From an uncultured virus (IMG/VR IMGVR_UViG_3300025098_000028) (lineage: Duplodnaviria; Heunggongvirae; Uroviricota; Caudoviricetes), in IMG/VR virus record IMGVR_UViG_3300025098_000028: a stretch of DNA of 64,000 nucleotides; one strand, given 5' to 3'. Positions 1-64,000 of this stretch are shown in pieces. Both the position numbers and the translations under genes were made by a program. How positions within the stretch are numbered: the stretch's first letter is position 1; each line of letters opens with the position of its first letter. Under the pieces are notes generated by a model. The model was not told the origin of the DNA. It did not search any database and saw only the letters and a list, made by a program, of their open reading frames with translations.

Positions 1-804
1 ATCTATTTGTGCGAAAGCGGCCCCAGTTGCGAATCTTGCACCCTCAATAGTAAGTGTTGTAGTAATGCCGGTATCACCAGTTCTCGCTAATGTTCCATCT
101 CCCTTAACTTCTAATTTTGTGGTGGGGGAAGCCGTACCAATACCTACTCTTTTTTCGGAAGCATTTATTCTCATAACTTCTGCTCCTGCCGTATTACCGT
201 CTTTTACTTTGAAAATAATATCTTTATCTGCTTCTTTTGCTTCTATTTCTATATTTCCTGCATTAGATTGTATTGTTAATCCTTCTGTGTATTCGTTGTT
301 ATTATTTTCTCTAGCAATACTCAAACTGCTAGTTTTTTTATCGGCAGTTAAATATTGTATTTCCGGTGCGGTGGAACCGCCTAAATATTTTATTACTGCT
401 ACTATGGTATCTCCTGCGGTCAAATCGGGTATTGTATTTGTGGTAGTAGAAGTTCTCAAAAGTATTTGCGTAGAACCGCTAGAAGATGGTTTAGGTGCAA
501 CCACTAAATGAAAACTATTTATCGGAGGGGCAATTGCTATAGTTTGAGCATTACCAGTTACACCACATCTTTTCCCTTCTATTATTCCTATTCCCGCAGT
601 AACAGTAACAAAATTATTTCCAGTGCTTCCTTGTGCAGAAGAATTACTTATAGTAATATCACACCCACTGATAATAGACCTATCCGACATAGCCCCGTTT
701 AGTGCTTTAATTAGTCCACTATGAGGAAAATCTACTGCGTCTTTTATTTGATTAAGTGGGCTTGCATTACTTGATGTGCTAAAATAATTAGGGTTACTTA
801 CCAT
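1..804 (-). CDS. Putative tail fibre / tail-associated protein (runs off window edge)
   Basis: Not in ORF track. Manual translation from ATG at 804 (MVSNPNYFSTSS...DFPHSGLIKALN...) includes RVGIGTASPTTKLEVKG, a motif typical of phage tail fibres; last gene of the tail operon in this window. Confidence 0.65.
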   Translation of the reverse strand, partial: MVSNPNYFSTSSNASPLNQIKDAVDFPHSGLIKALNGAMSDRSIISGCDITISNSSAQGSTGNNFVTVTAGIGIIEGKRCGVTGNAQTIAIAPPINSFHLVVAPKPSSSGSTQILLRTSTTTNTIPDLTAGDTIVAVIKYLGGSTAPEIQYLTADKKTSSLSIARENNNNEYTEGLTIQSNAGNIEIEAKEADKDIIFKVKDGNTAGAEVMRINASEKRVGIGTASPTTKLEVKGDGTLARTGDTGITTTLTIEGARFATGAAFAQID

Positions 805-805
805 T

Positions 806-1147
806 CTACTCTACCTCCATTGTTATGAAAATTTCAAGAGTTTCACTATTTGTTATCGGCCCAACTGCGTCAAAATTAATTCTTTGAAGCATATCGGGTG
901 TAGAATTAAAAAGACCAACTTCTCTAATGGTCTTGCCATTTAAAGCAGAACCGGAAATTGTTAATTTAACATCTATAACTCCTCCCGTTTGACTAACTGT
1001 TGTCGAGAGTCCTGTTAGGAGAGGAACATCTAATACATTGTTACTCGGATTAGTTGAATTTCCTCCTTGGCCAACAGCCCCCGAACCACTAGTTAATGCG
1101 GTGTTCAATTGGGAAGCGATAAATTCTCTCATTTTTTCTGTTATCAT
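806..1147 (-). CDS. Small baseplate / tail-fibre attachment protein
   Basis: IREVGLF motif typical of baseplate/fibre-collar proteins; lies between the large baseplate gene and the fibre gene. Confidence 0.55.
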   Translation of the reverse strand: MITEKMREFIASQLNTALTSGSGAVGQGGNSTNPSNNVLDVPLLTGLSTTVSQTGGVIDVKLTISGSALNGKTIREVGLFNSTPDMLQRINFDAVGPITNSETLEIFITMEVE

Positions 1148-4100
1148 ATTAAGTCCTCCTCTTTCAGCAAGGTTGCTGTACTAGAACCACCTATACCTAG
1201 TGGAGTTGTGTTTGTATTTAGTGTTGTTGTAAAACCTAAAGTTGCTCCCGAAGTTGCTCTCTTCCTAATGGTTAGAGAGATTGGCTTAACCTTAATTTTT
1301 TCTAAGAAGTCTAAAGAAGGGGTTTTTGATATATAGTCCTGCGACCTGTTTTTGTTTGCATTGTTCTGTGTTTTAAGCAATAATTCTGAAAATACATCTT
1401 CTAATCTTTTAGAATATCTGCCTATTTCTAAAGTAACAAAGCCGAACAATTCGTGATTTACATTCAATACTAAGAAATTAGATAGTCCAATATTTTCTTG
1501 CTTAGATTCAAACTGTATTATATCCCCTGCTTTTACTTGTTCTACGCCTGTTGGTATTACCTTTATTTTGTGCTTTATGTTTAGATTACCGTGTATGTCT
1601 AGTAGTTTAGAAGCCTGTCTGTCTACCTCTTGTTGGGTAAGTAAACTACCATCCACTTCTTCTAGTGTTTTTCTTCCTATCTTATTTATGCTGTTTAGAT
1701 TTCTTTTTGTTCCTTTATGTGCCGCACCATAAACAATAACTTCATTATAAAAGTCAAATGTTGTTTTAGTAGATTCAAATTCTATTAATTTATCATCATC
1801 AATAAGTATATTTGTTACTAGACTAGAATCGCTATGAGGAACTACAGAAAAGACTCCTTCTGTTTCTAATAGCCTCAAATCTTTTTTCTTTAATAAGAAA
1901 TTTATAGCAGTAAAGGCAGAAACACCTCTAAACTCCGGTGCAACAAACAAAGGATATGTTATGGTAGAATTAGTGAACTCTATTCCTTCTTCTTCAAATA
2001 TTTCATTGATTAGAGATTCTGTTTCATCTGTTATTGTAACTGTAGAACCAATACAGGCTCTAGTTGGATTTATTTTTAATTCTTCTAATGAGTCCACAAT
2101 AAAGGTTTGCGAAACTGAAATGACACCGTTTAATTTCTTCTTATTTGGTATAACCAAAGCATCTGCTGAACCAATCTTCGTGCATTTTGTGTTGCTTTTA
2201 AAAGAGTTTTTGCCATCACTAAAGAACAAATCTAAGTCTCCCTCTCCCAAAGGATTGACAGTCGAGACTAAATTACCACTACCTTGTTTATCTGCGTCTA
2301 AGGCAACATACATAGACAATACTGCTTCGTTTGTTGTTTCGTATTGTCTACCACCTTCAGTAAAGAAATAATTATTTTTTTGTTTTCCATACATTTCCTT
2401 AGAGTTTGCCTTTTTAGTGTATTCTGCTCTAGGAACAAGCAACTCGATATTATCCGGTGAGGTTTCATAAAAACATACAGGATTAGGTTGCATGACTCTA
2501 TAAGCAGTATCATCAATTAACTCCGCCTCCGTATATATTTCTACATCTGCGGAAGCCTCGTTTACTTCATGAGCATAAACATATATTGGAGTGGTTTTAA
2601 CTCCTATAATAGAATCTACAGAATTAACGGTAGAAGAACCGCTTTCCGGCACTAAATAACAGCCTGTTAAATCAACAAAACTTAACCATGCAGTTTTTTC
2701 AGAATGTGTGGGTGTGAATACAGTTTTGTAAATATCTCCACCGGATGATTTATGAGTGTTAGAGTTTCCTTGCCCCGATTGATTTGAGTCATAAAATAGA
2801 CGGAGTTTGAATCCTAAATAAGCACCATCGGCAGGTGAACGGTCATCGGATGTTCTATAGTTATGGAAAGTAGTATCGGTTGTTCTAAAAAATTGTTTAA
2901 AGTGCCTTAGTGAAGCGATTTTTACTATTTCTACACCGCCTATATGTGTTCCTCCGGCATTATTTGTAGTAGTGGAATCACCCAAAACGCCTGTGCAATT
3001 TCCTGCTTCAAGTTTATGAAAAGAGTCTTCTATTCCGTATCTATCTAAAACTACACCTATTGTTCCGCCAAAAGAGTTATTGCCTAAATCCGGATTCCCT
3101 GCTCTAAATAGATTCTGCGCTCTAGGTATGGTAAAAGCACCATTATGGTCAATAGTATAAAATTGGCTTGTAAACATTTTTTGTGGGAAGATAGTAGGCA
3201 AAACCAGTTCGGTATGGTTGTTATGAATTATCGCTGTGCCACCGTTTTTGCCCCTAGCATAGTCGTTGGGTTCTTGTCCATAATCATAGTTTTGATTATA
3301 AGGAACAATAGCCCCTTTTAACGGGTGATAGCCGGCATCTCCATCGGCATCTATGCTATCCTTTCCATCTCTACCTCTAATGTTACTACCATAAATGCCT
3401 TTAACCAAAACAGGATTAGCGTGAGTTACTGAAAAACTAGGAGTATAAACATCATCTGCCGCATTTCTTACAATATTTACAGTTGAAGTGTTAGATTGGC
3501 TTCCATCAACTTTACCTATAAATTTATTTTGAGCCGTCCAAATTTGGTCGGTGTCCGATACATTTACATTAGATGCAAATGTTACTGTGGGAGGATTACT
3601 TTGACCATTTATTCCAGTAATGTTAGGCAATATTATAGCGTCTTTCACAAAGAACGCTTCAACAAATGAATTGGGAGGATTAGGATATACTTCATTTACA
3701 TTCTTTTCGGGATTTATTAAGATAAAATTTTCATCATAAACACATTCTGTAAGTCTCATCAAGTTACACCTTTTAAGAGAATGAAGTTCTTGATTTGTGC
3801 TAAAAGATAAAGTTTGAAAGTTAGAGTCTTTAACAATAACATTATCATTTTGTGTCTTAGTTGTTCCATCTGTTAAAAACAAATTATAATCATTTACTTC
3901 TTTTAGAGGAGAAAGTATGCTTCCACTTCTTAAGGAATAATACGGTAAAATATCACAGGTTATGTATAAAAATAACCTAGTAAAAGAATAGTCTTTACTG
4001 TTGTAAATATAGGTTGTTGAAGATTTAGACATCCTAGAATCATGTAAGTTAATGGCCGTAGGAAAATTTCTGTTATTTCTTGTTAAAGAAGTTATATTGC

Positions 4101-7100
4101 TACCGAAAGGGCTAGTTAATCCCCTCATATCATACGGTATTTTTCTATTAGTATCTGTTTTGTTTTCTTCTATAACATTATCTAACCCCGAATTGACATT
4201 TGGTTTAAATTGATAACAAGTGAAATTTTTGGTAAAATTACTCCCTCTACTACCATATAACTGTTGTAAAACATTATCATTATTATTAAAACTCTCAATA
4301 AAATTAAAACTTTCGTGCGCTATTCTCCTTGTGTCGGAGTTAAATGTTTTGTAAATAGGCATTCCGAATATCGTGGCAATATCTGTAGTATTCAAGTGCA
4401 TGTTAAAGGGAACCAATCCTCTCCCTACAGGTGATGAGTTTATTCTGTGATGAGGTATTGTAATCATTTTTCCTCCCCAAAGATGTGCCGAGTTTATTAG
4501 ATTGATGTGACTCCTTTTTCTAGTCGAATAATAAATAGTATCTCCGGTAGTAAAGTGTAGTTGTGTTCCGCTATTTGTTTCGGTTCTATCCAATGATACC
4601 ATTATTATGTCTGTGTTTGTAGATGGAGTGCCACTAGCATATAAATTAGCAGATGTTTGTCTTATGTATATATCTAATACATATCCTATGAAGGCTTTAG
4701 TATCAGTAGTTCCGTCAAAATTATCAGCATATAGAGGGTCGCCAATATTTACATTAGCAGATAATGAATTAGTTAAAAAGGATGCCGTTCTACTTGAAGA
4801 ACTATGTGCCGTAACTGTTGCGGCAGTAAGATATGTGGTTTCTATTCTGTCATTTGCTAAACCTTCATAAGTTATTTTTCTGCCTAAACTTAAAGGCATA
4901 TATGGTGCTAATTCTATTTCTGTAACATTATCTTTTTTGGTTGTTGAAACCACTTCAAAATCTATCAAACTATCAACTGTATCAAAATTACTTTCTCCAT
5001 TATTTCCTATTTCGTCCTTTAATTTACATTGAAAGGCATTGTCATTAGCAATACTAGAAGGTTCATGCATTTGATAACCTATGGCTCTATTATCTGTTGA
5101 AGAATATTTACCAGTAGTTAAATCAAAAGAACCAAAAGAAGATGTATCTACTAAACTATCTCCTTCTGCTCCATTTAAATCTAAACCTAAATTCATGTTT
5201 CCCGCAGTAAATATAAGTCCTTTATTAGCAGTTCCTATCAACGAAGTTGCAGAAGAAGAAATGTGAGAAGAACCTAGTGCTTTTGTGAACATATAATTTT
5301 TTTCAGTCTGTTTGTATATTGTTTCTCCTGCCGCTATTTTTACTAGGGAATTAGTTATGCTAACTTTAACATGATTTGAATTATTATAGACAGTAAGGGA
5401 ATTAGATGTTACTCTCCCTATAAAACCACTAGCCGTAAACAATAAATCTCCTTTAACCGGAACAGATGTTAAGTTTCCTTGCGTTACTCCTAATTGTATT
5501 TCTGTAGCAAAACAATTAGTGGAGTTAGGCGCACTACCGCCATTCCCTATAACCGCAGTTAGTTTATTATATGGACTTAGTGAGGAATAAACAATATCTT
5601 CACTAAATAAAGCATTTTTATTTACTACAGGAGAAAGAAGTTTATTCATCGAGTCTCTTCCTTTTATATCTAAATAGGTTTGACCTTCCTCTTTTATTTG
5701 ATTAATCTCTTCTACTTCTCCTGTGAATCTTGTAGAAAATACTCTATATTCTCCTTTAGCAAACTTAACTGCTTCTACCCCATAATAACTTTTAAACTCA
5801 TTATCATCTAAAAGACCATTAAAAGTTAAAGTTGATTGGTCAATGTTTTTTGCTGTGACTTCTCCGAATAAATTTTTAAGGTTTCCAGATGTAAAAACTA
5901 TTTCTAGTTTATCAACTCCGCCACTTAAATCCATAGTTGTAAATATTCTTTGATTTGTATAATCTAAAGCCCTTCTTTGTAAAGTATCTCCTACAGTTGG
6001 ATTAAAGGTAACTGAAGTAAATGTATTCTTTCCTGCTTCTCTTTTTTCTGCCCTTACTGTTATGTTCGTGCCACTAACGGCCTCTACTAACATAATTGTA
6101 GTTCCTAATCTTATTTCGTCTCCAACTCCCAATACTGTTTGTAAGTTGTATTCAGTATCAAAGACAAATACATTTGTGGATGAAGTAGAAGAATAAGTGG
6201 CTTTTAAATCAACAAAGTCGTTTAAGTTACCAATGTGAACTAATTGCTTTGTTTGGTATAGAGTATGTTCTTCTATCTTTTTTCGCATAATTCTAGCGTT
6301 ATCTATAATTCTAGTTTCGGAAAAACTACCCTGCTCTATTGAATCTTCGGTTTCGTGTTGAGAAACTCCCGTAACTATGTTAGCACTTTTCGGAGAAGTA
6401 TCGTAGTGTAAATATTTAGTTGGGCCGGTTTGAAACCAAGTTGAATCAATATTGTTATTATCGTCTCTTCTAGCGTTTGGATAGGCTAATGTATAATTTG
6501 TATAATCTGTAGTAATAGAATCTGCACCATTGAAAGTGAAATTTAATAATGTAGTTCCCGAAGGAGTTGTGCCGAAACCATCTTCGTCTATATTTCTCAA
6601 TACATCTGTCACTGTCACTGTTAATCCAAACTTACTATAATCAATAATTCTTTTACCGAAGTCTTGTTGTGTTCTAAATACTACCCCTGTAGTACCTGTT
6701 CCCATTTGGATTGTTCCGTTTCCAGTCCTAGAATTCATATGAGCAATATATTTTCTATTGTGATTTAATTCATTTTTCTTATCCAATTTACCATGACCAG
6801 ACGAAATTTCTTTATTATTATAAAAATAAAAATGCGGTCTTGCACAAACAATATTATTTTTTAGATTATAGGTGCTTTCTTGTTTTAGCCCAATTGATAA
6901 TGCTACTATTGAATCGTTATTTACTCCGGTAATAACTCTATATTTTGTTCCTTTTGGTATTTCATTACCCATTCTTGGTTCGAACTCAAAGGCATCTCCG
7001 GTAGTAGTTCCGTTTCCGCTATCTTCCGCTACTAGATTAGTTATTTTAGCAAAATGATGTTTAGCAGGGTCATCCGAATGTATTAAAACAAAATAGTCAA

Positions 7101-7344
7101 TTGTTCCGAAAGAAGATAGAGTTAATAAATTACTGCCATCCGTATCGTGTTTAATTCTAAATCCTTTAGTATTTGTTTGGTTAGAGACTTCGCTACCTAT
7201 AGTAAAGGTAGAATTGCCGTTTTCTCTATCTTGTATCAAAACAGCAAATAAATCCCCATCAGTAATTGATGAATCTGCAAATTTAGGATTTGTTGGAGAC
7301 TCATCCCTGTTAGCCTGTGTATTAGGGCTTACATCTATAGCCAT
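1144..7344 (-). CDS. Large tail tip / baseplate hub-like protein, 2066 aa
   Basis: Beta-rich Ser/Thr/Asn/Gly composition; hub-like segments (FTGEVEEI..IKGRD; FYNEVIVYG; VKAGDIIQF..FLVLNVNH); downstream of the tape measure gene. Confidence 0.65.
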   Translation of the reverse strand: MAIDVSPNTQANRDESPTNPKFADSSITDGDLFAVLIQDRENGNSTFTIGSEVSNQTNTKGFRIKHDTDGSNLLTLSSFGTIDYFVLIHSDDPAKHHFAKITNLVAEDSGNGTTTGDAFEFEPRMGNEIPKGTKYRVITGVNNDSIVALSIGLKQESTYNLKNNIVCARPHFYFYNNKEISSGHGKLDKKNELNHNRKYIAHMNSRTGNGTIQMGTGTTGVVFRTQQDFGKRIIDYSKFGLTVTVTDVLRNIDEDGFGTTPSGTTLLNFTFNGADSITTDYTNYTLAYPNARRDDNNNIDSTWFQTGPTKYLHYDTSPKSANIVTGVSQHETEDSIEQGSFSETRIIDNARIMRKKIEEHTLYQTKQLVHIGNLNDFVDLKATYSSTSSTNVFVFDTEYNLQTVLGVGDEIRLGTTIMLVEAVSGTNITVRAEKREAGKNTFTSVTFNPTVGDTLQRRALDYTNQRIFTTMDLSGGVDKLEIVFTSGNLKNLFGEVTAKNIDQSTLTFNGLLDDNEFKSYYGVEAVKFAKGEYRVFSTRFTGEVEEINQIKEEGQTYLDIKGRDSMNKLLSPVVNKNALFSEDIVYSSLSPYNKLTAVIGNGGSAPNSTNCFATEIQLGVTQGNLTSVPVKGDLLFTASGFIGRVTSNSLTVYNNSNHVKVSITNSLVKIAAGETIYKQTEKNYMFTKALGSSHISSSATSLIGTANKGLIFTAGNMNLGLDLNGAEGDSLVDTSSFGSFDLTTGKYSSTDNRAIGYQMHEPSSIANDNAFQCKLKDEIGNNGESNFDTVDSLIDFEVVSTTKKDNVTEIELAPYMPLSLGRKITYEGLANDRIETTYLTAATVTAHSSSSRTASFLTNSLSANVNIGDPLYADNFDGTTDTKAFIGYVLDIYIRQTSANLYASGTPSTNTDIIMVSLDRTETNSGTQLHFTTGDTIYYSTRKRSHINLINSAHLWGGKMITIPHHRINSSPVGRGLVPFNMHLNTTDIATIFGMPIYKTFNSDTRRIAHESFNFIESFNNNDNVLQQLYGSRGSNFTKNFTCYQFKPNVNSGLDNVIEENKTDTNRKIPYDMRGLTSPFGSNITSLTRNNRNFPTAINLHDSRMSKSSTTYIYNSKDYSFTRLFLYITCDILPYYSLRSGSILSPLKEVNDYNLFLTDGTTKTQNDNVIVKDSNFQTLSFSTNQELHSLKRCNLMRLTECVYDENFILINPEKNVNEVYPNPPNSFVEAFFVKDAIILPNITGINGQSNPPTVTFASNVNVSDTDQIWTAQNKFIGKVDGSQSNTSTVNIVRNAADDVYTPSFSVTHANPVLVKGIYGSNIRGRDGKDSIDADGDAGYHPLKGAIVPYNQNYDYGQEPNDYARGKNGGTAIIHNNHTELVLPTIFPQKMFTSQFYTIDHNGAFTIPRAQNLFRAGNPDLGNNSFGGTIGVVLDRYGIEDSFHKLEAGNCTGVLGDSTTTNNAGGTHIGGVEIVKIASLRHFKQFFRTTDTTFHNYRTSDDRSPADGAYLGFKLRLFYDSNQSGQGNSNTHKSSGGDIYKTVFTPTHSEKTAWLSFVDLTGCYLVPESGSSTVNSVDSIIGVKTTPIYVYAHEVNEASADVEIYTEAELIDDTAYRVMQPNPVCFYETSPDNIELLVPRAEYTKKANSKEMYGKQKNNYFFTEGGRQYETTNEAVLSMYVALDADKQGSGNLVSTVNPLGEGDLDLFFSDGKNSFKSNTKCTKIGSADALVIPNKKKLNGVISVSQTFIVDSLEELKINPTRACIGSTVTITDETESLINEIFEEEGIEFTNSTITYPLFVAPEFRGVSAFTAINFLLKKKDLRLLETEGVFSVVPHSDSSLVTNILIDDDKLIEFESTKTTFDFYNEVIVYGAAHKGTKRNLNSINKIGRKTLEEVDGSLLTQQEVDRQASKLLDIHGNLNIKHKIKVIPTGVEQVKAGDIIQFESKQENIGLSNFLVLNVNHELFGFVTLEIGRYSKRLEDVFSELLLKTQNNANKNRSQDYISKTPSLDFLEKIKVKPISLTIRKRATSGATLGFTTTLNTNTTPLGIGGSSTATLLKEEDLI

Positions 7345-8591
7345 TAAGCATCAACCTCCTCAAATCTAAGATAAAATAAAGTATTAGCATAGTTGGGTGT
7401 GAGATTGGTTATACTAGAAAATTGACTCTTAACTGTATTTACAAAAGACATCTCATGTAATTCCCCCATAAATTGTTCATTAGTTACTGCACTTCTTTCC
7501 CCCTGCGGAACCGTACCTCCTCCGTTACCAATTGCCCCTCTATTTTCTAGGCTAGCATCAAAAGCACCGCCATGTGTTCCAGTAGCATTAGCACCAATAT
7601 ACATATTTTCTCTTAAAAACTCAAATGTTTCTGTGCTAGAACTAGTGCCTGTAAATATTAAACTACCATCTAAGAATATATTTATTCTCTTATCGGTATC
7701 ATCATAAGAACAAGCAACATGAAAAAGATTATTTACATATGCACAATCTTTTTCGGCTTCAATAAATATTTCTGCTCCGGAATTCAATAGAGAAGTATAG
7801 TCTGTAATTGGGCCACTACCAACATGAACGGTAAGAAAAGTAGTGGCAAGATTCTTCAGTGTTCCTATTTGAATATAAGAATTCCCATCCTTAACAAATA
7901 CATCCTGCGCTCCATGAACAGTTGAATTGACAGGAAATGCACTATTATGTACTACGAATGTTCCATTCATATTTCCTCCGGTATAGCCAAAAGAACCTGC
8001 GGCAGACTCTCCTAATTTTATAAATGTAGTTCTGCCATTTGCATCTAATCCATTGAAACTATCGGAAGATGAATATTTTACATATGTGTCTTTAGTTGGT
8101 TGTATCGCTATAGGACTAGTAAATGTTTCAATAGAATTACTGCCGAGTTTTAACTTTACAACTATTTTGTATTCTGCCGGATTCCTATAGTTATGCTTAG
8201 ATACATTCTGTAGAAACACTTGGAAAGTCGGGCTATAAAATATTGTCATCCTATGGTCTAGTCTATCGCTTTTATACATATAATACTGATTTCCTTCGCC
8301 TGTCGTTCCCGTAAATCCCAAATCGGGAAATATTTTTTTTGAGTTAATTATAGAAATATGACTTTGATTAATAGTATATGCTCCCGACCCGTTAATATCA
8401 TATGGCGTTACTATAGCCTCAAATGTAAATGAACCCTGATGCGCCCAAATACCATAAGGAATATCATCACTAGTATCTGCTGATGTTGTAGCATCGGGAA
8501 CATTCTTCGCATAATCAATTGTTAAGAAACCATTACACATTACGGGAAACACTAAACTTTTTTGTTTTCCTGCAAATATACTGTATGACAT
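7344..8591 (-). CDS. LamG/concanavalin-A-like domain tail protein
   Basis: SFTFEAIV, FHVACSYD..INIFLDG, MYIGA, FMGELHEM motifs of the LamG fold. Confidence 0.7.
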   Translation of the reverse strand: MSYSIFAGKQKSLVFPVMCNGFLTIDYAKNVPDATTSADTSDDIPYGIWAHQGSFTFEAIVTPYDINGSGAYTINQSHISIINSKKIFPDLGFTGTTGEGNQYYMYKSDRLDHRMTIFYSPTFQVFLQNVSKHNYRNPAEYKIVVKLKLGSNSIETFTSPIAIQPTKDTYVKYSSSDSFNGLDANGRTTFIKLGESAAGSFGYTGGNMNGTFVVHNSAFPVNSTVHGAQDVFVKDGNSYIQIGTLKNLATTFLTVHVGSGPITDYTSLLNSGAEIFIEAEKDCAYVNNLFHVACSYDDTDKRINIFLDGSLIFTGTSSSTETFEFLRENMYIGANATGTHGGAFDASLENRGAIGNGGGTVPQGERSAVTNEQFMGELHEMSFVNTVKSQFSSITNLTPNYANTLFYLRFEEVDA

Positions 8592-8600
8592 CTATTCACC

Positions 8601-9260
8601 TCAAGGCAATACTGTGGCTATTGTAAATTCCATATTAAAACTAATCTCTACTGTTTCCGCATTCAAATCATAACTGAATTGAGAAACGAATCCTTTGATT
8701 CCCGTAGTTGAACCCGCAGAAGGAAATGAAGTCGGTCTAACAATATTAGTATTATCTTTACTGAAAGCATCTCCTCTAGCGGCAAAGGTGAGAGGTATTT
8801 GTTGTATAAGAGTTCCTAATTTAGTAACATTAGAGTCAGCCGCTTTACCTCTATCTTCATAATTTTCATTTACTTTAGAATCCATATAAACTAATAATTC
8901 ATTGAACGCTTGGTATCTAGTTAATCCTGTAGCATCCACACCGGAAGCAATCAACTGTGCTATTTCTTGAGCAGTAAATTCTAATGCTATAGGTGTGGCA
9001 GGATTTCCTGTTTCTGTGTGACTTCTTTTTATTTGTGTATCTAATATAAATCCTGTTAAAGTTAATCTTTTAGTTGCCATTCCTAAATCTAATGCTATTT
9101 TTTCCGATTCACCTGTGGCTAATCCCGCAAACGGAATACTAATATTTGGAACGGTTTTATCTACAGAAACGCTAACTGATTGAACCTTTAATGGTATAGT
9201 GTCTACAGCCAAATCAGTTCCACTAAATTTTTGTAGTTTCAAATAAACATAATCTACCAC
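8601..9260 (-). CDS. Putative distal tail (Dit-like) protein
   Basis: Directly after the tape measure gene; beta-rich tube-like pattern (LTLTGFI; GFVSQFSY..ISFNMEF). Confidence 0.5.
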   Translation of the reverse strand: MVDYVYLKLQKFSGTDLAVDTIPLKVQSVSVSVDKTVPNISIPFAGLATGESEKIALDLGMATKRLTLTGFILDTQIKRSHTETGNPATPIALEFTAQEIAQLIASGVDATGLTRYQAFNELLVYMDSKVNENYEDRGKAADSNVTKLGTLIQQIPLTFAARGDAFSKDNTNIVRPTSFPSAGSTTGIKGFVSQFSYDLNAETVEISFNMEFTIATVLP

Positions 9261-9269
9261 TTAATCACC

Positions 9270-10910
9270 TCACATCGAAGACCTGTTAGGTGTTCTTCTA
9301 TTTATTTTAGAAGATACCATCCTACCTATTTCATCTGCTATTCTTCTCATTTCTGCCTTAGAAGTATCTTTAGCATTAATTGTTATATTATAATTATTAA
9401 CAACACCGCCTTTTGCGTTTCTAGCAATATTTCTACTATCATTATTACTATGAACTCTAGAGCCTCTTGGTAATGAAACTAATTCGGGGCCTTTTTCACC
9501 AACAAGTTGCATTCCTGTTGTTACTGTTCCGCCACTAGAGAAAATTCCTATTTTTTCTCCTAGTTTCTTTAATAGTACACCTATTGCTGTAAGGATAACT
9601 GCCCCTATAACGAATGGGAATCCATAAATAAATGCTAATACTGCGAAACCGATTATTAGTATTCTTTTCAAATTATCTTTTAGATTCCCTTTAAGGTTTA
9701 AGAAATCAACAATAAAGTGCGCTCCTTTTTCTAAAACCTTTAGACCGAATCCAACAACAAAACCAAGTAATCCCATAAATAATGCTCCTGCTATTGAAAA
9801 TGCTACTTGTATTAATCCCCAAGCAAGAGTCCAAAATCCTTCTATTACTCCTAATAAGTCTCCGCTAATCATTGAATCATATATCTGTTTTATGCCTTCA
9901 AATACAAACCCTATTCCTTGCGTTATGGCAGGAAGAACCTTTAATACAAAACTTCCTGCTATTTCTAAGCCTCTCATTATTGGTTTTCTAAGAAGCACGA
10001 TAGCGGCAGTAATCAATACCATGTATAGCATAGCCATAAATAAGAATTTAGCCAAATTAATTAAAACTATTTTTCCAAATTTAAAAACGGTAGTCGCCAC
10101 CATTCCCCACTTAGGGGATTTAAAGAACGCCTTTAATCGTTCCATTCCTGCTTTTCTTCTATCTGTTGCTTCTTTCTTAAGTATGGAAAGTCTATCTTTA
10201 ATATCAATGTTTTTGCTAGCGGCATCAAAGGTTGATTGGTTAAAAAGTCCTCCAAATCTGTCACCGCCACCTGTTCTTCGGGCATTTTGTGATTGAGTTT
10301 GTAGCATTTGCTTTCCTGCAAAATAACCACCACCTTTAGAACTAGCCATAGAAAACACTTTGCCAACGGTACTATCAAAGGAAGGTAGTTTTTTACTTAC
10401 TTTCAAAAAAGTAGTGAGCATACTATCGGCTCCTTCGCCTCCATCTCTAATTCCTCTCATAGCCGCACCCACGGCATCAAAAGAAGTAGCAAGTTGATTT
10501 ATTAATCTAAATGCCCCTCTAGGCATAAAACCATACATTATTCTTCTAGCAGAAGCCGCTTCCATTCCAAATAATCTAACTTCTTCCTTTCCTGATTTCA
10601 TGAATGTAGCGAGATACTCAAAAGTAGTTCCTCCCGCCCTTCTATAATCAGCAAAAGTCTTTGCTCCTAAATTTAATTGGTCATTATTCATTTTAAGAAC
10701 AGTATTTAGAATTTTTGTTCTTTTAGTGATTCCTTCGGTATTTTCTACAACTTCCCTTAATTCTCTTTTATTTTTTTTAGTAATTTTATTAGCCTGTTCC
10801 ATTTGTTGTGTGTATTCTCGTTGTTCTTTATTTACTTCTTGTAAAGCAGTTTTGAAGGCTTTGAGCATTTGCTCATATTCCTCTTGTTTCTGCCTTATTG
10901 TTTTTACCAT
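9270..10910 (-). CDS. Tail tape measure protein
   Basis: N-terminal coiled coil, hydrophobic helices, C-terminal FSSGGTV..LVGEKGPELV..P.GS.V motif; follows the tail chaperone. Confidence 0.85.
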   Translation of the reverse strand: MVKTIRQKQEEYEQMLKAFKTALQEVNKEQREYTQQMEQANKITKKNKRELREVVENTEGITKRTKILNTVLKMNNDQLNLGAKTFADYRRAGGTTFEYLATFMKSGKEEVRLFGMEAASARRIMYGFMPRGAFRLINQLATSFDAVGAAMRGIRDGGEGADSMLTTFLKVSKKLPSFDSTVGKVFSMASSKGGGYFAGKQMLQTQSQNARRTGGGDRFGGLFNQSTFDAASKNIDIKDRLSILKKEATDRRKAGMERLKAFFKSPKWGMVATTVFKFGKIVLINLAKFLFMAMLYMVLITAAIVLLRKPIMRGLEIAGSFVLKVLPAITQGIGFVFEGIKQIYDSMISGDLLGVIEGFWTLAWGLIQVAFSIAGALFMGLLGFVVGFGLKVLEKGAHFIVDFLNLKGNLKDNLKRILIIGFAVLAFIYGFPFVIGAVILTAIGVLLKKLGEKIGIFSSGGTVTTGMQLVGEKGPELVSLPRGSRVHSNNDSRNIARNAKGGVVNNYNITINAKDTSKAEMRRIADEIGRMVSSKINRRTPNRSSM

Positions 10911-10920
10911 AAAGAACCCC

Positions 10921-11148
10921 TTACCGTTTAGCCTTAGCCTGTCGTTCTATTTTATCATATTCCTCTTTTTCTATTTCTAGCATAGCATTGTGAACCCCTA
11001 ATAAATCCATAACTAAAGAAGAAGGCATCTTATAGACCTCAAGAGGACTAATGCCTAATGCCTTAGATAAGGAATATACAACGATTAAGGACATTTCTTT
11101 GGGGGTTCCTTTAGCCCCTTTAAAAATGGCCTTTATTCGTCGTTTTTT
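10921..11148 (-). CDS. Tail assembly chaperone frameshift extension (gpGT-like)
   Basis: Not in ORF track. -1 frame open from slippery A AAA AAC (11148-11142): RRIKAIFKGAKGTPKEMSLIVVYSLSKALGISPLEVYKMP...AKR* (TAA 10921-10923). Confidence 0.75.
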   Translation of the reverse strand, partial: KKRRIKAIFKGAKGTPKEMSLIVVYSLSKALGISPLEVYKMPSSLVMDLLGVHNAMLEIEKEEYDKIERQAKAKR

Positions 11149-11507
11149 TGGTCATCCCCCTCAAATGCTGTAAAAGGATTAGGTAGGATTTCTTTAATTT
11201 GATTACCCACATAAGGAGTTAATCGGAGAATATCAATAGCAGATAGGTGTGGTTCTGTTTTAACCACAAAATTTTCTACCATGAATTTAAACATGGCATT
11301 TAAATCAATATCCATATCTTGTTTTTTAGCATCAATTTTCATCATGCTATTCATGGCTTTATCTACCTCAAGCCAAGTGGGTTCTTTAGTCCACACTTTG
11401 AGGTATTCTTCGCTTTCGGGTGCTACTCTAATATAATGTAGCGTAGGCTCGGTTAGTGCAAAAAGCACATTCTTATCACTTACAATTTTCTTGTCCATAT
11501 TATCCAC
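11133..11507 (-). CDS. Tail assembly chaperone (gpG-like)
   Basis: Small acidic protein between tail tube and tape measure genes, with an in-frame slippery heptamer just before its stop. Confidence 0.75.
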   Translation of the reverse strand: MDNMDKKIVSDKNVLFALTEPTLHYIRVAPESEEYLKVWTKEPTWLEVDKAMNSMMKIDAKKQDMDIDLNAMFKFMVENFVVKTEPHLSAIDILRLTPYVGNQIKEILPNPFTAFEGDDQKNDE

Positions 11508-11664
11508 CTATAAAACCAACAAACAAACAAACGGTGTTGGTGGAGTATTATTTTTTAGCGTTCTTTTTTGGGCGACCTCGCTTTTTAGTAGGTTTAACTT
11601 CTTTAGATTTAACTTCTATTTCTCGAAGTCTACGCATTTCATGTCTACTTGGCATCTACTCACC

Positions 11665-13836
11665 TCAAATTTTCCAATGAGTAATTACTTCACAAGTCGT
11701 CATAGTTCTAGGTAAAACCGTTGCTTCTACGACGATTGCTCCTTTATCATCGGGTATTGGGAAGTTGTTTGCACTTAGCATATAATCTTCGAACTTAAGA
11801 GTTATTTTCTCATCATTTGATTTTTCAAATACTAAGGTTATTTCTGTTCCCGAACCAGTTTGTTCAGTTCTGTTTAGTAGTTCTTGATAGAGTCTATCAT
11901 CAGTAACATGACCTGTAAATTGTATTTCGTATGTTCTTTCAGCAGGTATTGCTTCTTGTATGGAAGTATTGCCGACTCCCAAGAATCTTCTATCCTGTAG
12001 ATTATTATTCATAGTCAAAGTTAAAGTATTTATCTTTAAGAAGGTATGATTAAATACACTAAACACTCCATCGGAAAAGAAAAATGGCTCTCTAAATTCT
12101 GCAATAGAAGAATAGTTATACAAATTAGTATCATCCTCTATGCCCCTTCTTCCATCATATGCTTCATTAGTTTCTAGTGCGTGAACTGCTCTTGTATTTA
12201 CATCAACGGTCATCTTTACTTCTTCATTCTCATTAGCAGTAAGAGATAGTGTATTTACACGACATCCTCTAGCGATTTTAACAAAGTTCATAGATTCTAA
12301 AGTTTCGGTAGAGTCTGTTCTAAACTTATCTGTTCCCTCTAATTTACTTAGAGTTTGTTCCATAGCAAAAGAAGGAAGATTATCTCCATTTTCCTCCGCT
12401 ATAGTATAAGTTATTCCTTTAGTCATGGTAGTAGTTCCTGTTGGTGGGTCTAATTCTTTTAGCGTAGTATGCGCTTGTAAATGGTCGGGATTTGGTGGAC
12501 AAAGAGTTGTTCCTACAGTTCTATGGAAAAATGGCCCCGTAGAAGAAATATTAGATGTTTTAACATATACTTTATCTTCTGTTCCTATATAGTCGCTACT
12601 AGGAGTTCCTGCTAGAGTTGTAGCACTAATACTTGTCATAGCACCAAAGAAATAATATAACCATGTTCCTTGATTTGCTACTATTCCTAAATTACCACCA
12701 CTAGCAGTTTCAATTCCTTTGTATTGGTAGGTTTTATTTCTTGATGTTCCTAATGATAGATTTACTTGTTTAGTTTCTATTTCTGTAGTTGGGAAAGTTA
12801 CGCTTTCTACTATTCCTAACCATCCATCGGATAGAAGTCTTTTAGCAGAAGTTGTGGTGGTAGCGGCTAAAGCCAATATTCCGTTTGTTCCTCCATTAGA
12901 AGTAATAGTCAAATTACCACTTCCACTAACAGAAGAACCTGCATTTGTTACTGTAACAGCAGTAATAATTCCTCCTTGAACTCCTCCTGCGTTTCCAATT
13001 GTAGTAGCACTAGTTGTAGTTTCTGTAATATGTGTTCCTACATATCCACCAGTATTATTAGTAATAGTTAATTCAGCACCGCTTCTTGTAACAGTTACAT
13101 CTTTTCCTGCTAATGCCGTTAATACGGACTGTGCGATTTCAGCACCAGTAGCACTATCAGCAATAGCGACGGTTACTGAATCATTAGCCGATGCTGATGG
13201 TGCGGAGGCTCCCGCAGTATTAAACAAAACTTGTAATGTAGTAATTCCATTTGTTCCCGAAGCGGAAGCAAGATTAATTGTTAAAAGTCCACTATCATAA
13301 TTTGTTCCGCTTTCAGCAGGAAAAGTAACAGTAGAAATTTCTGCGCTTAAAGTAAGGACTAATTCTGCGCCTGTAGTAGTTAAACCCGAAACACCAGTGA
13401 TTGCGGCATTACCTATAATGGATTCATCAGCCTCAATTTGAGTTCCTCCATTAGTTATGGCCGGTTGAGCCAAAACCGATGTTGCTCCCGTTACTTTCTT
13501 AGCAGGAACAGGTGCGCCATATCCCTTAATTACGAAAAAATCACCATCATCAGGAGTTGCGGCAGGAGTAAAAGTTATTGTGTCTGCTGTATTAGCAGTA
13601 ATTCTATGTGTAGTTTGGAGAGTAGTTCCAGTATATCTTTCTAAAAGACAACCGACATATAAATTATTTACTAGAGAATAATGAGTAGAAAAAGTGGTTG
13701 CGGCTTTAATCGTAGTCAATGAAGAATTATCAAATGCCCCACTTGGATTTTTTGTTGATTCGAAATAAATATCAAATTCCGGTATTTTCGTTATGCTTGC
13801 CCCGCTTCCTAGAAATATATCTGTATTAACTGTCAT
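11665..13836 (-). CDS. Major tail tube protein with a large Thr/Gly/Ala-rich insertion
   Basis: C-terminal half has tail-tube motifs (LPSFAME; GCRVNTLSLTA; LTLTMNNNL..RFLG; R.YEIQF); position between neck and chaperone; no sheath gene seen. Confidence 0.75.
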   Translation of the reverse strand: MTVNTDIFLGSGASITKIPEFDIYFESTKNPSGAFDNSSLTTIKAATTFSTHYSLVNNLYVGCLLERYTGTTLQTTHRITANTADTITFTPAATPDDGDFFVIKGYGAPVPAKKVTGATSVLAQPAITNGGTQIEADESIIGNAAITGVSGLTTTGAELVLTLSAEISTVTFPAESGTNYDSGLLTINLASASGTNGITTLQVLFNTAGASAPSASANDSVTVAIADSATGAEIAQSVLTALAGKDVTVTRSGAELTITNNTGGYVGTHITETTTSATTIGNAGGVQGGIITAVTVTNAGSSVSGSGNLTITSNGGTNGILALAATTTTSAKRLLSDGWLGIVESVTFPTTEIETKQVNLSLGTSRNKTYQYKGIETASGGNLGIVANQGTWLYYFFGAMTSISATTLAGTPSSDYIGTEDKVYVKTSNISSTGPFFHRTVGTTLCPPNPDHLQAHTTLKELDPPTGTTTMTKGITYTIAEENGDNLPSFAMEQTLSKLEGTDKFRTDSTETLESMNFVKIARGCRVNTLSLTANENEEVKMTVDVNTRAVHALETNEAYDGRRGIEDDTNLYNYSSIAEFREPFFFSDGVFSVFNHTFLKINTLTLTMNNNLQDRRFLGVGNTSIQEAIPAERTYEIQFTGHVTDDRLYQELLNRTEQTGSGTEITLVFEKSNDEKITLKFEDYMLSANNFPIPDDKGAIVVEATVLPRTMTTCEVITHWKI

Positions 13837-13864
13837 GCTACTCTCCCCCTTCCTAACTTACTTA

Positions 13865-14377
13865 CTAGGGAATACTTACTGCGAATCTTTTTGCTTCTAA
13901 ACTTATTTTATATCCAAAGAGTCTTTTTGCTCGGTCATTACTTTCACTTCTAGAACCTACAAATAGTTGCTTAAAACTTGAACCATCGCTTGCAGTATAA
14001 CCTCGTCTCTTACTCTCAAGAACCCTAGTTAATATCAAGTATATAGCCCTTAGCCTATTTTTGCCATAAGAAGCGTCTAATCCGGAACGCTCATCGTGTA
14101 AAACTCTAATATGTAATGTAAAAGAATAAGTTTCATTTTTAATATCATAATGTATTGTGGGATATTCTATATTTTGAGAATCTTCGAAAACTACAATTGT
14201 AGCAGGAGTTCTAGACAAATCTACTCTAACTCCTTTATTTGCTGTTGTTGTTCTTACATCAATTACATCGGGAGTGACAGCATTAGAAGCACTAATAGTT
14301 CCATTTGAAACTAATGCTTGTGCATTTGCAGACCAATTAGTATTAATTAAATCTATGATAAGACTGACTTCATCCAT
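13865..14377 (-). CDS. Putative tail terminator / neck protein
   Basis: Size, position just before the tail tube, alpha/beta pattern. Confidence 0.5.
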   Translation of the reverse strand: MDEVSLIIDLINTNWSANAQALVSNGTISASNAVTPDVIDVRTTTANKGVRVDLSRTPATIVVFEDSQNIEYPTIHYDIKNETYSFTLHIRVLHDERSGLDASYGKNRLRAIYLILTRVLESKRRGYTASDGSSFKQLFVGSRSESNDRAKRLFGYKISLEAKRFAVSIP

Positions 14378-14568
14378 GACTCAACCTCCGCATTTATTTG
14401 TTTTTCAATTAATTTAGCATAATCCTCTAATGCAAAATTCATAACTTCTTCATCGCTAAAAGAAATATCTTGTCCTAATGCACTAGAAAGTTCTATCATG
14501 GCTAAATTTCTTTCTTTATGGATATCTAATAACTTTTCAAAAGCCCTCATGTCTATTTTAGTAGCCAT
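14353..14568 (-). CDS. Hypothetical small protein (neck region)
   Basis: ORF tightly coupled to its neighbours; start probably MATKID. Confidence 0.45.
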   Translation of the reverse strand: MATKIDMRAFEKLLDIHKERNLAMIELSSALGQDISFSDEEVMNFALEDYAKLIEKQINAEVESWMKSVLS

Positions 14569-14573
14569 ATAAA

Positions 14574-15887
14574 TCAATCCAAGAAATAAACAATATCAGC
14601 CTTGCCCTTTAGAGTGTCCATGGCTTCCTTTCTTAATATATCATATTTTTCTTTAGTAGTAATATTAGCACCCGTTTCAGCAATAAGAACTGATTGGTCA
14701 TCATTTCTTAATATTTCAGCCGCAGATAATTTTGTAGTTGCCTCATGAATAGCGGAAGGAACTCTAGTATCTCCTGCAACATATGTAACAACTACAGAAT
14801 TATCCATATGATAAGGATAATCTTTTAGGAAAAATATTCTACCTTCTTCGTTAATAGTCCAATAGTCTCCTAATCTTCTCAAATCTTCTTTATCGGTGAA
14901 ATCAGTAATGATGCAAACTGAAGGTATGCTTTGTCCTGTTGCCGTTGTAAAAGTTACAATCTCATTACTTAGTCCGTCATTAGTGATTGCCTTGTCTAAA
15001 ACAATAGTTGTAGGATTTGTTATTGAGGTGATTGAAGTATCACTAGGAATATCAGTTCCCACTACAGACATGCCCACCACTAATTTGCTAGAATCTTGAA
15101 CAGTTAAACTAGTAGATGTATTACTTCCCGAACAAGTCTGTTGGGTGCTTACTTTAATTGTGCATTCCGAACCATCATCCCCCGAAAGTAGGGAGGAAAT
15201 GAGAATGCGCTTGCCATTATCTTTATCTTTAGAGGCATAGAAAAAGTCAGAAATAGTTAAATTATTACTAATTAGGCTTTTTGCCGCAGTTGCACCTGTA
15301 AATGTTGAAGTTGATGGGAATTCGCTGTTAATTAAAGCAGTTATGTCATTATTAGTGGTTTTTATTCCAAAAGTATTTGAAAACTCATCATTTCCTAAAT
15401 TGCTTATATTATTTTCAGCGAGTAATGTAAATGACACTCCGCTATTTGGTAATTGTAATATAATAGAATGTATATCTCTAAAATTATCTAATAATTGTAT
15501 TTTAGCCTGTGCAGATGCTATCTCTACATATTGCGTTCCTTGCCATACTAATAAAGAAACTATTTTACGAACTTTCATTTGTTTTAGTTGAATAAATCCA
15601 ACATGGCCACCATAATAAGAACGATGTGGCGGTCTTGAAAATTCAAAGTTGTGGTATTCGTCTTTTGTTACTATTGGTCGAAAAGACCTTTTTATTTTAT
15701 CATCAACTATCCCTTCTATTCTTTTTATTATTGCACCTACTTGTGCTAATGTTGGAAAAGTAGTATTTGTAAATGCAGGAACTTGTAAAATATTAGCCAC
15801 TTCAGTAGCATTAGTGTAAAAACCTCTCCCTTGACTATAATCAGGATTTATTTCCGTAAAATCGCTAGGGGAGAAGGTGGTTCCCAT
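14574..15887 (-). CDS. Head-tail connector / adaptor protein with insertions
   Basis: N-terminal YTNATEVANIL helix and C-terminal GRIFF..VVVTYVAG..VPSAIHEAT motif typical of gp6-like connectors. Confidence 0.7.
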   Translation of the reverse strand: MGTTFSPSDFTEINPDYSQGRGFYTNATEVANILQVPAFTNTTFPTLAQVGAIIKRIEGIVDDKIKRSFRPIVTKDEYHNFEFSRPPHRSYYGGHVGFIQLKQMKVRKIVSLLVWQGTQYVEIASAQAKIQLLDNFRDIHSIILQLPNSGVSFTLLAENNISNLGNDEFSNTFGIKTTNNDITALINSEFPSTSTFTGATAAKSLISNNLTISDFFYASKDKDNGKRILISSLLSGDDGSECTIKVSTQQTCSGSNTSTSLTVQDSSKLVVGMSVVGTDIPSDTSITSITNPTTIVLDKAITNDGLSNEIVTFTTATGQSIPSVCIITDFTDKEDLRRLGDYWTINEEGRIFFLKDYPYHMDNSVVVTYVAGDTRVPSAIHEATTKLSAAEILRNDDQSVLIAETGANITTKEKYDILRKEAMDTLKGKADIVYFLD

Positions 15888-17944
15888 TATGACTCCACCT
15901 CTTCTGTTACATCTCCGAATTTTCTTTCTATGGTTCTAATTTTAGTTTTCAAATCATTTACTCGGCTAGCCATTGGTCTATTAGCACTTTCTCTACCTGC
16001 GGGTTTAAGATTGAATTTGCCTTCTTGTCTTACATAGAAATCTAAAGCAAGCAAGAAAGGTATCTTTTTACTAAGAAACCCCTCTCCTGTAATCATTTCG
16101 CTTAATTTTAAATCACCAATAGCGTAAGTCTTTTTTCCTACAAAATTTACAGAAGATTTAACATTTTCAATTCCTGCACCAGTTTGCATAGTTAGATTGG
16201 GAGCATATTTTTCTTTATCATCTAATGATAGTTTAGCATATTCATCAAAAGATATAAACTGTTCAGCAGTTTTTCTAGTTCTATTAAAGAGTTCTTTAAA
16301 TTCTTCTAATTCCTCAATGTCTAATAACCTCATAACTTCGTCGGCTTTTTCTTCCATATCTTGAATATTTTGTAAAACCTTCTCATATGTAGCATTGTCA
16401 ATAGTTTCGTCTTTTACTAATTGAATATCTCCTATCTTTACTGATTTACCAGTATATTTCCAAGAGAGTTTTTTCTTATCCTTTGTTTTTAGATTTTCTT
16501 TTAATACGAATGCTTTTTTTCCTAATTCATCCAATTTTTCCTTTCTTGCTTTTGCATCAATTTCGTTTAAATTTGTAAGTTTTACTTTACCTTTATCATC
16601 AAGATTATCTCTAGAACCAATAGTAAAGCCCTCTAATTCTGCATCATCTTGCACTAGACTTTCTTTAAATTGGTCAAATGTTGCCTCGGCTCTTTCACTT
16701 TTACTAAACTTGCCGCAAATAATAGGAACCATTATATCAGTAGCAGATTCTAAATAAGGTCTAAATATTTCTTGTATTTGTGCGTTGTTCTCCTCTATTA
16801 ATTTTGGAATATCTGTATCGTTTGTAAATTCAACAAATGCTTGTTTTAGTCTATATTGTGAACTAGAAGGGGCTTTAAAACCGTATAGTCCTTTTTTCCC
16901 GTCTACTTCTAATTCAAAATATTCTGCTTTACTTTCTATTGTAGCATTATATTGTTCGTGAGTAGGTTGTCCTTTTGCTTTCTCCCTAAAACCCAATGTT
17001 CCTTCTCTTACTATTTCATAGTTTACCATAGTTTTAGGTTCACTACTTCCTTCTCTATAAGTGGGATTAGGTATTCTAGTTTTCTTATATTCATACCATT
17101 CTATTGGTCTTTCTGCGGCTTGTTCAGTTACCTTCTTAATTACCTTATCACTAAATCTAACTTCGGTATTAAATACATCACTACCTATTTTGAATGTCTG
17201 TGTTTTACTTCTTTCCGGTATTGGGTTTTGTCCAGTTATCTCTCTTATATGATTTGTTTTAAGTTCTTCTAAGTCAGTAGATTTTATGTTCCCGTAGGTC
17301 ATTTTAAAGTGATAGTTTTTTCCGTCCTGCTTAACATCCCCTTCGGGCATAAAAGAAAAAACTCCTGTTCCGCTACCTGTTTCTATATTTTCTTTTTCCC
17401 TTAAAATCATATCTTCTTGAATGGGAACATCGTTGTTTTTTTGAGTCCTTATGAAAGTTCTAAAATCAAAAGGAGGTAAATTCAATTTTTGGGTTCCTCT
17501 TTCAGCGAACTTTAATGCGCCTACACCGGAGAGTTTTTCTCTAACATCTCCGTCTTTGACCTCTTTTAGTTTTAAATTTTCTGCGTATCTAACATTGAAA
17601 GTATTTTCTGCACTACCTTCTTTTCCAGTTTTCATTCTACTAAATCTAGTCCAACCGTAACCGTCATTGTTAATATAAGAAATAAGGGGTTCTTCTTTAA
17701 AAAAATCTTTAATTATTTTAACGAACTCTTTTTCTACTAATTCTTTTCTTTCTTCCTTTTCATCTTCGCTTAGTTGGGTATCGGCCTCTATAGCCTTGAT
17801 AGTTTTATTATATTCTCTAAGTAAGTCTTTTGTTTTTTTAGGTCTGCCTTTAGCATCCATATGTCCTTTTAATGTATTTATAATATCATTTCTACCCATA
17901 TCTTTAGATATATCAATATCTGACCCCTTCCAACTTATAATCAT
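15887..17944 (-). CDS. Hypothetical Lys/Glu-rich protein, 685 aa
   Basis: Long ORF in the late operon; no motif recognised. Confidence 0.6.
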   Translation of the reverse strand: MIISWKGSDIDISKDMGRNDIINTLKGHMDAKGRPKKTKDLLREYNKTIKAIEADTQLSEDEKEERKELVEKEFVKIIKDFFKEEPLISYINNDGYGWTRFSRMKTGKEGSAENTFNVRYAENLKLKEVKDGDVREKLSGVGALKFAERGTQKLNLPPFDFRTFIRTQKNNDVPIQEDMILREKENIETGSGTGVFSFMPEGDVKQDGKNYHFKMTYGNIKSTDLEELKTNHIREITGQNPIPERSKTQTFKIGSDVFNTEVRFSDKVIKKVTEQAAERPIEWYEYKKTRIPNPTYREGSSEPKTMVNYEIVREGTLGFREKAKGQPTHEQYNATIESKAEYFELEVDGKKGLYGFKAPSSSQYRLKQAFVEFTNDTDIPKLIEENNAQIQEIFRPYLESATDIMVPIICGKFSKSERAEATFDQFKESLVQDDAELEGFTIGSRDNLDDKGKVKLTNLNEIDAKARKEKLDELGKKAFVLKENLKTKDKKKLSWKYTGKSVKIGDIQLVKDETIDNATYEKVLQNIQDMEEKADEVMRLLDIEELEEFKELFNRTRKTAEQFISFDEYAKLSLDDKEKYAPNLTMQTGAGIENVKSSVNFVGKKTYAIGDLKLSEMITGEGFLSKKIPFLLALDFYVRQEGKFNLKPAGRESANRPMASRVNDLKTKIRTIERKFGDVTEEVES

Positions 17945-17954
17945 GGAAAACGCC

Positions 17955-18605
17955 TCACATTAACCATTTAGCCCAAGCCGCACCTTTTTGTATTGCTGAG
18001 CCTAATCCTAAACCGCTTTGTGGGGGTTCGTAAGACATTTGACCTTGAGCATCTACCCAATATGGCCTACCATATCCATCTGTTCCGCTAGGAGGAATAG
18101 GATAACCAGTACCATTATTCATGGCACTATTCATTTGATTAAATTGTTGAGTATTTCCAGTTACATTTGCTAATGCCATTCCTGCTGATGGTTGTTGTCC
18201 GATTCCACCACCAAATCCTTGTGATTCTAAATATTGCTGTTTTGCCATTTTTCTTTGATTAATTACTTCGCTGTTGATAGCAGAACTTAATAATTTTTGA
18301 ATATCTAAATCTATATTTTCTTGAGTAATTCTTTCGTATTCTCTAAGACAATCGGGGTTCACCGTTATTTTAGTTCCATCAGTGGAAAAAGATAGTTTAG
18401 ATAACATTTGTGAAACTACTCTTTCTGTTACATCTTCCATTAATTTTTCAAGAGCCGTTAAGAAATGCTCACCATGATATTGAAAGAACTCTTCAACATG
18501 GTTATCTTGTAAAGATAGTAAGTTATTTACATTCTTGAATTGTTGGTCGCTTTGCTGTTGTACAGAAGCCAACACCGTTCCATTACTTGTTCCTAGTATT
18601 CCCAT
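17955..18605 (-). CDS. Hypothetical protein with Gln/Gly-rich tail and amphipathic C-terminus
   Basis: Coupled ORF ending GLGLGSAIQKGAAWAKWLM. Confidence 0.6.
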   Translation of the reverse strand: MGILGTSNGTVLASVQQQSDQQFKNVNNLLSLQDNHVEEFFQYHGEHFLTALEKLMEDVTERVVSQMLSKLSFSTDGTKITVNPDCLREYERITQENIDLDIQKLLSSAINSEVINQRKMAKQQYLESQGFGGGIGQQPSAGMALANVTGNTQQFNQMNSAMNNGTGYPIPPSGTDGYGRPYWVDAQGQMSYEPPQSGLGLGSAIQKGAAWAKWLM

Positions 18606-18607
18606 AT

Positions 18608-19267
18608 TTATTCCTCCGTTTCTTCTTCCGGAACCTTAATTTGATTGTTTAACAGTAAATGGTTTATTCTATCTGTCATGATATTGACTTCCGTTACCAA
18701 TCTAATTACTTCCTCCGTAGCGGTCTTGTTATCTGCTAGTGCGGGTGGTTTTATAAACCATCCTGCTGAAGTTAAGGATGCTACATCGTTTTTATTTAAA
18801 GTAGTTAATGGCCCACTTTTTAGAATTTTAGGCATTCTAGGTTTAAATGCCGCAAAGTCTAATCCGTGTTTATCTGCAAGTATTTGCTGTTGTAACATTT
18901 CTAACTGCATATACATAGAAGCGTGTTTTGGACAATAAGTTCCCATTAGAGGTCTACCCTTAGTTACTTTATCTAGAGGTATTGGTGGTCGCATGTAATC
19001 TCCTTGTTGCCAAATATGATGAAAACCGCACACTACACATCTATCCTTTAAGTTAAACTTTTTACCGTATTTTATTCCTAAGAATTTTTTAGGTTCAGAT
19101 TTTAATACTGCTGTTAATTCTGCTAATTGTTTTTTAGGTTTAATTGCCACAAACTTGTATTCAGTTATAGCCCCACTTGCTCTTGCCTGTTGTAGCGGAG
19201 TCCTATTAAAATTACCAAAAGCAGGGTTTGGTGTGTTCTGTCCTATTATATTTGGTTGGTTATACAT
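18608..19267 (-). CDS. Hypothetical protein with putative Zn site
   Basis: CVVCGFHH and YCPKH motifs. Confidence 0.6.
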   Translation of the reverse strand: MYNQPNIIGQNTPNPAFGNFNRTPLQQARASGAITEYKFVAIKPKKQLAELTAVLKSEPKKFLGIKYGKKFNLKDRCVVCGFHHIWQQGDYMRPPIPLDKVTKGRPLMGTYCPKHASMYMQLEMLQQQILADKHGLDFAAFKPRMPKILKSGPLTTLNKNDVASLTSAGWFIKPPALADNKTATEEVIRLVTEVNIMTDRINHLLLNNQIKVPEEETEE

Positions 19268-19277
19268 CTTTAATTCC

Positions 19278-19946
19278 TCAATAATCTTTTATCATTGTTG
19301 TTACACCCCTATATACCATTTCGGGGTCGGATTTCGCTGAAACAATATATTTGAAACAGGGTATTCCCTTCTCATTTAACTGCCTCATTCCATACTTAAA
19401 AGGTTCAAATATTTCATGGTTGTCCATACTAGCCCCTTCTGTTAGTGGGTATTTTTCCGACCATATATCATATTTGTTAGCCCAAATCCCCACAGCCATA
19501 GGATAATCTATTTCTTTTTTCTTTCTTCCTGTAGGCCAAGTATTTGCTACAATAGTGTCTACTAGAAATTTCCATGCTAATTGATGGTCTAAATTAGATG
19601 AAGAGTCTAAGTGTCTATGGTCAATCATAAAAATAATATATTTTACTTTTCTTTTTTGCATATCCTTTACCCATTCTTTCCAGTAAATAGCCTCTCCGCC
19701 TATATCTGCACTTTTTATTGTATGGGAGTTTCCATCAATTTTTATATTTTTTCTGCTCGCTCTATGCAAGCCAACAGTTCTTTTATTCACTTGTGGAACT
19801 TCTCCTCTTGTTCTAAGTTGTTTGCTAAGGGTTGTTTTACCAACCATTGTAGAACCATACACACCAAAGTTAATTGCATGAACTTTTTTGTAAAAGCCTA
19901 TTAATGCTTCACCAACTAATATAGCAAAGCCCGTCATTATAGACAT
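19278..19946 (-). CDS. Small Ras/Arf-like P-loop GTPase
   Basis: G1 GSTMVGKTT, G2 RTVG, G3 DIGGE, G4 NKYD, G5 VSAK; hydrophobic/amphipathic N-terminal helix. Confidence 0.85.
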   Translation of the reverse strand: MSIMTGFAILVGEALIGFYKKVHAINFGVYGSTMVGKTTLSKQLRTRGEVPQVNKRTVGLHRASRKNIKIDGNSHTIKSADIGGEAIYWKEWVKDMQKRKVKYIIFMIDHRHLDSSSNLDHQLAWKFLVDTIVANTWPTGRKKKEIDYPMAVGIWANKYDIWSEKYPLTEGASMDNHEIFEPFKYGMRQLNEKGIPCFKYIVSAKSDPEMVYRGVTTMIKDY

Positions 19947-20165
19947 TTAATGCCCCCAAATATCCTTAGCCCTCTCTATAATCCAACCCATTATATTAAT
20001 GTCAAAGACTCCCATAATATTACCAATTAAAAACATAGCCAAAGTAGAGAATCCTCCCCAAAACCAAGCCTTCATTTTCAAAAAGAAAATATCAGCAGAA
20101 TGCGCTCTAGATTGATTATAAGCATAATCGGAGTCGGAAAAACCCATCAAGTCGCCAAAGACCAT
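19947..20165 (-). CDS. Small membrane protein
   Basis: Hydrophobic segment AWFWGGFSTLAMFLIGNIMGVF; GAGGTGG SD. Confidence 0.65.
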   Translation of the reverse strand: MVFGDLMGFSDSDYAYNQSRAHSADIFFLKMKAWFWGGFSTLAMFLIGNIMGVFDINIMGWIIERAKDIWGH

Positions 20166-20174
20166 TTAACCACC

Positions 20175-20558
20175 TCATTGGAGTGCGGCTAAAAATTCAT
20201 TACCGACGGTATTTTCTTCAGCCGGTTCAGTATTGCTGTAAAAGTTAGTATTGTATTGTCTAGCACTTTCACGCATCTTTTGTCTTTGCTGTTCGTCTCT
20301 AGCCTTTCTTTCCCAATATGCGGATATCTTTCTATCTAGTAGCCACATTTCTATCTTGTCATTTAGTGCTAAATCGAACAATGCTTTCATTACCATTATT
20401 GCTCCTATTGTTCCAAGCCCAAATAGAACTGAATGTGCTAATGGCCCATATGGGAAACCTGTTCCGAATTGAGCATAAGCAAATACATTTGCCCCACTTA
20501 ATGTTCCTACGAACAATATAGTCATAACTAGTCTAGTATCTTGATTTAAAACAGCCAT
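20175..20558 (-). CDS. Two-TM membrane protein (holin-like topology)
   Basis: Start reassigned to MAVLNQD (GAGGT SD); two hydrophobic helices followed by a charged coiled tail. Confidence 0.6.
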   Translation of the reverse strand: MAVLNQDTRLVMTILFVGTLSGANVFAYAQFGTGFPYGPLAHSVLFGLGTIGAIMVMKALFDLALNDKIEMWLLDRKISAYWERKARDEQQRQKMRESARQYNTNFYSNTEPAEENTVGNEFLAALQ

Positions 20559-20568
20559 TTGTAAAACC

Positions 20569-20844
20569 TCAAGCGAATTCAATAGAACATGCAACTTGGC
20601 CGGAAGTTTCTTCAAAGAAAAGCCCTGTGCTACATATTACTCCATGCATATCAAACTCTTTAGTTTCATTGGCAGATAGAACTATTCTAGCAACTTCTTT
20701 GCCACTATTACTAGTTCCATCAAATACCTTTATTGTAGCCGCACTACCACTAACTTCGCAAACATGAATTGAAACCAATTTACATTGACCAGTAAAAACC
20801 AATTTACTTGCTGTTAATACACCGCTACTTCTGCATGAAGCCAT
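20569..20844 (-). CDS. Small beta-rich protein, possibly structural
   Basis: GGGAG SD; beta-sandwich-like pattern; downstream of the capsid genes. Confidence 0.55.
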   Translation of the reverse strand: MASCRSSGVLTASKLVFTGQCKLVSIHVCEVSGSAATIKVFDGTSNSGKEVARIVLSANETKEFDMHGVICSTGLFFEETSGQVACSIEFA

Positions 20845-20898
20845 ACTATCTACTCCCTTGAGACTAACTACAATACCAATACCATTTAAGATTATTGT

Positions 20899-21234
20899 CT
20901 AATCTTCTTTGGTTTTAGTTTCTTTTTGCTTTTTTGCCGCAGGTTTCCTTCCCCTCTTAACAGGTTTAGGAGGCAATAAAAGAGATTCTAGTTCATCATG
21001 AGTGGTTATTGCGGAACCCAATACTCTATTGATAACATCAAATCTTTTTGGGTCTATTTCCGAAAGTGCCTTCCTATCGTCTTCTGTAAAGAGAATCTCT
21101 AGATTAGTGTCTCCTTTCAGCGTTATTGCTGTAAAAGGTTCTACATTATCTAGAGAATCCCTTTTTGTCAAAAGAACCCCACGGACAATTACTGATGGCT
21201 TATTTGCTATAGTTGCCATTTTAATTATTGCCAC
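20899..21234 (-). CDS. Hypothetical protein with basic C-terminal tail
   Basis: GAGGTG SD; PKPVKRGRKPAAKK tail. Confidence 0.55.
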   Translation of the reverse strand: MAIIKMATIANKPSVIVRGVLLTKRDSLDNVEPFTAITLKGDTNLEILFTEDDRKALSEIDPKRFDVINRVLGSAITTHDELESLLLPPKPVKRGRKPAAKKQKETKTKED

Positions 21235-21243
21235 TAGAACACC

Positions 21244-21843
21244 TCAAAGATTTCCAGTAACTTTAACTCTAACTACGCCACAATCAGTATTTGCTGATAC
21301 TAAAGCACCGCTAGAAGCAACTACAGCCTTAAGTTCAAACTTGTCTACTGCACCATAAGCACCTGCTCTAGATACTACAGGAGTAATTCTGTGAAGAGAA
21401 CTTTCCTGTCCTAAGATTTGAACGGAAGAAATACTTGATAGTCCTAAATCTACAGCATTAATCAATTCACTTGTTGGGGTGATAGTTGCATTTGCTCCGG
21501 TTTCATTTGCTAATAACAGGTCAGTTCCGTCTTTCTTTAGTCTTATCTCTCTATTAGCGGCATTTGCTGAACTCACAGTAATGCTGTCAATAATAGCAGT
21601 AATATCGTTGCTAGAGTTAGCAGAATCTATAATTACTTCTTGCCCTGCAAGTAAAGTTGTTATTCCGCTTGCCGCAGTAACAATAGTATCTGTTAATTTA
21701 GAAACAGTAATACTAATTGTGCCTGTAGCGGCAGGTCTTGCGCCAGTTAAGTCTATAGCCGCAATAACGGAATATTCATCCCCTAGAGCCTTTGGTTTTG
21801 TAAAGCCTTTATGGTCGGCTAAAAGTGTTACAGTATGTGTCAC
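21244..21843 (-). CDS. Putative capsid decoration / minor capsid protein
   Basis: Immediately downstream of the capsid gene; beta-rich. Confidence 0.5.
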   Translation of the reverse strand: MTHTVTLLADHKGFTKPKALGDEYSVIAAIDLTGARPAATGTISITVSKLTDTIVTAASGITTLLAGQEVIIDSANSSNDITAIIDSITVSSANAANREIRLKKDGTDLLLANETGANATITPTSELINAVDLGLSSISSVQILGQESSLHRITPVVSRAGAYGAVDKFELKAVVASSGALVSANTDCGVVRVKVTGNL

Positions 21844-21853
21844 TTAAATCGCC

Positions 21854-23191
21854 TCACAGAAGGTTTGTAATCTTTCCTTGACCCTTGAAGTATGAACAAG
21901 CCATTTCACCAATTGTTCGGTATAGAGCCTTGTTTCCAAGGTTGCCAACACCGAATGGGTTTCCGTTACTAATACCATCTTCAAAGTATTGAGTTGGCTT
22001 CATCACTGATAGCCATAGATGGTCAGTATCTAGAACAAGCATGTCACCGATTAGAGAACTGTTTAGACCAGTAGAAGGCATAGCCGCTACAGGAATCAAT
22101 GGGATATCGTAGTATGTAGAAACTCTAAATCCTACTTCTGCACCCTTAACGCCTCTAACACCATTTACAGTTGGAACAATCTCTTTTCTGTCCATAAATC
22201 TCTCTTGTGCTTGTAGCAAATCACTTAGAGTTTGTAGAGTATCATATCCAGTTAGGATAACCTTTGGAGAACCTCCGGCTACTCTAATATCTCTTAGTAG
22301 AGAATTTAGAACTGTTAGAGTTAGTTGTCTTGCTTCACCGGAAGTATAACCTGCACCAAATGAAACTTGAGCATCTAGGAATGAATCACTTGCTCTTGAC
22401 TTTCCATATAGTTTGTTAATGTCATCAGTTCGTGTAGCAACTACACTTGAAGCCTCCATTTCTGTCAATTCAGCATTACTAGAAACAATTTTCAATAGAG
22501 AAGTATAGTTTCTTTCCATTACATCTGCTGAACCGGAGTTGGCAGTAACATCTTGATAATGCTCAAGTGGCATTACTAGCATAGCGTTTTGAACTTCCGA
22601 ATGGTGCTTACCCATGTCTTCTCTCAATTGCGCTCTAATGTCACCAATTCCGTCATCAATTGCCGCCATTTCCATAGCAAGTTCACTGAACTCAAATTGA
22701 TGAGCAATAATTTTAGGGCTAGTATTTAGCAAATCATATTCAGGAGCAATTGACATTAAACCATCTGCTTGACTATCTAGACTTGCATTTTCCGGAACAC
22801 CACCAATTCGGTCTGCTCTTAGAGTATCTGCACCATATAGTGAATCTGCTAGTGTAGCATTTCCGGTAATTGATAGGAAGTTTCCGCTTCCACCACCGGC
22901 TCTCTTTGCCAAAACTCTCCAACCACTTGATGTATATGGCCTCTTTGAAATAACTGAAAGTGCATTACATTCCCTGTTTAGCATTGACCAAACTTTTTGC
23001 CCATACATAATATTGTATAGATTTGCATTTATTCCGCTTGGTGCGGAAGTTGCATGTCCGTGGTTATATGCGGTATGAATACCACTAATGCCACCTTGAG
23101 CCTTTAATAGTTCATTTCCGATTGAACCCATTGTGTTTAGTCCGTATGTGCTTGCTTCTAAATCTGCTATTGTGTTAATATATCCTGTCAT
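21854..23191 (-). CDS. Major capsid protein (HK97 fold)
   Basis: Follows protease/scaffold; HK97-like pattern (PKIIAHQFEFSELA, spine helix LREDMGKHH, PKVILTG, YYDIPLIP, LDTDHLW). Confidence 0.9.
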   Translation of the reverse strand: MTGYINTIADLEASTYGLNTMGSIGNELLKAQGGISGIHTAYNHGHATSAPSGINANLYNIMYGQKVWSMLNRECNALSVISKRPYTSSGWRVLAKRAGGGSGNFLSITGNATLADSLYGADTLRADRIGGVPENASLDSQADGLMSIAPEYDLLNTSPKIIAHQFEFSELAMEMAAIDDGIGDIRAQLREDMGKHHSEVQNAMLVMPLEHYQDVTANSGSADVMERNYTSLLKIVSSNAELTEMEASSVVATRTDDINKLYGKSRASDSFLDAQVSFGAGYTSGEARQLTLTVLNSLLRDIRVAGGSPKVILTGYDTLQTLSDLLQAQERFMDRKEIVPTVNGVRGVKGAEVGFRVSTYYDIPLIPVAAMPSTGLNSSLIGDMLVLDTDHLWLSVMKPTQYFEDGISNGNPFGVGNLGNKALYRTIGEMACSYFKGQGKITNLL

Positions 23192-23202
23192 AGTAAATCA
23201 CC

Positions 23203-24444
23203 TCAAATGAGTCCTCCGGCCATTTTATGAATGTCCGACCAATCCATTTCAGCCAGTTCTTCCATACTTGGGAGTTTAATTTGTGCTTCTTCTTGTGCCT
23301 TTAGTATTGTTTCTTTTTCTGTTGTCAAAGACTTTCTTAGGGAAACAAATTCATCTTTTAGGGAAGCAATTTCTGCTTGAGCATCATAGTTTGCCTTTTC
23401 TATTACTGTTTCTCTATTTGCTGTTTCTCTAGCAAATCTTTGTGCAAAAGACTTTTCTAGATTGCTGTAAGCCAACTTTTCTAGTTGTTCTTGTCGGAAA
23501 GCCTCATATGCTTTCTCAATGTTTCCAACAGTCAAATCAAGTGTTTCTAGTTCAGTATTGCTAAATGCTTTAACAACTGGTAAATCACTTGCTTTTGGCT
23601 TTCCATTGTCAATAACAATTCTATCTGCGGGTTCGCCAATTTCTACACCTGCTCCATCAAGAGTGGATAAAAGGGCTTTTCTTTCTTCCATGAGTTTCTC
23701 ATAGTCTCCCTTTTCTTGGTCTAGAGGCATGGCAGATTCTTTATCATCGTCTTCCATTTTCTCGCCCATCATTTTTTCGTTCATCTTTTCATCCGTCTCA
23801 TCCATCTTTTCACCATCTGCCATTTCTTCCTTACGGAGAGAATTGACTTCTGCCATCAAAGCGTCTAATTCTTCCAATGCTTTCTCTATTCGTGTCATAC
23901 TTTTCACCTTTGTTTTTGTTTTTGTTTTTTTGTCTTGTTTTAAAATATCAAATCGTGCTTCTGGATTTATTCCCTTTTCACAAATTGTTACCTCATGTAA
24001 TTCTAATTTACTTATTTCGTTGTAGTCGCCTAGTTCTTTGTGACTCTTTTTCACTTTTTCTAAAGCCTGTCCTCCAATACTAAATGACCTCAACGAACCT
24101 TTCCTTATGCCTCTATTAATTTCTTTGGCTTTTTCTATATCATCTCTTAACTTAATTACTACAAAGAACCCAACATCGTCCACTTCTGTTTTCCATAATC
24201 TCCCTGTTGTATCTCTATATGATTCTACTACTTCTCCCACTTGAACATTTGAATGATTTGTCATTACATTTCTAAACTTGGGATTCTCCATATATTTTTT
24301 TACTGCCTCATTAAGTGCTTTGAGTGTGATTAAATCATTTTGCTTATCAACGATTTCTATGCTTGCATATCCTCCAATCATTAAATCGTTGCTTTTGAGA
24401 ATCCTAAAGTCTGTTGTTTTGTTTGCCAATACCGCAGACGACAT
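23203..24444 (-). CDS. HK97-family prohead protease fused to scaffolding domain
   Basis: IGGYAS..VDKQND, NHSN..VG (catalytic His), SFSIGG (catalytic Ser), LHEVTICEKGINPEA; acidic coiled C-terminal half. Start placed at MSSAVL. Confidence 0.9.
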   Translation of the reverse strand: MSSAVLANKTTDFRILKSNDLMIGGYASIEIVDKQNDLITLKALNEAVKKYMENPKFRNVMTNHSNVQVGEVVESYRDTTGRLWKTEVDDVGFFVVIKLRDDIEKAKEINRGIRKGSLRSFSIGGQALEKVKKSHKELGDYNEISKLELHEVTICEKGINPEARFDILKQDKKTKTKTKVKSMTRIEKALEELDALMAEVNSLRKEEMADGEKMDETDEKMNEKMMGEKMEDDDKESAMPLDQEKGDYEKLMEERKALLSTLDGAGVEIGEPADRIVIDNGKPKASDLPVVKAFSNTELETLDLTVGNIEKAYEAFRQEQLEKLAYSNLEKSFAQRFARETANRETVIEKANYDAQAEIASLKDEFVSLRKSLTTEKETILKAQEEAQIKLPSMEELAEMDWSDIHKMAGGLI

Positions 24445-24473
24445 TCCTCTCAAAAACTAATTAATAGAACGAC

Positions 24474-24481
24474 TATATAAA
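24474..24481 (-). promoter_or_regulatory. Archaeal TATA box (TTTATATA) for the protease-capsid operon
   Basis: TTTATATA on the minus strand ~30 nt upstream of the protease ATG. Confidence 0.6.
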
Positions 24482-24496
24482 GAACACACTGTTTTT

Positions 24497-27439
24497 TTAT
24501 TCAGGCAAGGGTGTTTTAGCAAATTTATCTTCATAAATATTCCAAATACCTTCATCACCTTCAGTATCAGCAGGTTCTTGTTTATATCCAGTCCAAGCCA
24601 ACCACATCTTTTTCTCTTGAACAGGTAAATAACGAATATGTAGTTTAGTTTCGAATTTGTTTCCTTTTAAGAAATATTCATGATATCCGTCTCTTTGGAC
24701 TCCTAACTCAATATCTCCCGAATCAATTACCTTTCCTTGTTCTAAACTTTTAGAAACTTCAGCAGGATATTTTCCTGCCGCACCGAACAAATCAAACAAC
24801 TCTTCTTCATTATCTAGTTGAATAGTCCAAAACATAGACTCATTTTCTACTAATATTCCAAAAGAAACATTACCATCTTCTCTATCGTATATTTTGAATT
24901 TACCTGTTCTATATTCTTTAGGAGTTTTATAGGCTTTTAACATAGCATACTTGTCTGTAAAATCTGAACCGAAACCCATTTTACATCTATCATATTCTTC
25001 TAACATTTCTCTTGCCTTTGGTATAGATTCAATTTGCCTTACTAATTCTTCACATTCAGTATTGGCTACTGTTATTTCTGCTAACTGCCTTAACTCTTCT
25101 ACAGTTGTAAGAGTGACTCCATTTAGTCGCTCATAATCATCAATAACCTGTCTAGCGGAAGGGTCATCCCTAAGATTTGTTCCTTTTAATGAATCTAAAC
25201 CTTCATTGACTCCTTGTAGATATTTTTGTTTTAAATCATTACAACATTTATCTTCATCAGTAGAATCATAAGACATAGATACCATAGGTGTTTCCTTTTG
25301 TCTTTCAATAGTTATTGGAACATTACGCATTGGTTTTCCACCTTTATTTGCTAATTCCATTAATGCCCCCATGACAGATTTAGCGATAGTATCTTCCTGT
25401 AGAACTTTGCTAGGGTCTACTAGGAATTTATTTCCCTCTTTTTCTAATCCGTCTCTTTGGGGAACAAAATCAGCAAGGTTCGTTTCTTTTCCTTGTAAAG
25501 TATCTTCATAAATAGCAGGATGTTTTTGATTTAGAAACTCATGAGTTTCTTTTATGGTTCTAGGTTTTGGTTTTAGATAATGATATAAAATTAATGCCAA
25601 ATCATTATTTTTACTTTTCATAACTTCTTCTGCTTGATTCTTCCACATATCTAAATCAGCCAAAGCATTCTTAGACATCAAATTATTCTCTTCAAAACCA
25701 TATAATACAAAGCCACTAGTGTCGTATTTTGCTATAATAGTTGTCTCACCGTGAATATAGTCTGTAACTTTAATTCCCTTTTCTAAAGCGACAACATCAT
25801 AGTTAAGTGATTTCTTAGTATCTTGAGAAAGTATCTCTAGAGTAATTGGTTTATCCGGATATTCTACTTCGGGAACTTCTATTACTTTGGCAGAAAACAA
25901 ACTATAACTTTCTCCCTTTTTCTTGACTTCATCTACCTTTACTCTAATGATATCGCCAACATCAACATTAATTTTAGTATTGAGTGCTTTACCTACATTC
26001 ATATAATTTTGACCTTTTATTTCTACTAATCCTTCGATATCCTGTAAAACCGGCCCCACTCCTACAGAATATGAAAATAAATTACTTTTGGTTTTATTTT
26101 TATCTAAAACTATAACATCCAAGTCTACAAAGTTTTTCCATTTTATCCATTTAGGATTCTTTTTAGTTCCAATATAATATGTTGAAGTAGCGTCTTTTAT
26201 TACAACTCCTTCTGCTGTTGGTATTTCCATCATTTCTTTAGAATATTTTTCTAAGTCTTCTAAGTTATCTGCCTGTCTAGTATCTTTCTTAGAAGGATAA
26301 GCAATCGCTTCGCCACTTTTAGCAGAATAATTATTGAAAAGAATGGTCATTCTATTAGATAATTCTTCTTCGGCCAAAGTCTGTGATTCGTGCCTCATAA
26401 TATCAAAAACATGACATCTTAATTTAGCATCTTTATATTTATTTTTGAATACATGGGCGATAGTATCTGCCCTGTGTAATGCTTCATTACCATCAAATAA
26501 TATTAGTTCCCCATCTAGAATACAATCCCCATATTCTTTCTTATTTAATTCTTGGACTTGAGCAGAACATTTATCTGTGATATTTTTCTCATTGTAAGAA
26601 TAAATAGTAACCTTGCCATCTAACTTATGCAATTGTATTCTCATACCATCGTATTTTTCTTGAACAAACCAATCGCCACTAAATCCCTTTAGTTGCTCAA
26701 TGTCTTCTATTTCAAAAATCCTATACATTGGTTTGTTAGGTACAATAAAGTGTGAGAGGGATTTTTCTTCTTTTTCTCCGTCTTCGTTCTTTTCAATCTC
26801 TACTAACTCTTCCCAATCTTCTTCATCATTCCTAGAAAAGAAAATCGTTTCTAAAATATCCATAGCGGCCTTTACCTTTCCTTCGACTTCCCTAGAATCC
26901 TTGCCGTCTCCATAGTGTTCGATAATATACAGCCCTATGTCGTCTGCCTCTAGGTCAAGTCCATCAAGACCCTCCGTTATTGTGTCACTTTGCATGTCTT
27001 TTATTGCTAATACATCCTTTGAAAGTGCTTTATTATCGTTTCTTAGTGCATAATGCACAAATTTAACCATAGTCTCCGGATTACTCAATAATTCTTCAAG
27101 AACATTACCTTTGAACATATCAGCAAATGGGTCAATTACAATTTTAGAAGTATATCTTAAAAGTTTAATATCTTCAAAGAGTTTCTGTGCCTTTAGACTT
27201 TCAGGATTCTTTGTGTCTTTATCTTTTAAATCTTCTTCTTCAATAAATCTCTTAAGTTCTTTTCCTACTGCATTTAATTTTTCATATGATTCTATAATCA
27301 TATCTACAGCATTTTGCCATCTACTTCTGTATTCTTTTGGGTCTTCTTTTGCTGATAAATAGGCGACTCTAGATTTTTCAAACAATCTAAGTATTTCTAC
27401 CGAAGGTTGTTTGTCCTTCTCGATAGAGTCTAGTTTCAA
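24497..27439 (-). CDS. lig: ATP-dependent DNA ligase, multidomain (980 aa)
   Basis: Motif I QEKYDGMR, III ILDGEL, IIIa VFDIM, IV EGVVIKD, V WIKWK, then an OB-fold; long N- and C-terminal extensions. Confidence 0.9.
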   Translation of the reverse strand: MKLDSIEKDKQPSVEILRLFEKSRVAYLSAKEDPKEYRSRWQNAVDMIIESYEKLNAVGKELKRFIEEEDLKDKDTKNPESLKAQKLFEDIKLLRYTSKIVIDPFADMFKGNVLEELLSNPETMVKFVHYALRNDNKALSKDVLAIKDMQSDTITEGLDGLDLEADDIGLYIIEHYGDGKDSREVEGKVKAAMDILETIFFSRNDEEDWEELVEIEKNEDGEKEEKSLSHFIVPNKPMYRIFEIEDIEQLKGFSGDWFVQEKYDGMRIQLHKLDGKVTIYSYNEKNITDKCSAQVQELNKKEYGDCILDGELILFDGNEALHRADTIAHVFKNKYKDAKLRCHVFDIMRHESQTLAEEELSNRMTILFNNYSAKSGEAIAYPSKKDTRQADNLEDLEKYSKEMMEIPTAEGVVIKDATSTYYIGTKKNPKWIKWKNFVDLDVIVLDKNKTKSNLFSYSVGVGPVLQDIEGLVEIKGQNYMNVGKALNTKINVDVGDIIRVKVDEVKKKGESYSLFSAKVIEVPEVEYPDKPITLEILSQDTKKSLNYDVVALEKGIKVTDYIHGETTIIAKYDTSGFVLYGFEENNLMSKNALADLDMWKNQAEEVMKSKNNDLALILYHYLKPKPRTIKETHEFLNQKHPAIYEDTLQGKETNLADFVPQRDGLEKEGNKFLVDPSKVLQEDTIAKSVMGALMELANKGGKPMRNVPITIERQKETPMVSMSYDSTDEDKCCNDLKQKYLQGVNEGLDSLKGTNLRDDPSARQVIDDYERLNGVTLTTVEELRQLAEITVANTECEELVRQIESIPKAREMLEEYDRCKMGFGSDFTDKYAMLKAYKTPKEYRTGKFKIYDREDGNVSFGILVENESMFWTIQLDNEEELFDLFGAAGKYPAEVSKSLEQGKVIDSGDIELGVQRDGYHEYFLKGNKFETKLHIRYLPVQEKKMWLAWTGYKQEPADTEGDEGIWNIYEDKFAKTPLPE

Positions 27440-27461
27440 AATGACTCCCTGCCTAAAATAA

Positions 27462-27725
27462 TTAGTCGTCTAATTTACTTTTTTTTAAACTGTCACCCGC
27501 AGTAGCATGACTACCTAAACCAAATCCGGAGTGTGTTCCTTGTGGTTTCATTTCTAGATTTACATTTTCTGCTTTTGGCCTTTTTACTTTTACTGCCTCG
27601 GATTCATCTTCTAACTCGCTTCTATTATTATCCATTAAAGATTGGTATAATATCTCTTTAGCGTTTCTAGCCTTTTCTATAGCCATGCTTATTTTTCTTT
27701 CTTCTGCTGTCACTCTTTCGGGCAT
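27462..27725 (-). CDS. Hypothetical small head-region protein
   Basis: Coupled ORF. Confidence 0.55.
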   Translation of the reverse strand: MPERVTAEERKISMAIEKARNAKEILYQSLMDNNRSELEDESEAVKVKRPKAENVNLEMKPQGTHSGFGLGSHATAGDSLKKSKLDD

Positions 27726-27973
27726 TATTGTCCACCTGCCTTTTCTACCATTTTGTGAATATCACTCCAATCCATATTAGAAATATTTTCCATAGAATTT
27801 TCTCCTCCTATGGTGCTTGTCATAACAGGAGTTGGACTATCAGTAACAACATATCCTGCCTTCATAAGTAGGCTATCTTTAGCATAAATTGTCTTTTCGA
27901 GTGCCTCTACCTTTGCTGTTAGGGCTTTTACAATTTCAAGCATTTCTTCATTTATTGTTCGTTCTTCGGTCAT
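27725..27973 (-). CDS. Small scaffold-like protein sharing the MDWSDIHKM peptide with the protease/scaffold
   Basis: N-terminal coiled coil; C-terminal 9-mer identical to the scaffold end. Confidence 0.65.
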   Translation of the reverse strand: MTEERTINEEMLEIVKALTAKVEALEKTIYAKDSLLMKAGYVVTDSPTPVMTSTIGGENSMENISNMDWSDIHKMVEKAGGQ

Positions 27974-28344
27974 TCTATCTTCTCCCGTTCTTTTTTACCA
28001 CTAGGATATACTAAGTCTCGTAACTGACGATACAATAATTCGTACTCCTTACGAAGTTTGGTAGCCGTGGCTACAATATCAATGTTCCGTTCATCCATAG
28101 ATTTCATTTTTTTATTAAGTTTCTTATCGGATTTCATTAAATCTAATTCTTTTAGAGAAGAAATTAAATCCCCCAACTTAGTAAAGTCTTGACCAAAAAA
28201 TTCTGTTGGTTCAGCCGCCTGTAATGTTTTCTTTAGTCTTTTTTTACCCTTAACATCCAAAGAGTCTAATATCTTTTTTGGGCTTTTTGTTTTCTCTTCT
28301 TTGAATATTATCTCTCTTCCATCATCATAATAATCCCATGTCAT
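27970..28344 (-). CDS. Hypothetical helical protein
   Basis: GAGTGA SD before MTWDYY. Confidence 0.6.
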   Translation of the reverse strand: MTWDYYDDGREIIFKEEKTKSPKKILDSLDVKGKKRLKKTLQAAEPTEFFGQDFTKLGDLISSLKELDLMKSDKKLNKKMKSMDERNIDIVATATKLRKEYELLYRQLRDLVYPSGKKEREKIE

Positions 28345-28349
28345 ATTTA

Positions 28350-29879
28350 TCACTCCAACATTCCGTCTACAATATTTAATTTTTGCTCTAATTCTTTTAC
28401 CCTGCCAAAAAATCTAATGGCTAATGAAGATATTTCTGAAGTCTTATCCATACTAATGGAACCGAATCCCGAAGAAAGTTCAATAGTTTCGCTTTCTATG
28501 TAGTCTTTTAATCCGGTTTTAAATTTATCCTCTATTTCATCAAATTGTTTAAGCAATTCTTTTAAATCATTTACTGTTCTTATTCCTGTTAAAAGAACTT
28601 TACTTATTTGTCTTTTCACATCTTTAGACACAGCAATTTCCGGTGCTAATTTTGCGGCTACCTTTTGTAGTCTTTCTAGTGAAGGTTTCGCTTCTGCTAC
28701 AAAATTAGCCTTATCAATAAGTTCATTTAATTTAGACTCCTCTTCCTCTATTTTTTCAGAAAAATCTAATTTTGCTTGCTGAATATACTTATCTTTATTT
28801 TCAGTTATATCTTTAACTTTAGCCATTAACGATTGTAATTTAACATCCTTATCTCCCTTTACTTTTTTTCTCTCAGTATTAATCAATTCATTAATACCTT
28901 GCCGAAGCCTTCTTACTTTGTTTGCTATTATTTTATCTTCGTCATTTTCCATCTCTTTTAATTCAGCAAGGCGGTCTTTTAACAGATTTTTTTCTGTTTC
29001 TATTTTTGCTAAATCTCTCATAGCCTTTCTAAATTTAGGCATATACCTTCTTTTTATTGATTCTACATCCCCTAATTTTCCTTGTAGAGCGTCCATGCCT
29101 ACCATTAATTCATCCTTTCGTCTAGGTCTGTTTATGACACTAAGTGGTTCATATCCTTCAACGCTAGAAAAACAATATAGAAGAACATCTACACCAGTAA
29201 AGGTAGTTCCATCTACATTAAATTCCTTTAACGCTAAAGTCCTAGCCCTTTTCTCTAATTCACTAATATCGAAAAAGTCATCCTTTCCGTCACCGTAAAA
29301 TAATTTTCCTCTTTGAAGTATATCCTTGAATTTTTTTGATAAGAGTGTAGGTTGCCCCTTTAACGCTTTCAATTTGTTAATTATCTGTTCTGCTTTTTTT
29401 GGATTTGTTCCGAACCTTCGGTATATTTTTCTCCATCCAGTTCCTTCTATCTCTAAATTACCATCTTTCAGTTTTAAAGTAACACTATCCAATAGTTCTT
29501 CCACATCGTCAAGGGAATCAAATAAAACAGATATTTCTTTTACAGCAAATTTTATCTTTCTTTCTCCAATAAGCCTGTCTCTTTCTACACCGCTTTCGAT
29601 ATTTTTATCTGCTGATAGCCTCCCTTCACGCTGTAATTCTGTTTTTGGAGCAACATAATCCTCTTCCTCGCTAGCCCTAGCCGAACCTGCTTCATCTTTG
29701 GCCTTTTGAATGTATTTTCTATATTCTATCATATTGTTTGAATTAATATTTTTTTCAAGTGATTTTTTAATCTCACTAGCCGAAGCCTGTTGTTCTACTA
29801 GTTTGCTAGTCTCGTCATCTAACTCTACTTTGCTCAAAACATATAGTAAAGATTTATTTTTAGACAACTGTAAAAACAT
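28350..29879 (-). CDS. Coiled-coil protein, possibly internal to the virion
   Basis: K/E-rich heptads; located in the head module. Confidence 0.55.
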   Translation of the reverse strand: MFLQLSKNKSLLYVLSKVELDDETSKLVEQQASASEIKKSLEKNINSNNMIEYRKYIQKAKDEAGSARASEEEDYVAPKTELQREGRLSADKNIESGVERDRLIGERKIKFAVKEISVLFDSLDDVEELLDSVTLKLKDGNLEIEGTGWRKIYRRFGTNPKKAEQIINKLKALKGQPTLLSKKFKDILQRGKLFYGDGKDDFFDISELEKRARTLALKEFNVDGTTFTGVDVLLYCFSSVEGYEPLSVINRPRRKDELMVGMDALQGKLGDVESIKRRYMPKFRKAMRDLAKIETEKNLLKDRLAELKEMENDEDKIIANKVRRLRQGINELINTERKKVKGDKDVKLQSLMAKVKDITENKDKYIQQAKLDFSEKIEEEESKLNELIDKANFVAEAKPSLERLQKVAAKLAPEIAVSKDVKRQISKVLLTGIRTVNDLKELLKQFDEIEDKFKTGLKDYIESETIELSSGFGSISMDKTSEISSLAIRFFGRVKELEQKLNIVDGMLE

Positions 29880-29888
29880 AGTATCGCC

Positions 29889-30113
29889 TCAAAATGGAAT
29901 ATTCTCTCTTCGGTTCTTTCGTTTTGGCGGTAATGTAATTACATCCGGAACATCTGCTGAATGTAGTTTCTTTTTTACCGTTGTATCAGCAGGTACTCCT
30001 ACTGTAAAATCCCTACTTGGTTTTAGTTTAGCGTTCTTATTAGCATTTAATGCTCTTACTTGTGCTAATTCTTTCTTTAGTCTAATTTCTTTTTGCCTAC
30101 TATCTTCTGTCAT
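29889..30113 (-). CDS. Small basic hypothetical protein
   Basis: Start probably MTEDSRQ right after the portal stop. Confidence 0.5.
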   Translation of the reverse strand: MTEDSRQKEIRLKKELAQVRALNANKNAKLKPSRDFTVGVPADTTVKKKLHSADVPDVITLPPKRKNRRENIPF

Positions 30114-30114
30114 A

Positions 30115-31749
30115 TTAACCAACTCTTCTTTCTGTTCTTTTGTCATTGTTTTGATTTCCTGCATCTACTGGTAATCCTGTTAATCTTTTATCGGGGCCTC
30201 TATTCATAGAAGGTTTATTCCTTGTTGTTGGTGGGTTCTCTTGTGGCTTACTTAACTGTTGCTCTTGCATTTGCCCCATTTGAGAAGCATCTATGTTAGT
30301 TCCTGCATATGGGTCTACTTCAAATGCACCATCTTCTTTTTGTTCTCCTCCTTCCGGTTCTTTAGGTTCCGGTTTAGAAAAAGTAAAGTTTCCATCTTCA
30401 TCCATATCAACTTCAAATCCTAAATTCTTTATCGAACCTGCTACATTCACTTCTAATTCTCTCTTTCTTATTACTGCTATTTCATCTTCTTCTTCGCTTG
30501 GTGGTAGTTTTAAATTCCAATCAGTAATTCCGAATTGCTTTACAAGGAATGGGAAGACATAGTTATTATAGACAGTTTGTGCTTTTTGGACTGCTCTATT
30601 CGTTACAAGAATCTGCATGCCTTCATTGTTTAATCCGCCACTTGTGGTATTATCAGCCATGAAGACTTTACTGACTCCGTAGAACGCTGATATTCTGTCT
30701 CTCAAATCATCCTTAACAGAAACATAGTCCATTTCTTTTAGGCTGTCCATGAATTTAATCCACTCAACAGCCCCTTTCCCGCTTTCTGATTCTATACCCA
30801 TAACAGGAATAAAGTGAGGGTCTGTTTCCATTTTTTCTTTTACTGACCTCCAAAAAGAACGCATTGAATCCATGTTTCTAGTTTGAACAGCCAATAAACC
30901 TCTTGGCATACGGCTCTTAGTATAAGATGAATTGACATAATTTTCCATAGCAATCAATGTCATAATATTATTAAATAGAGTTACAATAGGCGACATTCCA
31001 TACAATCTAGAAGGACTATACTTGCTAAAATGCAAAACCTCTCCTTTCAAGAAATGTTGGTCTTTGCCATTTGCCCTATTCACATAATGAACGGGGAACA
31101 TATTTCCTCCACATTGGTCGCAAATTTCATGAGCGTCGGTAGTTATTTTATCTCTATGATTGACACAAGTAAAACCCTTAGTTCCCCTTTGCCCCAATTC
31201 ATCAGCATAAATAAACATAGTAACAGGGTCGCCACGATAAACTTCTTTTATCCTGTGCATTCTTATTTTACCATTACCATCAATAAAATATTCTTTTACT
31301 AGAACGATATAGGCATCATCCATTATATTCAAATCATCTTCTAGTTCTTGTAAAACATCAATAAATAACTGCTCGGATTTATTTACATATCCTTCGATAA
31401 ACTTTTCAGCGTACTCTAATTGTTTTATATCCGGCTTTTTTAAATCAGTAGAATTGCACCTTAGACACTCATTAACTGGCCTACTGTGTTCTTTTCCGCA
31501 GTTATTACATCTTGCTTCGTATGCCTTTTCCCAAACATATCCTCTTCGAAAAACCTCTTGTTTTAATTGAGTGATACAGGTTCTCGCTATTACAGACTGA
31601 TTAACCAAATTGTAAATAATCGGGCCGGTAATCATGTGATGTTGCTGTCTTTCTTGTATTCCCATATTATATACGGTTCTATCAGCAGGTTTGGGAGTCT
31701 GTCTTCTAAATAGATTAGTTAGTTTAAATCTTCTTTTTTCCTCTACCAT
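30115..31749 (-). CDS. Portal protein with Zn-ribbon insertions
   Basis: GEVLHF..YGMSP, PRGLL, DLRDRISAFYGV portal motifs; CNNC..CLRC and CVNH..CDQC inserts. Confidence 0.88.
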   Translation of the reverse strand: MVEEKRRFKLTNLFRRQTPKPADRTVYNMGIQERQQHHMITGPIIYNLVNQSVIARTCITQLKQEVFRRGYVWEKAYEARCNNCGKEHSRPVNECLRCNSTDLKKPDIKQLEYAEKFIEGYVNKSEQLFIDVLQELEDDLNIMDDAYIVLVKEYFIDGNGKIRMHRIKEVYRGDPVTMFIYADELGQRGTKGFTCVNHRDKITTDAHEICDQCGGNMFPVHYVNRANGKDQHFLKGEVLHFSKYSPSRLYGMSPIVTLFNNIMTLIAMENYVNSSYTKSRMPRGLLAVQTRNMDSMRSFWRSVKEKMETDPHFIPVMGIESESGKGAVEWIKFMDSLKEMDYVSVKDDLRDRISAFYGVSKVFMADNTTSGGLNNEGMQILVTNRAVQKAQTVYNNYVFPFLVKQFGITDWNLKLPPSEEEDEIAVIRKRELEVNVAGSIKNLGFEVDMDEDGNFTFSKPEPKEPEGGEQKEDGAFEVDPYAGTNIDASQMGQMQEQQLSKPQENPPTTRNKPSMNRGPDKRLTGLPVDAGNQNNDKRTERRVG

Positions 31750-31785
31750 AGACTACACCCCTAAAATTTCCACAAAACACATCGG

Positions 31786-31929
31786 TTATAGAACCTTCGA
31801 CGCAATAGGTTTTCCTTCTTTAATCCAGCATTCTTTACATAAACCAAATGGGTAGGCTTTATCTGCAATATAGCAACAGGCGGAGAAGGATAGTTCGGTT
31901 GATTTTTTCCAAACCAACCATTCCTTCAT
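31786..31929 (-). CDS. Small Cys-rich protein (47 aa)
   Basis: Not in ORF track: MKEWLVWKKSTELSFSACCYIADKAYPFGLCKECWIKEGKPIASKVL; starts 2 nt after the upstream stop. Confidence 0.5.
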   Translation of the reverse strand: MKEWLVWKKSTELSFSACCYIADKAYPFGLCKECWIKEGKPIASKVL

Positions 31930-31931
31930 GT

Positions 31932-33296
31932 TCAAGCAATTATTCCTCCGATATTTTCTAAATCGTCCATTATAGACATCTTACAATTGTTCTTGTATTT
32001 CTGTATATCATCTAGATATATTCCTTCTTTTAGCCAATCATACCCAACATGGTCTTTATGATTCTCCCACTTCATTAGTTTGAAAATCTCATCACATCTT
32101 CCCTTATACCAATCAGCCTTCTTATATGACTTCTTCATTCGTATAAGTTCTAGGAGTAGTTTAGCATTACCCTTTTTTAGTCTAAAATGCGGAAGACACT
32201 TTGTCAGCAATTGTTTAACATCACCTTGAGAATAAAAATTTAAACGATTTATGAGCCTAGTATTTTGTGGTGACTTTTGGTCTAGATGCATTTTACCAAA
32301 ACCTATTGATTTGTGCATTTCCTGCATGAATGCCTTTCCTCTTTCACCCGTAGCAACAAGACCCACTCTAGGATTCATGTTCCTGTCTAAAGTAATAAAT
32401 CCATCCGAGTCAATAAAAGCCGCAGTATAAGCCCAAATATTCTTCTTAATCATTGAAGGCATCTTATAGTATGACCCTCTATAGGAAGTAATATCTAATT
32501 TTTTGATTGCTTTGGATATTGAGTTAGGGCTACTTATTTTGAAAAGTGATGTTGGCATTCTTTCATGTATTTCTTTTGCTGTTATTCCTTGATTTTCACA
32601 GACCGCCTTCACTATAAAATCTTCTTGCATTTCTTTCTTAGTTTTGTTAATTGATTGGTCAGTTATTTTATTTATGGTCTTTCTAAATTCTTTTTTTGCA
32701 CTTACCATTTCTTTGTGCAATTCAGAATAATCTTGCCCATAAGCCATTCCTTTTTGATTCTGTTCTGCTTCCCAAAACTTACATAGAGAATCAATAGTTT
32801 CTCTTCTTAGTTCAGCACTCTTCATTTTATTTAATTTGTATAGGTCTTTTTCATTGTATCTCATTTTAGATAAAGGTATAGTATAATCCGATAACCATGT
32901 AATAGAGCCTATGCACTTTTGTAAATAATCAGCATAAGCATCTATCATTGTGTCAATGGCCTTAGTCATTTTTTCTCTATGTTCTCCCTTTAGTTTTCTC
33001 CTAGCCTTTCTCATTTTTTTAACCAAATCGGGAACACTTTGTTCTTGAATAATATATTCATCGGGGAATGTATCTAGTTGTTTTCTAGCCTCACTAGCGT
33101 TTATATTATAGTGAGTAGATAGTTTAACTATTTCTTCATGCTCCGATAAAACCCCTTGATTGGAAAATATACTTTTCAGTTCTACCCCTAGTTGTCTTTC
33201 GGCTTCATCCATGACTTCTTCTTCCTCTTCATCTAACTCGGCTAACCTTTCCATTTGTTCAGCCGCTTGACGATACTTTTCTGCTTGTTCTGTCAT
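31932..33296 (-). CDS. Helical + wHTH + LAGLIDADG-domain protein
   Basis: WAYTAAFIDSDGFI motif and LLTKCLPHFRLKK downstream motif; wHTH-like IVKAVCENQGITAKEI..SISKAIKKL. Confidence 0.75.
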   Translation of the reverse strand: MTEQAEKYRQAAEQMERLAELDEEEEEVMDEAERQLGVELKSIFSNQGVLSEHEEIVKLSTHYNINASEARKQLDTFPDEYIIQEQSVPDLVKKMRKARRKLKGEHREKMTKAIDTMIDAYADYLQKCIGSITWLSDYTIPLSKMRYNEKDLYKLNKMKSAELRRETIDSLCKFWEAEQNQKGMAYGQDYSELHKEMVSAKKEFRKTINKITDQSINKTKKEMQEDFIVKAVCENQGITAKEIHERMPTSLFKISSPNSISKAIKKLDITSYRGSYYKMPSMIKKNIWAYTAAFIDSDGFITLDRNMNPRVGLVATGERGKAFMQEMHKSIGFGKMHLDQKSPQNTRLINRLNFYSQGDVKQLLTKCLPHFRLKKGNAKLLLELIRMKKSYKKADWYKGRCDEIFKLMKWENHKDHVGYDWLKEGIYLDDIQKYKNNCKMSIMDDLENIGGIIA

Positions 33297-33305
33297 ATAA
33301 TCACC

Positions 33306-34736
33306 TTAGAAGTTCAGCCCCATCGGATTTATTCTGCCTTTTCTAACTTGTGGCTTGGAATCCTCAAATATACCCATATCATCTAATAAAATAAAACTAT
33401 CAGTTGCTTGATAAGTTGCCGCATTCGCTAATGCTAGGCTCATAACCATGTCATCATGCGCTCCGACACCCTCAAATTTACCCCTTTCTGTAATGGCAAA
33501 CATTGATAATTCCTCTAATAAAACACTAGTAACTCTTCTGCTTTCTTCATTCCCATAAGGAAAGTTCATCTTACCGTTCTCCAAAGTCATCTGTAAATTT
33601 AAAATTATTTCTTGTTTCTTTCTTCTAGTAGTATTAAAATCATGAATATTTAAATCAGCGACTTGTCGCAACTCTTGCGTAAACGATTTAGCGAATGTAT
33701 TTGTTTCAAACAGTATTGCTTCCGGTCTAAACAATTGCCCTATCAGTTTTACTTTCTGTATGTTCTCTCTAAACTCTACATTTTTAGACCTATCAACATA
33801 CACTACTGATTTATTTTCTTCTTCATCCATTTCTATTACAGTAATTACATTGTAGTCACCATCAGTAGAAATAGCAGGGTCTACACCCACAAAATATTTG
33901 TAGGCTTCACGCTTTAATGGCTTCAAAACTAAATCTTTATTTTTGGCATTATCTAAATGTTCGGGATTAAATAGAGAAGTTCCTGTAGATATAGGAACAC
34001 ACATATATTCTCTTGTGAACATCATAGAACCTACTTCCGCTTTACGAGCCATTAATGCTTCATAGTTCCATCTTTCAGGCCAAAGCGGTTCATTTAGAGC
34101 ATTAAGACAAGGATAAGTATTGACAGTATAAGCAGGATTTTCAGCAAGTTGTTGGTAAATATCTGTGTAACTAAATGGAGTTCCAATAACTCTTAAAGAA
34201 GCAGTATGGTGAAGTGTTGGTATCATGTCACCATAAAACCAATCTGTGACTTTTTGAATACCAGTCATACTAAATTCCTTCAAAGGGTCGTCAATAATAA
34301 TCTCTTGAGGATGAAGTCCACGAATCTGTGAACCGACGGAACGCTCTAAGATTTGATTACCGTTAGTCAATGTAATGTTTCCAATAGCCCAACCCCTAGC
34401 GGGTTTGTATTTTTTAAGCATAGGGTGAGTAAACATTTTGTCAATATCTCTCATGTGAACTAAAGTCTGTTTTTGGTTAGAAGAAATATATAGCATTTGA
34501 TAAGGAGGCTCTTCAAAAATTAATTTCCATACTACCCAAGCATGCATGAATACTGATTTCCCATGGTCACGACTACAAATAATTACAGTTCTTTGAGTAG
34601 TTTCCATAAGTTCATGCCACTCTTGAATATATGAAGGAAAGTCAAACCCAAGAACATTTTGAAAGAAATATGGAAAAGAATTTTTAGATAACTCCATATC
34701 CATTCGATGTTCGAAATTAAATCCTTCTAATTCCAT
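33306..34736 (-). CDS. terL: Terminase large subunit
   Basis: Walker A CSRDHGKS, Walker B EIIIDD, coupling motif IGTP, nuclease VGVDPA and HDDMVMSLALA. Confidence 0.93.
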   Translation of the reverse strand: MELEGFNFEHRMDMELSKNSFPYFFQNVLGFDFPSYIQEWHELMETTQRTVIICSRDHGKSVFMHAWVVWKLIFEEPPYQMLYISSNQKQTLVHMRDIDKMFTHPMLKKYKPARGWAIGNITLTNGNQILERSVGSQIRGLHPQEIIIDDPLKEFSMTGIQKVTDWFYGDMIPTLHHTASLRVIGTPFSYTDIYQQLAENPAYTVNTYPCLNALNEPLWPERWNYEALMARKAEVGSMMFTREYMCVPISTGTSLFNPEHLDNAKNKDLVLKPLKREAYKYFVGVDPAISTDGDYNVITVIEMDEEENKSVVYVDRSKNVEFRENIQKVKLIGQLFRPEAILFETNTFAKSFTQELRQVADLNIHDFNTTRRKKQEIILNLQMTLENGKMNFPYGNEESRRVTSVLLEELSMFAITERGKFEGVGAHDDMVMSLALANAATYQATDSFILLDDMGIFEDSKPQVRKGRINPMGLNF

Positions 34737-34746
34737 GATATTTCAC

Positions 34747-35211
34747 CTAGTCCTCTTTGTAGGGGCGATATCTAAACATAGGCAAAACCTTCATTTGGTT
34801 ATACATATCCTCGGGCATTATATCATCTACTTGAGAATACTCTTCTATTCTTAACCCTCCTCTTTTTTCTACCATGTCAAATAGTCTTTGATTATCTGTT
34901 CCTTTTAATGGATTTAATAAAGTCACTTGTGCTTTATCCGAGCCTAGTTTGGAATCCCTATATTTGAGAACCTTACCATAAGAACCTTTGACAAATGAAA
35001 AACTGTTTCCTACAAAATAAAACTTATCGAATTCTTTGAATGAAGTATATCCTTTTAGTTTTCCAGTATCGTCATCGAAATCTGCAACAATATTAAGAGG
35101 ATGAATAATAGAAGGATATCCTTTATCTTCTGCCTTTATGAATTCATCTAGGTCTAAGAGTTTCTCTTCGGGTAGAATCTCTATCCTCTTTAATATGTTC
35201 CACCAAGACAT
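34747..35211 (-). CDS. Tagged hypothetical protein (MSWWNILK)
   Basis: Start reassigned to the Met just after the upstream stop. Confidence 0.6.
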   Translation of the reverse strand: MSWWNILKRIEILPEEKLLDLDEFIKAEDKGYPSIIHPLNIVADFDDDTGKLKGYTSFKEFDKFYFVGNSFSFVKGSYGKVLKYRDSKLGSDKAQVTLLNPLKGTDNQRLFDMVEKRGGLRIEEYSQVDDIMPEDMYNQMKVLPMFRYRPYKED

Positions 35212-35212
35212 T

Positions 35213-35581
35213 TCAACTACCTTTACGCCACTTTTTGTTTTTCTTTTCTTTGGTTTTCTTAGGACTCCATTTTTCTTTATTAGCCCAATAAGCCGCAGAC
35301 ATTTTCCCACGCTTGATATTTTCAGCATGACGAGATTTGAAGGCTTCTCTTTGCCCTTTAGTTTGATTTGTTTTGACACCTTTCTGTCCGAATTTCATGT
35401 ATTTTGCTTTCTTACTTTTGGCATCCCAAGCCATTACATGATGAGACTTGCTTTTATCATCTCTTAGTGCCTGTGCGTCATTCAATCCGGAAAGACCTTT
35501 TTTTCTTGCTCTTTCCAATGCCCGTTTTCTAGGACTTTTGGGTTTCTTTTTCTTTTTGAGAATATCCATCCAATCACTCAT
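35213..35581 (-). CDS. Tagged basic protein, DUF5754-like (MSDWMDILK)
   Basis: KFGQKG..REAFKSRH..SAAYWA motif recalled from small basic viral proteins; family name from memory. Confidence 0.55.
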   Translation of the reverse strand: MSDWMDILKKKKKPKSPRKRALERARKKGLSGLNDAQALRDDKSKSHHVMAWDAKSKKAKYMKFGQKGVKTNQTKGQREAFKSRHAENIKRGKMSAAYWANKEKWSPKKTKEKKNKKWRKGS

Positions 35582-36149
35582 ACGCATCACCTATTAGATA
35601 TCCTAATTTCTTTCCTGCTTCTATATCGCTAGGGTAGTGGCTACCCATTTGAATTCTAGATAGTGATATTCTATCAGCCATTTGTTTTAACTCTTTCTTC
35701 TTATTTGGGTATTTTTTACCTAACACTCTTTCTAAACCATGTGCGGCCATTGAGTGACCACTAGGAAAAGCAGGAGTATCGTCTGTAGTTGTTTTAGTGG
35801 ATTTAATTTTATTACTTATTTGATGGGGTCTTGGTCTTTGGTATTTCATTTTTAATGACATGGCATAATAATTAATATCTTTAATTAAATCTTCATAGTC
35901 TTCTTTATCTGCACCGACAATATCAAACATCTCTTTTTGCGGCTTAAGGTCTGCATCTTCCATTTGTTTTGGATTTAGTTTTTTCTCTTTAATTATTTTT
36001 AATATGGCGGGTATTTCTGTCTCTTCTTTTGGATAACTTAGTTTAGGAATATCTATTTTTATTTTTGGACTCCTCTCAAGCATAGCCTTTTTCTTACTAG
36101 AAAGTGTGCCTTGCCACTTTCTTTTCTTGAGAATATCCATCCAACTCAT
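35574..36149 (-). CDS. PAP2-family phosphatase, tagged (MSWMDILK)
   Basis: C1 KMKYQRPRP, C2 PAFPSGHS, C3 SRIQMGSHYPSD. Confidence 0.88.
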   Translation of the reverse strand: MSWMDILKKRKWQGTLSSKKKAMLERSPKIKIDIPKLSYPKEETEIPAILKIIKEKKLNPKQMEDADLKPQKEMFDIVGADKEDYEDLIKDINYYAMSLKMKYQRPRPHQISNKIKSTKTTTDDTPAFPSGHSMAAHGLERVLGKKYPNKKKELKQMADRISLSRIQMGSHYPSDIEAGKKLGYLIGDAYE

Positions 36150-36153
36150 GCTA

Positions 36154-36504
36154 TCACTTCGGGTTATGAGTATAAATATCTCCGTCTTTGTGCATGAATA
36201 CTTTACCGTCTTTTTCTAATTCGGCTAAGGCTCGTTTTATTTCTGCCTCTTCACCAAACTGTTTTAGATTTTTCATACCTAATGCCCCGCCTTCTTTTTT
36301 AATTTCGGCAAGTATTTTTGCTTTTATATCTTGCTTAACCATTCTTCCAACGGAAGACCTTTGCCTTGCCCCTTTACCTGTTTTTCTTCTAACTATTTTT
36401 TCGGCTTTTTCACGCATCATGTTTCTAAATCGCATTAAGTCTTGAACTTGTTTTTCTTCTTCGGGCGTTAAAGGCGGTGCCTTCAGTATATCTTTCCATG
36501 TCAT
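36154..36504 (-). CDS. Tagged protein with C-terminal wHTH-like domain (MTWKDILK)
   Basis: KILAEIKKEGGALGMKNL..IKRALAELEKDGKVF pattern. Confidence 0.55.
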   Translation of the reverse strand: MTWKDILKAPPLTPEEEKQVQDLMRFRNMMREKAEKIVRRKTGKGARQRSSVGRMVKQDIKAKILAEIKKEGGALGMKNLKQFGEEAEIKRALAELEKDGKVFMHKDGDIYTHNPK

Positions 36505-36534
36505 GCTTTCATCCTCTTTGTTTTTCTTTTTCAT

Positions 36535-37263
36535 TTAACCACCTATACCGTATTTAATTTCTAATAGCCTTAACTGCAATAACAATAAAAATAATTCTTT
36601 AGGTCGTTTCATTGATACACCAACTGCATTACCTATGAACATATCCATATCATTTTTTGATATTTGTTCGCTAGTGCTTAGATTATTAAATAACTTAGGG
36701 AAAGTATCAAGACCTTGTTCTAGTTCATCTTTAGTTATATTAAATATTTTATATCCAAACAAACTATCAATATTGGTTGCTGTTGCTACTGCTTTAGCAG
36801 ATGCAGTAGTTAAAACATCGGCAGCGATAAGATTGCTTTTGAATATAGTATAATATTTATTAAATTCATTAGTAGGCATAACTTCAAAATCAACTTTATT
36901 TTCAGACCCAGTTCCTCCAAGCATTATATGTTGCCTTCCTGTCATCATCGTAGTATCATTAAAATCATAAAATAATTCTACTTCATCTTCTGTTAATTTT
37001 GCGACATTTATTATGGGCTTACCTGTTATTCTAAAATCTCCACCTGTGCTACCGAATAAAGCATAAGGCATAGACTCATATATATTTGTAGACCAATATT
37101 CGCTTGAACCACCTTCTTGATTTCCTTGATAAATAGTTTCCACTATTTTTTCATCAAACTTTGGTAGTCCTTCTTGCCAATAACTACCAGTTTCTCTTTC
37201 ATCAAAATTAGGATTTTTTAATCTATATGGAGACTTTAGAATATTTTTCCACAAAATATTCAC
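36535..37263 (-). CDS. Tagged hypothetical protein (LWKNILKS)
   Basis: Coupled ORF with the tag near its N-terminus. Confidence 0.55.
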   Translation of the reverse strand: MNILWKNILKSPYRLKNPNFDERETGSYWQEGLPKFDEKIVETIYQGNQEGGSSEYWSTNIYESMPYALFGSTGGDFRITGKPIINVAKLTEDEVELFYDFNDTTMMTGRQHIMLGGTGSENKVDFEVMPTNEFNKYYTIFKSNLIAADVLTTASAKAVATATNIDSLFGYKIFNITKDELEQGLDTFPKLFNNLSTSEQISKNDMDMFIGNAVGVSMKRPKELFLLLLQLRLLEIKYGIGG

Positions 37264-37748
37264 CTCCCCATATCAAAGGATTCTTCTAAATCTTTGGCGT
37301 ATCTAAGCATGTTTCTGCCTTCTCTAATCCTTCTTCTATTGCCAGTAATTAACAACTCGCCAGTTAATTTCATCATCTTTATTGTTTTTTGAAACATGGC
37401 TTCTGTTCCTTCATCTAATTTATCGGAGTATTTTCTACGCTGTGTATATTTCCCCCTTTCAAAATCCTTCAAAACATTTTCAACTATTCCGTTGTTGATT
37501 CCTTGTTGTAGACTACCCTGTGATAATTCAAGCCATCTACCATCAGCATAAAATTCAGCAAGAAAACTATAATACTCTTCAAATTTTTCCTGTGGAACTT
37601 GTATTGGTACTGAAGAAAGATTCTGTGGTTTAGATGTAAAGACATTACCTATATTTTGTTTAGTTCCTTTTCTTTGTAACCAAAGATTAGCATTAGCGGC
37701 CATTCTGCCAACTATTGCTGTCTGTTTGATTACTTTGAACCAAGACAT
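37260..37748 (-). CDS. Tagged hypothetical protein (MSWFKVIK)
   Basis: Coupled ORF. Confidence 0.55.
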   Translation of the reverse strand: MSWFKVIKQTAIVGRMAANANLWLQRKGTKQNIGNVFTSKPQNLSSVPIQVPQEKFEEYYSFLAEFYADGRWLELSQGSLQQGINNGIVENVLKDFERGKYTQRRKYSDKLDEGTEAMFQKTIKMMKLTGELLITGNRRRIREGRNMLRYAKDLEESFDMGR

Positions 37749-37749
37749 A

Positions 37750-38025
37750 TCATCTACCTTCTACTCTACGATATACCTTTTTAGCAGTCTTTCCTCTAGG
37801 AACATGCTGTTTTCCCTTTTTCTTTCCTTCGCTTTTCTTGCGATTTTCATATGCCTTTTGGTTATCAGTAAGTGCATCTGCTACTGCTTTAGGGGCATAC
37901 CTATCATTTTTTCCATCACCAAGAGGTTGCCAATTTTCTTTATTCCATTCATCCATATCTTTTTGCTTATCGGTTAAACCTTTAAGAATATTCCACCAAT
38001 TACTTTTTATTGACAAAACCGCCAC
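37750..38025 (-). CDS. Tagged small basic protein (WWNILK), resembling the C-terminal part of DUF5872-associated proteins
   Basis: QKDMDEWNKENWQ..RYAPK..GKQHVP motif; exact start uncertain. Confidence 0.5.
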   Translation of the reverse strand: MAVLSIKSNWWNILKGLTDKQKDMDEWNKENWQPLGDGKNDRYAPKAVADALTDNQKAYENRKKSEGKKKGKQHVPRGKTAKKVYRRVEGR

Positions 38026-38512
38026 CTGCCTTTTGATATCTTCTATTTAGTTCTTGAGATTTACGGGCAGACCACTGACCTGCGGCAGTTCCATGAGTAT
38101 TTTGATTAAGTAAAGTTGCGTGTATTCTTTCCCTTAGTTTCGGTTGAGTATATACTCCTTTAGGCGCAGTATATCCTGATTTCTTTTTCTTTTTCTTTAG
38201 AATATCTTGCCAAGACTTACCTAATGTTTTATTAAAACTTCCATCTTGGAGTTGCCTATATCCTGCTCTAGTAGCGGCTCCTTTCATACTCATGCTAATT
38301 TTCCTAGACATTTTTTCTCCCATGTTTCTAAAATCCCTAGTAAGGGCGTTTTTGGTTCCTTGAGTTTCTAATTTTTTAAGCAAGTTTTCATAGAATTCTC
38401 TATACTCGCTATAATCTAATCTAAACTCGTCACCCAAATTCATCAAAGCAAATGCTTTATCTGCTGTTTCACTAGGTATCTTATATTTTGCTTTGTTTAA
38501 TATTTCTGTCAT
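38000..38512 (-). CDS. Protein with internal SWQDILK tag and DUF5872-like domain
   Basis: YTQPKLRERI..GQWSARKSQ..YQKAGGGF motif; family name from memory. Confidence 0.6.
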   Translation of the reverse strand: MTEILNKAKYKIPSETADKAFALMNLGDEFRLDYSEYREFYENLLKKLETQGTKNALTRDFRNMGEKMSRKISMSMKGAATRAGYRQLQDGSFNKTLGKSWQDILKKKKKKSGYTAPKGVYTQPKLRERIHATLLNQNTHGTAAGQWSARKSQELNRRYQKAGGGFVNKK

Positions 38513-38517
38513 AATTA

Positions 38518-41046
38518 TCACCTAAATTCTGCCTTAATAAGATATACTTGGTCTGCACTTATTCCATATTCTTTTGCTATATTGTTGTGAGAATCGTCAC
38601 CCGTAACTATCTTTTCTACTTCATAAACGCTCAAATCAATCTGTTGCTCTACTTGCATTTTATTAATTACTTTATTTATTCCGTGAGTATTGAGTATTCT
38701 TCGGCCATGAACAACCTCTTTTCCTAATTGCTTTCTAATAATATCGTGAGCCTTCAGCATCTTATGCAATAGAACTGGCAAGTCTATTTGGACATTTTCA
38801 AATAAATCTTTGAGTCTATTGTATTGTTTTCTTTTGGTAGAATCCTGCGTTAATGCTCCTTGATTTCGGTCTAACCATGTAGGCAAGGCAAATATTGGGA
38901 ATCCTTGTTTTTTATTGTGCTGTTCATAAAACGCATCATACCTTTCTTTGATTGTCTTTCGTGCAAACTTTCTTTTTCCGAACTTTTCTAGTTTTTCTTC
39001 ATCAAATGCATCTTTAGCAAAATGGTAAATTATAGCGGCACAATAATTATCATTTTCTTCTTCCTTTCCGAATATTCTAGTTAATCCATCAGCCGCTTCC
39101 ACGCCTTCATCTATCAAATCTGCCCCAATTGTAACTCCCGAATCAAACATATTTTCTAAAAAGTCGGCTATGCTTCGTAAATCATCGTTGCTAGCCTCAT
39201 TTAAACTTCCCTCAAATGCCATTTCTATGGAACTAGATAAGACAGTCTCCACTCCTAAATCTACACTGAGTAATTGGAAAACTTGTGTACCTAAACTTCT
39301 TCCAAAGGTAGGAACGGAAATCGGTAAATAACCTGCATAAATAGGATTGAAGAAATATTCTACTGCTGATTTCATCATCTTTTTTAGCGCATCGGAAACT
39401 TCTTCCATTACCTCTCTAAGTTCTCCACCTCTTTGTAGAGGAACAGGGAATTCTGTTTTAGGTGCGACTCCTAATCTTTTTTTATCTCTACTATCCATCA
39501 TTGAACCCCTCAATCCTGTAGAACTTCTAATTTGGACTTCTGCTCTAAATTGGTCTGCTGTCAATAGCCTATACAAATCTTCAAAGAAATCTTTAATCAT
39601 ATCTAAATTATCTAAACTTATTTTTTCACCATTAAGTGCTTCAAAACTCTCACCTTTAGGATAAGATTCAGCAAAGTTCGAATTAGTCATTACTGATATA
39701 GGTAGGGCAAATTTAGCCTTGTAGTCCTCATCTAAAACAGTAGTATCTTCCATCTCATCAGCCCATCTTTGTAAATCATATTGAGTGTTTAAAGAAATTA
39801 TTTCTTGGCCTTCTAGACCTTCTCTATTAGAGAGGCTTTCTTGTATATCCTGTAAAGCATCTAATAATTCTAATTCAGCCTCTTCTGTAATTGATACTAA
39901 TTTATTATTAGTATTATCTTCATAAATTAACAGTGGGTCTGCTACTGCTCTTAACTTTGAAACATCACCACTAAATTCGGTAGTGTTTTCATCAGTATAT
40001 TGCCCTAGACTTTCTCCGGATAGTGTCTGCCCTCCTCCCGCATCTTGGCTAAGACTAGACATTAAATCTGCTGTTAATTCAGAATTTATATCTGCAAAAC
40101 TAACAGGGTCATCTTCATATCTTTCTTCTAATGATTCTTTATCAAACAAATCTTCTGCTATCATTATGTTAAAGATAATGTTCCAAAACTTTTGTCTTCT
40201 ATTTGTGAAGTCTCTATCTACAGATGGGAAATAAGCAACATATTGTAACTTGTTTAAGTCTATTTTTTGTAAATCTTCTAAAGCGTCTTGAGCCTCATCA
40301 GCCTCTTCGGGAAATTGTAATTTTTCTAATTTCTCAAATAATTTTTCAGTATCTTCTTTGAACTGCTCGAACTTTTTAGTGGTACTATTCCAAAAATCAT
40401 AAATTTCTATTCTAGTAGATTTTTTAGATGCATCTGCTACTCCCAAATACCTCTTGACAGGAAACTTTCTTTCAACTATTGATATTTCTGCTTCTTTTTC
40501 TTCCATATCCTCCGATAATTTTTCTATAATAAAATCATAGTTATCGGCTAATATTTTCAAGTCATCGTTCTGTGAAGCCCCCGCTACTGCGGCCTGTAGA
40601 CTTTCATTTTCTAGTAAAGAAATGTCTTTATTTCGTATTTCTATATTTCTCCTATCCCTTAGTTTAATTTTAACCAAGTCATTATAGTCTACTAAAACAC
40701 CATCTACGACTATATTCATATCAAGTAGTGGCTGTATTACTGACCTAATTTGTTTGACTCCTCCTTCCAAAACCGCCCTAGTTCCTGTTCCGGACAAATT
40801 TCTTATTTGTTTGTTAAGGTCTTTTTTGAGTTCATCAGTTTCCTCTTTTATGTATTTTTTTCTAGCCTCTAAGTTTTGTGTAGTTTGTTCAGCCTCTTGG
40901 TTTGGTTTATCGGGAAATTTCTCGTTGGCTTCCTGTTCTATTTGTTCTATATATGGTGCAAGCATTCTTCCACGAATAGCCTTTCTTTGGACTTTATTTG
41001 CTTCACTTAGAAATTTAAGTTGTTCTTTATCAAATTCGACTTTCAT
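38518..41046 (-). CDS. Large acidic helical protein, candidate internal virion protein
   Basis: 842-aa ORF; short HTH-like C-terminal domain after an MLKA motif. Confidence 0.55.
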   Translation of the reverse strand: MKVEFDKEQLKFLSEANKVQRKAIRGRMLAPYIEQIEQEANEKFPDKPNQEAEQTTQNLEARKKYIKEETDELKKDLNKQIRNLSGTGTRAVLEGGVKQIRSVIQPLLDMNIVVDGVLVDYNDLVKIKLRDRRNIEIRNKDISLLENESLQAAVAGASQNDDLKILADNYDFIIEKLSEDMEEKEAEISIVERKFPVKRYLGVADASKKSTRIEIYDFWNSTTKKFEQFKEDTEKLFEKLEKLQFPEEADEAQDALEDLQKIDLNKLQYVAYFPSVDRDFTNRRQKFWNIIFNIMIAEDLFDKESLEERYEDDPVSFADINSELTADLMSSLSQDAGGGQTLSGESLGQYTDENTTEFSGDVSKLRAVADPLLIYEDNTNNKLVSITEEAELELLDALQDIQESLSNREGLEGQEIISLNTQYDLQRWADEMEDTTVLDEDYKAKFALPISVMTNSNFAESYPKGESFEALNGEKISLDNLDMIKDFFEDLYRLLTADQFRAEVQIRSSTGLRGSMMDSRDKKRLGVAPKTEFPVPLQRGGELREVMEEVSDALKKMMKSAVEYFFNPIYAGYLPISVPTFGRSLGTQVFQLLSVDLGVETVLSSSIEMAFEGSLNEASNDDLRSIADFLENMFDSGVTIGADLIDEGVEAADGLTRIFGKEEENDNYCAAIIYHFAKDAFDEEKLEKFGKRKFARKTIKERYDAFYEQHNKKQGFPIFALPTWLDRNQGALTQDSTKRKQYNRLKDLFENVQIDLPVLLHKMLKAHDIIRKQLGKEVVHGRRILNTHGINKVINKMQVEQQIDLSVYEVEKIVTGDDSHNNIAKEYGISADQVYLIKAEFR

Positions 41047-43409
41047 GTTGTTACTCTCCTTATTATTGGTGGACTCGCTGATGATAGTTTATCTAATACT
41101 TCCTTTACCATAGTATCTTTAAATTGTTCGGGATTTTCTATTAACTTTTGGACGGTTTGTTTGAAGCCTTCGACGATATCATCTCTTGCTCTATTTAGAA
41201 TTGAAGCCATATTGTCATTTAACTTTTCTGCTTCTTTCATGGCTTTATCGGGATTTTCCTGTATATTTGAGTCTATTATTTTGTAAGATTTTTTGACTTC
41301 ATCCCCTCTTATAGAGGCTATAACTCCTAAAAAGATTAAACTCCTTTCAGCACTAATGACATCCAAAGCACCCTTATCTCGATTGTAAGTTTTTACATGG
41401 TCAATTAGATTGTTTTCTTTAGCAAAATCTATTAAAAAAGCAGGGAAATTACCCTTTGAGTTTATTTGATTTCTAAGTTTTTGTGTAGATTCTTTTATAT
41501 CTCCACTAAGACCTTCCTTTAATTTTGCTTCTAACTCTTCTATTTTTTGTTTGAGTTTTTTCTCGGATTGAATTACCTTAGCCCTTCCTCCTTCTTTGGG
41601 TTTGGCTGTGCTTAATTTTCTTTCTTTTGGTTTCCCTTCTACTTGGGATAGTAGTTTTTTAGCCCTTTCTAATTCATCCTTTATTCTTTCTTCTATCATT
41701 TCAGTAGTGCCTGTTTCTACCTGTATTCCTTCATTTTCTTTGGCATCTTTAAAAGTAAATGGCATAAAATCATTCACTTCATTCCCTTCGTCGTCTTCTT
41801 CTTCAAAAGTAAATATTTTAGCACTATCGGCTCTATCTTTACCATCATACTCTTTTATTTTTGGAGAACCGTCAGGATTCCTAACAATATTCCCATCATT
41901 ATCTCTTTCTTCTGCTTCATATTTGGCAGGACTACTTCGGAAAAAATAATCTACTCTAACTTCATCTTCTTCATATCCTTGTTCTAATAAATATTTTTTA
42001 ATTGCTTCTGCTTCTTTAACAGTATAACTATTTTTTAGAAACTGATATGTTTCGTTTCTTACTATTTCCACTTTATCAGTTACTATTGCATCTGCCCTTT
42101 CACTATCGGTCAAAACTTTGTAGACTTTTCTTCTTAATTTATCAAATGGTAAATTTATATTCTCTATTGAACTTCTAAATATTCTAAGAGGAACATTATA
42201 GTCTTCGCTTTCTCGTTTTCCAGTATCGGGTAAAGTCCTAGTAATGTCTTCTACGATAAGCGTTTTTGCCTGTTTTTCGGACAGGCTTCCTTGTGTTCGT
42301 ATTTGGTCAAAAAATACATCAGCCCAATTTTGTTTTTGAAATACATTTTTCATAATTATTTCTGCATAGGGATTAAAATTAAAACTTTTTTTACTGCCTT
42401 TTTCTAAAAACAATAACTTAGGTAGTTTTACTATGCGGGATTTATCTTCTAATATTTCTTTAAATCTTACTGGTTTAAAACTAGTAACTACTCCTGCAAC
42501 TCTATCTATGATTCGCATATAATTTATGATTGAACTTGCTCCGAAGGGTTCTACTAATTCATATTTGACATTTTTAGCGGATAAAGTTACTGCTTCTATT
42601 ACTTTAGGGTCAATTTCCACAACTTTAGAGTCAATATTTAACATTAAACCATTTTTATCCTTAAATTTGTTATATAATTGTAGAGCAACTGCTTTTTCTT
42701 TTACCGCATCGTCATTATCTAAAATTTCAACTTTATTTTCCTTGTCTCGCTTGGTTTTAGGTTGCACAAGGAGCCTAAAATCAGTTAGAGTTTTGATATT
42801 TAGAAGAATTACATCTCCATCCACTCTAGCCGCATTAGTATTCGACTTTCCTCCTAGATTTTCTGCTAATTTTTTCATTTCTGCGTTGCTAGGTGGTGTT
42901 TGAGTAAAATAAATGTAAGATTTTTGAGTATCAAGGCGCAAATATTTCAATTTGGCGGCTATTTTTTTGTTTTTCTTTAGTGTGCTTACTCCCAAAGACC
43001 CAAATCTGTCAATTTTTTCTAAAATTTTAACAACTTCATCGTGTTTTCCTTCATTTTTTAGTTGAACTGCTTGGTCAAGCAACTTTTCTATCTCTACTTT
43101 TGGCAAAAAAGTTAAACTTTCCATTAATTCTGTTAAGTTTCTTTGTATTTCATCCATTGATAAGTCCATGTGGCCGGTATTCTTCCAAGTTTCTACAAAT
43201 TTTTCTAAAGGAAGTTGGCCAGTTCCAACCTGTCTAAGAGTATTCTTTATTGTTTCAAGCCCGCCTTCGGTGTCTGCGTCTCCGCTAGCCACGGCATCTT
43301 TTACTTGCTGTAAATATTTTTGAAATTGCGCCCTATTTACTAAATTATAGGCTATCATAGTTTTATTAGATTGCACTTTAGGCATCTTTAGAACTGCTTG
43401 CCACGACAA
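41043..43409 (-). CDS. Large tagged protein (MSWQAVLK)
   Basis: 788 aa; TTG start with GGTGA SD. Confidence 0.6.
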   Translation of the reverse strand: MSWQAVLKMPKVQSNKTMIAYNLVNRAQFQKYLQQVKDAVASGDADTEGGLETIKNTLRQVGTGQLPLEKFVETWKNTGHMDLSMDEIQRNLTELMESLTFLPKVEIEKLLDQAVQLKNEGKHDEVVKILEKIDRFGSLGVSTLKKNKKIAAKLKYLRLDTQKSYIYFTQTPPSNAEMKKLAENLGGKSNTNAARVDGDVILLNIKTLTDFRLLVQPKTKRDKENKVEILDNDDAVKEKAVALQLYNKFKDKNGLMLNIDSKVVEIDPKVIEAVTLSAKNVKYELVEPFGASSIINYMRIIDRVAGVVTSFKPVRFKEILEDKSRIVKLPKLLFLEKGSKKSFNFNPYAEIIMKNVFQKQNWADVFFDQIRTQGSLSEKQAKTLIVEDITRTLPDTGKRESEDYNVPLRIFRSSIENINLPFDKLRRKVYKVLTDSERADAIVTDKVEIVRNETYQFLKNSYTVKEAEAIKKYLLEQGYEEDEVRVDYFFRSSPAKYEAEERDNDGNIVRNPDGSPKIKEYDGKDRADSAKIFTFEEEDDEGNEVNDFMPFTFKDAKENEGIQVETGTTEMIEERIKDELERAKKLLSQVEGKPKERKLSTAKPKEGGRAKVIQSEKKLKQKIEELEAKLKEGLSGDIKESTQKLRNQINSKGNFPAFLIDFAKENNLIDHVKTYNRDKGALDVISAERSLIFLGVIASIRGDEVKKSYKIIDSNIQENPDKAMKEAEKLNDNMASILNRARDDIVEGFKQTVQKLIENPEQFKDTMVKEVLDKLSSASPPIIRRVTT

Positions 43410-43415
43410 TATAAA

Positions 43416-43655
43416 TCACCTGTATAAAATATATCCTGCGGCTCTCGCTAACAGCCTTAAAGTGTCATATTCATCACCATCGGGAAAATCTAATTCTTCC
43501 CATTGGTTAAATGTAAATCGAATTGCATCATAATATTTATTTTGTTTATTATTTTCTAGCCATTCACGAATCGTATTAGCATGTTCTTGTTTAACACTAA
43601 TATAATTACCCTCTTTATCTTTAGGGCGGTGTTTAATTATATTTAGCCAACTCAT
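43416..43655 (-). CDS. Tagged small protein (MSWLNIIK)
   Basis: ATGA overlap with the upstream stop. Confidence 0.6.
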   Translation of the reverse strand: MSWLNIIKHRPKDKEGNYISVKQEHANTIREWLENNKQNKYYDAIRFTFNQWEELDFPDGDEYDTLRLLARAAGYILYR

Positions 43656-44317
43656 TGTAACTTCTCCTGCATTCTTTGTTTGATGTCTAACCAAATCTCC
43701 GGATTATTCTGTGCTAATACTTCTTGAACTATTTGCATTTGGGCAACAATAATGGTATCTTGTCTCTTGTGAACCAATTTACCCTTAAACTCCATAAGAT
43801 ATTTTAGCGACTCTCTAATTTCTCTAGCAAGTTTTGTTAAAGCATCAATCATCTTTGGGTCTAAATCATTTCCTAAGTCGTTGAACACTTGCTCCAACCT
43901 AACATCTAATTTAGAAACATTGTTAGAAAGTAATTCAACTTCATTAACTTCTTTTCTTGCTATCATCATAGCGGCACTTTCTTGAACAATAGGCATTAAA
44001 TGGTGTTTCATGTGCCTTTGGATTTGTTGTTTAGTAGTATCTAATGCTTCTGCAACAGACTCACTTTCAATACTACCTTCACTAATTGCCTGTTCATAGT
44101 GTTTTCTCATTGGGTCTACGCACAATTTGCATTTTGGATTCGAACTCATTTTATATTCGCCCATGTGGTTTCTTTGGTGTTGTGCCGCAGTTCCACTTCT
44201 CCAACCATACTTCTCATCTAATTCATCACAAGTTATTTCTCCGGAGTCGAGCATTCGCTCTAATTCTGCCCTGTCTTCATGTTGGCACATGCCGCACCTT
44301 TTTCGGCTAATGGCCAA
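43652..44317 (-). CDS. Candidate terminase small subunit (two Zn/HTH repeats plus coiled oligomerisation region)
   Basis: CGMCQH..HQRNH and CKLC..RHMKHH repeats followed by amphipathic helices; untagged gene inside the tagged block. Confidence 0.5.
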   Translation of the reverse strand: MAISRKRCGMCQHEDRAELERMLDSGEITCDELDEKYGWRSGTAAQHQRNHMGEYKMSSNPKCKLCVDPMRKHYEQAISEGSIESESVAEALDTTKQQIQRHMKHHLMPIVQESAAMMIARKEVNEVELLSNNVSKLDVRLEQVFNDLGNDLDPKMIDALTKLAREIRESLKYLMEFKGKLVHKRQDTIIVAQMQIVQEVLAQNNPEIWLDIKQRMQEKLQ

Positions 44318-44318
44318 T

Positions 44319-45620
44319 TTATCTCCTCCAAAGATTCTGTTGCCAAAATTTAGAAATTACTTTAGTATCAGGCTTATACTTTGAATTTTTATCATCTACA
44401 CTATCGCCAAACTTTTCTCTTGCAGTTTTTCTATAATCAAAACCGCCCCTTCTAGTATTTTGCCACGCTCTAAAACCATTTGGTGCTTTCTTTTCTTTAC
44501 TCCCAAATTTTCTTTGAAGGGCTAAATCTACTAGACCTATAACCGGAGTAGCAGTAGAAGTTAATCTCATTCTGTTAAAATAAACTAGTATTCCGTCTTC
44601 TCCCGATTCTATTCCCGCTAAGCCCCTAACTAAGTTTTGGTCACGGTTTCCTAATGTTAAATCAGTAGCATTGAGGCCGCTTCTAACTTTATTTGTTAAT
44701 AGTCTACCACCTGCATTCCAAAGAGACTCATTGGTTACAACCTTGTCAAAATATTCTCTTACGGATTCTATTTTGTTCAATTCCGAAGCAGGAGTTCTAG
44801 GAGGAATATTATCTAACTTAATACCCACAGGGCCATCTCTTTCTAATTCTTCTTCTGCTTCTCTCATAATTTCTATGAGTCCTTTTGGCTTGGAAAATTT
44901 AGTATCTGTTTTAGAAAATAATGCCAAGTGTGGAGGATTTTCCCCCGCTAGCCAAGAAGGGTCTACTCCATTACCTTCACCTGCATAATTGTCAGTCTTA
45001 TAATGCCCTTGAACTTCTTTTTCTTCTATTACTTCACCTGTGTCGGGGTCTTTTATTTTATCAGTAAATAATATGAAAGCAGGGTCAAATGCTTCAGTAC
45101 CTCCTCCTGCATCCTTTCCTGTGTCTTTATATTTTTCTAATTCATTTGCGAATTCGGTAATTAGTTTTGCTTCTGCCTTGGTCAAGAATCTGTTTTCTTC
45201 CATTATCTCGTCAATCTTATCCAAAAATTCAATCGCACCTTGACCCGACCTTCCTTTGTTTCTACTACCGTCACGAATAATATCTTCTGTCTTTAGGTGC
45301 ATTTTAAGAAACTTATACAAATTACCTACATTTTTAGTTTCCAAATCCCCATCAGTAATGTTGGTGCAATTTGTTTTCCATTGTTGGTATTTACTAGGGA
45401 AAGAATAGTTTGGGGCATCTACAGGATTACCATTGATGTCTATTTCATCTTTCTTCTTTTCGTCTTTGTTGCCCTTCTTCTTTTCATTTTTTAGAAGGTC
45501 GTCTTTTTTCTTCTTTTTCTTTTTAGAATATGATGTATTAAACATAGCGGGAGAAGATGTAGTGGTAACAGCACCTGCCATTTTTTCTTCTTCATCTTTT
45601 AGAATATTTCTCCATGACAT
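44319..45620 (-). CDS. Tagged protein (MSWRNILK) with poly-Lys tract
   Basis: GGTGA SD; SKKKKKKKDD. Confidence 0.6.
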   Translation of the reverse strand: MSWRNILKDEEEKMAGAVTTTSSPAMFNTSYSKKKKKKKDDLLKNEKKKGNKDEKKKDEIDINGNPVDAPNYSFPSKYQQWKTNCTNITDGDLETKNVGNLYKFLKMHLKTEDIIRDGSRNKGRSGQGAIEFLDKIDEIMEENRFLTKAEAKLITEFANELEKYKDTGKDAGGGTEAFDPAFILFTDKIKDPDTGEVIEEKEVQGHYKTDNYAGEGNGVDPSWLAGENPPHLALFSKTDTKFSKPKGLIEIMREAEEELERDGPVGIKLDNIPPRTPASELNKIESVREYFDKVVTNESLWNAGGRLLTNKVRSGLNATDLTLGNRDQNLVRGLAGIESGEDGILVYFNRMRLTSTATPVIGLVDLALQRKFGSKEKKAPNGFRAWQNTRRGGFDYRKTAREKFGDSVDDKNSKYKPDTKVISKFWQQNLWRR

Positions 45621-45630
45621 TCTAATCACC

Positions 45631-45993
45631 TTAAATTCCTTCTCTACCGAAATAATATACTGTTTCTTCTAAAGCATCTTTCATGCTAGCGATTGGGTCT
45701 TTTCTAAATTCTTCAAAGGATTGCTCTTGTATTTGTCCTCGTAAGTTGTTAGTATATCCTAGAATATCCTTATCGTATTTACTAGAGGGTCGAATATTAT
45801 CTATGGCCTGATTAAAGGCTTCTTCATAGCCCATGTCTCGTTTCAACCGAATTACATCTTCAACAAAATTAAAAATTATATCTTCGTTCTCTATGAGAAA
45901 TTCTGTTCTCTCTACTTCTTCTCCGAACTCAAGATTATATCTCTTGATGGCATCTACATCATATCCTTTTCTCAACTGTTCCTTCCACGACAT
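45631..45993 (-). CDS. Tagged protein (MSWKEQLRK)
   Basis: GAGGTGA SD. Confidence 0.6.
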   Translation of the reverse strand: MSWKEQLRKGYDVDAIKRYNLEFGEEVERTEFLIENEDIIFNFVEDVIRLKRDMGYEEAFNQAIDNIRPSSKYDKDILGYTNNLRGQIQEQSFEEFRKDPIASMKDALEETVYYFGREGI

Positions 45994-45998
45994 TTTAA

Positions 45999-46196
45999 TC
46001 ACCTCTTAGTAAAAACACTTCTAGCAACGCTTCTACCCTTTTTCTTTGCCTGTAAAACCTTGAAGTCTTTTTCATCTATTTTGTTTTTTGGGGGGGCTTG
46101 TTCGGCTATTTTCTTTTGATTACCAAAAAGTTTCTTTTCGAATTCTTCTCTCTCCACATCGGTTTTTTCGGTTTTGAGAACTTTTTTCCATGACAT
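45999..46196 (-). CDS. Tagged small basic protein (MSWKKVLK)
   Basis: GGGGTGA SD; NQKKI..KIDEKDF motif. Confidence 0.6.
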   Translation of the reverse strand: MSWKKVLKTEKTDVEREEFEKKLFGNQKKIAEQAPPKNKIDEKDFKVLQAKKKGRSVARSVFTKR

Positions 46197-46241
46197 AGTT
46201 TTCACCCCTTATCTATCCGTTAATGCCCATATGTTATAGTT

Positions 46242-46490
46242 TTAACTGCCTTCTACTTTCTCCATTATAGTTACCAAAACAGTTCTTATTGCATCTGCCA
46301 ACATATAATGCTTTTTAGCAAGGTCTTCTAACCTTTCCATATCTAAATCTTTTTCACTAAAAAATTCTGCAATAGTTCTCTCTATATTTTTCAATGTTAT
46401 AATCTGTTGTCCTATAACATCTATGGCCATTTCATAATCTTTGAATTGTGTTCCAATTCTTTCATCTTTTAATATTGTTTTCCATGTCAT
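46242..46490 (-). CDS. Tagged small helical protein (MTWKTILK)
   Basis: Coupled ORF. Confidence 0.6.
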   Translation of the reverse strand: MTWKTILKDERIGTQFKDYEMAIDVIGQQIITLKNIERTIAEFFSEKDLDMERLEDLAKKHYMLADAIRTVLVTIMEKVEGS

Positions 46491-46499
46491 AGTATCATC

Positions 46500-47627
46500 T
46501 CATAGTGTTTCTAATAAATGCAAAAAATATCTAGAATAGGCTCTTGCATTTTCGGGAGTAGTTGTAAAATATTCTTCCTTAGCGTGAGTGGTTCCTTCCA
46601 AAGAAGACATTTTTCTATCTGCTTCTTGTCTCTTTTTTAAATACATATCAATGGCTTTTTTGATAGTCTCATCTTTCATTACCTCTATCATTCTGCCATA
46701 TTTTTTTACTTCGGAAGTATCTAATGTGTTTATTATTTCTCTAGCGAGGGCAACTGGCATACCTAAATCAACTACCTTTCTGCTTAGAATTCTTTTCTCA
46801 ACAGGTCGCCTTTTAAGAACAGTCTGCCAATCATTATTGGGTGAATCTCCCTTTTTTACATTTTTTGAGTTATAGAGACTTAATTCTAATTTTATACCTC
46901 TTCTAGCCTCTCTTGTTGAAAGGAAAGGAACAATTGACTCTAACTGTTTTATTATCGTATTTTTCATGTTCATTAACTCCGATTTAATTTTTGCATTTTG
47001 CTCGCTTGATAATTTTACTCTACTAACTAGAGGCTTTAGTATCTCATATTCTTCTTGACTCATACGCATTGGTTTATTATCATAATAAGAATTAAACTCG
47101 TTATATATCGTTGTTTTTAATTTTTTAATGTGAGACTCATCTGTTAAGTTTCCGCCTTTTAGCCCGATGTTATCTCTAAAGTCTCTTGACAACTTTAGAT
47201 ATTTTTCTACAAGAGGTGAAAGTGTTTCTTCAAATTTTTCTCTTGCTTCCTCTAAATCATCTAGATATTGTTCATGGTTTGTTTCTTTTAAGGTTTCTAT
47301 TCTTTCCCTTCTATTTTTTTCGTCATCCCGTGGGTAATGTAAATCTGCTATCCTGTTCTCTTCTCTATTGAATTTGCTATATTCATTCCATATTTCTCTA
47401 TCTATATCGTCCATCCCACCGGAAGGTGCGATAATTACTCTTTCCATTACTCTTTTATATGTATCAGTCATAGAGGCTTGAAGCCTTAACTGGTTTTGTT
47501 CTCTTTTGATTTCGCTATTATCTCTTATAGCAGGGGTAGACATCATAAATCTACTAGGGTCTACTCCGCCCTTTTTTCTTTTAGGGATTTTAATTTTCCT
47601 GTTTTTTATGATGTCTTCCCAACTCAT
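46500..47627 (-). CDS. Tagged helical protein (MSWEDIIK; internal DWQTVLK)
   Basis: 375-aa ORF. Confidence 0.6.
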   Translation of the reverse strand: MSWEDIIKNRKIKIPKRKKGGVDPSRFMMSTPAIRDNSEIKREQNQLRLQASMTDTYKRVMERVIIAPSGGMDDIDREIWNEYSKFNREENRIADLHYPRDDEKNRRERIETLKETNHEQYLDDLEEAREKFEETLSPLVEKYLKLSRDFRDNIGLKGGNLTDESHIKKLKTTIYNEFNSYYDNKPMRMSQEEYEILKPLVSRVKLSSEQNAKIKSELMNMKNTIIKQLESIVPFLSTREARRGIKLELSLYNSKNVKKGDSPNNDWQTVLKRRPVEKRILSRKVVDLGMPVALAREIINTLDTSEVKKYGRMIEVMKDETIKKAIDMYLKKRQEADRKMSSLEGTTHAKEEYFTTTPENARAYSRYFLHLLETL

Positions 47628-47731
47628 TTCTTACCACCTGTAACAAAACACTTCTTTGACTTTGACTCTTTCTTATCTACTTCCTTTGATTTTGCATCAA
47701 ACCACTTATCGAGATAATTGCACCTTGTCAT
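47624..47731 (-). CDS. 35-aa peptide MTRCNYLDKWFDAKSKEVDKKESKSKKCFVTGGKK
   Basis: Not in ORF track; fills the gap, has an AGGCGA SD and an ATGA overlap with the next gene. Confidence 0.55.
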   Translation of the reverse strand: MTRCNYLDKWFDAKSKEVDKKESKSKKCFVTGGKK

Positions 47732-47740
47732 ATTATTCGC

Positions 47741-48052
47741 CTACAAATTTTTTAGTTTATCGTATAGTTCGCCTATTAATTCATACGCTTCATCTAGCAA
47801 AGTTTCATTATCTAAACGGTCAATTAGTGGCATGCAATCTCCTAAAGCATCCTTTGCATTATTCTGCAAAAAAGTAATAGTCGGGTTTCTTACCCTACCT
47901 ACTTCCCGTTTCTTATTTACCTTATCTTCGAATTGAGGAATAAGAGGATATTCTTTTGACGGCAATCCTTGTTTGATTCTCTCCCTTGCTCTCTTTACAT
48001 CTGCCGGTAAATCTTCTTCTTCTTCTTCTTTAATTATTTTTTTCCAACTCAT
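47741..48052 (-). CDS. Tagged protein (MSWKKIIK)
   Basis: GGAGG SD. Confidence 0.6.
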   Translation of the reverse strand: MSWKKIIKEEEEEDLPADVKRARERIKQGLPSKEYPLIPQFEDKVNKKREVGRVRNPTITFLQNNAKDALGDCMPLIDRLDNETLLDEAYELIGELYDKLKNL

Positions 48053-48055
48053 AAT

Positions 48056-48502
48056 TTAATCCTCCTTTTCGGAATTTCTATCTAAAAAGGTAGAATAATC
48101 CATAACTACCTTTTTGAAGCCATTGGCATGAACTAGCCAATGTTGATTATTGTCTTTGTCAAAAAATATATCTAAAACCGATGAAGAACGAAGTGGTTTA
48201 GAAACTTCTAGTTTCATGTTCCAACCATCATTTTCTCCCGCAAATTCTTTAGCCCATTCTTCATCCACATTATTGGTTAATCTAAATAATGATTCGGGGC
48301 CAACTTCCTTTCCATCAAATTGAACGCTAGCAACATGCTCGTAATATTTATCAAATAATTCAGGAGTTATATCTAGAGGGGTTTGACCATACCCATTAAC
48401 CATCAAAAGTTCCTTCCGTATGTTTTCGGGAACATCGTCTCTAAAGAAATAAACTTCCCAATCTTTACCATTAGATAATTTTAAAATATCTTTCCATGTC
48501 AT
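48056..48502 (-). CDS. Tagged protein (MTWKDILK)
   Basis: Start inside a conserved junction repeat; LRSSSVLDI resembles YodL-like RS.S.GD. Confidence 0.6.
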   Translation of the reverse strand: MTWKDILKLSNGKDWEVYFFRDDVPENIRKELLMVNGYGQTPLDITPELFDKYYEHVASVQFDGKEVGPESLFRLTNNVDEEWAKEFAGENDGWNMKLEVSKPLRSSSVLDIFFDKDNNQHWLVHANGFKKVVMDYSTFLDRNSEKED

Positions 48503-48511
48503 ATTACTCAC

Positions 48512-48835
48512 CTAATACCCATACCTAAATGTATTTTCGGGAAACATCTCACTACTCGTAGGTTCTGTCGGAGTTTTGCTAAAATCAATATCATAAAGTT
48601 CTCCATAGAAATAATCCCAAACATTATCATAATCCGATTTTTCCTTTAGGAACTTATTTAATTTATCTCTAGGTAATTGACTCACGGTATAATCAGGGTT
48701 TTCAATAATGTTATTCATTACATCTACATCGTCTTGACTAAACATATAATCATCGTCGGGGTAATCAAACTTTGAAAAATATTCAATAAGACCTTCTCTA
48801 GTTAATTCTGCTTTTAGCACATCTTTCCATGTCAT
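48512..48835 (-). CDS. Tagged acidic protein (MTWKDVLK)
   Basis: Start inside a junction repeat. Confidence 0.6.
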   Translation of the reverse strand: MTWKDVLKAELTREGLIEYFSKFDYPDDDYMFSQDDVDVMNNIIENPDYTVSQLPRDKLNKFLKEKSDYDNVWDYFYGELYDIDFSKTPTEPTSSEMFPENTFRYGY

Positions 48836-48844
48836 ATTATTCAC

Positions 48845-49234
48845 CTAATCATCTCTTGAAGCAAAATCAGCCGACCTTTCTCTTCTTTCGGCTATTCTCC
48901 TTTCTGCTTCTGCTTCTTCTCTAGCCTCTCCCTCTACATCGGAAGAATACAATTCAAATTCTTCTTTTAAAATTTCATTAATATCCTTATCAAAATCGTC
49001 TATCATTTTTTGAACGGAATCTCTTATTTCATCATGTAATTCTACTGCCAAAAGAGTCGCCTTTTGTCTACCGTCAAATTCTTTAAGTCCTAGTTGAAAA
49101 TATTTAACTACTTCTGTCATGTTTTTATTTACACTTTCGAAAATCTCATCCCTAAGTTTTAACAAATCATCACTATGATTAGACCCCATCATATCGAGTC
49201 TTTTCTTTTCTTTTAATATGTCGTGCCATGTCAT
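48845..49234 (-). CDS. Tagged acidic protein (MTWHDILK)
   Basis: Start inside a junction repeat. Confidence 0.6.
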   Translation of the reverse strand: MTWHDILKEKKRLDMMGSNHSDDLLKLRDEIFESVNKNMTEVVKYFQLGLKEFDGRQKATLLAVELHDEIRDSVQKMIDDFDKDINEILKEEFELYSSDVEGEAREEAEAERRIAERRERSADFASRDD

Positions 49235-49243
49235 ATTATCCAC

Positions 49244-49513
49244 CTAATAATCACCCTCAAATTCAGCCCTACTTTGAGCGTCATCATCTATTCTCATTTG
49301 TTGCATTTTGCGTATTTCATCAGCAAGAACTTCCATAGCCATATATTCGGGGTCAATATAGGATTTTAGTCTCTCACTCTCAGATTTAGCGTTTTTAATA
49401 CATTCAGGTCTTTTAGCCAAGTCTAATATTGCATCCTCTATTACATCTAAAGATTCATTCCTAAGTGAACGGTTAATATTTAGTGCTTTCTTTATCTCTT
49501 CTTTCCATGTCAT
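49244..49513 (-). CDS. Tagged acidic protein (MTWKEEIKK)
   Basis: Start inside a junction repeat. Confidence 0.6.
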   Translation of the reverse strand: MTWKEEIKKALNINRSLRNESLDVIEDAILDLAKRPECIKNAKSESERLKSYIDPEYMAMEVLADEIRKMQQMRIDDDAQSRAEFEGDY

Positions 49514-49523
49514 ATTATTCACC

Positions 49524-49922
49524 TTAAACATCATACATTCCTTGAATGGCCGCTTTCAATTCTTCAACTGTTAAATTATCAATGTTTGATTCTATTATTC
49601 CACTATATCCATCATTAGCGGTAAAATCTGCAAGTGCTATATCTTTCCCACTTGGGGTAGAAAACTCTATTCTGTAATGTGCTAAATCAGCATCAAACAA
49701 ATCCCCTTGTTCTAAATCATCGGATTCTCCTTCATCATCTGCTAGGCTTCTATCAAATGTAATGTCTAAGTTTAAACCATCTGCTGAATTGAAACCGCCT
49801 GTTTCCATTTGTTCAAAATCATATTGCATTTTGCCTCTTCCCCAATCTTCTATTAGTTCATCTAATTTAATCTGCAACTCTTCTTTTTCATCATCTTTTT
49901 TTAGTATATTTTTCCATGTCAT
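49524..49922 (-). CDS. Tagged very acidic protein (MTWKNILK)
   Basis: Start inside a junction repeat. Confidence 0.6.
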   Translation of the reverse strand: MTWKNILKKDDEKEELQIKLDELIEDWGRGKMQYDFEQMETGGFNSADGLNLDITFDRSLADDEGESDDLEQGDLFDADLAHYRIEFSTPSGKDIALADFTANDGYSGIIESNIDNLTVEELKAAIQGMYDV

Positions 49923-49926
49923 ATTA

Positions 49927-50136
49927 TCACCTAAACCGATTAACTAACTCTTGAACTTCTTTGAGTAATACAGGTTTTAACTTTTTATCTACTAAGGTAT
50001 CAAGAAAATCCATATCTCTATTTTCTGTCATAGTATCATCATCAAATAATTTAGAATACATTGTGTCTATCATAGCAGATACAGTTTCCTGTAATCCTGC
50101 TTCTGTTCTAATTTTCAATATATTCTCCCATGTCAT
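49927..50136 (-). CDS. Tagged small protein (MTWENILK); first gene of the late block
   Basis: Start inside a junction repeat. Confidence 0.6.
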   Translation of the reverse strand: MTWENILKIRTEAGLQETVSAMIDTMYSKLFDDDTMTENRDMDFLDTLVDKKLKPVLLKEVQELVNRFR

Positions 50137-50866
50137 ATTATCACCTAAAATTTCTCAAAAAATGTGGCGGAATTTTTTTGGCACTTGCGCGCTCATTTTT
50201 TTCTATAGATTTATATTCCCACAATAAAATCATAAGAAATAAACCGTGAGGTTTTATTTTATTAGATTTAAATAAACTGGTTTGTTTATTATAATTGCGC
50301 CCATTTAAATTGTTTAATTTAGTATTATTACTTCGCAGTATATTGTTTATTACTAAAAAGGGCAATTTAATGTGATTAAGAATGGTGCGATAAACTAGTT
50401 GCGGGAGGTTTAGAAACATAGTTTATCAGTAGTGGGGAAATCGCCTTAGATTATAATATATTCGGTTCTAAAATGGTTGAATTAATCGTTTAATATTCAA
50501 AATAGAGCATTAAATCGTTGTGTTTTAAATCTAATGAAATAAAAATTTTGGAAAACAAAGCATATGGTTGTAGATTAGAATATGCAAAATGCATAAAGGG
50601 CATTTATTCTCAAGGTTAGTCAATGATTGTTTATAGCGGCTAACAAACGAATAAAAAACGCATTACGCAACTACTCAATGTTTAATTCCGAAGCCTACAT
50701 CCTTCCTAAACAATGCCCTTGTTCAACATTCTCTAATTATGCACAATGAATTGCCATCGCATGTTGCCAATTGCTACTACAACCATATGGTTGGAGACTT
50801 TGGCGATATAACCCTACCTATAATCGCCATTACAGCGATATAGGGATTACGGGGGAGTATTATTAC

Positions 50867-51199
50867 TCACTCCTTTTCAATTACTACCTTGTCCTCTAAT
50901 AGTAGCCCAATATCTAGGTTGGTTGCTTCATTGATATTTACACGATAGAACCATGCTCTAACATATACATTCAAATTTTCGTCGTTTAGTATTCTTTGAA
51001 TCATAGCCATATTACTACGGTCTAATACACCTATTTGGCCACTCTTTTCCAATTGGCCATTATAGCCCACACCACATGCACTTAGAGTATCAAATAGCAT
51101 TCTCAAAGTGCTAATAGCCCCGCTACCAAATTCATCGAATAGCAGGCTAAACAGTTTATTCACATTTTCATCCTCTTTTATATCATTAATCCTTGACAT
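50867..51199 (-). CDS. Hypothetical cassette protein
   Basis: Start reassigned to MSRIND, ~20-25 nt below a CCTTATAC box (leaderless arrangement). Confidence 0.55.
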   Translation of the reverse strand: MSRINDIKEDENVNKLFSLLFDEFGSGAISTLRMLFDTLSACGVGYNGQLEKSGQIGVLDRSNMAMIQRILNDENLNVYVRAWFYRVNINEATNLDIGLLLEDKVVIEKE

Positions 51200-51292
51200 A
51201 CCGATATTATTTTTATTCGTATAAGGTAGTTTGTCCACAAAGTTTCCACTACCATATGGTAAGACACTTTGGTAGTATTACCGGATATAAAT

Positions 51293-51331
51293 AAAAAAAG
51301 CCAACCCTACCCCCGAAAGGGTAAGGAAGGC
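51293..51331 (-). terminator. Hairpin plus T-tract terminator
   Basis: Minus strand CCTTACCC-TTTCG-GGGGTAGGG followed by TTTTTTT, just after the 51343 stop. Confidence 0.55.
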
Positions 51332-51342
51332 AGTTATAGTCC

Positions 51343-51651
51343 TCAAACTATTGTCCATTCGTTGCCGTTCTCCCACATTCTATCATTTAGATACCATGTG
51401 AAATCCTTTTGATGAATGTGAACATTTGGCAAGCCGTTCAAGCGTTCTTTAGTGGTGTTAGTTTGCCATCCTGCGTGACGAATATATAACTCACCTTTGG
51501 TAAGTTTAGCAATACCGCTACCGTGTAAATACATAACCATAGAACTAGTCGCAGAAGAATAGTTGATTACTTCTTTGACTTCTGTATTATCTCGCTTGAA
51601 GTCTCTTTTCTCATATAGTGCCTTTATTGCGTCTTGTGTAATTTTTCGCAT
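51343..51651 (-). CDS. Conserved uncharacterised phage protein
   Basis: MRKI..NT.V..LHG..IA..GW.T.TTK.RLN pattern familiar from phage early genes. Confidence 0.65.
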   Translation of the reverse strand: MRKITQDAIKALYEKRDFKRDNTEVKEVINYSSATSSMVMYLHGSGIAKLTKGELYIRHAGWQTNTTKERLNGLPNVHIHQKDFTWYLNDRMWENGNEWTIV

Positions 51652-51766
51652 GATTATTATATTTCAGTTCTAATATGTGAGGTTGAACAAAGTACCAACC
51701 ATATGGTTGGCTTTGCCATTCGTAGAAGAACCCCGTTAAGGGTGCTTGGTGAGCAATTCCTTCAAA

Positions 51767-52273
51767 TCACTCTTCTTCTTTTACCTCCATTTCGGCTTTG
51801 ACCGGAGGTGGAGTCATCAGTGGGATATCTCCATCCATTTCGCCATTCCAACGACCTTCCTTATATCCAGTCACTAGATTTTTGTATGCTTTTGCCGCAT
51901 ACTCTTTGGCAATAGCGTCCATGTCTTTGTATGCGCCACCAGTTCGTCCGTGTGGTAGTATTGTAGCCAAAATGATTTGTGGGTTAGTAAGTGAAACAAA
52001 GGCAGTATAAACCGCATTCATTACAGATGTAGCATTTGATTCCATTTCGTCGGGTAATGCAGACTCTCGACCTCTTCTCGCTTTTGGGAAATCGTCAAAA
52101 ACGCTCCCAATAGACCGAATAGCCGTCCAGTATGTAGACCTAACTTCATCGCTTTTACAATTGTTTCCAAGGGTAATTGATAATTCAATCGCTTGACCCT
52201 CATCGCCTCTATCTTCTAGGTTTAGCCAGTTTGCGACTTCACCAATATTCTTATTCCAGTTTTCTATCTTCAT
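51767..52273 (-). CDS. Paralog family A, copy 1
   Basis: RSTYWTAIRSIG, ARRGRES, PHGRTGG.Y shared with the 54099 ORF; GAGGTGA SD. Confidence 0.75.
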   Translation of the reverse strand: MKIENWNKNIGEVANWLNLEDRGDEGQAIELSITLGNNCKSDEVRSTYWTAIRSIGSVFDDFPKARRGRESALPDEMESNATSVMNAVYTAFVSLTNPQIILATILPHGRTGGAYKDMDAIAKEYAAKAYKNLVTGYKEGRWNGEMDGDIPLMTPPPVKAEMEVKEEE

Positions 52274-52438
52274 AATATTTCACCTCAAAAAATTGTGATT
52301 TTCCAAAATTACTCACACAAGCAATAGAACAGATGTGGTTCCGGATAAGGTTGTTATCAAGACGAGGGCAAAGCCATAACAACCATATGGTTGTGTAACT
52401 TTGTGTTGCAGACGACCCGAAGGCCGAATTTGTGGATA

Positions 52439-52579
52439 TTATATCCAACCTCTTAAAGAGGCTTTAAACTCATAATAAGCATCCCAAGATATGTAACACT
52501 TACAAGTTGGACACTCAAAACTTTCATTCAATCCATTAGATACCATAGGCTCATCACAATCATCACACCATGCCGACAT
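52439..52579 (-). CDS. 46-aa zinc-ribbon protein
   Basis: Not in ORF track: MSAWCDDCDEPM..FECPTCKCYISWDAYYEFKASLRGWI; CCTTATAC box ~20 nt upstream. Confidence 0.65.
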   Translation of the reverse strand: MSAWCDDCDEPMVSNGLNESFECPTCKCYISWDAYYEFKASLRGWI

Positions 52580-52967
52580 GGTAATACTCTAATAGAAAGT
52601 ATAAGGTTGCTTAATGCGAAACAAAGTTTCAAGCAACCATATGGTTGTAGACTTTGGTAATGAAATGTAAACCCTATCCCCATGCAAAACTCCGGCTACT
52701 CGTTCAAAGCAAGTGAACACGCTGATACTTGGTAGGTTTGATGAGAGGTCACTAATTAACTAGTATTTAGATAACTTCAATCTCTTTCCATATCCTTCCG
52801 AATTACATTTTGAACTTTGACTTTCGCCTTCGTTTCACAATGGGGTTATGGCCACTAATAGCCATTGGAATAGGAGGGTTGTTCAACTAACATATAATAT
52901 CGCTATATGCTCACCCCCGCACTACCTCTAGTGAAGGTATTGGTATTCGTCGAACTACCCGTGACAA

Positions 52968-53249
52968 TTATTCTTCTTCATCTTTATTCCAAAAGACAAA
53001 TACTTCTTGTCTGTATAAATTGAAATCTACATATTCTTGAATCTCAATTTCATTAGTGTTAAAATTCATGGTTTTAATTTCGTCTTCTTCCCAAGCCATG
53101 CTATCCCAAAACAGAACCATATTGGATGCTGTATCGAATCCTATGGTCATTTTTTTAGCAATAGTTCCATCGGAATAAACAGTGGTTCCAAAACGGGTTT
53201 CTGAATTTACTACTCCTTGTTCATTGGTTGTTGGTAATTTATCATCCAT
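52968..53249 (-). CDS. Acidic hypothetical protein
   Basis: Coupled to the upstream ORF. Confidence 0.5.
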   Translation of the reverse strand: MDDKLPTTNEQGVVNSETRFGTTVYSDGTIAKKMTIGFDTASNMVLFWDSMAWEEDEIKTMNFNTNEIEIQEYVDFNLYRQEVFVFWNKDEEE

Positions 53250-53254
53250 ATCAA

Positions 53255-53470
53255 TCACAACTCATTATTTTGAATAATAGTAGTAACTACCCTTTCACCG
53301 TCTAAAACTTTGTTCAATGCGCTAAGGCTAATTCTTAATGCAACATATGTTTGACCATCCGAGGTTGTGTATTTTCTACACTCTTCAAACGCATCAACAT
53401 TAACTGATACTTTGATTTCACTACCTGCATTACTTCTTCTAACATATCCAACCAATCTACTTTGATTCAT
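53255..53470 (-). CDS. Small conserved protein (LVGYVRRSNAG..YTTSDG)
   Basis: Start reassigned to MNQSRL; the annotated upstream extension overlaps a palindrome. Confidence 0.6.
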   Translation of the reverse strand: MNQSRLVGYVRRSNAGSEIKVSVNVDAFEECRKYTTSDGQTYVALRISLSALNKVLDGERVVTTIIQNNEL

Positions 53471-53559
53471 GTCTAAATAATATGATTTAGGATTAGGGTT
53501 CGGCCTCAAAGATGCCTTACCATATGGGTGATACTTTGATAATAGCCCCGAAGGGCGGC

Positions 53560-53925
53560 CTATAGGCCAACTTCATGATATCCGTATAAGTCGAATATTT
53601 CTTCCATTACATATCTGCCAGTGTCTCGGTCATAGTGTTTTAGGGCAAAATAAATTTGACCATCACAATCACTATTATGATTCATAGCGAATTCTGCTGC
53701 AATTTTCAATACCGAAGTCAGTGCTTGAGACAATCCAGTAACATAAATATAAATTGTATTATCAGGATTCCAAACCATTTCTAAAAATTCTCTAGCCTGT
53801 TTTTCTAGAGTTTCAAAATCATTTGGATTTTCAATAGGTTCGTCGAATATGAATAATTCGATTTTTTGTCCTTTGTCCTCAATTTCATGTCTTCCTTTGC
53901 ACAATCCTGCTCTTACTACTACCAT
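53560..53925 (-). CDS. GRH..YVTGL..HYD family protein (possible SAVED/Csx3-like fold)
   Basis: GLCKGRHEI, IYVTGLSQAL and KHYDRDTGRY motifs. Confidence 0.5.
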   Translation of the reverse strand: MVVVRAGLCKGRHEIEDKGQKIELFIFDEPIENPNDFETLEKQAREFLEMVWNPDNTIYIYVTGLSQALTSVLKIAAEFAMNHNSDCDGQIYFALKHYDRDTGRYVMEEIFDLYGYHEVGL

Positions 53926-54098
53926 GTTTAATATATTTTAATCAAAATATATGTGGTATTCTCAAAGATACTACCATATGGTAACGCTTACTTTGGGCGT
54001 TACCTCATAAAAAAAACGGGGAGGGGCAGATGCTAGAGAAAACAAAATTCTAACATCTACCCCATGAATATGGCGACTCAAGGGCTAAAACTTGAGCC

Positions 54099-54614
54099 TC
54101 ACTCTTCTTCTAAACCTCCGTCTGCTTTAACTGCTGTGGGGGTTATTTGTGGAACACCGTTCTTATTAGCGGTAACTCCATCCCATCTACCTTCCTTGAT
54201 GGATTTCATCATATAGGAATTAGCGGCTTTTTTGTAGTTATTTGTTAGAGAATCATAGTCGGAGTATGTTCCGCCAGTTCTTCCGTGTGGCACAATTACA
54301 GTTAGTAAAGTTTCGTGGTATTCAGTAGGGATTGCCGCAAAAGCATTCGCGACAGCCATGTTCACATTGTCCACAACCATTTGCTGTTCTTCTGTTAGAT
54401 TGCTCTCTCGGCCACGACGGGCGGTTGGAAAACCATCTTTTGTAGAACCAATTGAACGGATAGCCGTCCAATATGTGCTTCTTAATTCATCGCTACTAGC
54501 GTTATCCCCAAGTGTAAGGGATAGCATAATTGCTTGTACCTCATCACATGGGTCTTGGGATTCAGCCCAAGTCCTGACCTTATTTGTATTCATTATCCAA
54601 TTTGCTTGCTTCAT
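54099..54614 (-). CDS. Paralog family A, copy 2
   Basis: Start MKQANW with AGGTGA SD; clear similarity to the 51767 ORF. Confidence 0.75.
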   Translation of the reverse strand: MKQANWIMNTNKVRTWAESQDPCDEVQAIMLSLTLGDNASSDELRSTYWTAIRSIGSTKDGFPTARRGRESNLTEEQQMVVDNVNMAVANAFAAIPTEYHETLLTVIVPHGRTGGTYSDYDSLTNNYKKAANSYMMKSIKEGRWDGVTANKNGVPQITPTAVKADGGLEEE

Positions 54615-54787
54615 AATTTTCACCTTTTTAGATTGGTTTGACTCCGGTTTAGCCCTTGAAGTCATTATAATCTGCTGTATTCGGAAATAAGGTTGCGAAC
54701 AAAGACACGCAACCATATGGTAAGGTAGTCTTTGACTACAGTACCCTAATAGGAAATTAATTATATTAATCAAATGGTGAGGATAGA

Positions 54788-54934
54788 ATGACCACATATA
54801 AAATAATAAGATTTAGATTTGGAAGAGAAACGCAAACAATAAAAACGGGCTTAACACTAGAAGAAGCGCAAGCCCATTGTCAAGATGATGAAACAAGAGG
54901 AGATGGTTGGTTTGACGGTTACACTGAAGAATAA
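54788..54934 (+). CDS. 48-aa conserved phage-type protein
   Basis: Not in ORF track: MTTYKIIRFRFGRETQTIKTGLTLEEAQAHCQDDETRGDGWFDGYTEE; GGTGAGG SD. Confidence 0.7.
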   Translation: MTTYKIIRFRFGRETQTIKTGLTLEEAQAHCQDDETRGDGWFDGYTEE

Positions 54935-55027
54935 ACTCATTAACATTGTATCGCTTGAATGTGCTAGAACTGACCACAGGCACAATTTGAAACATTGTAA
55001 GATTTGCATGAAAAAGAGGGAAAAGAA

Positions 55028-55273
55028 ATGACTAGAGATGACGAAATCCATTGGGAGGAGGAAATAGGAACAAAAAGGTGTGAAAACTGTATACAACACA
55101 TTGGTAAATATGACGGATGGCAACCGCATATTAGAGTATATACCGAGAAATACAGAAACACGGCAAACCCCTTGACTGATTTTAAAGATATATGCGTTAC
55201 TTGTCATGATAGACCTAGTGACATGAAACCACTAGGGAGAAAGAGAACATTATTTGATGATTTATTTGGGTAA
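55028..55273 (+). CDS. Small CxxC..CxxC protein
   Basis: CENC..CVTCH; start probably MTRDD. Confidence 0.5.
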   Translation: MTRDDEIHWEEEIGTKRCENCIQHIGKYDGWQPHIRVYTEKYRNTANPLTDFKDICVTCHDRPSDMKPLGRKRTLFDDLFG

Positions 55274-55411
55274 ATCCCACATCCTCCGCTTGTCCTAACA
55301 AGTAAAAAAATAGGGTGGCTTTAGGGTCACTCCGTTTCATCCACAAAGTTTCATGACCATATGGTTGGGCTTTGGCCAACCTAGTATTCATTATAAAATA
55401 ATACAAGTTGT

Positions 55412-55642
55412 ATGGCGTTTTGTAGTTGCGGTATTTGTAGAGCGAAGTTTAATGGTGATAAGGCTCATCATTATTCGGATAATGAGGGTTTAGACCATCA
55501 CCCTAAATGTAATCACATTTTGGAAAAAGAAATCCATAGAGAACAATACTATGACGAAGAATTACAAGATATAGTTATTTTGTATGAATGGTATTATTGC
55601 ACCTGTGACGAAGAATACGCTAAAGAGGAGGAAGAAGAATAG
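55412..55642 (+). CDS. Small Cys/His-rich acidic protein
   Basis: CSCGIC, HHPKC, CTC; single gene between two palindromes. Confidence 0.55.
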   Translation: MAFCSCGICRAKFNGDKAHHYSDNEGLDHHPKCNHILEKEIHREQYYDEELQDIVILYEWYYCTCDEEYAKEEEEE

Positions 55643-55800
55643 GCCGTGAGGCCACTAACCGCAAAGTTTCATGACCATATGGTTGTAAAAGTGCAACAAA
55701 TCATTATTACAACACTATCAATCAAACATGAATAGGTACTGACTTACATAACCCACTACAAACCCTTATTCTATGAGTCCTTTCCAATTGGCCTAATGAA

Positions 55801-56172
55801 TATTAATATATTAATATAATAGAGTAGAACCTTCGAGTCGTCTCATGAGTTAGAAAAGTGAGATGAGACAACGAAGAGAAGAAACTAGAGGGTTGTGTAA
55901 CACATCTATTATATTATATCATACTATCTCATTATCTCATTATCTCATAATAATAATGATGATGAGAGAGAGTGAGTGAAAAATACCCTATGAGGTATAT
56001 ATTAGGATTCGATGAGACGAGATGAGACAACCCAAAAGTGCAGGTTTGGGGTAGTTTCTTTAAAGTTGTGTTACATAAGTCATTGTCTCATCATGAGATA
56101 ACTCATGAGAATACCAAAGGGTCGTTTGACAGGGCGATTCTATTATGGAGATTAAATTCTAATATATTAATA
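55801..56172. repeat. Large imperfect inverted repeat with ATGAG/CTCAT iteron-like motifs (candidate replication origin)
   Basis: Arm pairs TATTAATATATTA/TAATATATTAATA, TCTCATGAGTTA/TAACTCATGAGA, GATGAGACAA/TTGTCTCATC, TGTAACACA/TGTGTTACA; central (TATCTCAT)x3. Confidence 0.7.
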
Positions 56173-56193
56173 CTTGAGCGAAAAAGAATTAAT

Positions 56194-56210
56194 TAGACTC
56201 CTTTAAATAT
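56194..56210 (+). promoter_or_regulatory. Promoter TAGACTCCTTTAAATAT (TATA box), leaderless to 56232
   Basis: Identical 17-mer at 61303-61319. Confidence 0.7.
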
Positions 56211-56231
56211 GAAATAATTTATGGTTAATAC

Positions 56232-56702
56232 ATGATTGATGAAGTCGAATGGCAAAGTATGGTAATAGAAGTTAATGATTATTTGAAGGCAGACCCCACA
56301 TTAAATGATGGTTTGAAGCAGGTAATCCAACTTAATTTACAAATAGGGAACAATAATCCCGATGAAAGAATAGCGGCAAAGGGTGCATTGAAGGCTCTAT
56401 TGAAAGGAAGAGATGGAACTCCCTTTAAGCGAGGGCAGAAATCTAGTGTTCCTGCCACAGTTAGAGTATCTATTGATAAGGCAATTTCTATTATAGAAAT
56501 AGAGTCACTTAATTATTACAATTCACACCCAATAATGTCAAAGGTTCTTCGTAAGCATATTAAATCCGGTGGAGGAGATTATGCCAATGGAGAAGAATAT
56601 GCCCACATTGTAGGTAAGAGGATGAGAAATGCACTTGCTAAAAGATACAAGGATGGAGATTGGGATGGGAATTACGACTCTCTACTAACTACGACAGAAT
56701 GA
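56232..56702 (+). CDS. Paralog family A, divergent copy 3
   Basis: IQLNLQIGNN, PFKRGQKS.VP, SGG..Y, YKDGDWDG align by eye with the 51767 and 54099 ORFs. Confidence 0.6.
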   Translation: MIDEVEWQSMVIEVNDYLKADPTLNDGLKQVIQLNLQIGNNNPDERIAAKGALKALLKGRDGTPFKRGQKSSVPATVRVSIDKAISIIEIESLNYYNSHPIMSKVLRKHIKSGGGDYANGEEYAHIVGKRMRNALAKRYKDGDWDGNYDSLLTTTE

Positions 56703-56815
56703 TGGTGGTGCGTCATTCACTAGTGGGATATTAGGGTGTTTTCTTTTCTCTTTTTTTTAGGTACTTGCGTGTTTTCGATAATGCCCTAATATCTCACACC
56801 CCCTTGGTGATTAAT

Positions 56816-57331
56816 ATGAATAAAGTACCTCAAAATGAAGCACACTTACACGACTCTATCATGAAGTATATTTTTGAAAGAATAGATAAGGAGATTAATG
56901 CTCCTTGTCATCAATGGATTGGGCCAACTAGTACCTCTCTTAAATTACCCTCACCAAGAGCAAAGAAGTTTGTTAATGGATATAGAAATAGTTTCATGCC
57001 ACATATTGTCATGTACAATTATCACAACTATCCTAATAAAAAAAGTCCGATAGATTGGAATAAGGGCAAAGGTCAAGAAATAAGAAGAAAATGTAATAAT
57101 CTAATGTGCGTAAACATTGATTGTTTAGTTTTAGGGGATAGAAGTAAAACCATTCAAGCCACAATAAATAGGGGAAAGACGGCCATCGGGAATGACTACG
57201 GTGTTAAGTATGATGCTGATATAATTAGGGCTGACCATCAAGCAGGACTTTCCTATCGAGATATTATGAAAAAGTACAATATACCCAGTAAAGGAACAAT
57301 ATCCTACATTATAAATAAAGCAAAAAGGTGA
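56816..57331 (+). CDS. Degenerate HNH (HNH_3-like) domain plus C-terminal HTH
   Basis: CHQWIG..RRKCNNLMCVNIDCLVLG; GLSYRDIMKKYNI..GTISYII. Start reassigned using the GGTGA SD. Confidence 0.65.
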   Translation: MNKVPQNEAHLHDSIMKYIFERIDKEINAPCHQWIGPTSTSLKLPSPRAKKFVNGYRNSFMPHIVMYNYHNYPNKKSPIDWNKGKGQEIRRKCNNLMCVNIDCLVLGDRSKTIQATINRGKTAIGNDYGVKYDADIIRADHQAGLSYRDIMKKYNIPSKGTISYIINKAKR

Positions 57332-57335
57332 TATT

Positions 57336-57584
57336 ATGAGATTAATAGAAGAAGTATATATCAAGGCAGAAAAAGACGAAATATGCCAAAAATGCGGTGT
57401 AGATATACTGGAAGGCAGTAATTTTCTAATGGAAAGTTACATCCATAAAGGCAAATTATTATCTAACACTTATTGCTTGGCAAAGAAATGTAATCCTCCG
57501 AACAATGTTAGGTTAAGGTTGTTTTGGGGAACAATTATCGTAAGCATAAGTGCTTGGATTATTTACGGCATATACTTTAGATGA
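57336..57584 (+). CDS. Zn-finger protein with C-terminal TM helix
   Basis: CQKCG..YCLAKKC; hydrophobic tail. Confidence 0.6.
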   Translation: MRLIEEVYIKAEKDEICQKCGVDILEGSNFLMESYIHKGKLLSNTYCLAKKCNPPNNVRLRLFWGTIIVSISAWIIYGIYFR

Positions 57585-57636
57585 TTCTCATTTAACTCTA
57601 TAGATGCTCGATGACCCTGTGTCCACCCTTATATAC

Positions 57637-57841
57637 GGATGCGGCAGGTTAGGTTGTATCAAGTGGTCGAGGTTTGCACAAACAAACATGCAAACAACAA
57701 AGTTATGAAATAATTAATCTCTATAGAGATAAATGATACGCAATATCCATGAGGGATAGCGAGCCAATGGCGACTCACAGAAGTAAATTTCGGTTAGTTC
57801 TCACCACTCTTTCATAATAATCTAACCGTGTGGCCGCATCC
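57637..57841 (+). ncRNA. Candidate structured non-coding RNA or cis element
   Basis: Terminal pairing GGATGCGGC/GCCGCATCC plus GGTTAGGTT/AATCTAACC, with internal hairpins. Confidence 0.4.
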
Positions 57842-57880
57842 CTCACCTATTCAATAAAGAGTAAAAATAAAGGTGAGAAC

Positions 57881-58042
57881 ATGACACATGAAAAATATGA
57901 ATATAATAGCAAGAGCCATATGATTATGGATTTAATGAAACATGAAGAATTGATGGAACTTCTTGGAGAGTTAATTCAACTTGACAAGACAGGACTCGTT
58001 GATGAAATAATTGATGATTTGGCATATGACTTAGAAAGGTGA
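57881..58042 (+). CDS. Small acidic protein
   Basis: AGGTGA SD before MTHEKY. Confidence 0.55.
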   Translation: MTHEKYEYNSKSHMIMDLMKHEELMELLGELIQLDKTGLVDEIIDDLAYDLER

Positions 58043-58047
58043 TGAAA

Positions 58048-59331
58048 ATGAGAGAACTAGGAAATGGACATTGGGATAAAGCACTAATGAGAAACATGGT
58101 GCATTTATCTACAGCAAATAACTATGAAGAAGCAAAAGATGAATGGCTAGCAACAGGTAATGTTTGGTGGGTCGGTAATGGCGAAACACCCGATTGGGTT
58201 GCTAATACAAACCACCAAGCAAAGTGCCTATGTGGTCATAATATCGTTTATCATTTTGAGATTCTAAATACTACAAATGGTGTAAGAGAATGTGTCGGTA
58301 GCGACCACATTAACTCCTATCTAATTATGAGACAAATTGCTCAAGAAAAGGGAATTGATATTTCCACAATTACTGAACAAGAAGTTGAAGATTGGAAAAA
58401 GAAAAGAGTTGGTTCTATGAAGGCTGAAGCATGGTGGAAAGAAAACGGAACTTCTTTCGATATGATGTTTGAAAAGGTCAAAGAAATTGATGTTTGGTTT
58501 AATGCTAGAATTAAATCTAGATGGTATAATTCAAAATTAAGGCTAATGGAAGAAACTAGAGAACTAAGAAAAAGAGCAGAAGGTACTTATGGCAACCCTG
58601 ATTACCATATGGCTTCTGTCGTTTGGAGATGGAATAGCGAAAATAATCCAAAGGCTCAATTTAGAACAAGAGGCTATCCTAATGATAGACTGATGCAGGA
58701 TTTAGCATTATTATTTATCAAATCCGAGCCGCTAATTAAAGAACTAGAAGCAATTAAACTTACTAAGAAATTAGCAGAAGAAGCCTATGAAGAAAGAGTA
58801 AGAATTCAACAAGAACAAAGACAGGCTAGAATAGAATCAAGAAGGGCTAGAGAAGCAGAAGAACAAAGAATTTGGAATCTACCGGAAAATGTAGAAAAAA
58901 GAAGACTAGCAGATGAAGAACGCCAAAGACAAAGAGAGATATATCGTGCTGAACAGGCTAGAAAGGCAGAAGAATTTAGACTTAGCAAATTAAAAGAAAG
59001 AAAAGCAACCTTTGCTTTAAAGAGTGAAGTCTTTGAAGATAGTTGCGATTACTATGGAATACCTGTCTATGATGAAACTTATGCACAAAACGATTGGTCT
59101 TTTGAGTTTTTAGCAGACATCAAAAAACAAATGATTAGCGGTAGGGGTTTGAGTGATAATCAATTAAATAGCCTAAGAAATATCCTCGAACCCGCTACAT
59201 CAAAGCAAATAACATTTTTGCGTGATTTGGCTTATGAAGGCTCTATAGAAAACCTCACTAAAGGACAGGCAGGTTATTTAATTAATAAACATAAATATCC
59301 CGAAAGTGAGAGGCATTCCGATGATAATTGA
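58048..59331 (+). CDS. Hypothetical protein: Zn site, coiled coil, C-terminal small helical domain
   Basis: CLCGHNI..CVGSDH; PATSKQITFL..LTKGQA. Confidence 0.65.
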   Translation: MRELGNGHWDKALMRNMVHLSTANNYEEAKDEWLATGNVWWVGNGETPDWVANTNHQAKCLCGHNIVYHFEILNTTNGVRECVGSDHINSYLIMRQIAQEKGIDISTITEQEVEDWKKKRVGSMKAEAWWKENGTSFDMMFEKVKEIDVWFNARIKSRWYNSKLRLMEETRELRKRAEGTYGNPDYHMASVVWRWNSENNPKAQFRTRGYPNDRLMQDLALLFIKSEPLIKELEAIKLTKKLAEEAYEERVRIQQEQRQARIESRRAREAEEQRIWNLPENVEKRRLADEERQRQREIYRAEQARKAEEFRLSKLKERKATFALKSEVFEDSCDYYGIPVYDETYAQNDWSFEFLADIKKQMISGRGLSDNQLNSLRNILEPATSKQITFLRDLAYEGSIENLTKGQAGYLINKHKYPESERHSDDN

Positions 59332-59569
59332 CTGGATTAAACGGTTCTTTGTCACGGAAAAAAAAATAAAAAGTCCTAAGTGCAATATTTGTGGCTTAGG
59401 CGCAAAGTTCCATATGTTAGTTGAATTTCAAACAATGGAACTGGTAGAAATTGAAAATAAAATATTAATAAAAATATGTGGTGAATGTTATGAAGAAGTA
59501 TATGAAAGATATAATCCCGAAAGAACACCACCGACAATACAAGTCGGGGTATTTGAATCGAGATTGTAA
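59321..59569 (+). CDS. Small Zn-finger protein
   Basis: CNICG..CGEC; start probably MIIDW. Confidence 0.5.
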   Translation: MIIDWIKRFFVTEKKIKSPKCNICGLGAKFHMLVEFQTMELVEIENKILIKICGECYEEVYERYNPERTPPTIQVGVFESRL

Positions 59570-59665
59570 ACATGAAGAAAGAAGAATAAAAATATGTAAG
59601 CAATTAATTACTAAGGGTGTTAAGCACTATAAAGCATATGAAATCTCTCTAAGGAGGATGGAAAT

Positions 59666-60301
59666 ATGAATATATTTGCATTATCAAAAGACCCAGTAGA
59701 ATCAGCACAAGAGATGTTAGATAAGCATGTAGTTAAGATGCCGACTGAAACTTGTCAAATGCTACACACAAATGCACTATTCAATGAATTCGTTGATAGA
59801 TATGGCTATGAACCTTCTCTTAGAAGACTAAAAGAATACCACGAAGAAACAGATTCTATGCTAATGAAACCTGCTATGTTGAATCATCCTAGCACTATTT
59901 GGGCTAGACAGAATATTCATAATACATTATGGTTGTATAATCATGGTATTGCTTTGTGCGGAGAATATACAGAAAGATATGATAAACAGCATGGAGCGTT
60001 TGAAAGAATGCTACAGACTCCTATTGAGTTTGATGCTGATACTACATTAGCAACTCCTGTATCAATCGCCATGTTCGATGAGTATAGAATACCAAATGAA
60101 TATGGTGAACATTGTTGGGATTATGTAATTGATTCTTATAGGCATTATTACTTAGAAGGCAAATGGCAATTTGCTGAATGGCCGGAAGGTAAAATGCCAA
60201 ATTGGTGGCCTAAGAACCACAGGGCAAAAAAATACAATGTAGGTGTTAGAGCATATAATGCTACTAATCCTAGATTCCCAAAAGTATTAATGGAGGAATA
60301 A
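59666..60301 (+). CDS. Pyrimidine-dimer DNA glycosylase (DenV)-family-like protein
   Basis: MNIF.L..DP...A....DKHVVKM..E..QML, NHPSTIWAR, EY..RY...H, YR.YY motifs. Confidence 0.7.
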   Translation: MNIFALSKDPVESAQEMLDKHVVKMPTETCQMLHTNALFNEFVDRYGYEPSLRRLKEYHEETDSMLMKPAMLNHPSTIWARQNIHNTLWLYNHGIALCGEYTERYDKQHGAFERMLQTPIEFDADTTLATPVSIAMFDEYRIPNEYGEHCWDYVIDSYRHYYLEGKWQFAEWPEGKMPNWWPKNHRAKKYNVGVRAYNATNPRFPKVLMEE

Positions 60302-60303
60302 AA

Positions 60304-60519
60304 ATGGATGAAGAAATATATAAAATAATAACAGATGCTTATGGAACTGTCTATGAACCTGCCCCTAGAGGGCAAATAGAATTGCATAAGAAACATGCAA
60401 GTGAGGGAATGGATATTGCCCTTTCTTATTTCAAGAAAAACCCAAGTGCAGAACATTTTAACTTGCTAAAAGTTGCTATGCTAACTTATCAGTATTGGGT
60501 TCATAAGAAGGTGATTTAA
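60304..60519 (+). CDS. Hypothetical protein
   Basis: GGAGG SD; coupled. Confidence 0.55.
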   Translation: MDEEIYKIITDAYGTVYEPAPRGQIELHKKHASEGMDIALSYFKKNPSAEHFNLLKVAMLTYQYWVHKKVI

Positions 60520-60629
60520 TGAAAATAAAATATAGATGTTTAAATTGTAATAAAGTAATTAGTAAAGACAGACATTATTGCTACGGTTGTTTTACCGAAG
60601 CAGAAGATAAGGTGAATAAAAATGAATGA
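60519..60629 (+). CDS. 36-aa Zn-finger peptide
   Basis: Not in ORF track: MKIKYRCLNCNKVISKDRHYCYGCFTEAEDKVNKNE; GGTGA SD. Confidence 0.55.
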   Translation: MKIKYRCLNCNKVISKDRHYCYGCFTEAEDKVNKNE

Positions 60630-60939
60630 TTGTAAAATATGTAATGGAGCAGGTTTCTATAAACAAGCAAACCATAGATTAGAAATTCTAGAATGGGTTG
60701 AGTGTATAGAATGTATGCTAGAAGACCACTATAGAGAATCAATTGAATTTGATATACAGTTGCTACTATCTAAAACTAGTCCTCAAAAACTAGCACAAAT
60801 TGTAGCACAACTATTAGTCAATTCGATGGATATGGAAGGCCAAGAGAGCCTTCAAAGATTAGATGATATAGCACAAGGGAAAGATGTAATGAATCTCCTA
60901 GTGCTTGCAGAAACAACAGTAAATGGAATAAAGAAGTGA
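60622..60939 (+). CDS. CxxCxGxG Zn-finger protein
   Basis: CKICNGAG..CIEC. Confidence 0.6.
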   Translation: MNDCKICNGAGFYKQANHRLEILEWVECIECMLEDHYRESIEFDIQLLLSKTSPQKLAQIVAQLLVNSMDMEGQESLQRLDDIAQGKDVMNLLVLAETTVNGIKK

Positions 60940-60943
60940 TAAC

Positions 60944-61189
60944 ATGATAACAGAAGAAAAGACACAAGTAGAGTTTAGAATTATAAACACAGAAGAAATG
61001 CCCCCTATTGTAATAACCCAAAGTGATAATGACAACCCTAAAGTGGTGTTGAATATTCATCACAAAATTTGGATTAGTCTACATAGGAAAGTGATAGCAG
61101 GTATTATTGAAAGCCTCCAAGATAAATTGGATTCAATATTAACCTCTTATTTAGCAGAACAAAGAGCATTTGAAAAGATGGATGAGTGA
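60944..61189 (+). CDS. Hypothetical protein
   Basis: Coupled ORF. Confidence 0.55.
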   Translation: MITEEKTQVEFRIINTEEMPPIVITQSDNDNPKVVLNIHHKIWISLHRKVIAGIIESLQDKLDSILTSYLAEQRAFEKMDE

Positions 61190-61194
61190 ACAAA

Positions 61195-61305
61195 ATGATA
61201 GGAAAAATATTAGAAAAAGTAGTAATAACAACGCTAGCAATAGGAACAGGAGCATTCATGCTCGGCTTTTTAGCCCAAAATGATGATTACGAGGATTTAG
61301 AATAG
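61195..61305 (+). CDS. 36-aa single-TM peptide
   Basis: Not in ORF track: MIGKILEKVVITTLAIGTGAFMLGFLAQNDDYEDLE. Confidence 0.45.
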   Translation: MIGKILEKVVITTLAIGTGAFMLGFLAQNDDYEDLE

Positions 61306-61319
61306 ACTCCTTTAAATAT
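61303..61319 (+). promoter_or_regulatory. Second copy of promoter TAGACTCCTTTAAATAT
   Basis: Identical to 56194-56210; upstream of the ubiquitin-like gene. Confidence 0.7.
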
Positions 61320-61358
61320 AGTATGAAGAATGAATAGAATATAACGGAAAGTGATAAG

Positions 61359-61565
61359 ATGATTAGATTAAGAATTATGAACGAAACAGGCCATACAGAA
61401 GTAATGTTGAGTAGTGACAGCATTATCGAACAAATTGACACACACCCAACCCATTGGTGTTTTATTGATGGGGAAATGGTAGCAAGAGAAGAAATTTCGA
61501 ATGTTAATTGGGATGAAGTCCAAGCAGTAGACCTAACTCCTGCTATTGTTGGAGGATGCGAATAA
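61359..61565 (+). CDS. Ubiquitin-like (ThiS/MoaD/SAMP-type beta-grasp) protein
   Basis: 68 aa; FIDGEMVAR and VDLTPAIVGG-CE C-terminus. Confidence 0.65.
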   Translation: MIRLRIMNETGHTEVMLSSDSIIEQIDTHPTHWCFIDGEMVAREEISNVNWDEVQAVDLTPAIVGGCE

Positions 61566-61649
61566 TTACTATTCAATAATACTTCATACTTACGGAGGAG
61601 GGCTATTTTCTCCTATTAATAGTCCTTCTCCACCTATTTAGGTGATATT

Positions 61650-62027
61650 TTGAGAGGCTTTGAATCGTATCAAGAGTTTTTGACTACGGTTCTAGTTTTC
61701 TCACAACATCTATCTATTGATTCCCTTGAAAAAATTAATGATGCTAGGGAATACATATCGAATAATAGATGGATGACAAAAAAGGAAAAATATAATTATT
61801 GGTGCAATACCATACATCTTTGTCTTTGGGAAATACCCCAAGCAATAGATATCGGATTCAACGCATATCTAAATGAGAAACTCTCTCATTATAGAGATGC
61901 CTTAAGATATCATGATGAAAATTGTGATAACTACTATAACTGTAAAGTCTGTGAGTTAAAAACAGATATGATAAATAAAATGAGTGATTTAAATGACAAA
62001 AGAAAAAGACCCGAAGTATGTTCTTAA
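61650..62027 (+). CDS. Hypothetical protein
   Basis: AGGTGA SD, TTG start; HDENC..CKVC. Confidence 0.55.
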   Translation: MRGFESYQEFLTTVLVFSQHLSIDSLEKINDAREYISNNRWMTKKEKYNYWCNTIHLCLWEIPQAIDIGFNAYLNEKLSHYRDALRYHDENCDNYYNCKVCELKTDMINKMSDLNDKRKRPEVCS

Positions 62028-62161
62028 TAAAAGAAAGAACAAAACAGTGGCAACATGCTGTAGAGTGTGTGGAGGTCAGTTGATGACAGCACAAGATATA
62101 GCAAAGGAAATACACGAAGAGTGTGATAGAGATAATAATAAAATATACATGATGTGATAAT

Positions 62162-63328
62162 ATGGAAAAAATGGAAATACAAATTAAGAAACCAAATGAT
62201 AGTAATGAATATTATATAACATCAGTTTCCTGTAATGAAGAACAAGGAGTCTATTTTCCCACTAGGAGAACTGTTGTCTATGATATGACACATAAAGACC
62301 CTGTTCATGCAGGTATTGTAAAATTATGGAAAGAGATTCTAGGAACTAGAAGAAGTTATTTTCCTAGCGATAGAGACTATAGCATAATGATTATGATAAA
62401 ATCTTGCCCTTTACTTATTGGTAGAAGCGGGAGTAGATTAAAACTTCAAGGGCAGTATGCTAGTCTTTCTACTATTGCCTCTATTTTAGCGAGGGTAACT
62501 TACAAATCTTGTTTTGAAGATGACCCCGAAAAATTGATGTTAAGTGTTTATTCTACAATGAATTTACCCGAAGATGCTAGGTATTGTTTAGAAAACAGAA
62601 TGCCATACCACTTTTACGAAGACTTTGAAAAGATAGAAGTTAGATTAAACTGTCAGCAAATTAGTGATACAGAATTAGCCGTAGAAATAACTGATGGTGT
62701 TTGGGGAACTATGAAAATAAAAGATGTTACAGCATATTGTAGTTTCTACTTACATAAAAATGAAAGAGGTAAGAAATGGAAACGGCTCTCACCTAAGAAA
62801 TTGTATACTGTTCTAGTTGGTAAGAAACCAACAGATTCCCAATTAAAAGTAATGGCCGCCTTTCTAAAACAGAATAGAATGGGCGATATTGTAGAAAAGA
62901 GAGCCATGCAATTAGTAGATGATATGTTAGAACAACACCAAGAAAAACTAATACCGTTTTTCGATACAAATGGTGTTTTGAGAGATTTGGTTGTAAAAGG
63001 CAAACAACATGATTGGAGGCTTACATACCGAGGTTCCGGAGACTATAGAAGAACGACAGGTAGACAAAATGTTTCTACCTATATTCTTCAAGAAGTAACT
63101 AGAGATGATGAATTAGTAAAAGAATGGAAAGGGCCGATATGTATAGATAACATGGCAGGAGGTTCTCCATTAGGCGACCAATATGCTGCTAGAGCATTAG
63201 CCCTAATGAATGATACTCATACTATGAAAATAGTAAGCACAATTAGAAGTTACATTGTAAATGATAATAAAGATATAAGAGTGGATGAAAATGTATTGCG
63301 AAAATTGCGGGAAAGAGACTCCGAATGA
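62162..63328 (+). CDS. Hypothetical protein, 388 aa
   Basis: Long ORF; function not recognised. Confidence 0.6.
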   Translation: MEKMEIQIKKPNDSNEYYITSVSCNEEQGVYFPTRRTVVYDMTHKDPVHAGIVKLWKEILGTRRSYFPSDRDYSIMIMIKSCPLLIGRSGSRLKLQGQYASLSTIASILARVTYKSCFEDDPEKLMLSVYSTMNLPEDARYCLENRMPYHFYEDFEKIEVRLNCQQISDTELAVEITDGVWGTMKIKDVTAYCSFYLHKNERGKKWKRLSPKKLYTVLVGKKPTDSQLKVMAAFLKQNRMGDIVEKRAMQLVDDMLEQHQEKLIPFFDTNGVLRDLVVKGKQHDWRLTYRGSGDYRRTTGRQNVSTYILQEVTRDDELVKEWKGPICIDNMAGGSPLGDQYAARALALMNDTHTMKIVSTIRSYIVNDNKDIRVDENVLRKLRERDSE

Positions 63329-64000
63329 GTTTGATGAAAGACTAGGAGAACACACTTGTTTAGATTGTGGCCTTGTTTTAGTTACAGAAATATTTGAACA
63401 GACTGTTCATATTTTAGATAGTAGCGGAGAAGTAAGACATTCTATAGATAATAAATTAGGTTCAGTGAATGCCCCTAGTAAATTAAATAGACTAAACAAT
63501 CGTTCTATTTATTCTAAGAGTATTATCCAAGGATTGATTCATTGTAATATGGTTTTAGGCTCTATACAGCCCAACTCGCCACTAAAGGATAGAGTTGAAG
63601 AGTTTTACCTATACTGTAATAGAAAGGCAGTATTCGGTAAAACACAATACGAGGCTAGAGCAACCGCAGTAGTATATTATGTATTGAAAGAGAACGGAAC
63701 TCCTCATCTATTGGCTGATGTAAATAGCGAATTTAATGCTAGGACAAAAACAGTAAAAAAACTATTGAGAAAGATGAATCAACTAAATAAAAACATGGTT
63801 AGTAGAAAACCTATCAATCCTCAATATCAATTAGAACAAGTATTAATGAAGATTAATGGTGGTTCTGTCTTCAATGAACAATGTTATGAAGTTTTAGAAT
63901 ATTTCGAAAGCGTTATTGTAAATAGCGACTTTAACAAAGGGCGTTCCTATTACGCCTGTATTGCGTGGATAGCGGCCAACTGTAATGTTAGAAAAGACAT
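63291..64000 (+). CDS. tfb: Transcription factor B (TFB/TFIIB) homolog, truncated by the window end
   Basis: Not in ORF track. Zn ribbon MYCENCG..FDERLGEHTCLDCGLV; cyclin-repeat motif EARATAVVYYVLKENGTPHLLADV. Confidence 0.85.
   Translation, partial: MYCENCGKETPNEFDERLGEHTCLDCGLVLVTEIFEQTVHILDSSGEVRHSIDNKLGSVNAPSKLNRLNNRSIYSKSIIQGLIHCNMVLGSIQPNSPLKDRVEEFYLYCNRKAVFGKTQYEARATAVVYYVLKENGTPHLLADVNSEFNARTKTVKKLLRKMNQLNKNMVSRKPINPQYQLEQVLMKINGGSVFNEQCYEVLEYFESVIVNSDFNKGRSYYACIAWIAANCNVRKD

Follow-up and report, generated by a model that had tools for sequence, protein, structure and literature searches.

The window, the whole 64,000-nt stretch of DNA that was analysed, belongs to a magrovirus, a tailed virus, and carries on its minus strand a cassette of five genes (positions 17955–20558; Table 1). 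The genes are as tightly coupled as the initial annotation described, with intergenic gaps (in order from tm127) of 9, 0, 10 and 2 nt, a GAGG-type motif upstream at each of the four gene junctions, and the stop codon of tm72 directly abutting the start codon of the GTPase. The start of tm127 is the ATG at 20558, with a GAGGTG Shine-Dalgarno motif immediately upstream, and an alternative longer ORF that begins with TTG would reach 20615 and overlap the previous gene by 47 nt. Two small membrane proteins had been predicted ahead of the GTPase, in agreement with the hydrophobic segments of tm127 (two) and tm72 (one); together with the GTPase itself, hydrophobic anchors occur in three of the five cassette proteins. 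About 22 other ORFs in the window carry an N-terminal M[ST]WxxILK tag, which all five proteins of the cassette lack.

Table 1. Genes of the five-gene cassette, in order from tm127 (positions are those of the window).
Feature	Position	Strand	Evidence
tm127, 127 aa, two predicted TM helices	20175..20558	(-)	ORF, translation, hydropathy
tm72, 72 aa, one predicted TM helix	19947..20165	(-)	ORF, hydropathy
Small GTPase, 222 aa, G1-G5	19278..19946	(-)	Motifs, AF2 model, VIA, Foldseek
Cys/His protein, 219 aa	18608..19267	(-)	ORF, cross-group homology
c216, Gly/Gln-rich, 216 aa	17955..18605	(-)	ORF, third-group counterpart

The third gene was expected to encode a complete small GTPase, and all five motifs are present (G1 GSTMVGKT, the G2 threonine T57, G3 DIGG, G4 NKYD, and G5 SAK). 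Across a family set of 141 sequences (60 close, 64 distant, two third-group, and 15 representatives), G1 (GxxxxGK[ST]) is intact in every member and G4 in 140, and residues D81, G84, N157, K158, and D160 are invariant in the family alignment. The AF2 model (pLDDT 85, pTM 0.82) has a helix at residues 3–22 and returned at least 500 Foldseek matches against the PDB at E ≤ 0.001 (hits at E about 1e-9), while VIA aligned it with Arf6, Arl1, Arl6, Arl3, and Arf1 over ~160 residues (Z 18.2–19.0; rmsd 2.3–2.5 Å). Based on the G motifs and the modelled G-domain fold, the protein is predicted to be a real Ras-superfamily small GTPase. The window GTPase carries Glu85 at the position of the catalytic glutamine, after DxGG; this residue is glutamate in 60/60 close members and Q, E, D, H, A, G, or F elsewhere, in a survey whose pattern failed to place 23 of the 64 distant-group sequences. 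Because the usual catalytic glutamine is missing, GTP hydrolysis probably needs a partner protein.

The N-terminus had been described as an Arf-like hydrophobic helix; the hydrophobic helix is borne out, and it has neither the amphipathic character nor the Gly2 of Arf. Residues 1–19 are hydrophobic (KD 1.62), and the helix of the window GTPase combines a mean hydrophobicity of 0.71 with a hydrophobic moment of 0.18, within the ranges for the N-terminal segment in all 21 aligned members (0.45–0.74 and 0.05–0.29, respectively). By these values the helix seems closer in character to an anchor than to an amphipathic one. Serine is invariant at position 2, so that there is no Gly2 for myristoylation.

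At E ≤ 0.01, the only Pfam families to match the window GTPase were MMR_HSR1 (E 0.0011; 19.5 bits against a cut-off of 21.9) and Roc (E 0.0026), with no match to Arf (PF00025) at this threshold, and PDB sequence profiles reached only E 0.08. Among divergent relatives, Arf was the top-scoring Pfam family (6/16 match; best E 1.9e-15), SRPRB matched 3/16 (best E 1.8e-5), and the NCBIfam archaeal EngB-type model PRK04213 matched one of the 16 family members and not the window GTPase. The top 15 rows of the VIA ranking are all Arf or Arl (Z 18.2–19.0), with Rab up to 18.2 and thus within the 1-unit tie range, and Foldseek ranked Rab first; the modelled fold therefore appears closest to the Arf family yet tied with Rab.

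No cellular relatives of the GTPase were found and, as far as searched, it is encoded only in viral contigs. A scan of genome contigs with one pattern returned only two loci, both on magrovirus-like contigs within a single MAG labelled Maricaulis, and a tblastn search of the phage GenBank collection with the window GTPase and with P0133 returned no match. Searches of viral contigs returned none of the distant relatives P0172, P0160, and P0132, metagenome contigs gave nothing for the P0186/P0188 alignment or for P0188 by itself, and P0172 had no further relative. Clusters of the most distant relatives lie mostly on short contigs (1–19 kb; one of 59 kb). No fused forms were present among longer proteins, which is weak evidence.

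None of the four partners of the GTPase matched a known family. The hydrophobic segments of tm127 (KD 1.67 and 1.85) span residues about 10–28 and 43–61 and are followed by a conserved, highly charged C-terminal tail rich in Lys, Arg, and Glu, while tm72 consists of a 34-residue N-terminal part and a single TM segment (KD up to 1.67). Holin families in Pfam and PHROGs were not matched at E ≤ 1 by tm127, tm72, or their counterparts. The general build of holins is present, in the small size of both proteins, the two segments and charged tail of tm127, and the single segment of tm72, though these features are generic.

The Cys/His protein contains six candidate metal ligands (C77, C80, H83, H84, C112, and H115), a family-invariant G104-R105, and a GTYCPxH motif, and zinc binding is inferred from these residues. 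The initial annotation had called it a Zn-site protein; the Cys and His residues are indeed there, but the distant group (see below) does not retain the second Cys of the CxxC. The fold model was unusable (pLDDT 43), and a Pfam scan of 18 members at E ≤ 1 found no family common to more than five of them and no OapC/DUF2072 or ArfGAP model.

The last protein, c216, has a helical N-terminal half and a middle rich in Gly, Gln, Pro, and Asn (76 residues with 15 G and 9 Q), and closes with a conserved stretch rich in Trp, IQKGAAWAKWLM; its C-terminus reads ...AAWAKWLM. An amphipathic helix had been proposed for this terminus; the WAKWLM end is present, but its hydrophobic moment is no higher than chance (reached by 445 of 2000 shuffles), and the end is not kept in distant groups. 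In PHROGs, c216 has a weak match (E 0.014) to a family annotated as 'virion structural protein'. The best ESM Atlas scores of the Cys/His protein (0.79) and c216 (0.81) were both under the meaningful level, and no PADLOC defence family matched any of 10 cassette proteins.

Synteny across related viruses, which the initial annotation had put forward as a check, is extensive. The five-gene order is kept in 80 close viral loci; tm127 and tm72 are each present in 80/81 loci and c216 in 74/81, with all seven absences at contig ends. A reciprocal search with the Cys/His protein placed the GTPase upstream in 79/80 loci, with no misses in the 76 that had room. Because of the order conserved in the 80 related loci and dN/dS values of 0.045–0.19, the cassette genes are more than chance ORFs.

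Beyond the close relatives, the five-gene architecture recurs, for three divergent virus groups in all, at three different genome positions, and therefore the block moves as one unit. The GTPases of a distant group are about 30% identical to the window GTPase and the five-gene build is alike. In hhalign comparisons of the window group and the distant group, the GTPase scored 99.9% and the Cys/His protein 93.1% (E 3.2e-7), while the two membrane proteins scored 3.2% and 1.3%; since homology of the membrane proteins is undetectable across these groups, their common build is judged from size, position, and TM content. The third-group counterpart of c216 matches the window c216 (E 5.5e-8), and between the third and distant groups tmA matches at E 2.8e-12 and 7e-15 and tmB at E 7e-4 (one locus only). 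The GTPase is a core magrovirus gene, present as a single copy per genome in 22/22 long terminase-selected records, including 18/18 of those ≥90% complete.

The location inside a morphogenesis block, as initially annotated, holds for the window and its close relatives, in which the cassette follows the capsid genes and lies between the head and the neck/tail genes, but not for the distant group (G024), where it is upstream of the terminase gene by ~9 kb and separated from the capsid gene by ~22 kb. In the third group (L164 and L167) the block directly follows a chaperonin gene. Placement in the morphogenesis block is thus specific to the window lineage. Among 22 distant-group loci examined, most have an AT-rich gap before the cassette and five have a predicted upstream ORF that overlaps the start of tmA, which hints that the distant-group cassette may form its own transcription unit.

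Estimates of dN/dS were 0.05–0.10 for the GTPase, 0.045–0.096 for tm127, 0.06–0.14 for tm72, 0.06–0.12 for the Cys/His protein, and 0.12–0.19 for c216, compared with 0.16–0.21 for the capsid protein, and the GTPase is under stronger constraint than the capsid protein. Constraint beyond the level of the capsid fits any essential role and does not single out egress. Small shares of the region were found in five metatranscriptome runs, contigs from four of which were compared. The RNA-library contigs on the region represent only relatives (90–99% alike), with good coverage of the capsid and protease genes and patchy coverage of the cassette (portions of tm127 and c216, and one bin at the 3' end of the GTPase gene); such contigs cannot show the level or timing of expression, and carry-over of DNA is possible.

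The cassette amounts to a module of five genes that is specific to the virus and centred on a small GTPase that looks functional and is anchored by a hydrophobic N-terminal helix. Poseidoniales archaea are without murein. Magroviruses have been assigned to Poseidoniales (Marine Group II) as hosts in the available text of PMC5434244, in keeping with the host lacking peptidoglycan that had been predicted for this virus. The earlier observation that the window holds no recognisable lysis enzyme was upheld when its 58 ORFs were compared with Pfam, and 28 of these also with PHROGs, and no lysis enzyme family was found. Other small TM ORFs occur in the window (e.g., 61256–61576 and 54857–55207), and the cassette is therefore not the sole possible lysis candidate.

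The favoured interpretation is that the cassette acts on the membrane as an egress module, to which a probability of roughly 40% is given. Counted for it are the membrane anchors, the integrity of the module, its core status and constraint, the precedent of ArvA, and the lack of a lysis enzyme or holin family among those found in the window; counted against it are the position of the block between the head and neck/tail genes, the usual place of assembly factors, and the two membrane proteins without a holin family match at E ≤ 1. In this scheme, the GTPase would be positioned late in infection at the cytoplasmic side of the host membrane alongside tm127 and tm72, and whether it is bound to GTP or GDP would determine when these two proteins disturb or remodel the membrane so that virions are released; the cassette would in this way time lysis or egress in a host lacking a murein wall. 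The build of tm127, which is that of class II holins, may point to a holin-like role, the Cys/His protein with its invariant Arg105 would be the leading candidate for regulating the GTPase in a GAP-like manner or for acting as its effector, and the Gly/Gln-rich c216 could possibly be a scaffold. Every functional step of this mechanism is one that we infer, and zinc binding and the GAP role are unsupported by any fold or family match. The specific version, in which a membrane-anchored Arf-like GTPase times or drives membrane disruption by the tm proteins with the Cys/His protein as its GAP, is considered a rather unlikely means of magrovirus virion release.

An alternative, unlikely though the weightiest of those considered, is that the cassette serves assembly and has no part in release: the GTPase, anchored in the membrane, and its partners would provide a platform or checkpoint, for example by docking procapsids or by controlling when heads are completed and tails are joined at the membrane. 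The genomic setting of the window and its 80 close relatives suits such a morphogenesis factor, as the block lies between the capsid-side and neck/tail genes and is translationally coupled to these, is core and strongly constrained in the manner of structural genes, and includes in c216 the weak match to a virion structural protein noted above. This setting is not general, however: the distances from the terminase and capsid genes in the distant group, and the position after the chaperonin gene in the third group, argue that adjacency to head genes is not required, the AT-rich gap before most distant-group cassettes hints at a separate transcription unit, and no assembly-factor family was matched in Pfam or PHROGs. 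The same variation in position bears on the least probable of the readings, that the hydrophobic proteins are packaged in the virion and form a conduit for DNA in the membrane of the next host, assisted by the GTPase. In some phages, e.g., P22 and T7, the region between the head and tail genes includes those for ejection or internal proteins that have hydrophobic segments, a position that the block shares in the window but not in the other virus groups. The five proteins also lack the N-terminal tag of the about 22 other window ORFs, and a nucleotide switch would be without a supply of GTP inside a virion, which makes this role very improbable.

The module may instead rewire the host membrane, either excluding superinfection by blocking the entry of competing viruses or hijacking or mimicking an ArvA-type vesicle-forming GTPase system. 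A membrane-anchored switch with small TM partners would suit exclusion systems, the ArvA small GTPase controls membrane budding in Euryarchaeota according to the available text of PMC10927574, and the pairing of the GTPase with the Cys/His protein parallels that of ArvA with ArvC. Yet exclusion genes are usually accessory and variable while the block is core and slow-evolving, its coupling in the window is to late and not early genes, and neither a PADLOC defence family among the 10 cassette proteins nor OapB/OapC in Pfam at E ≤ 1 was matched. Host takeover is for these reasons considered improbable, more so than a role in assembly.

An egress function for the cassette would bear on the open question of how tailed archaeal viruses exit cells, for which the available text of a review names pyramids, budding, and membrane disruption of an undefined kind (PMC10791045). 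In the literature searched on magroviruses, Poseidoniales viruses, or Arf-like GTPases, the cassette was not described; the available text of PMC5434244, PMC10160649, PMC11706807, PMC8651126, and PMC10768690 carries no mention of a GTPase, though supplements or gene tables may annotate the gene. Magroviruses rank among the ocean's most abundant archaeal viruses, with hosts that are themselves abundant there, and the cassette offers a concrete, clonable five-gene candidate from a virus group that is not yet culturable, with mutational handles in the GTPase (K37, T57, and E85) and the Cys/His protein (R105). The cassette also shows that tailed viruses of prokaryotes can have Arf-like small GTPases in their core gene set. 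If GTP-timed release were true, it would be the first nucleotide-switch-controlled egress known in any bacterial or archaeal virus and a virus-borne parallel to membrane remodelling of the Arf/Sar and ArvA types, and if the GTPase acts on membranes, a viral lineage joins the question of the pre-eukaryotic origin of GTPase-driven membrane remodelling.

Amongst known systems, the Arf family (Arf1, Arf6, Arl1/3/6/8, Sar1, and the Asgard ArfR) shares its G-domain fold with the viral GTPase, with VIA Z scores of 19.0 for Arf6 (2a5f), 18.7 for Arl1, 18.6 for Arl6, 18.5 for Arl3, 18.4 for Arf1, and 17.7 for the Asgard GerdArfR1 (PDB 8OUM). Arf proteins are characterised by an N-terminal amphipathic helix, a myristoylated Gly2, and a Trp preceding DxGG. 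Both Arf and the viral GTPase have a helix that precedes the G domain, the DxGG of G3 with a switch II containing Trp after it, and a strand of the form I-F-x-[IV]-D; unlike Arf, the viral protein has Glu after DxGG, Ser at residue 2, and no Trp before DxGG. SR-beta is an Arf-like GTPase held to the membrane via an N-terminal hydrophobic anchor, and in this the viral GTPase resembles it; SR-beta is, however, eukaryotic and acts in protein targeting, the window GTPase has no SRPRB match, and no SR-alpha-like partner was recognised in the cassette. The Ras/Rab/Ran-like GTPases of giant viruses are likewise virus-encoded and similar in fold (mimivirus Rab 5XC5, Z 18.2; best E in BFVD 3.6e-10), and the best 50 BFVD matches are all from giant viruses of eukaryotes, with no bacterial or archaeal virus among them. 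These are recent captures of host Rab or Ras genes, unlike the viral family described here, which is without a close cellular relative.

The holin/antiholin lysis cassettes of phages also encode small membrane proteins, which are expressed with late genes, and class II holins combine two TM helices with a charged tail at the C-terminus, a build that tm127 resembles. The magrovirus cassette differs from them in having no endolysin and no holin family match, and to our knowledge no known lysis cassette has a GTPase. A further system is ArvABC (OapABC) of Haloferax volcanii, in which, according to the available text of PMC10927574, the budding of vesicles is driven by ArvA, a small GTPase that bears an N-terminal membrane-seeking helix and shares its operon with a protein of Zn-ribbon type, for which negative regulation in a GAP-like manner has been proposed. 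ArvA is without the small TM partners of the viral cassette, and in a comparison made by family scans only, no cassette protein matched OapB or OapC in Pfam at E ≤ 1. For OapB (PF09846), this covered c216 and its counterparts at E ≤ 1, and the family was also absent from the nearest viral record (G001), while a control search recovered PF09846 in Haloferax volcanii. Shared by both are a small GTPase with an N-terminal membrane-seeking helix and its pairing with a second protein, of Zn-ribbon type in ArvABC and the Cys/His protein in the cassette, and ArvABC acts on an archaeal membrane (PMC10927574).

The five minus-strand genes at 17955-20558 constitute a conserved, core GTPase module that is predicted to be membrane-associated. 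The initial annotation had described their ORFs, motifs, hydrophobic segments and tight coupling correctly. The successive intergenic gaps are 9, 0, 10 and 2 nt, and at several junctions (17944-21243) the TGA stop codon of one gene lies within the TGAGG ribosome-binding motif for the gene that follows. Strict translational coupling is common, not obligatory, because extra genes interrupt the cassette in some loci, either between the GTPase and Cys/His genes (50-650 nt; 18 of 79 loci) or, in other related loci, at the tm72-GTPase junction. The genes inserted beside the GTPase gene are mutually different, yet all start MW-x-[NK]-[IL]-[LI]-K. Within the window, ~22 otherwise unrelated minus-strand ORFs (34747-50136) share the N-terminal peptide M[ST]W-x-x-[IV]-[LI]-K, a tag that the inserted genes of relatives also bear but that is found on none of the five cassette proteins.

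Features of the window, the genes from the terminase on in transcription order, with dN/dS ranges (computed against five relatives, dS approaching saturation for the more divergent ones)
Feature	Coordinates	Strand	Remarks	dN/dS
ORF	51343-51651	minus	Kyanoviridae Gp96-like protein, E 2.7e-19	
Tagged ORFs (examples)	49524-50136; 48056-49243; 47741-48052; 46500-47627; 44319-45629; 41043-43409	minus	shared N-terminal peptide	
Tagged ORF	35574-36149	minus	shared N-terminal peptide; PAP2-family lipid phosphatase, E 1.4e-12	
Large terminase	33306-34736	minus	first in order	
Portal	30115-31749	minus		
980-aa protein	24497-27439	minus	ATP-dependent DNA ligase domain	
Prohead protease/scaffold	23203-24453	minus	C-terminus ...LAEMDWSDIHKMAGGLI resembles the shared N-terminal tag	0.12-0.18
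Major capsid protein	21854-23191	minus	followed by three small ORFs, then the cassette	0.16-0.21
tm127 (membrane protein)	20175-20558	minus	ATG start with GAGGTG ahead; two hydrophobic segments, charged tail	0.045-0.096
tm72 (membrane protein)	19947-20165	minus	single hydrophobic segment	0.06-0.14
GTPase	19278-19946	minus	GSTMVGKT, T57, DIGG, NKYD, SAK; residues 1-19 hydrophobic	0.05-0.10
Cys/His protein, 219 aa	18608-19267	minus	C77, C80, H83, H84, C112, H115	0.06-0.12
c216, 216 aa	17955-18605	minus	helical half, Gly/Gln-rich stretch, end IQKGAAWAKWLM	0.12-0.19
685-aa protein	15887-17944	minus	just downstream of the cassette	0.25-0.33
437-aa protein		minus	after the 685-aa protein	
Tail-tube-like protein	11665-13836	minus		
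Tape-measure-like protein	9270-10910	minus		
2066-aa protein		minus	last in order	
199-aa neighbour				0.44-0.48

All window genes from 1 to ~54 kb lie on the minus strand. A ligase within the structural module is a published magrovirus hallmark (PMC5434244), and with 'Poseidoniales virus YSH_150918 gp088' (74% identity) among the relatives of the GTPase, this arrangement places the window among the magroviruses, tailed viruses whose assigned hosts are archaea of Marine Group II (Poseidoniales). Five clusters among the GTPase relatives listed bear the JGI label 'GTPase SAR1 family protein', and the magrovirus papers searched by term (main texts) contain no mention of a GTPase.

The proposal that the five genes form a co-conserved module is borne out in close and distant relatives alike. 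Across 81 close loci (80 viral contigs and a second copy of one record), with constant order and strand, the GTPase is present in 81, tm127 and tm72 in 80 each, the Cys/His protein in 77 and c216 in 74, and every miss falls at a locus ending beside the gene (L080; L017, L027, L033, L077; L025, L030, L035). A reciprocal profile search with the Cys/His protein returned 80 loci with the GTPase upstream in 79; where at least 700 nt of room was available the GTPase was missing from 0 of 76, and tm127 and tm72 were both present in all 75 loci with room. A second, distant group, whose GTPase is ~30% identical (80 loci retained out of 240 viral stretches), shows this architecture again in those loci (69-72) for which a script recovered a single GTPase ORF, with median sizes of 187 and 82 aa for two 1-TM proteins, 240 aa for the GTPase, ~295 aa for the next protein and 212 aa for a Gln/Gly-rich protein, plus an extra 81-aa 2-TM protein. 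Profile-profile comparison between these groups confirms that the GTPases (99.9%, E 3.5e-37) and the Cys/His proteins (93.1%, E 3.2e-7) are homologous, but does so neither for the TM proteins (3.2% and 1.3%) nor for gene 5 (2.2%). A third group (4 loci, GC 0.45-0.52) likewise has five genes; its gene 5 (locus L167) matches c216 (E 5.5e-8), while its first membrane-protein gene, tmA, matches the second-group tmA (E 2.8e-12 and 7e-15) and its second, tmB (locus L164 only), the second-group tmB (E 7e-4). Through these matches, homology links all five positions by way of one or more intermediates; the exception is tmA and tmB, for the step from the window's group to the others.

The block sits at a different genome position in each of the three groups and has therefore relocated as a single unit against a common backbone, the strongest argument for the five genes working together. 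In a complete genome of 108,650 bp (G024), the GTPase (~9.3-10.1 kb), terminase (18.8-20.2 kb) and capsid gene (32.0-33.1 kb) share one strand. The second-group block is followed, in 9 of 9 loci examined, by a homologue of the window gene at 43652-44317, itself upstream of the terminase gene, and the third-group block comes directly after a chaperonin gene. In most of 22 distant-group loci (L086-L108) the cassette is preceded, at 60-150 nt from its first gene, by an AT-rich gap with a recurring motif (...ATAATAATA...GGGTGAAT...), a possible archaeal promoter; in 5 of the 22, a predicted ORF on the upstream side runs into the start of tmA.

Long records were selected on their terminase gene and without regard to the GTPase (23 of 80 loci, each 75 kb or longer; 22 searched), and the GTPase was found in 22 of 22, including 18 of 18 at or above 90% completeness. 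It is single-copy per record, apart from two copies in one 184,733-bp record with two terminase genes. That record (G008; loci L195/L212), whose terminase genes are 89% and 85% identical to that of the window, probably represents two related genomes that were fused during assembly. Over 80 loci, the GTPase is 82-100% identical versus 63-100% for the capsid protein, and dN/dS ranges are given in the table. The 685-aa gene is hypervariable (detectable in 23 of 81 loci, 23-81% identity), as is to be expected if its product is a virion protein that faces the host or diversifies for some other reason. Across positions 17955-23191 of the window, compared with one relative (L003), dS differs strongly among neighbouring genes (capsid gene and tm127, 0.13; GTPase, 0.66; c216, 0.74), which suggests recombination breakpoints within the late operon.

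All 141 family sequences keep an intact G1 motif and 140 of the 141 an intact G4, and the AlphaFold2 model (21-row alignment; pLDDT 85, pTM 0.82) shows residues 3-22 as a helix, followed by a canonical G domain. Foldseek against the PDB ranked Rab8a, Rab33, Rab1, G-alpha-i and Arl13B/Arl3 first (E ~1e-9); on re-alignment of the top 1000 PDB chains (VIA), where differences below 1 Z unit are ties, the top matches were Arf6, Arl1, Arl6, Arl3 and Arf1 (Z 18.2-19.0, rmsd 2.3-2.5 Å, ~160 residues), with Rab chains up to Z 18.2 and GerdArfR1 at 17.7. By sequence, the protein is remote: the window GTPase has sub-threshold Pfam matches only (MMR_HSR1, Roc) and, in NCBIfam, nothing beyond the generic small_GTP domain under its cut-off, and the family profile reaches KRas in the PDB at no better than E 0.08. 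Among 16 divergent members, Arf was the best-scoring Pfam family (6 of 16, best E 1.9e-15), with G-alpha and SRPRB at 3 each. The post-G3 motif (DIGGEAIYWKEWVKDM...YIIFMIDHRH in the window) resembles the Arf/Sar/SR-beta pattern. Unlike Arf, however, the viral GTPase has Glu after DxxG in 60 of 60 close members (varying elsewhere) and Ser at residue 2, and its N-terminal segment, with high mean hydrophobicity (0.45-0.74) and low hydrophobic moment (0.05-0.29) in 21 of 21 aligned members, suits an SR-beta-type inserted anchor better than a surface amphipathic helix. Given these differences, the GTPase is Arf-like but is not classed as an Arf-family member.

Profile searching against 1.84 billion representative proteins gave 75 matches at E<=0.001, many of them fragments (41 at E<=1e-10, 10 at E<=1e-30); an Arf or Rab gene acquired recently from a cell would have brought up far more. 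The ten divergent representative clusters examined were mostly on short contigs, and no fused GTPase forms were found among longer proteins. In one distant relative (P0139), an inserted Cys cluster (...YCYKCKEVGGGCGCE...) separates G4 from the next helix. Scanning 185,579 species genomes with a single peptide pattern, a weak test of absence, gave two GTPase loci, L162 and L163, on contigs of 12.2 and 28.9 kb filed in a bacterial MAG labelled Maricaulis sp.; as L163 carries magrovirus capsid, protease and ligase genes, a binning error is most likely.

For the Cys/His protein, conservation across groups covers C77, G81, W86, P95, V101, G104-R105 and G109-T-Y-C-P-x-H115. The Zn site of its earlier description is putative: the second Cys of the CxxC is substituted in the second group, and a fixed four-ligand zinc site is thus not established. 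OapC and ArfGAP models were absent among Pfam matches at E<=1 for 18 members, and tm127, tm72, c216 and their counterparts gave no noteworthy Pfam or PHROG match at E<=1. The C-terminal end of c216, described earlier as an amphipathic helix, does not exceed chance in this respect, since 445 of 2000 shuffled sequences reach its hydrophobic moment.

We propose that the GTPase would be anchored on the cytoplasmic side of the host membrane, next to the two small TM proteins, and that its nucleotide state, which the Cys/His protein would help to set, may govern a late membrane event. The GTPase lacks the catalytic Gln, and Arg105 is invariant in its partner. The event could be the provision of an assembly platform, a possible but weaker reading than virion release; the initial placement inside a morphogenesis block stands for the window, where the cassette follows the capsid genes, but not for the second and third groups, where the block occupies other positions, and adjacency to head genes is therefore not essential. 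Host-membrane takeover or exclusion is unlikely, PADLOC defence models matching 0 of 10 cassette proteins, and a role as virion-borne entry proteins is more doubtful still, on a par with some other function altogether.

Virion release is the likeliest such event, although tentatively so (probability roughly 0.4). As had been noted, no recognisable lysis enzyme occurs in the window, where no lysis function other than the candidate cassette was recognised, and the build of tm127 is holin-like. Release is further favoured by the comparison with Haloferax volcanii, where membrane budding is under the control of a small GTPase paired with a Zn-ribbon protein (PMC10927574).

Follow-up and report, generated by a model that had tools for sequence, protein, structure and literature searches.

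A short N-terminal peptide tag common to some twenty unrelated proteins of a magrovirus and its possible role in capsid cargo loading

A short peptide of consensus M-[ST]-W-x-x-[IV]-[IL]-K is borne by 22 of the 24 minus-strand open reading frames (ORFs) at positions 34747-50136 of a 64,000-nucleotide stretch of DNA from an archaeal tailed virus of the ocean (hereafter the window). Its best reading, to which a probability of about 0.55 is assigned, is that the tag may address proteins to the capsid as cargo. If so, about 20 fast-changing, mostly unrelated proteins would be addressed to the virus head by one eight-residue peptide. This interpretation had been advanced in an initial annotation of the same DNA and, taken as a whole, is partly supported by the present analysis. 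No description of such a tag system was found in the magrovirus literature searched.

A six-frame scan of the 64-kb window with the pattern W..[IV][IL]K returned 22 matches, 21 of them on the minus strand within 35188-50130; the single plus-strand match, at 33351, is ascribed to chance. In 19 of the 21 minus-strand matches, the start of an ORF lies no more than eight residues from the tag. The block contains 19 strict N-terminal copies, two degenerate ones and two internal ones, and the scan thus bears out the earlier count of 21 N-terminally tagged ORFs with two internal copies. At the nucleotide level, the pattern ATGWSNTGGNNNNNNRTNHTNAAR matches 15 times in the window, always on the minus strand (35188-50136), against a mean expectation of 0.00 from 100 dinucleotide-preserving shuffles. 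Specificity controls were run on 80 relatives together with the window, where the forward motif matched 655 times, compared with 3 matches for the reversed motif, one each for F or Y instead of W after Met, 36 and 13 when the spacing was shifted by -1 and +1, and 2 when K was swapped for E. In its fuller form the consensus reads M-[STN]-W-x-[DNE]-[IV]-[LI]-K, with W, I and L at i, i+3 and i+4, on one face of a helix. No residue downstream of the tag K is conserved; charged residues occupy 40% and 56% of the first two positions after the tag and 32-56% over the first 14. A Sec/Tat-type signal peptide was rejected, since the tag has only eight residues with three hydrophobic positions, without a hydrophobic core of about 10-20 residues after a charged N-region.

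The tagged block is the opening part of a long minus-strand gene run, a position that is counted against cargo loading; all ORFs described here lie on the minus strand. A search for RNA runs found none listed. Its first gene encodes 69 residues (49927-50136, starting MTWENILK). Several acidic proteins come next, of 132 (49524-49922, MTWKNILK), 129 (48845-49234, MTWHDILK), 107 (48512-48835, MTWKDVLK) and 148 residues (48056-48502, MTWKDILK), together with an 89-residue protein bearing the degenerate tag MTWKEEIKK (49244-49513). Beyond a 103-residue protein (47741-48052, MSWKKIIK) stands one of 375 residues (46500-47627, MSWEDIIK) whose interior holds another copy of the tag (DWQTVLK, 46812-46829). 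Small proteins of 82 (46242-46490, acidic, MTWKTILK), 65 (45999-46196, basic, MSWKKVLK) and 120 residues (45631-45993, degenerate tag MSWKEQLRK) precede a 433-residue protein (44319-45620) that starts MSWRNILK and ends ...SKFWQQNLWRR. Two core proteins within the block are untagged. One, of 221 residues with five Cys (43652-44317), gives weak zinc-ribbon/HTH DNA-binding matches and has a conserved EIWLDIK[QK] near its C-terminus; the other, acidic and of 842 residues (38518-41046), has a homologue in all six complete relatives. Between them lie tagged ORFs of 79 (43416-43655, MSWLNIIK) and 788 residues (41043-43409, TTG start, SWQAVLK). The remainder comprises a 173-residue ORF with an internal tag (38000-38521, KSWQDILK at 38195-38212) and tagged ORFs of 91 (37750-38025, GTG start, SNWWNILK at residues 8-15), 162 (37260-37748, MSWFKVIK), 240 (36535-37257, TTG start, LWKNILK), 116 (36154-36504, MTWKDILK), 191 (35574-36149, MSWMDILK), 122 (35213-35581, MSDWMDILK) and 154 residues (34747-35211, MSWWNILK). 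The 191-residue protein is a PAP2 phosphatase (PF01569, E 1.4e-12, residues 98-187); it and the 788-residue protein belong to the tagged set as initially described. The 122-residue protein is very basic (pI 10.7) and matches phrog_7595 only downstream of its tag, and the 91-residue protein likewise matches phrog_14910 downstream of the tag.

Tagged genes are widespread among relatives, with 12-25 per genome, and the motif matched 651 times on the gene strand of 80 relatives versus 27 times on the opposite strand. The 660 N-tagged proteins of these relatives and the window fall into 193 sequence clusters, and of 147 cluster representatives only one, PAP2, reached the Pfam cut-off. On average, a tagged protein has homologues in 0.86 of the six complete relatives and an untagged late one in 5.3 of 6; the tagged genes are a fast-turnover accessory set. 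Their location was surveyed in the window and seven near-complete or complete relatives (G002, G003, G006, G008-G010 and the partial G011). N-tagged ORFs were confined to the surroundings of the genes for the large terminase (TerL; 33306-34736, minus strand) and portal, the interval from portal to protease, and the stretch directly behind the major capsid protein (MCP) gene; they lie upstream of TerL in the window and on either side of it in relatives. In the replication half the motif matched only here and there and never N-terminally, as with GRWDRVLK in G002 and G003. In the genomes surveyed the tag is confined to a head-adjacent, presumably late zone.

The tag had been described as N-terminal, and most copies are, but not strictly so: among 797 relaxed matches, 96 are internal, at domain junctions often preceded by K-K-S, and 33 are at extreme C-termini. 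For example, the internal tag of ORF 38000-38521 forms the junction between a 103-residue N-terminal part and a basic 64-residue domain (phrog_17747), and in relatives this domain is an N-tagged gene of its own. In the family of the 433-residue protein, none of 15 relatives has an N-terminal tag; their C-termini end in a K-x-W-x-x-[ILY]-[LM]-type motif, which fits the relaxed tag in 6 of the 15. Since its copies are not limited to N-termini, the tag is better regarded as a portable docking motif.

A link to the head is suggested by the C-termini of two head-module proteins. The prohead serine protease-scaffold (23203-24453, minus strand; Peptidase_S78, E 7.7e-10, residues 22-174) is fused to a long C-terminal half that is acidic, helical and scaffold-like, and the protein ends in ...EMDWSDIHKMAGGLI; its last residues are ...EELAEMDWSDIHKMAGGLI, as the initial annotation had read them. 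A small head-module protein of 82 residues (27725-27973, minus strand) has a conserved helix at its N-terminus, then a variable linker, and at its C-terminus the scaffold-type motif ...NMDWSDIHKMVEKAGGQ, which its homologues also bear. A tag profile built from 501 non-redundant tags of relatives was scored against 50 untagged proteins of the window, at 14,601 sites. The two highest ranks were taken by MDWSDIHK, in the 82-residue protein and then in the protease-scaffold, at 7.3 bits versus 4.7 for the next site, which places the proposed resemblance between tag and scaffold C-terminus on an objective footing. The form M-[DS]-W-x-D-[IVL]-[HN]-x-[MLIV] is present at the C-terminus of all 80 protease-scaffold homologues, and in distant viruses without N-terminal tags the S78 protease-scaffold fusions keep it as [WF]-x-x-V-H-x-[ML]. 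The scaffold motif exceeds the tags in age and in breadth of occurrence. The claim that both follow the same pattern holds as close likeness but not as identity, because the scaffold motif consistently has H where tags have L or I. In divergent lineages, moreover, the K of the scaffold motif is replaced by T, S, N or D, whereas I-L-K is unchanged in the tags. Scaffold tails and tags are therefore related motif classes rather than one class, and with no co-variation between them a shared receptor is not established. The MCP (21854-23191, minus strand) is the presumed receptor of the motif; its model has an HK97 fold and a low-confidence N-terminal region, with pLDDT below 50 at residues 25-38 and 40-53 and one short helix at 8-16. 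The portal protein (30115-31749, minus strand) is an alternative candidate. For the protease-scaffold, the AlphaFold2 model is of poor quality (mean pLDDT 49), and structural statements about the motif are accordingly weak.

Conservation at the nucleic-acid level, in which the peptide would be a by-product of a promoter, of a cassette for translation start or of a site at which gene cassettes recombine and shuffle, is very improbable. A wider DNA cassette, TAGGTGAnAATATGACATGG, comprising a stop codon, a Shine-Dalgarno-like GGTGA and a start codon, is common to five genes at 48.5-50.1 kb, and the tags found where proteins are fused could indicate points of recombination. Nevertheless, all three Ile, six Leu and two Lys codons are used at the conserved tag positions, Lys codon use matches the background (p 0.95), and motif copies occur at internal sites and C-termini, where no start signal is needed. 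A promoter-like scan likewise remained at chance level (70 seen versus 70.3 expected). Because synonymous codons vary freely, it is the peptide that is under selection. The tag is a signal at the level of the peptide and not a DNA repeat, and the explanation by DNA-level repeats lacking synonymous variation, which the initial annotation had set against its own reading, finds no support.

A signal in the peptide could also act elsewhere than in the capsid. The tag might dock on a shared non-capsid partner, such as a thermosome-type chaperonin of the virus, a hub protein of the host or a replication/assembly compartment, and gather accessory proteins in the infected cell without packaging. Relatives do encode a Cpn60_TCP1 chaperonin, the motif is short and position-independent, like linear motifs that bind hub proteins, and tags and scaffold motif do not co-vary. 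Against this, the best two non-tagged profile matches are the C-termini of the protease-scaffold and the small head-module protein, scaffold-type proteins work inside the procapsid, and tagged genes of relatives lie among head genes with none in the replication half; a non-capsid partner is rather unlikely. It is less likely still that the tag serves chiefly for recognition or cleavage by the S78 prohead protease, which would cut after I-L-K to process propeptides or polyprotein-like fusions, and that it has no targeting function. HK97 cleavage occurs after Lys, T4 CTS peptides (capsid-targeting sequences) end in the cleavage motif of T4's own protease, and tags within proteins are found at domain junctions, where K-K-S often precedes them. 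The untagged proteins of the window, 12,957 residues in all, contain ILK five times, three of the five at conserved sites in the protease-scaffold; this hint is weak, and one of these sites (FDILK) falls within the Pfam S78 match (residues 22-174) and may be structural. Several points speak against a mere cleavage site: trimming eight N-terminal or 2-5 C-terminal residues has no evident purpose absent targeting, W is invariant though five residues from the supposed cut, nothing is conserved downstream of K, and the K of the scaffold motif is lost in divergent lineages.

Under the preferred reading, capsid cargo loading, magroviruses would have derived the tag from an ancient C-terminal capsid-docking motif, M-[DS]-W-x-D-[IV]-H-x-[ML], of their own head-assembly proteins. 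Usually N-terminal but also at junctions or C-termini, the tag would bind the capsid interior and bring its protein into the procapsid together with scaffold and protease. The S78 protease may then remove the tag after Lys; the scaffold would be degraded and exit, the cargo would remain in the head and enter the host together with the DNA. The cargo would probably consist of host-takeover or counter-defence factors. A load of 22 cargo species, among them proteins of 788, 433 and 375 residues, would be unusually large, and this is counted against cargo loading.

Partial parallels exist in several known systems. T4 has only a handful of CTS-tagged genes, compared with 12-25 tagged genes per genome here. 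According to one report, the T4 CTS places diverse small proteins in the scaffolding core and packages foreign proteins too (PMC3012670). In T4, for IPI-III and Alt, a short N-terminal peptide is the sole feature common to diverse, fast-changing small proteins of a tailed virus with a prohead protease; here too an N-terminal peptide is common to unrelated proteins and is conserved while the proteins vary. Unlike T4, the present virus is archaeal and has an S78-type (HK97-type) protease fused to the scaffold rather than the T4 protease. The magrovirus tag also differs in mirroring the scaffold's own C-terminal motif and in persisting at internal and C-terminal positions. In phage 80alpha, a C-terminal "helix-and-hook" RIIK motif is reported to be common to the scaffold and the unrelated SaPI1 protein CpmB, which compete for one site on the N-arm of the capsid protein (PMC5644958). 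The likeness lies in a hydrophobic motif ending in Lys (here D-I-L-K and D-I-H-K), conserved less than about 20 residues from the scaffold C-terminus and borne by a second, unrelated protein, that at 27725-27973. In the 80alpha case, one pirate protein copies the motif to change capsid size, whereas the present virus puts a motif variant on about 20 accessory proteins of its own, mostly N-terminally.

Encapsulins use short terminal peptides, mostly C-terminal, to address varied cargo to the shell interior, and the modelled MCP shares the HK97 fold of their shell. However, they lack portal, terminase, tail and DNA, and their peptides are of a different sequence type; an encapsulin system was rejected for the window, which encodes portal, TerL, tail tube and prohead protease, as a complete tailed virus does. 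The ejection proteins of the giant phages SPN3US and phiKZ carry propeptides that are longer and contain a cleavage consensus, and they are not known to share a short leader. The genomes of these phages are about 240 kb, compared with about 95 kb here. In them, the prohead protease is reported to process many different proteins of the head interior that enter the host by ejection (PMC7411985, PMC10052503).

Finally, tagged proteins are poor in Cys, which is counted in favour of cargo loading. In the window, 3 Cys occur in 3968 tagged residues versus 63 in 12031 untagged late residues (Fisher p 2e-5), and pooled over six relatives the frequencies are 5.7 and 9.7 per 1000, respectively (p 7e-9). 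The depletion is uneven, a point against this reading, and is reversed in one relative, G010, with 12.7 per 1000 in tagged versus 10.1 in untagged proteins.

The genome of a tailed archaeal virus is represented in the window by its late half, with all listed structural genes on the minus strand: the tail tube (11665-13836), the HK97-fold major capsid protein (MCP; 21854-23191), a fusion of a Peptidase_S78 prohead protease with a long C-terminal half (23203-24453; hereafter protease-scaffold), a 980-aa ATP-dependent ligase-domain protein (24497-27439), the portal (30115-31749) and the large terminase, TerL (33306-34736). The HK97 fold of the MCP is confirmed at the level of prediction by an AlphaFold2 model (mean pLDDT 79) and its Foldseek matches to the Mic1, SU10, T5 and HK97 capsids (E 2e-13 to 1e-8). 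No cultured phage is close, and since the best TerL match among them, in Bacteroides phages, reaches only 26.5% identity, annotated relatives were of no help. Many relatives, 90-97 kb in length and with TerL identities of 81-99%, are present in IMG/VR, and the complete ones stood in for the window in whole-genome comparisons. One of them, G002, carries genes for an RFC-like ATPase, a family-B DNA polymerase that is split, ERCC4 and an ATP-dependent ligase, and further encodes a thermosome-type chaperonin and a TFIIB-like protein. The magrovirus gene set of Philosof et al. agrees with this one (PMC5434244), and magroviruses are described, in a second paper, as ubiquitous and as infecting abundant ocean archaea (PMC10160649).

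A six-frame scan of the window for W..[IV][IL]K returned 22 matches, of which 21 fall within 35188-50130 on the minus strand and a single one, a chance occurrence, on the plus strand. Nineteen are located at ORF starts, typically as M-[ST]-W-x-x-[IV]-[IL]-K, two are internal, and degenerate N-terminal copies are present on two more ORFs, in agreement with the claim of the initial annotation that many unrelated ORFs share an N-terminal tag. Within 34747-50136 (-), 22 of 24 ORFs contain the motif; the two that lack it encode an 842-aa acidic protein (38518-41046), for which an Atlas look-up gave no usable match, and a 221-aa cysteine-bearing, DNA-binding-like protein (43652-44317). At the DNA level, the tag pattern was matched 15 times against 0.00 expected from 100 shuffles. 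The tag is a real, highly non-random and conserved feature.

Its sharpness is evident in the 80 relatives scanned together with the window, where the motif occurs 655 times in forward orientation versus three times reversed. Replacement of Trp at ORF starts by Phe or Tyr was seen once each, altered spacing is rare (36 and 13 cases), and the Lys is changed to Arg in 22 cases and to Glu in two; the positions that follow it show no conserved residue and are often charged. Across the 80 TerL loci (1.41 Mb), 651 matches lie on the gene strand and 27 on the opposite strand, the former divided into 387 upstream of terL and 264 downstream, mostly 1.5-4.5 kb beyond the terL end, between the next gene and the portal. 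The expected enrichment in the late block alone was borne out by six complete relatives and one partial relative, in which N-tagged ORFs are confined to a head-adjacent zone: around terL and portal, between portal and protease, or right after the MCP gene. In the replication half, matches are scattered and never N-terminal; an example is GRWDRVLK, seen in G002 and in another complete relative, G003. With a relaxed pattern, 12-25 of the 111-122 called ORFs per complete genome have the tag near their start. In the G003 contig (L098-L099), about eight tagged paralogues (190-250 aa) stand in tandem over roughly 57.5-61.6 kb, with gene starts including MKWKDILKNVIT, MDWKDILKNAIT and MRWQDILKETVT; it is an expanded family of the presumed cargo in one relative.

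Behind the tag, the proteins are highly diverse. Single-linkage clustering of 660 N-tagged proteins gave 193 clusters, the biggest of which has 117 lysine-rich members and may be chained, and only one of 147 cluster representatives, a PAP2 phosphatase, reached the Pfam cut-off (three faulty references were dropped). For the tagged window proteins, once stripped of the tag (n=22), the mean number of complete relatives with a homologue is 0.86 of six, 12 of the 22 having none, versus a mean of 5.3 of six for untagged late proteins (n=28), which bears out the description of a tag shared by otherwise unrelated, variable proteins. Matches to PHROGs comprise only three families, without assigned function there, and each begins after the tag. 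Among the tagged proteins of the window, some are very basic (pI about 10) and others acidic (pI 4-5), and cysteines are few (3 in 3968 residues versus 63 in 12031 for untagged late proteins, Fisher test; 36 in 1994 for plus-strand genes). When six relatives were pooled, the difference was milder than in the window (5.7 versus 9.7 Cys per 1000, p 7e-9), and in one of the genomes, G010, the trend was reversed. Despite this overall scarcity, positions +3, +4, +6, +8 and +10 after the tag show a 3-9 fold enrichment of Cys, and some tagged families from contigs of relatives have a C-G-C-G or C-x-x-C cluster directly behind it (e.g., L013:7243-7377, L020:513-647 and L025:19318-19452). In the tagged PAP2 protein of the window (35574-36149, -), the Pfam match covers residues 98-187, with the RP, PSGH and SRxxxxxHxxxD elements characteristic of the family visible, and residues 1-97 read as largely polar or charged, unlike usual PAP2 enzymes, which are membrane-embedded.

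The closest counterparts of the tag in untagged proteins are found at two C-termini of the head module. The protease-scaffold ends in ...EMDWSDIHKMAGGLI, and an 82-aa protein encoded between portal and ligase (27725-27973, -) ends in ...NMDWSDIHKMVEKAGGQ. When a profile built from 501 non-redundant tags of relatives was scored on 14,601 eight-residue sites in 50 untagged window proteins, these two tails ranked first and second, at 7.3 bits each, with the next site at 4.7. The scaffold motif, M-[DS]-W-x-D-[IVL]-[HN]-x-[MLIV], is found at the C-terminus of all 80 protease-scaffold homologues (MCP identity 57-100%) and of the 82-aa-protein homologues in 38 of the 80 loci, the remaining loci being mostly too short upstream. 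The initial equation of the two patterns holds for this ranking but not position by position: His always stands in the scaffold motif where tags have Leu or Ile, and divergent lineages carry T, S, N or D in place of the scaffold-motif Lys, although W-x-[DN]-I-L-K is kept by the tags of the same genomes. The AlphaFold2 model of the protease-scaffold is poor (mean pLDDT 49), with C-terminal helices, loosely inspected, at about 57-84. In two far more distant viruses (GC 45-47%), whose MCP belongs to the type of P0005, a protein 45% identical to the window MCP, an S78-scaffold fusion again precedes the MCP and ends in ...LPWTKVHDM... or ...TPFGQVHNL...; no N-terminal tags were found in their 84-kb contigs (68-78% complete). 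Because the scaffold motif is present there without tags, it is old and widespread; the tags, which resemble it, arose later, in the magrovirus lineage.

Two known systems offer a frame for this resemblance. According to PMC5644958, the C-terminal 'helix-and-hook' of the phage 80alpha scaffold binds the N-arm of the capsid protein, and CpmB of SaPI1, although unrelated to that scaffold, has a RIIK motif in common with it and competes for the N-arm site. T-even internal proteins, according to PMC3012670, are diverse and defence-countering and have only a capsid targeting sequence (CTS) in common, which leads them to the scaffolding core. As in 80alpha and CpmB, a variant of the scaffold hook is present here on other proteins; as in the T-even set, a common peptide marks a large, fast-changing set of accessory proteins, here encoded beside head genes. 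Since this anatomy combines both, the tag is read as a capsid-address label: a variant of the scaffold's docking hook, placed on accessory proteins, would address them to the capsid. Such CTS-like cargo loading, by a tag derived from the scaffold docking motif, is the best explanation, and on sequence and analogy we put it at a probability of roughly 55%; candidate receptors are the N-terminal arm of the MCP, the portal and the scaffold core. The full scenario, in which magroviruses made the scaffold's coat-binding hook into a position-independent, eight-residue label and thereby load the head with 12-25 fast-evolving proteins per genome that are co-injected, falls slightly short of an even chance. 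Docking to a hub other than the capsid is rather improbable, as the profile ranking points to the scaffold tails; in favour of such a hub, co-variation of the scaffold motif with the tags at the H/L and K positions was looked for and not found. A complex prediction for the MCP (89 rows) with a 69-aa tagged protein (49927-50136, -; 75 rows) gave, in a run without controls, a score of 0.00 and a mark of 0.32 and weighs neither way on binding.

That the tag is purely a cleavage signal is unlikely, even though the protease-scaffold offers a hint of cleavage. The tripeptide ILK occurs five times in 12,957 untagged residues, three of them in the protease-scaffold (residues 18-20, 170-172 and 383-385) at sites conserved in homologues, one of which falls inside the Pfam protease match. 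The first, D-F-x-I-L-K-S, is close to the N-terminus, the second, PEA[KR]FDILK, lies where the protease domain ends, and the third, E-T-I-[LI]-K-A, stands 18 residues ahead of the MDW motif; in 36 aligned homologues I15-L16-K17 and I167-L168-K169 are invariant. These may be sites of self-cleavage or self-targeting. Within the capsid-address reading, too, removal of the tag by the protease is possible, though only hinted at. The placement of the motif argues for docking. The N-terminal location originally claimed applies to 643 of 797 relaxed copies; 96 others are internal, 33 lie no more than 12 residues from the stop, and 25 are ambiguous. Internal copies, mostly preceded by [VGF]-K-K-[SG], sit at junctions of domains that are elsewhere encoded as separate tagged genes. 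In a 175-aa family adjoining terL, the motif lies at the extreme C-terminus (...KSWHLILKRY), other members being fused to further domains, and in the family of the 433-aa window protein (44319-45620, -), none of 15 relatives is N-tagged, a C-terminal motif of the K-x-W-x-x-[ILY]-[LM] type being present instead. A docking motif fits such retention, whereas a signal acting only as a leader would be lost there. A signal in the nucleic acid is very improbable. The initial annotation had named a DNA-level repeat without synonymous variation as fatal to its proposal; instead, tag codons vary between copies in the window, and about 500 non-redundant tags use all three Ile, all six Leu and both Lys codons, Lys usage equalling background. 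As codons vary freely at tag positions, selection acts on the peptide. Bacterial promoter matches in the 34-53 kb region are at chance level (70 versus 70.3 expected). Of 24 marine sequencing data sets listed, all DNA, none is recorded as RNA.

In the passages searched of the magrovirus, capsid-targeting (T4, SPN3US, P1) and archaeal-virus literature, no description of the tag was found, and those from magrovirus papers contained no 'N-terminal' and no relevant 'motif'; the tag is apparently undescribed so far. If the full scenario is correct, no earlier case of cargo loading into the virion of an archaeal virus would exist, and no tailed virus known to us would have a larger cargo repertoire; across relatives, the cargo would span about 190 sequence clusters or more, almost none of them with a known family. 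With the tag as a packaging label, injected proteins of uncultured viruses could be listed from metagenomes by a regular expression. Since magroviruses have no cultured host, their host takeover is almost wholly obscure, and hundreds of candidate takeover or counter-defence proteins against marine group II archaea would become available. Tailed viruses would be able to evolve general cargo loading by copying a scaffold docking peptide, one principle would unite T4 internal proteins, SaPI capsid piracy and encapsulin cargo loading, and an eight-residue tag with a small HK97 shell would make a simple protein-packaging system.

Several other genes deserve mention. The gene directly upstream of terL was considered as a tagged small terminase and rejected, because unrelated genes occupy that position in the 72 loci compared. 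No conserved small terminase was found adjoining terL, so this role could be filled by the 221-aa protein or by a 454-aa protein encoded between terL and portal (31932-33296, -). The latter is kept in all six relatives and has an acidic N-terminal half and a weak HNH/LAGLIDADG-like endonuclease match at residues 289-416 (phrog_5046, E 5e-5). The untagged 221-aa core protein has five Cys and weak zinc-ribbon/HTH matches, and in relatives it has a conserved end, ...NNPEIWLDIKK[RK]MQEKLQ, which makes it the third protein with a W-x-D-I-type motif close to its C-terminus. The 980-aa protein between portal and prohead protease, core in six of six relatives, matches PF01068 (ATP-dependent DNA ligase/nucleotidyltransferase; E 2.9e-30, residues 248-435), and G002 encodes in addition a separate canonical 509-aa ligase in its replication module (L090:1953-3482). 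This arrangement prompts the question whether the head contains a ligase-like enzyme. Ahead of the first tagged gene lies 0.7 kb without a convincing gene (50137-50866, -; ORF 50141-50419 is low-complexity), from which the tagged block is probably transcribed, and just upstream of it a strong terminator-like hairpin of nine pairs followed by a T run (51305-51326, -) comes after ORF 51343-51651 (-). This ORF encodes a Kyanoviridae Gp96-like protein (PF23790, E 2.7e-19) and, like the pyrimidine-dimer DNA glycosylase gene at 59666-60301 (+; PF03013, E 3e-8), is of a kind common to marine cyanophages and UV repair.
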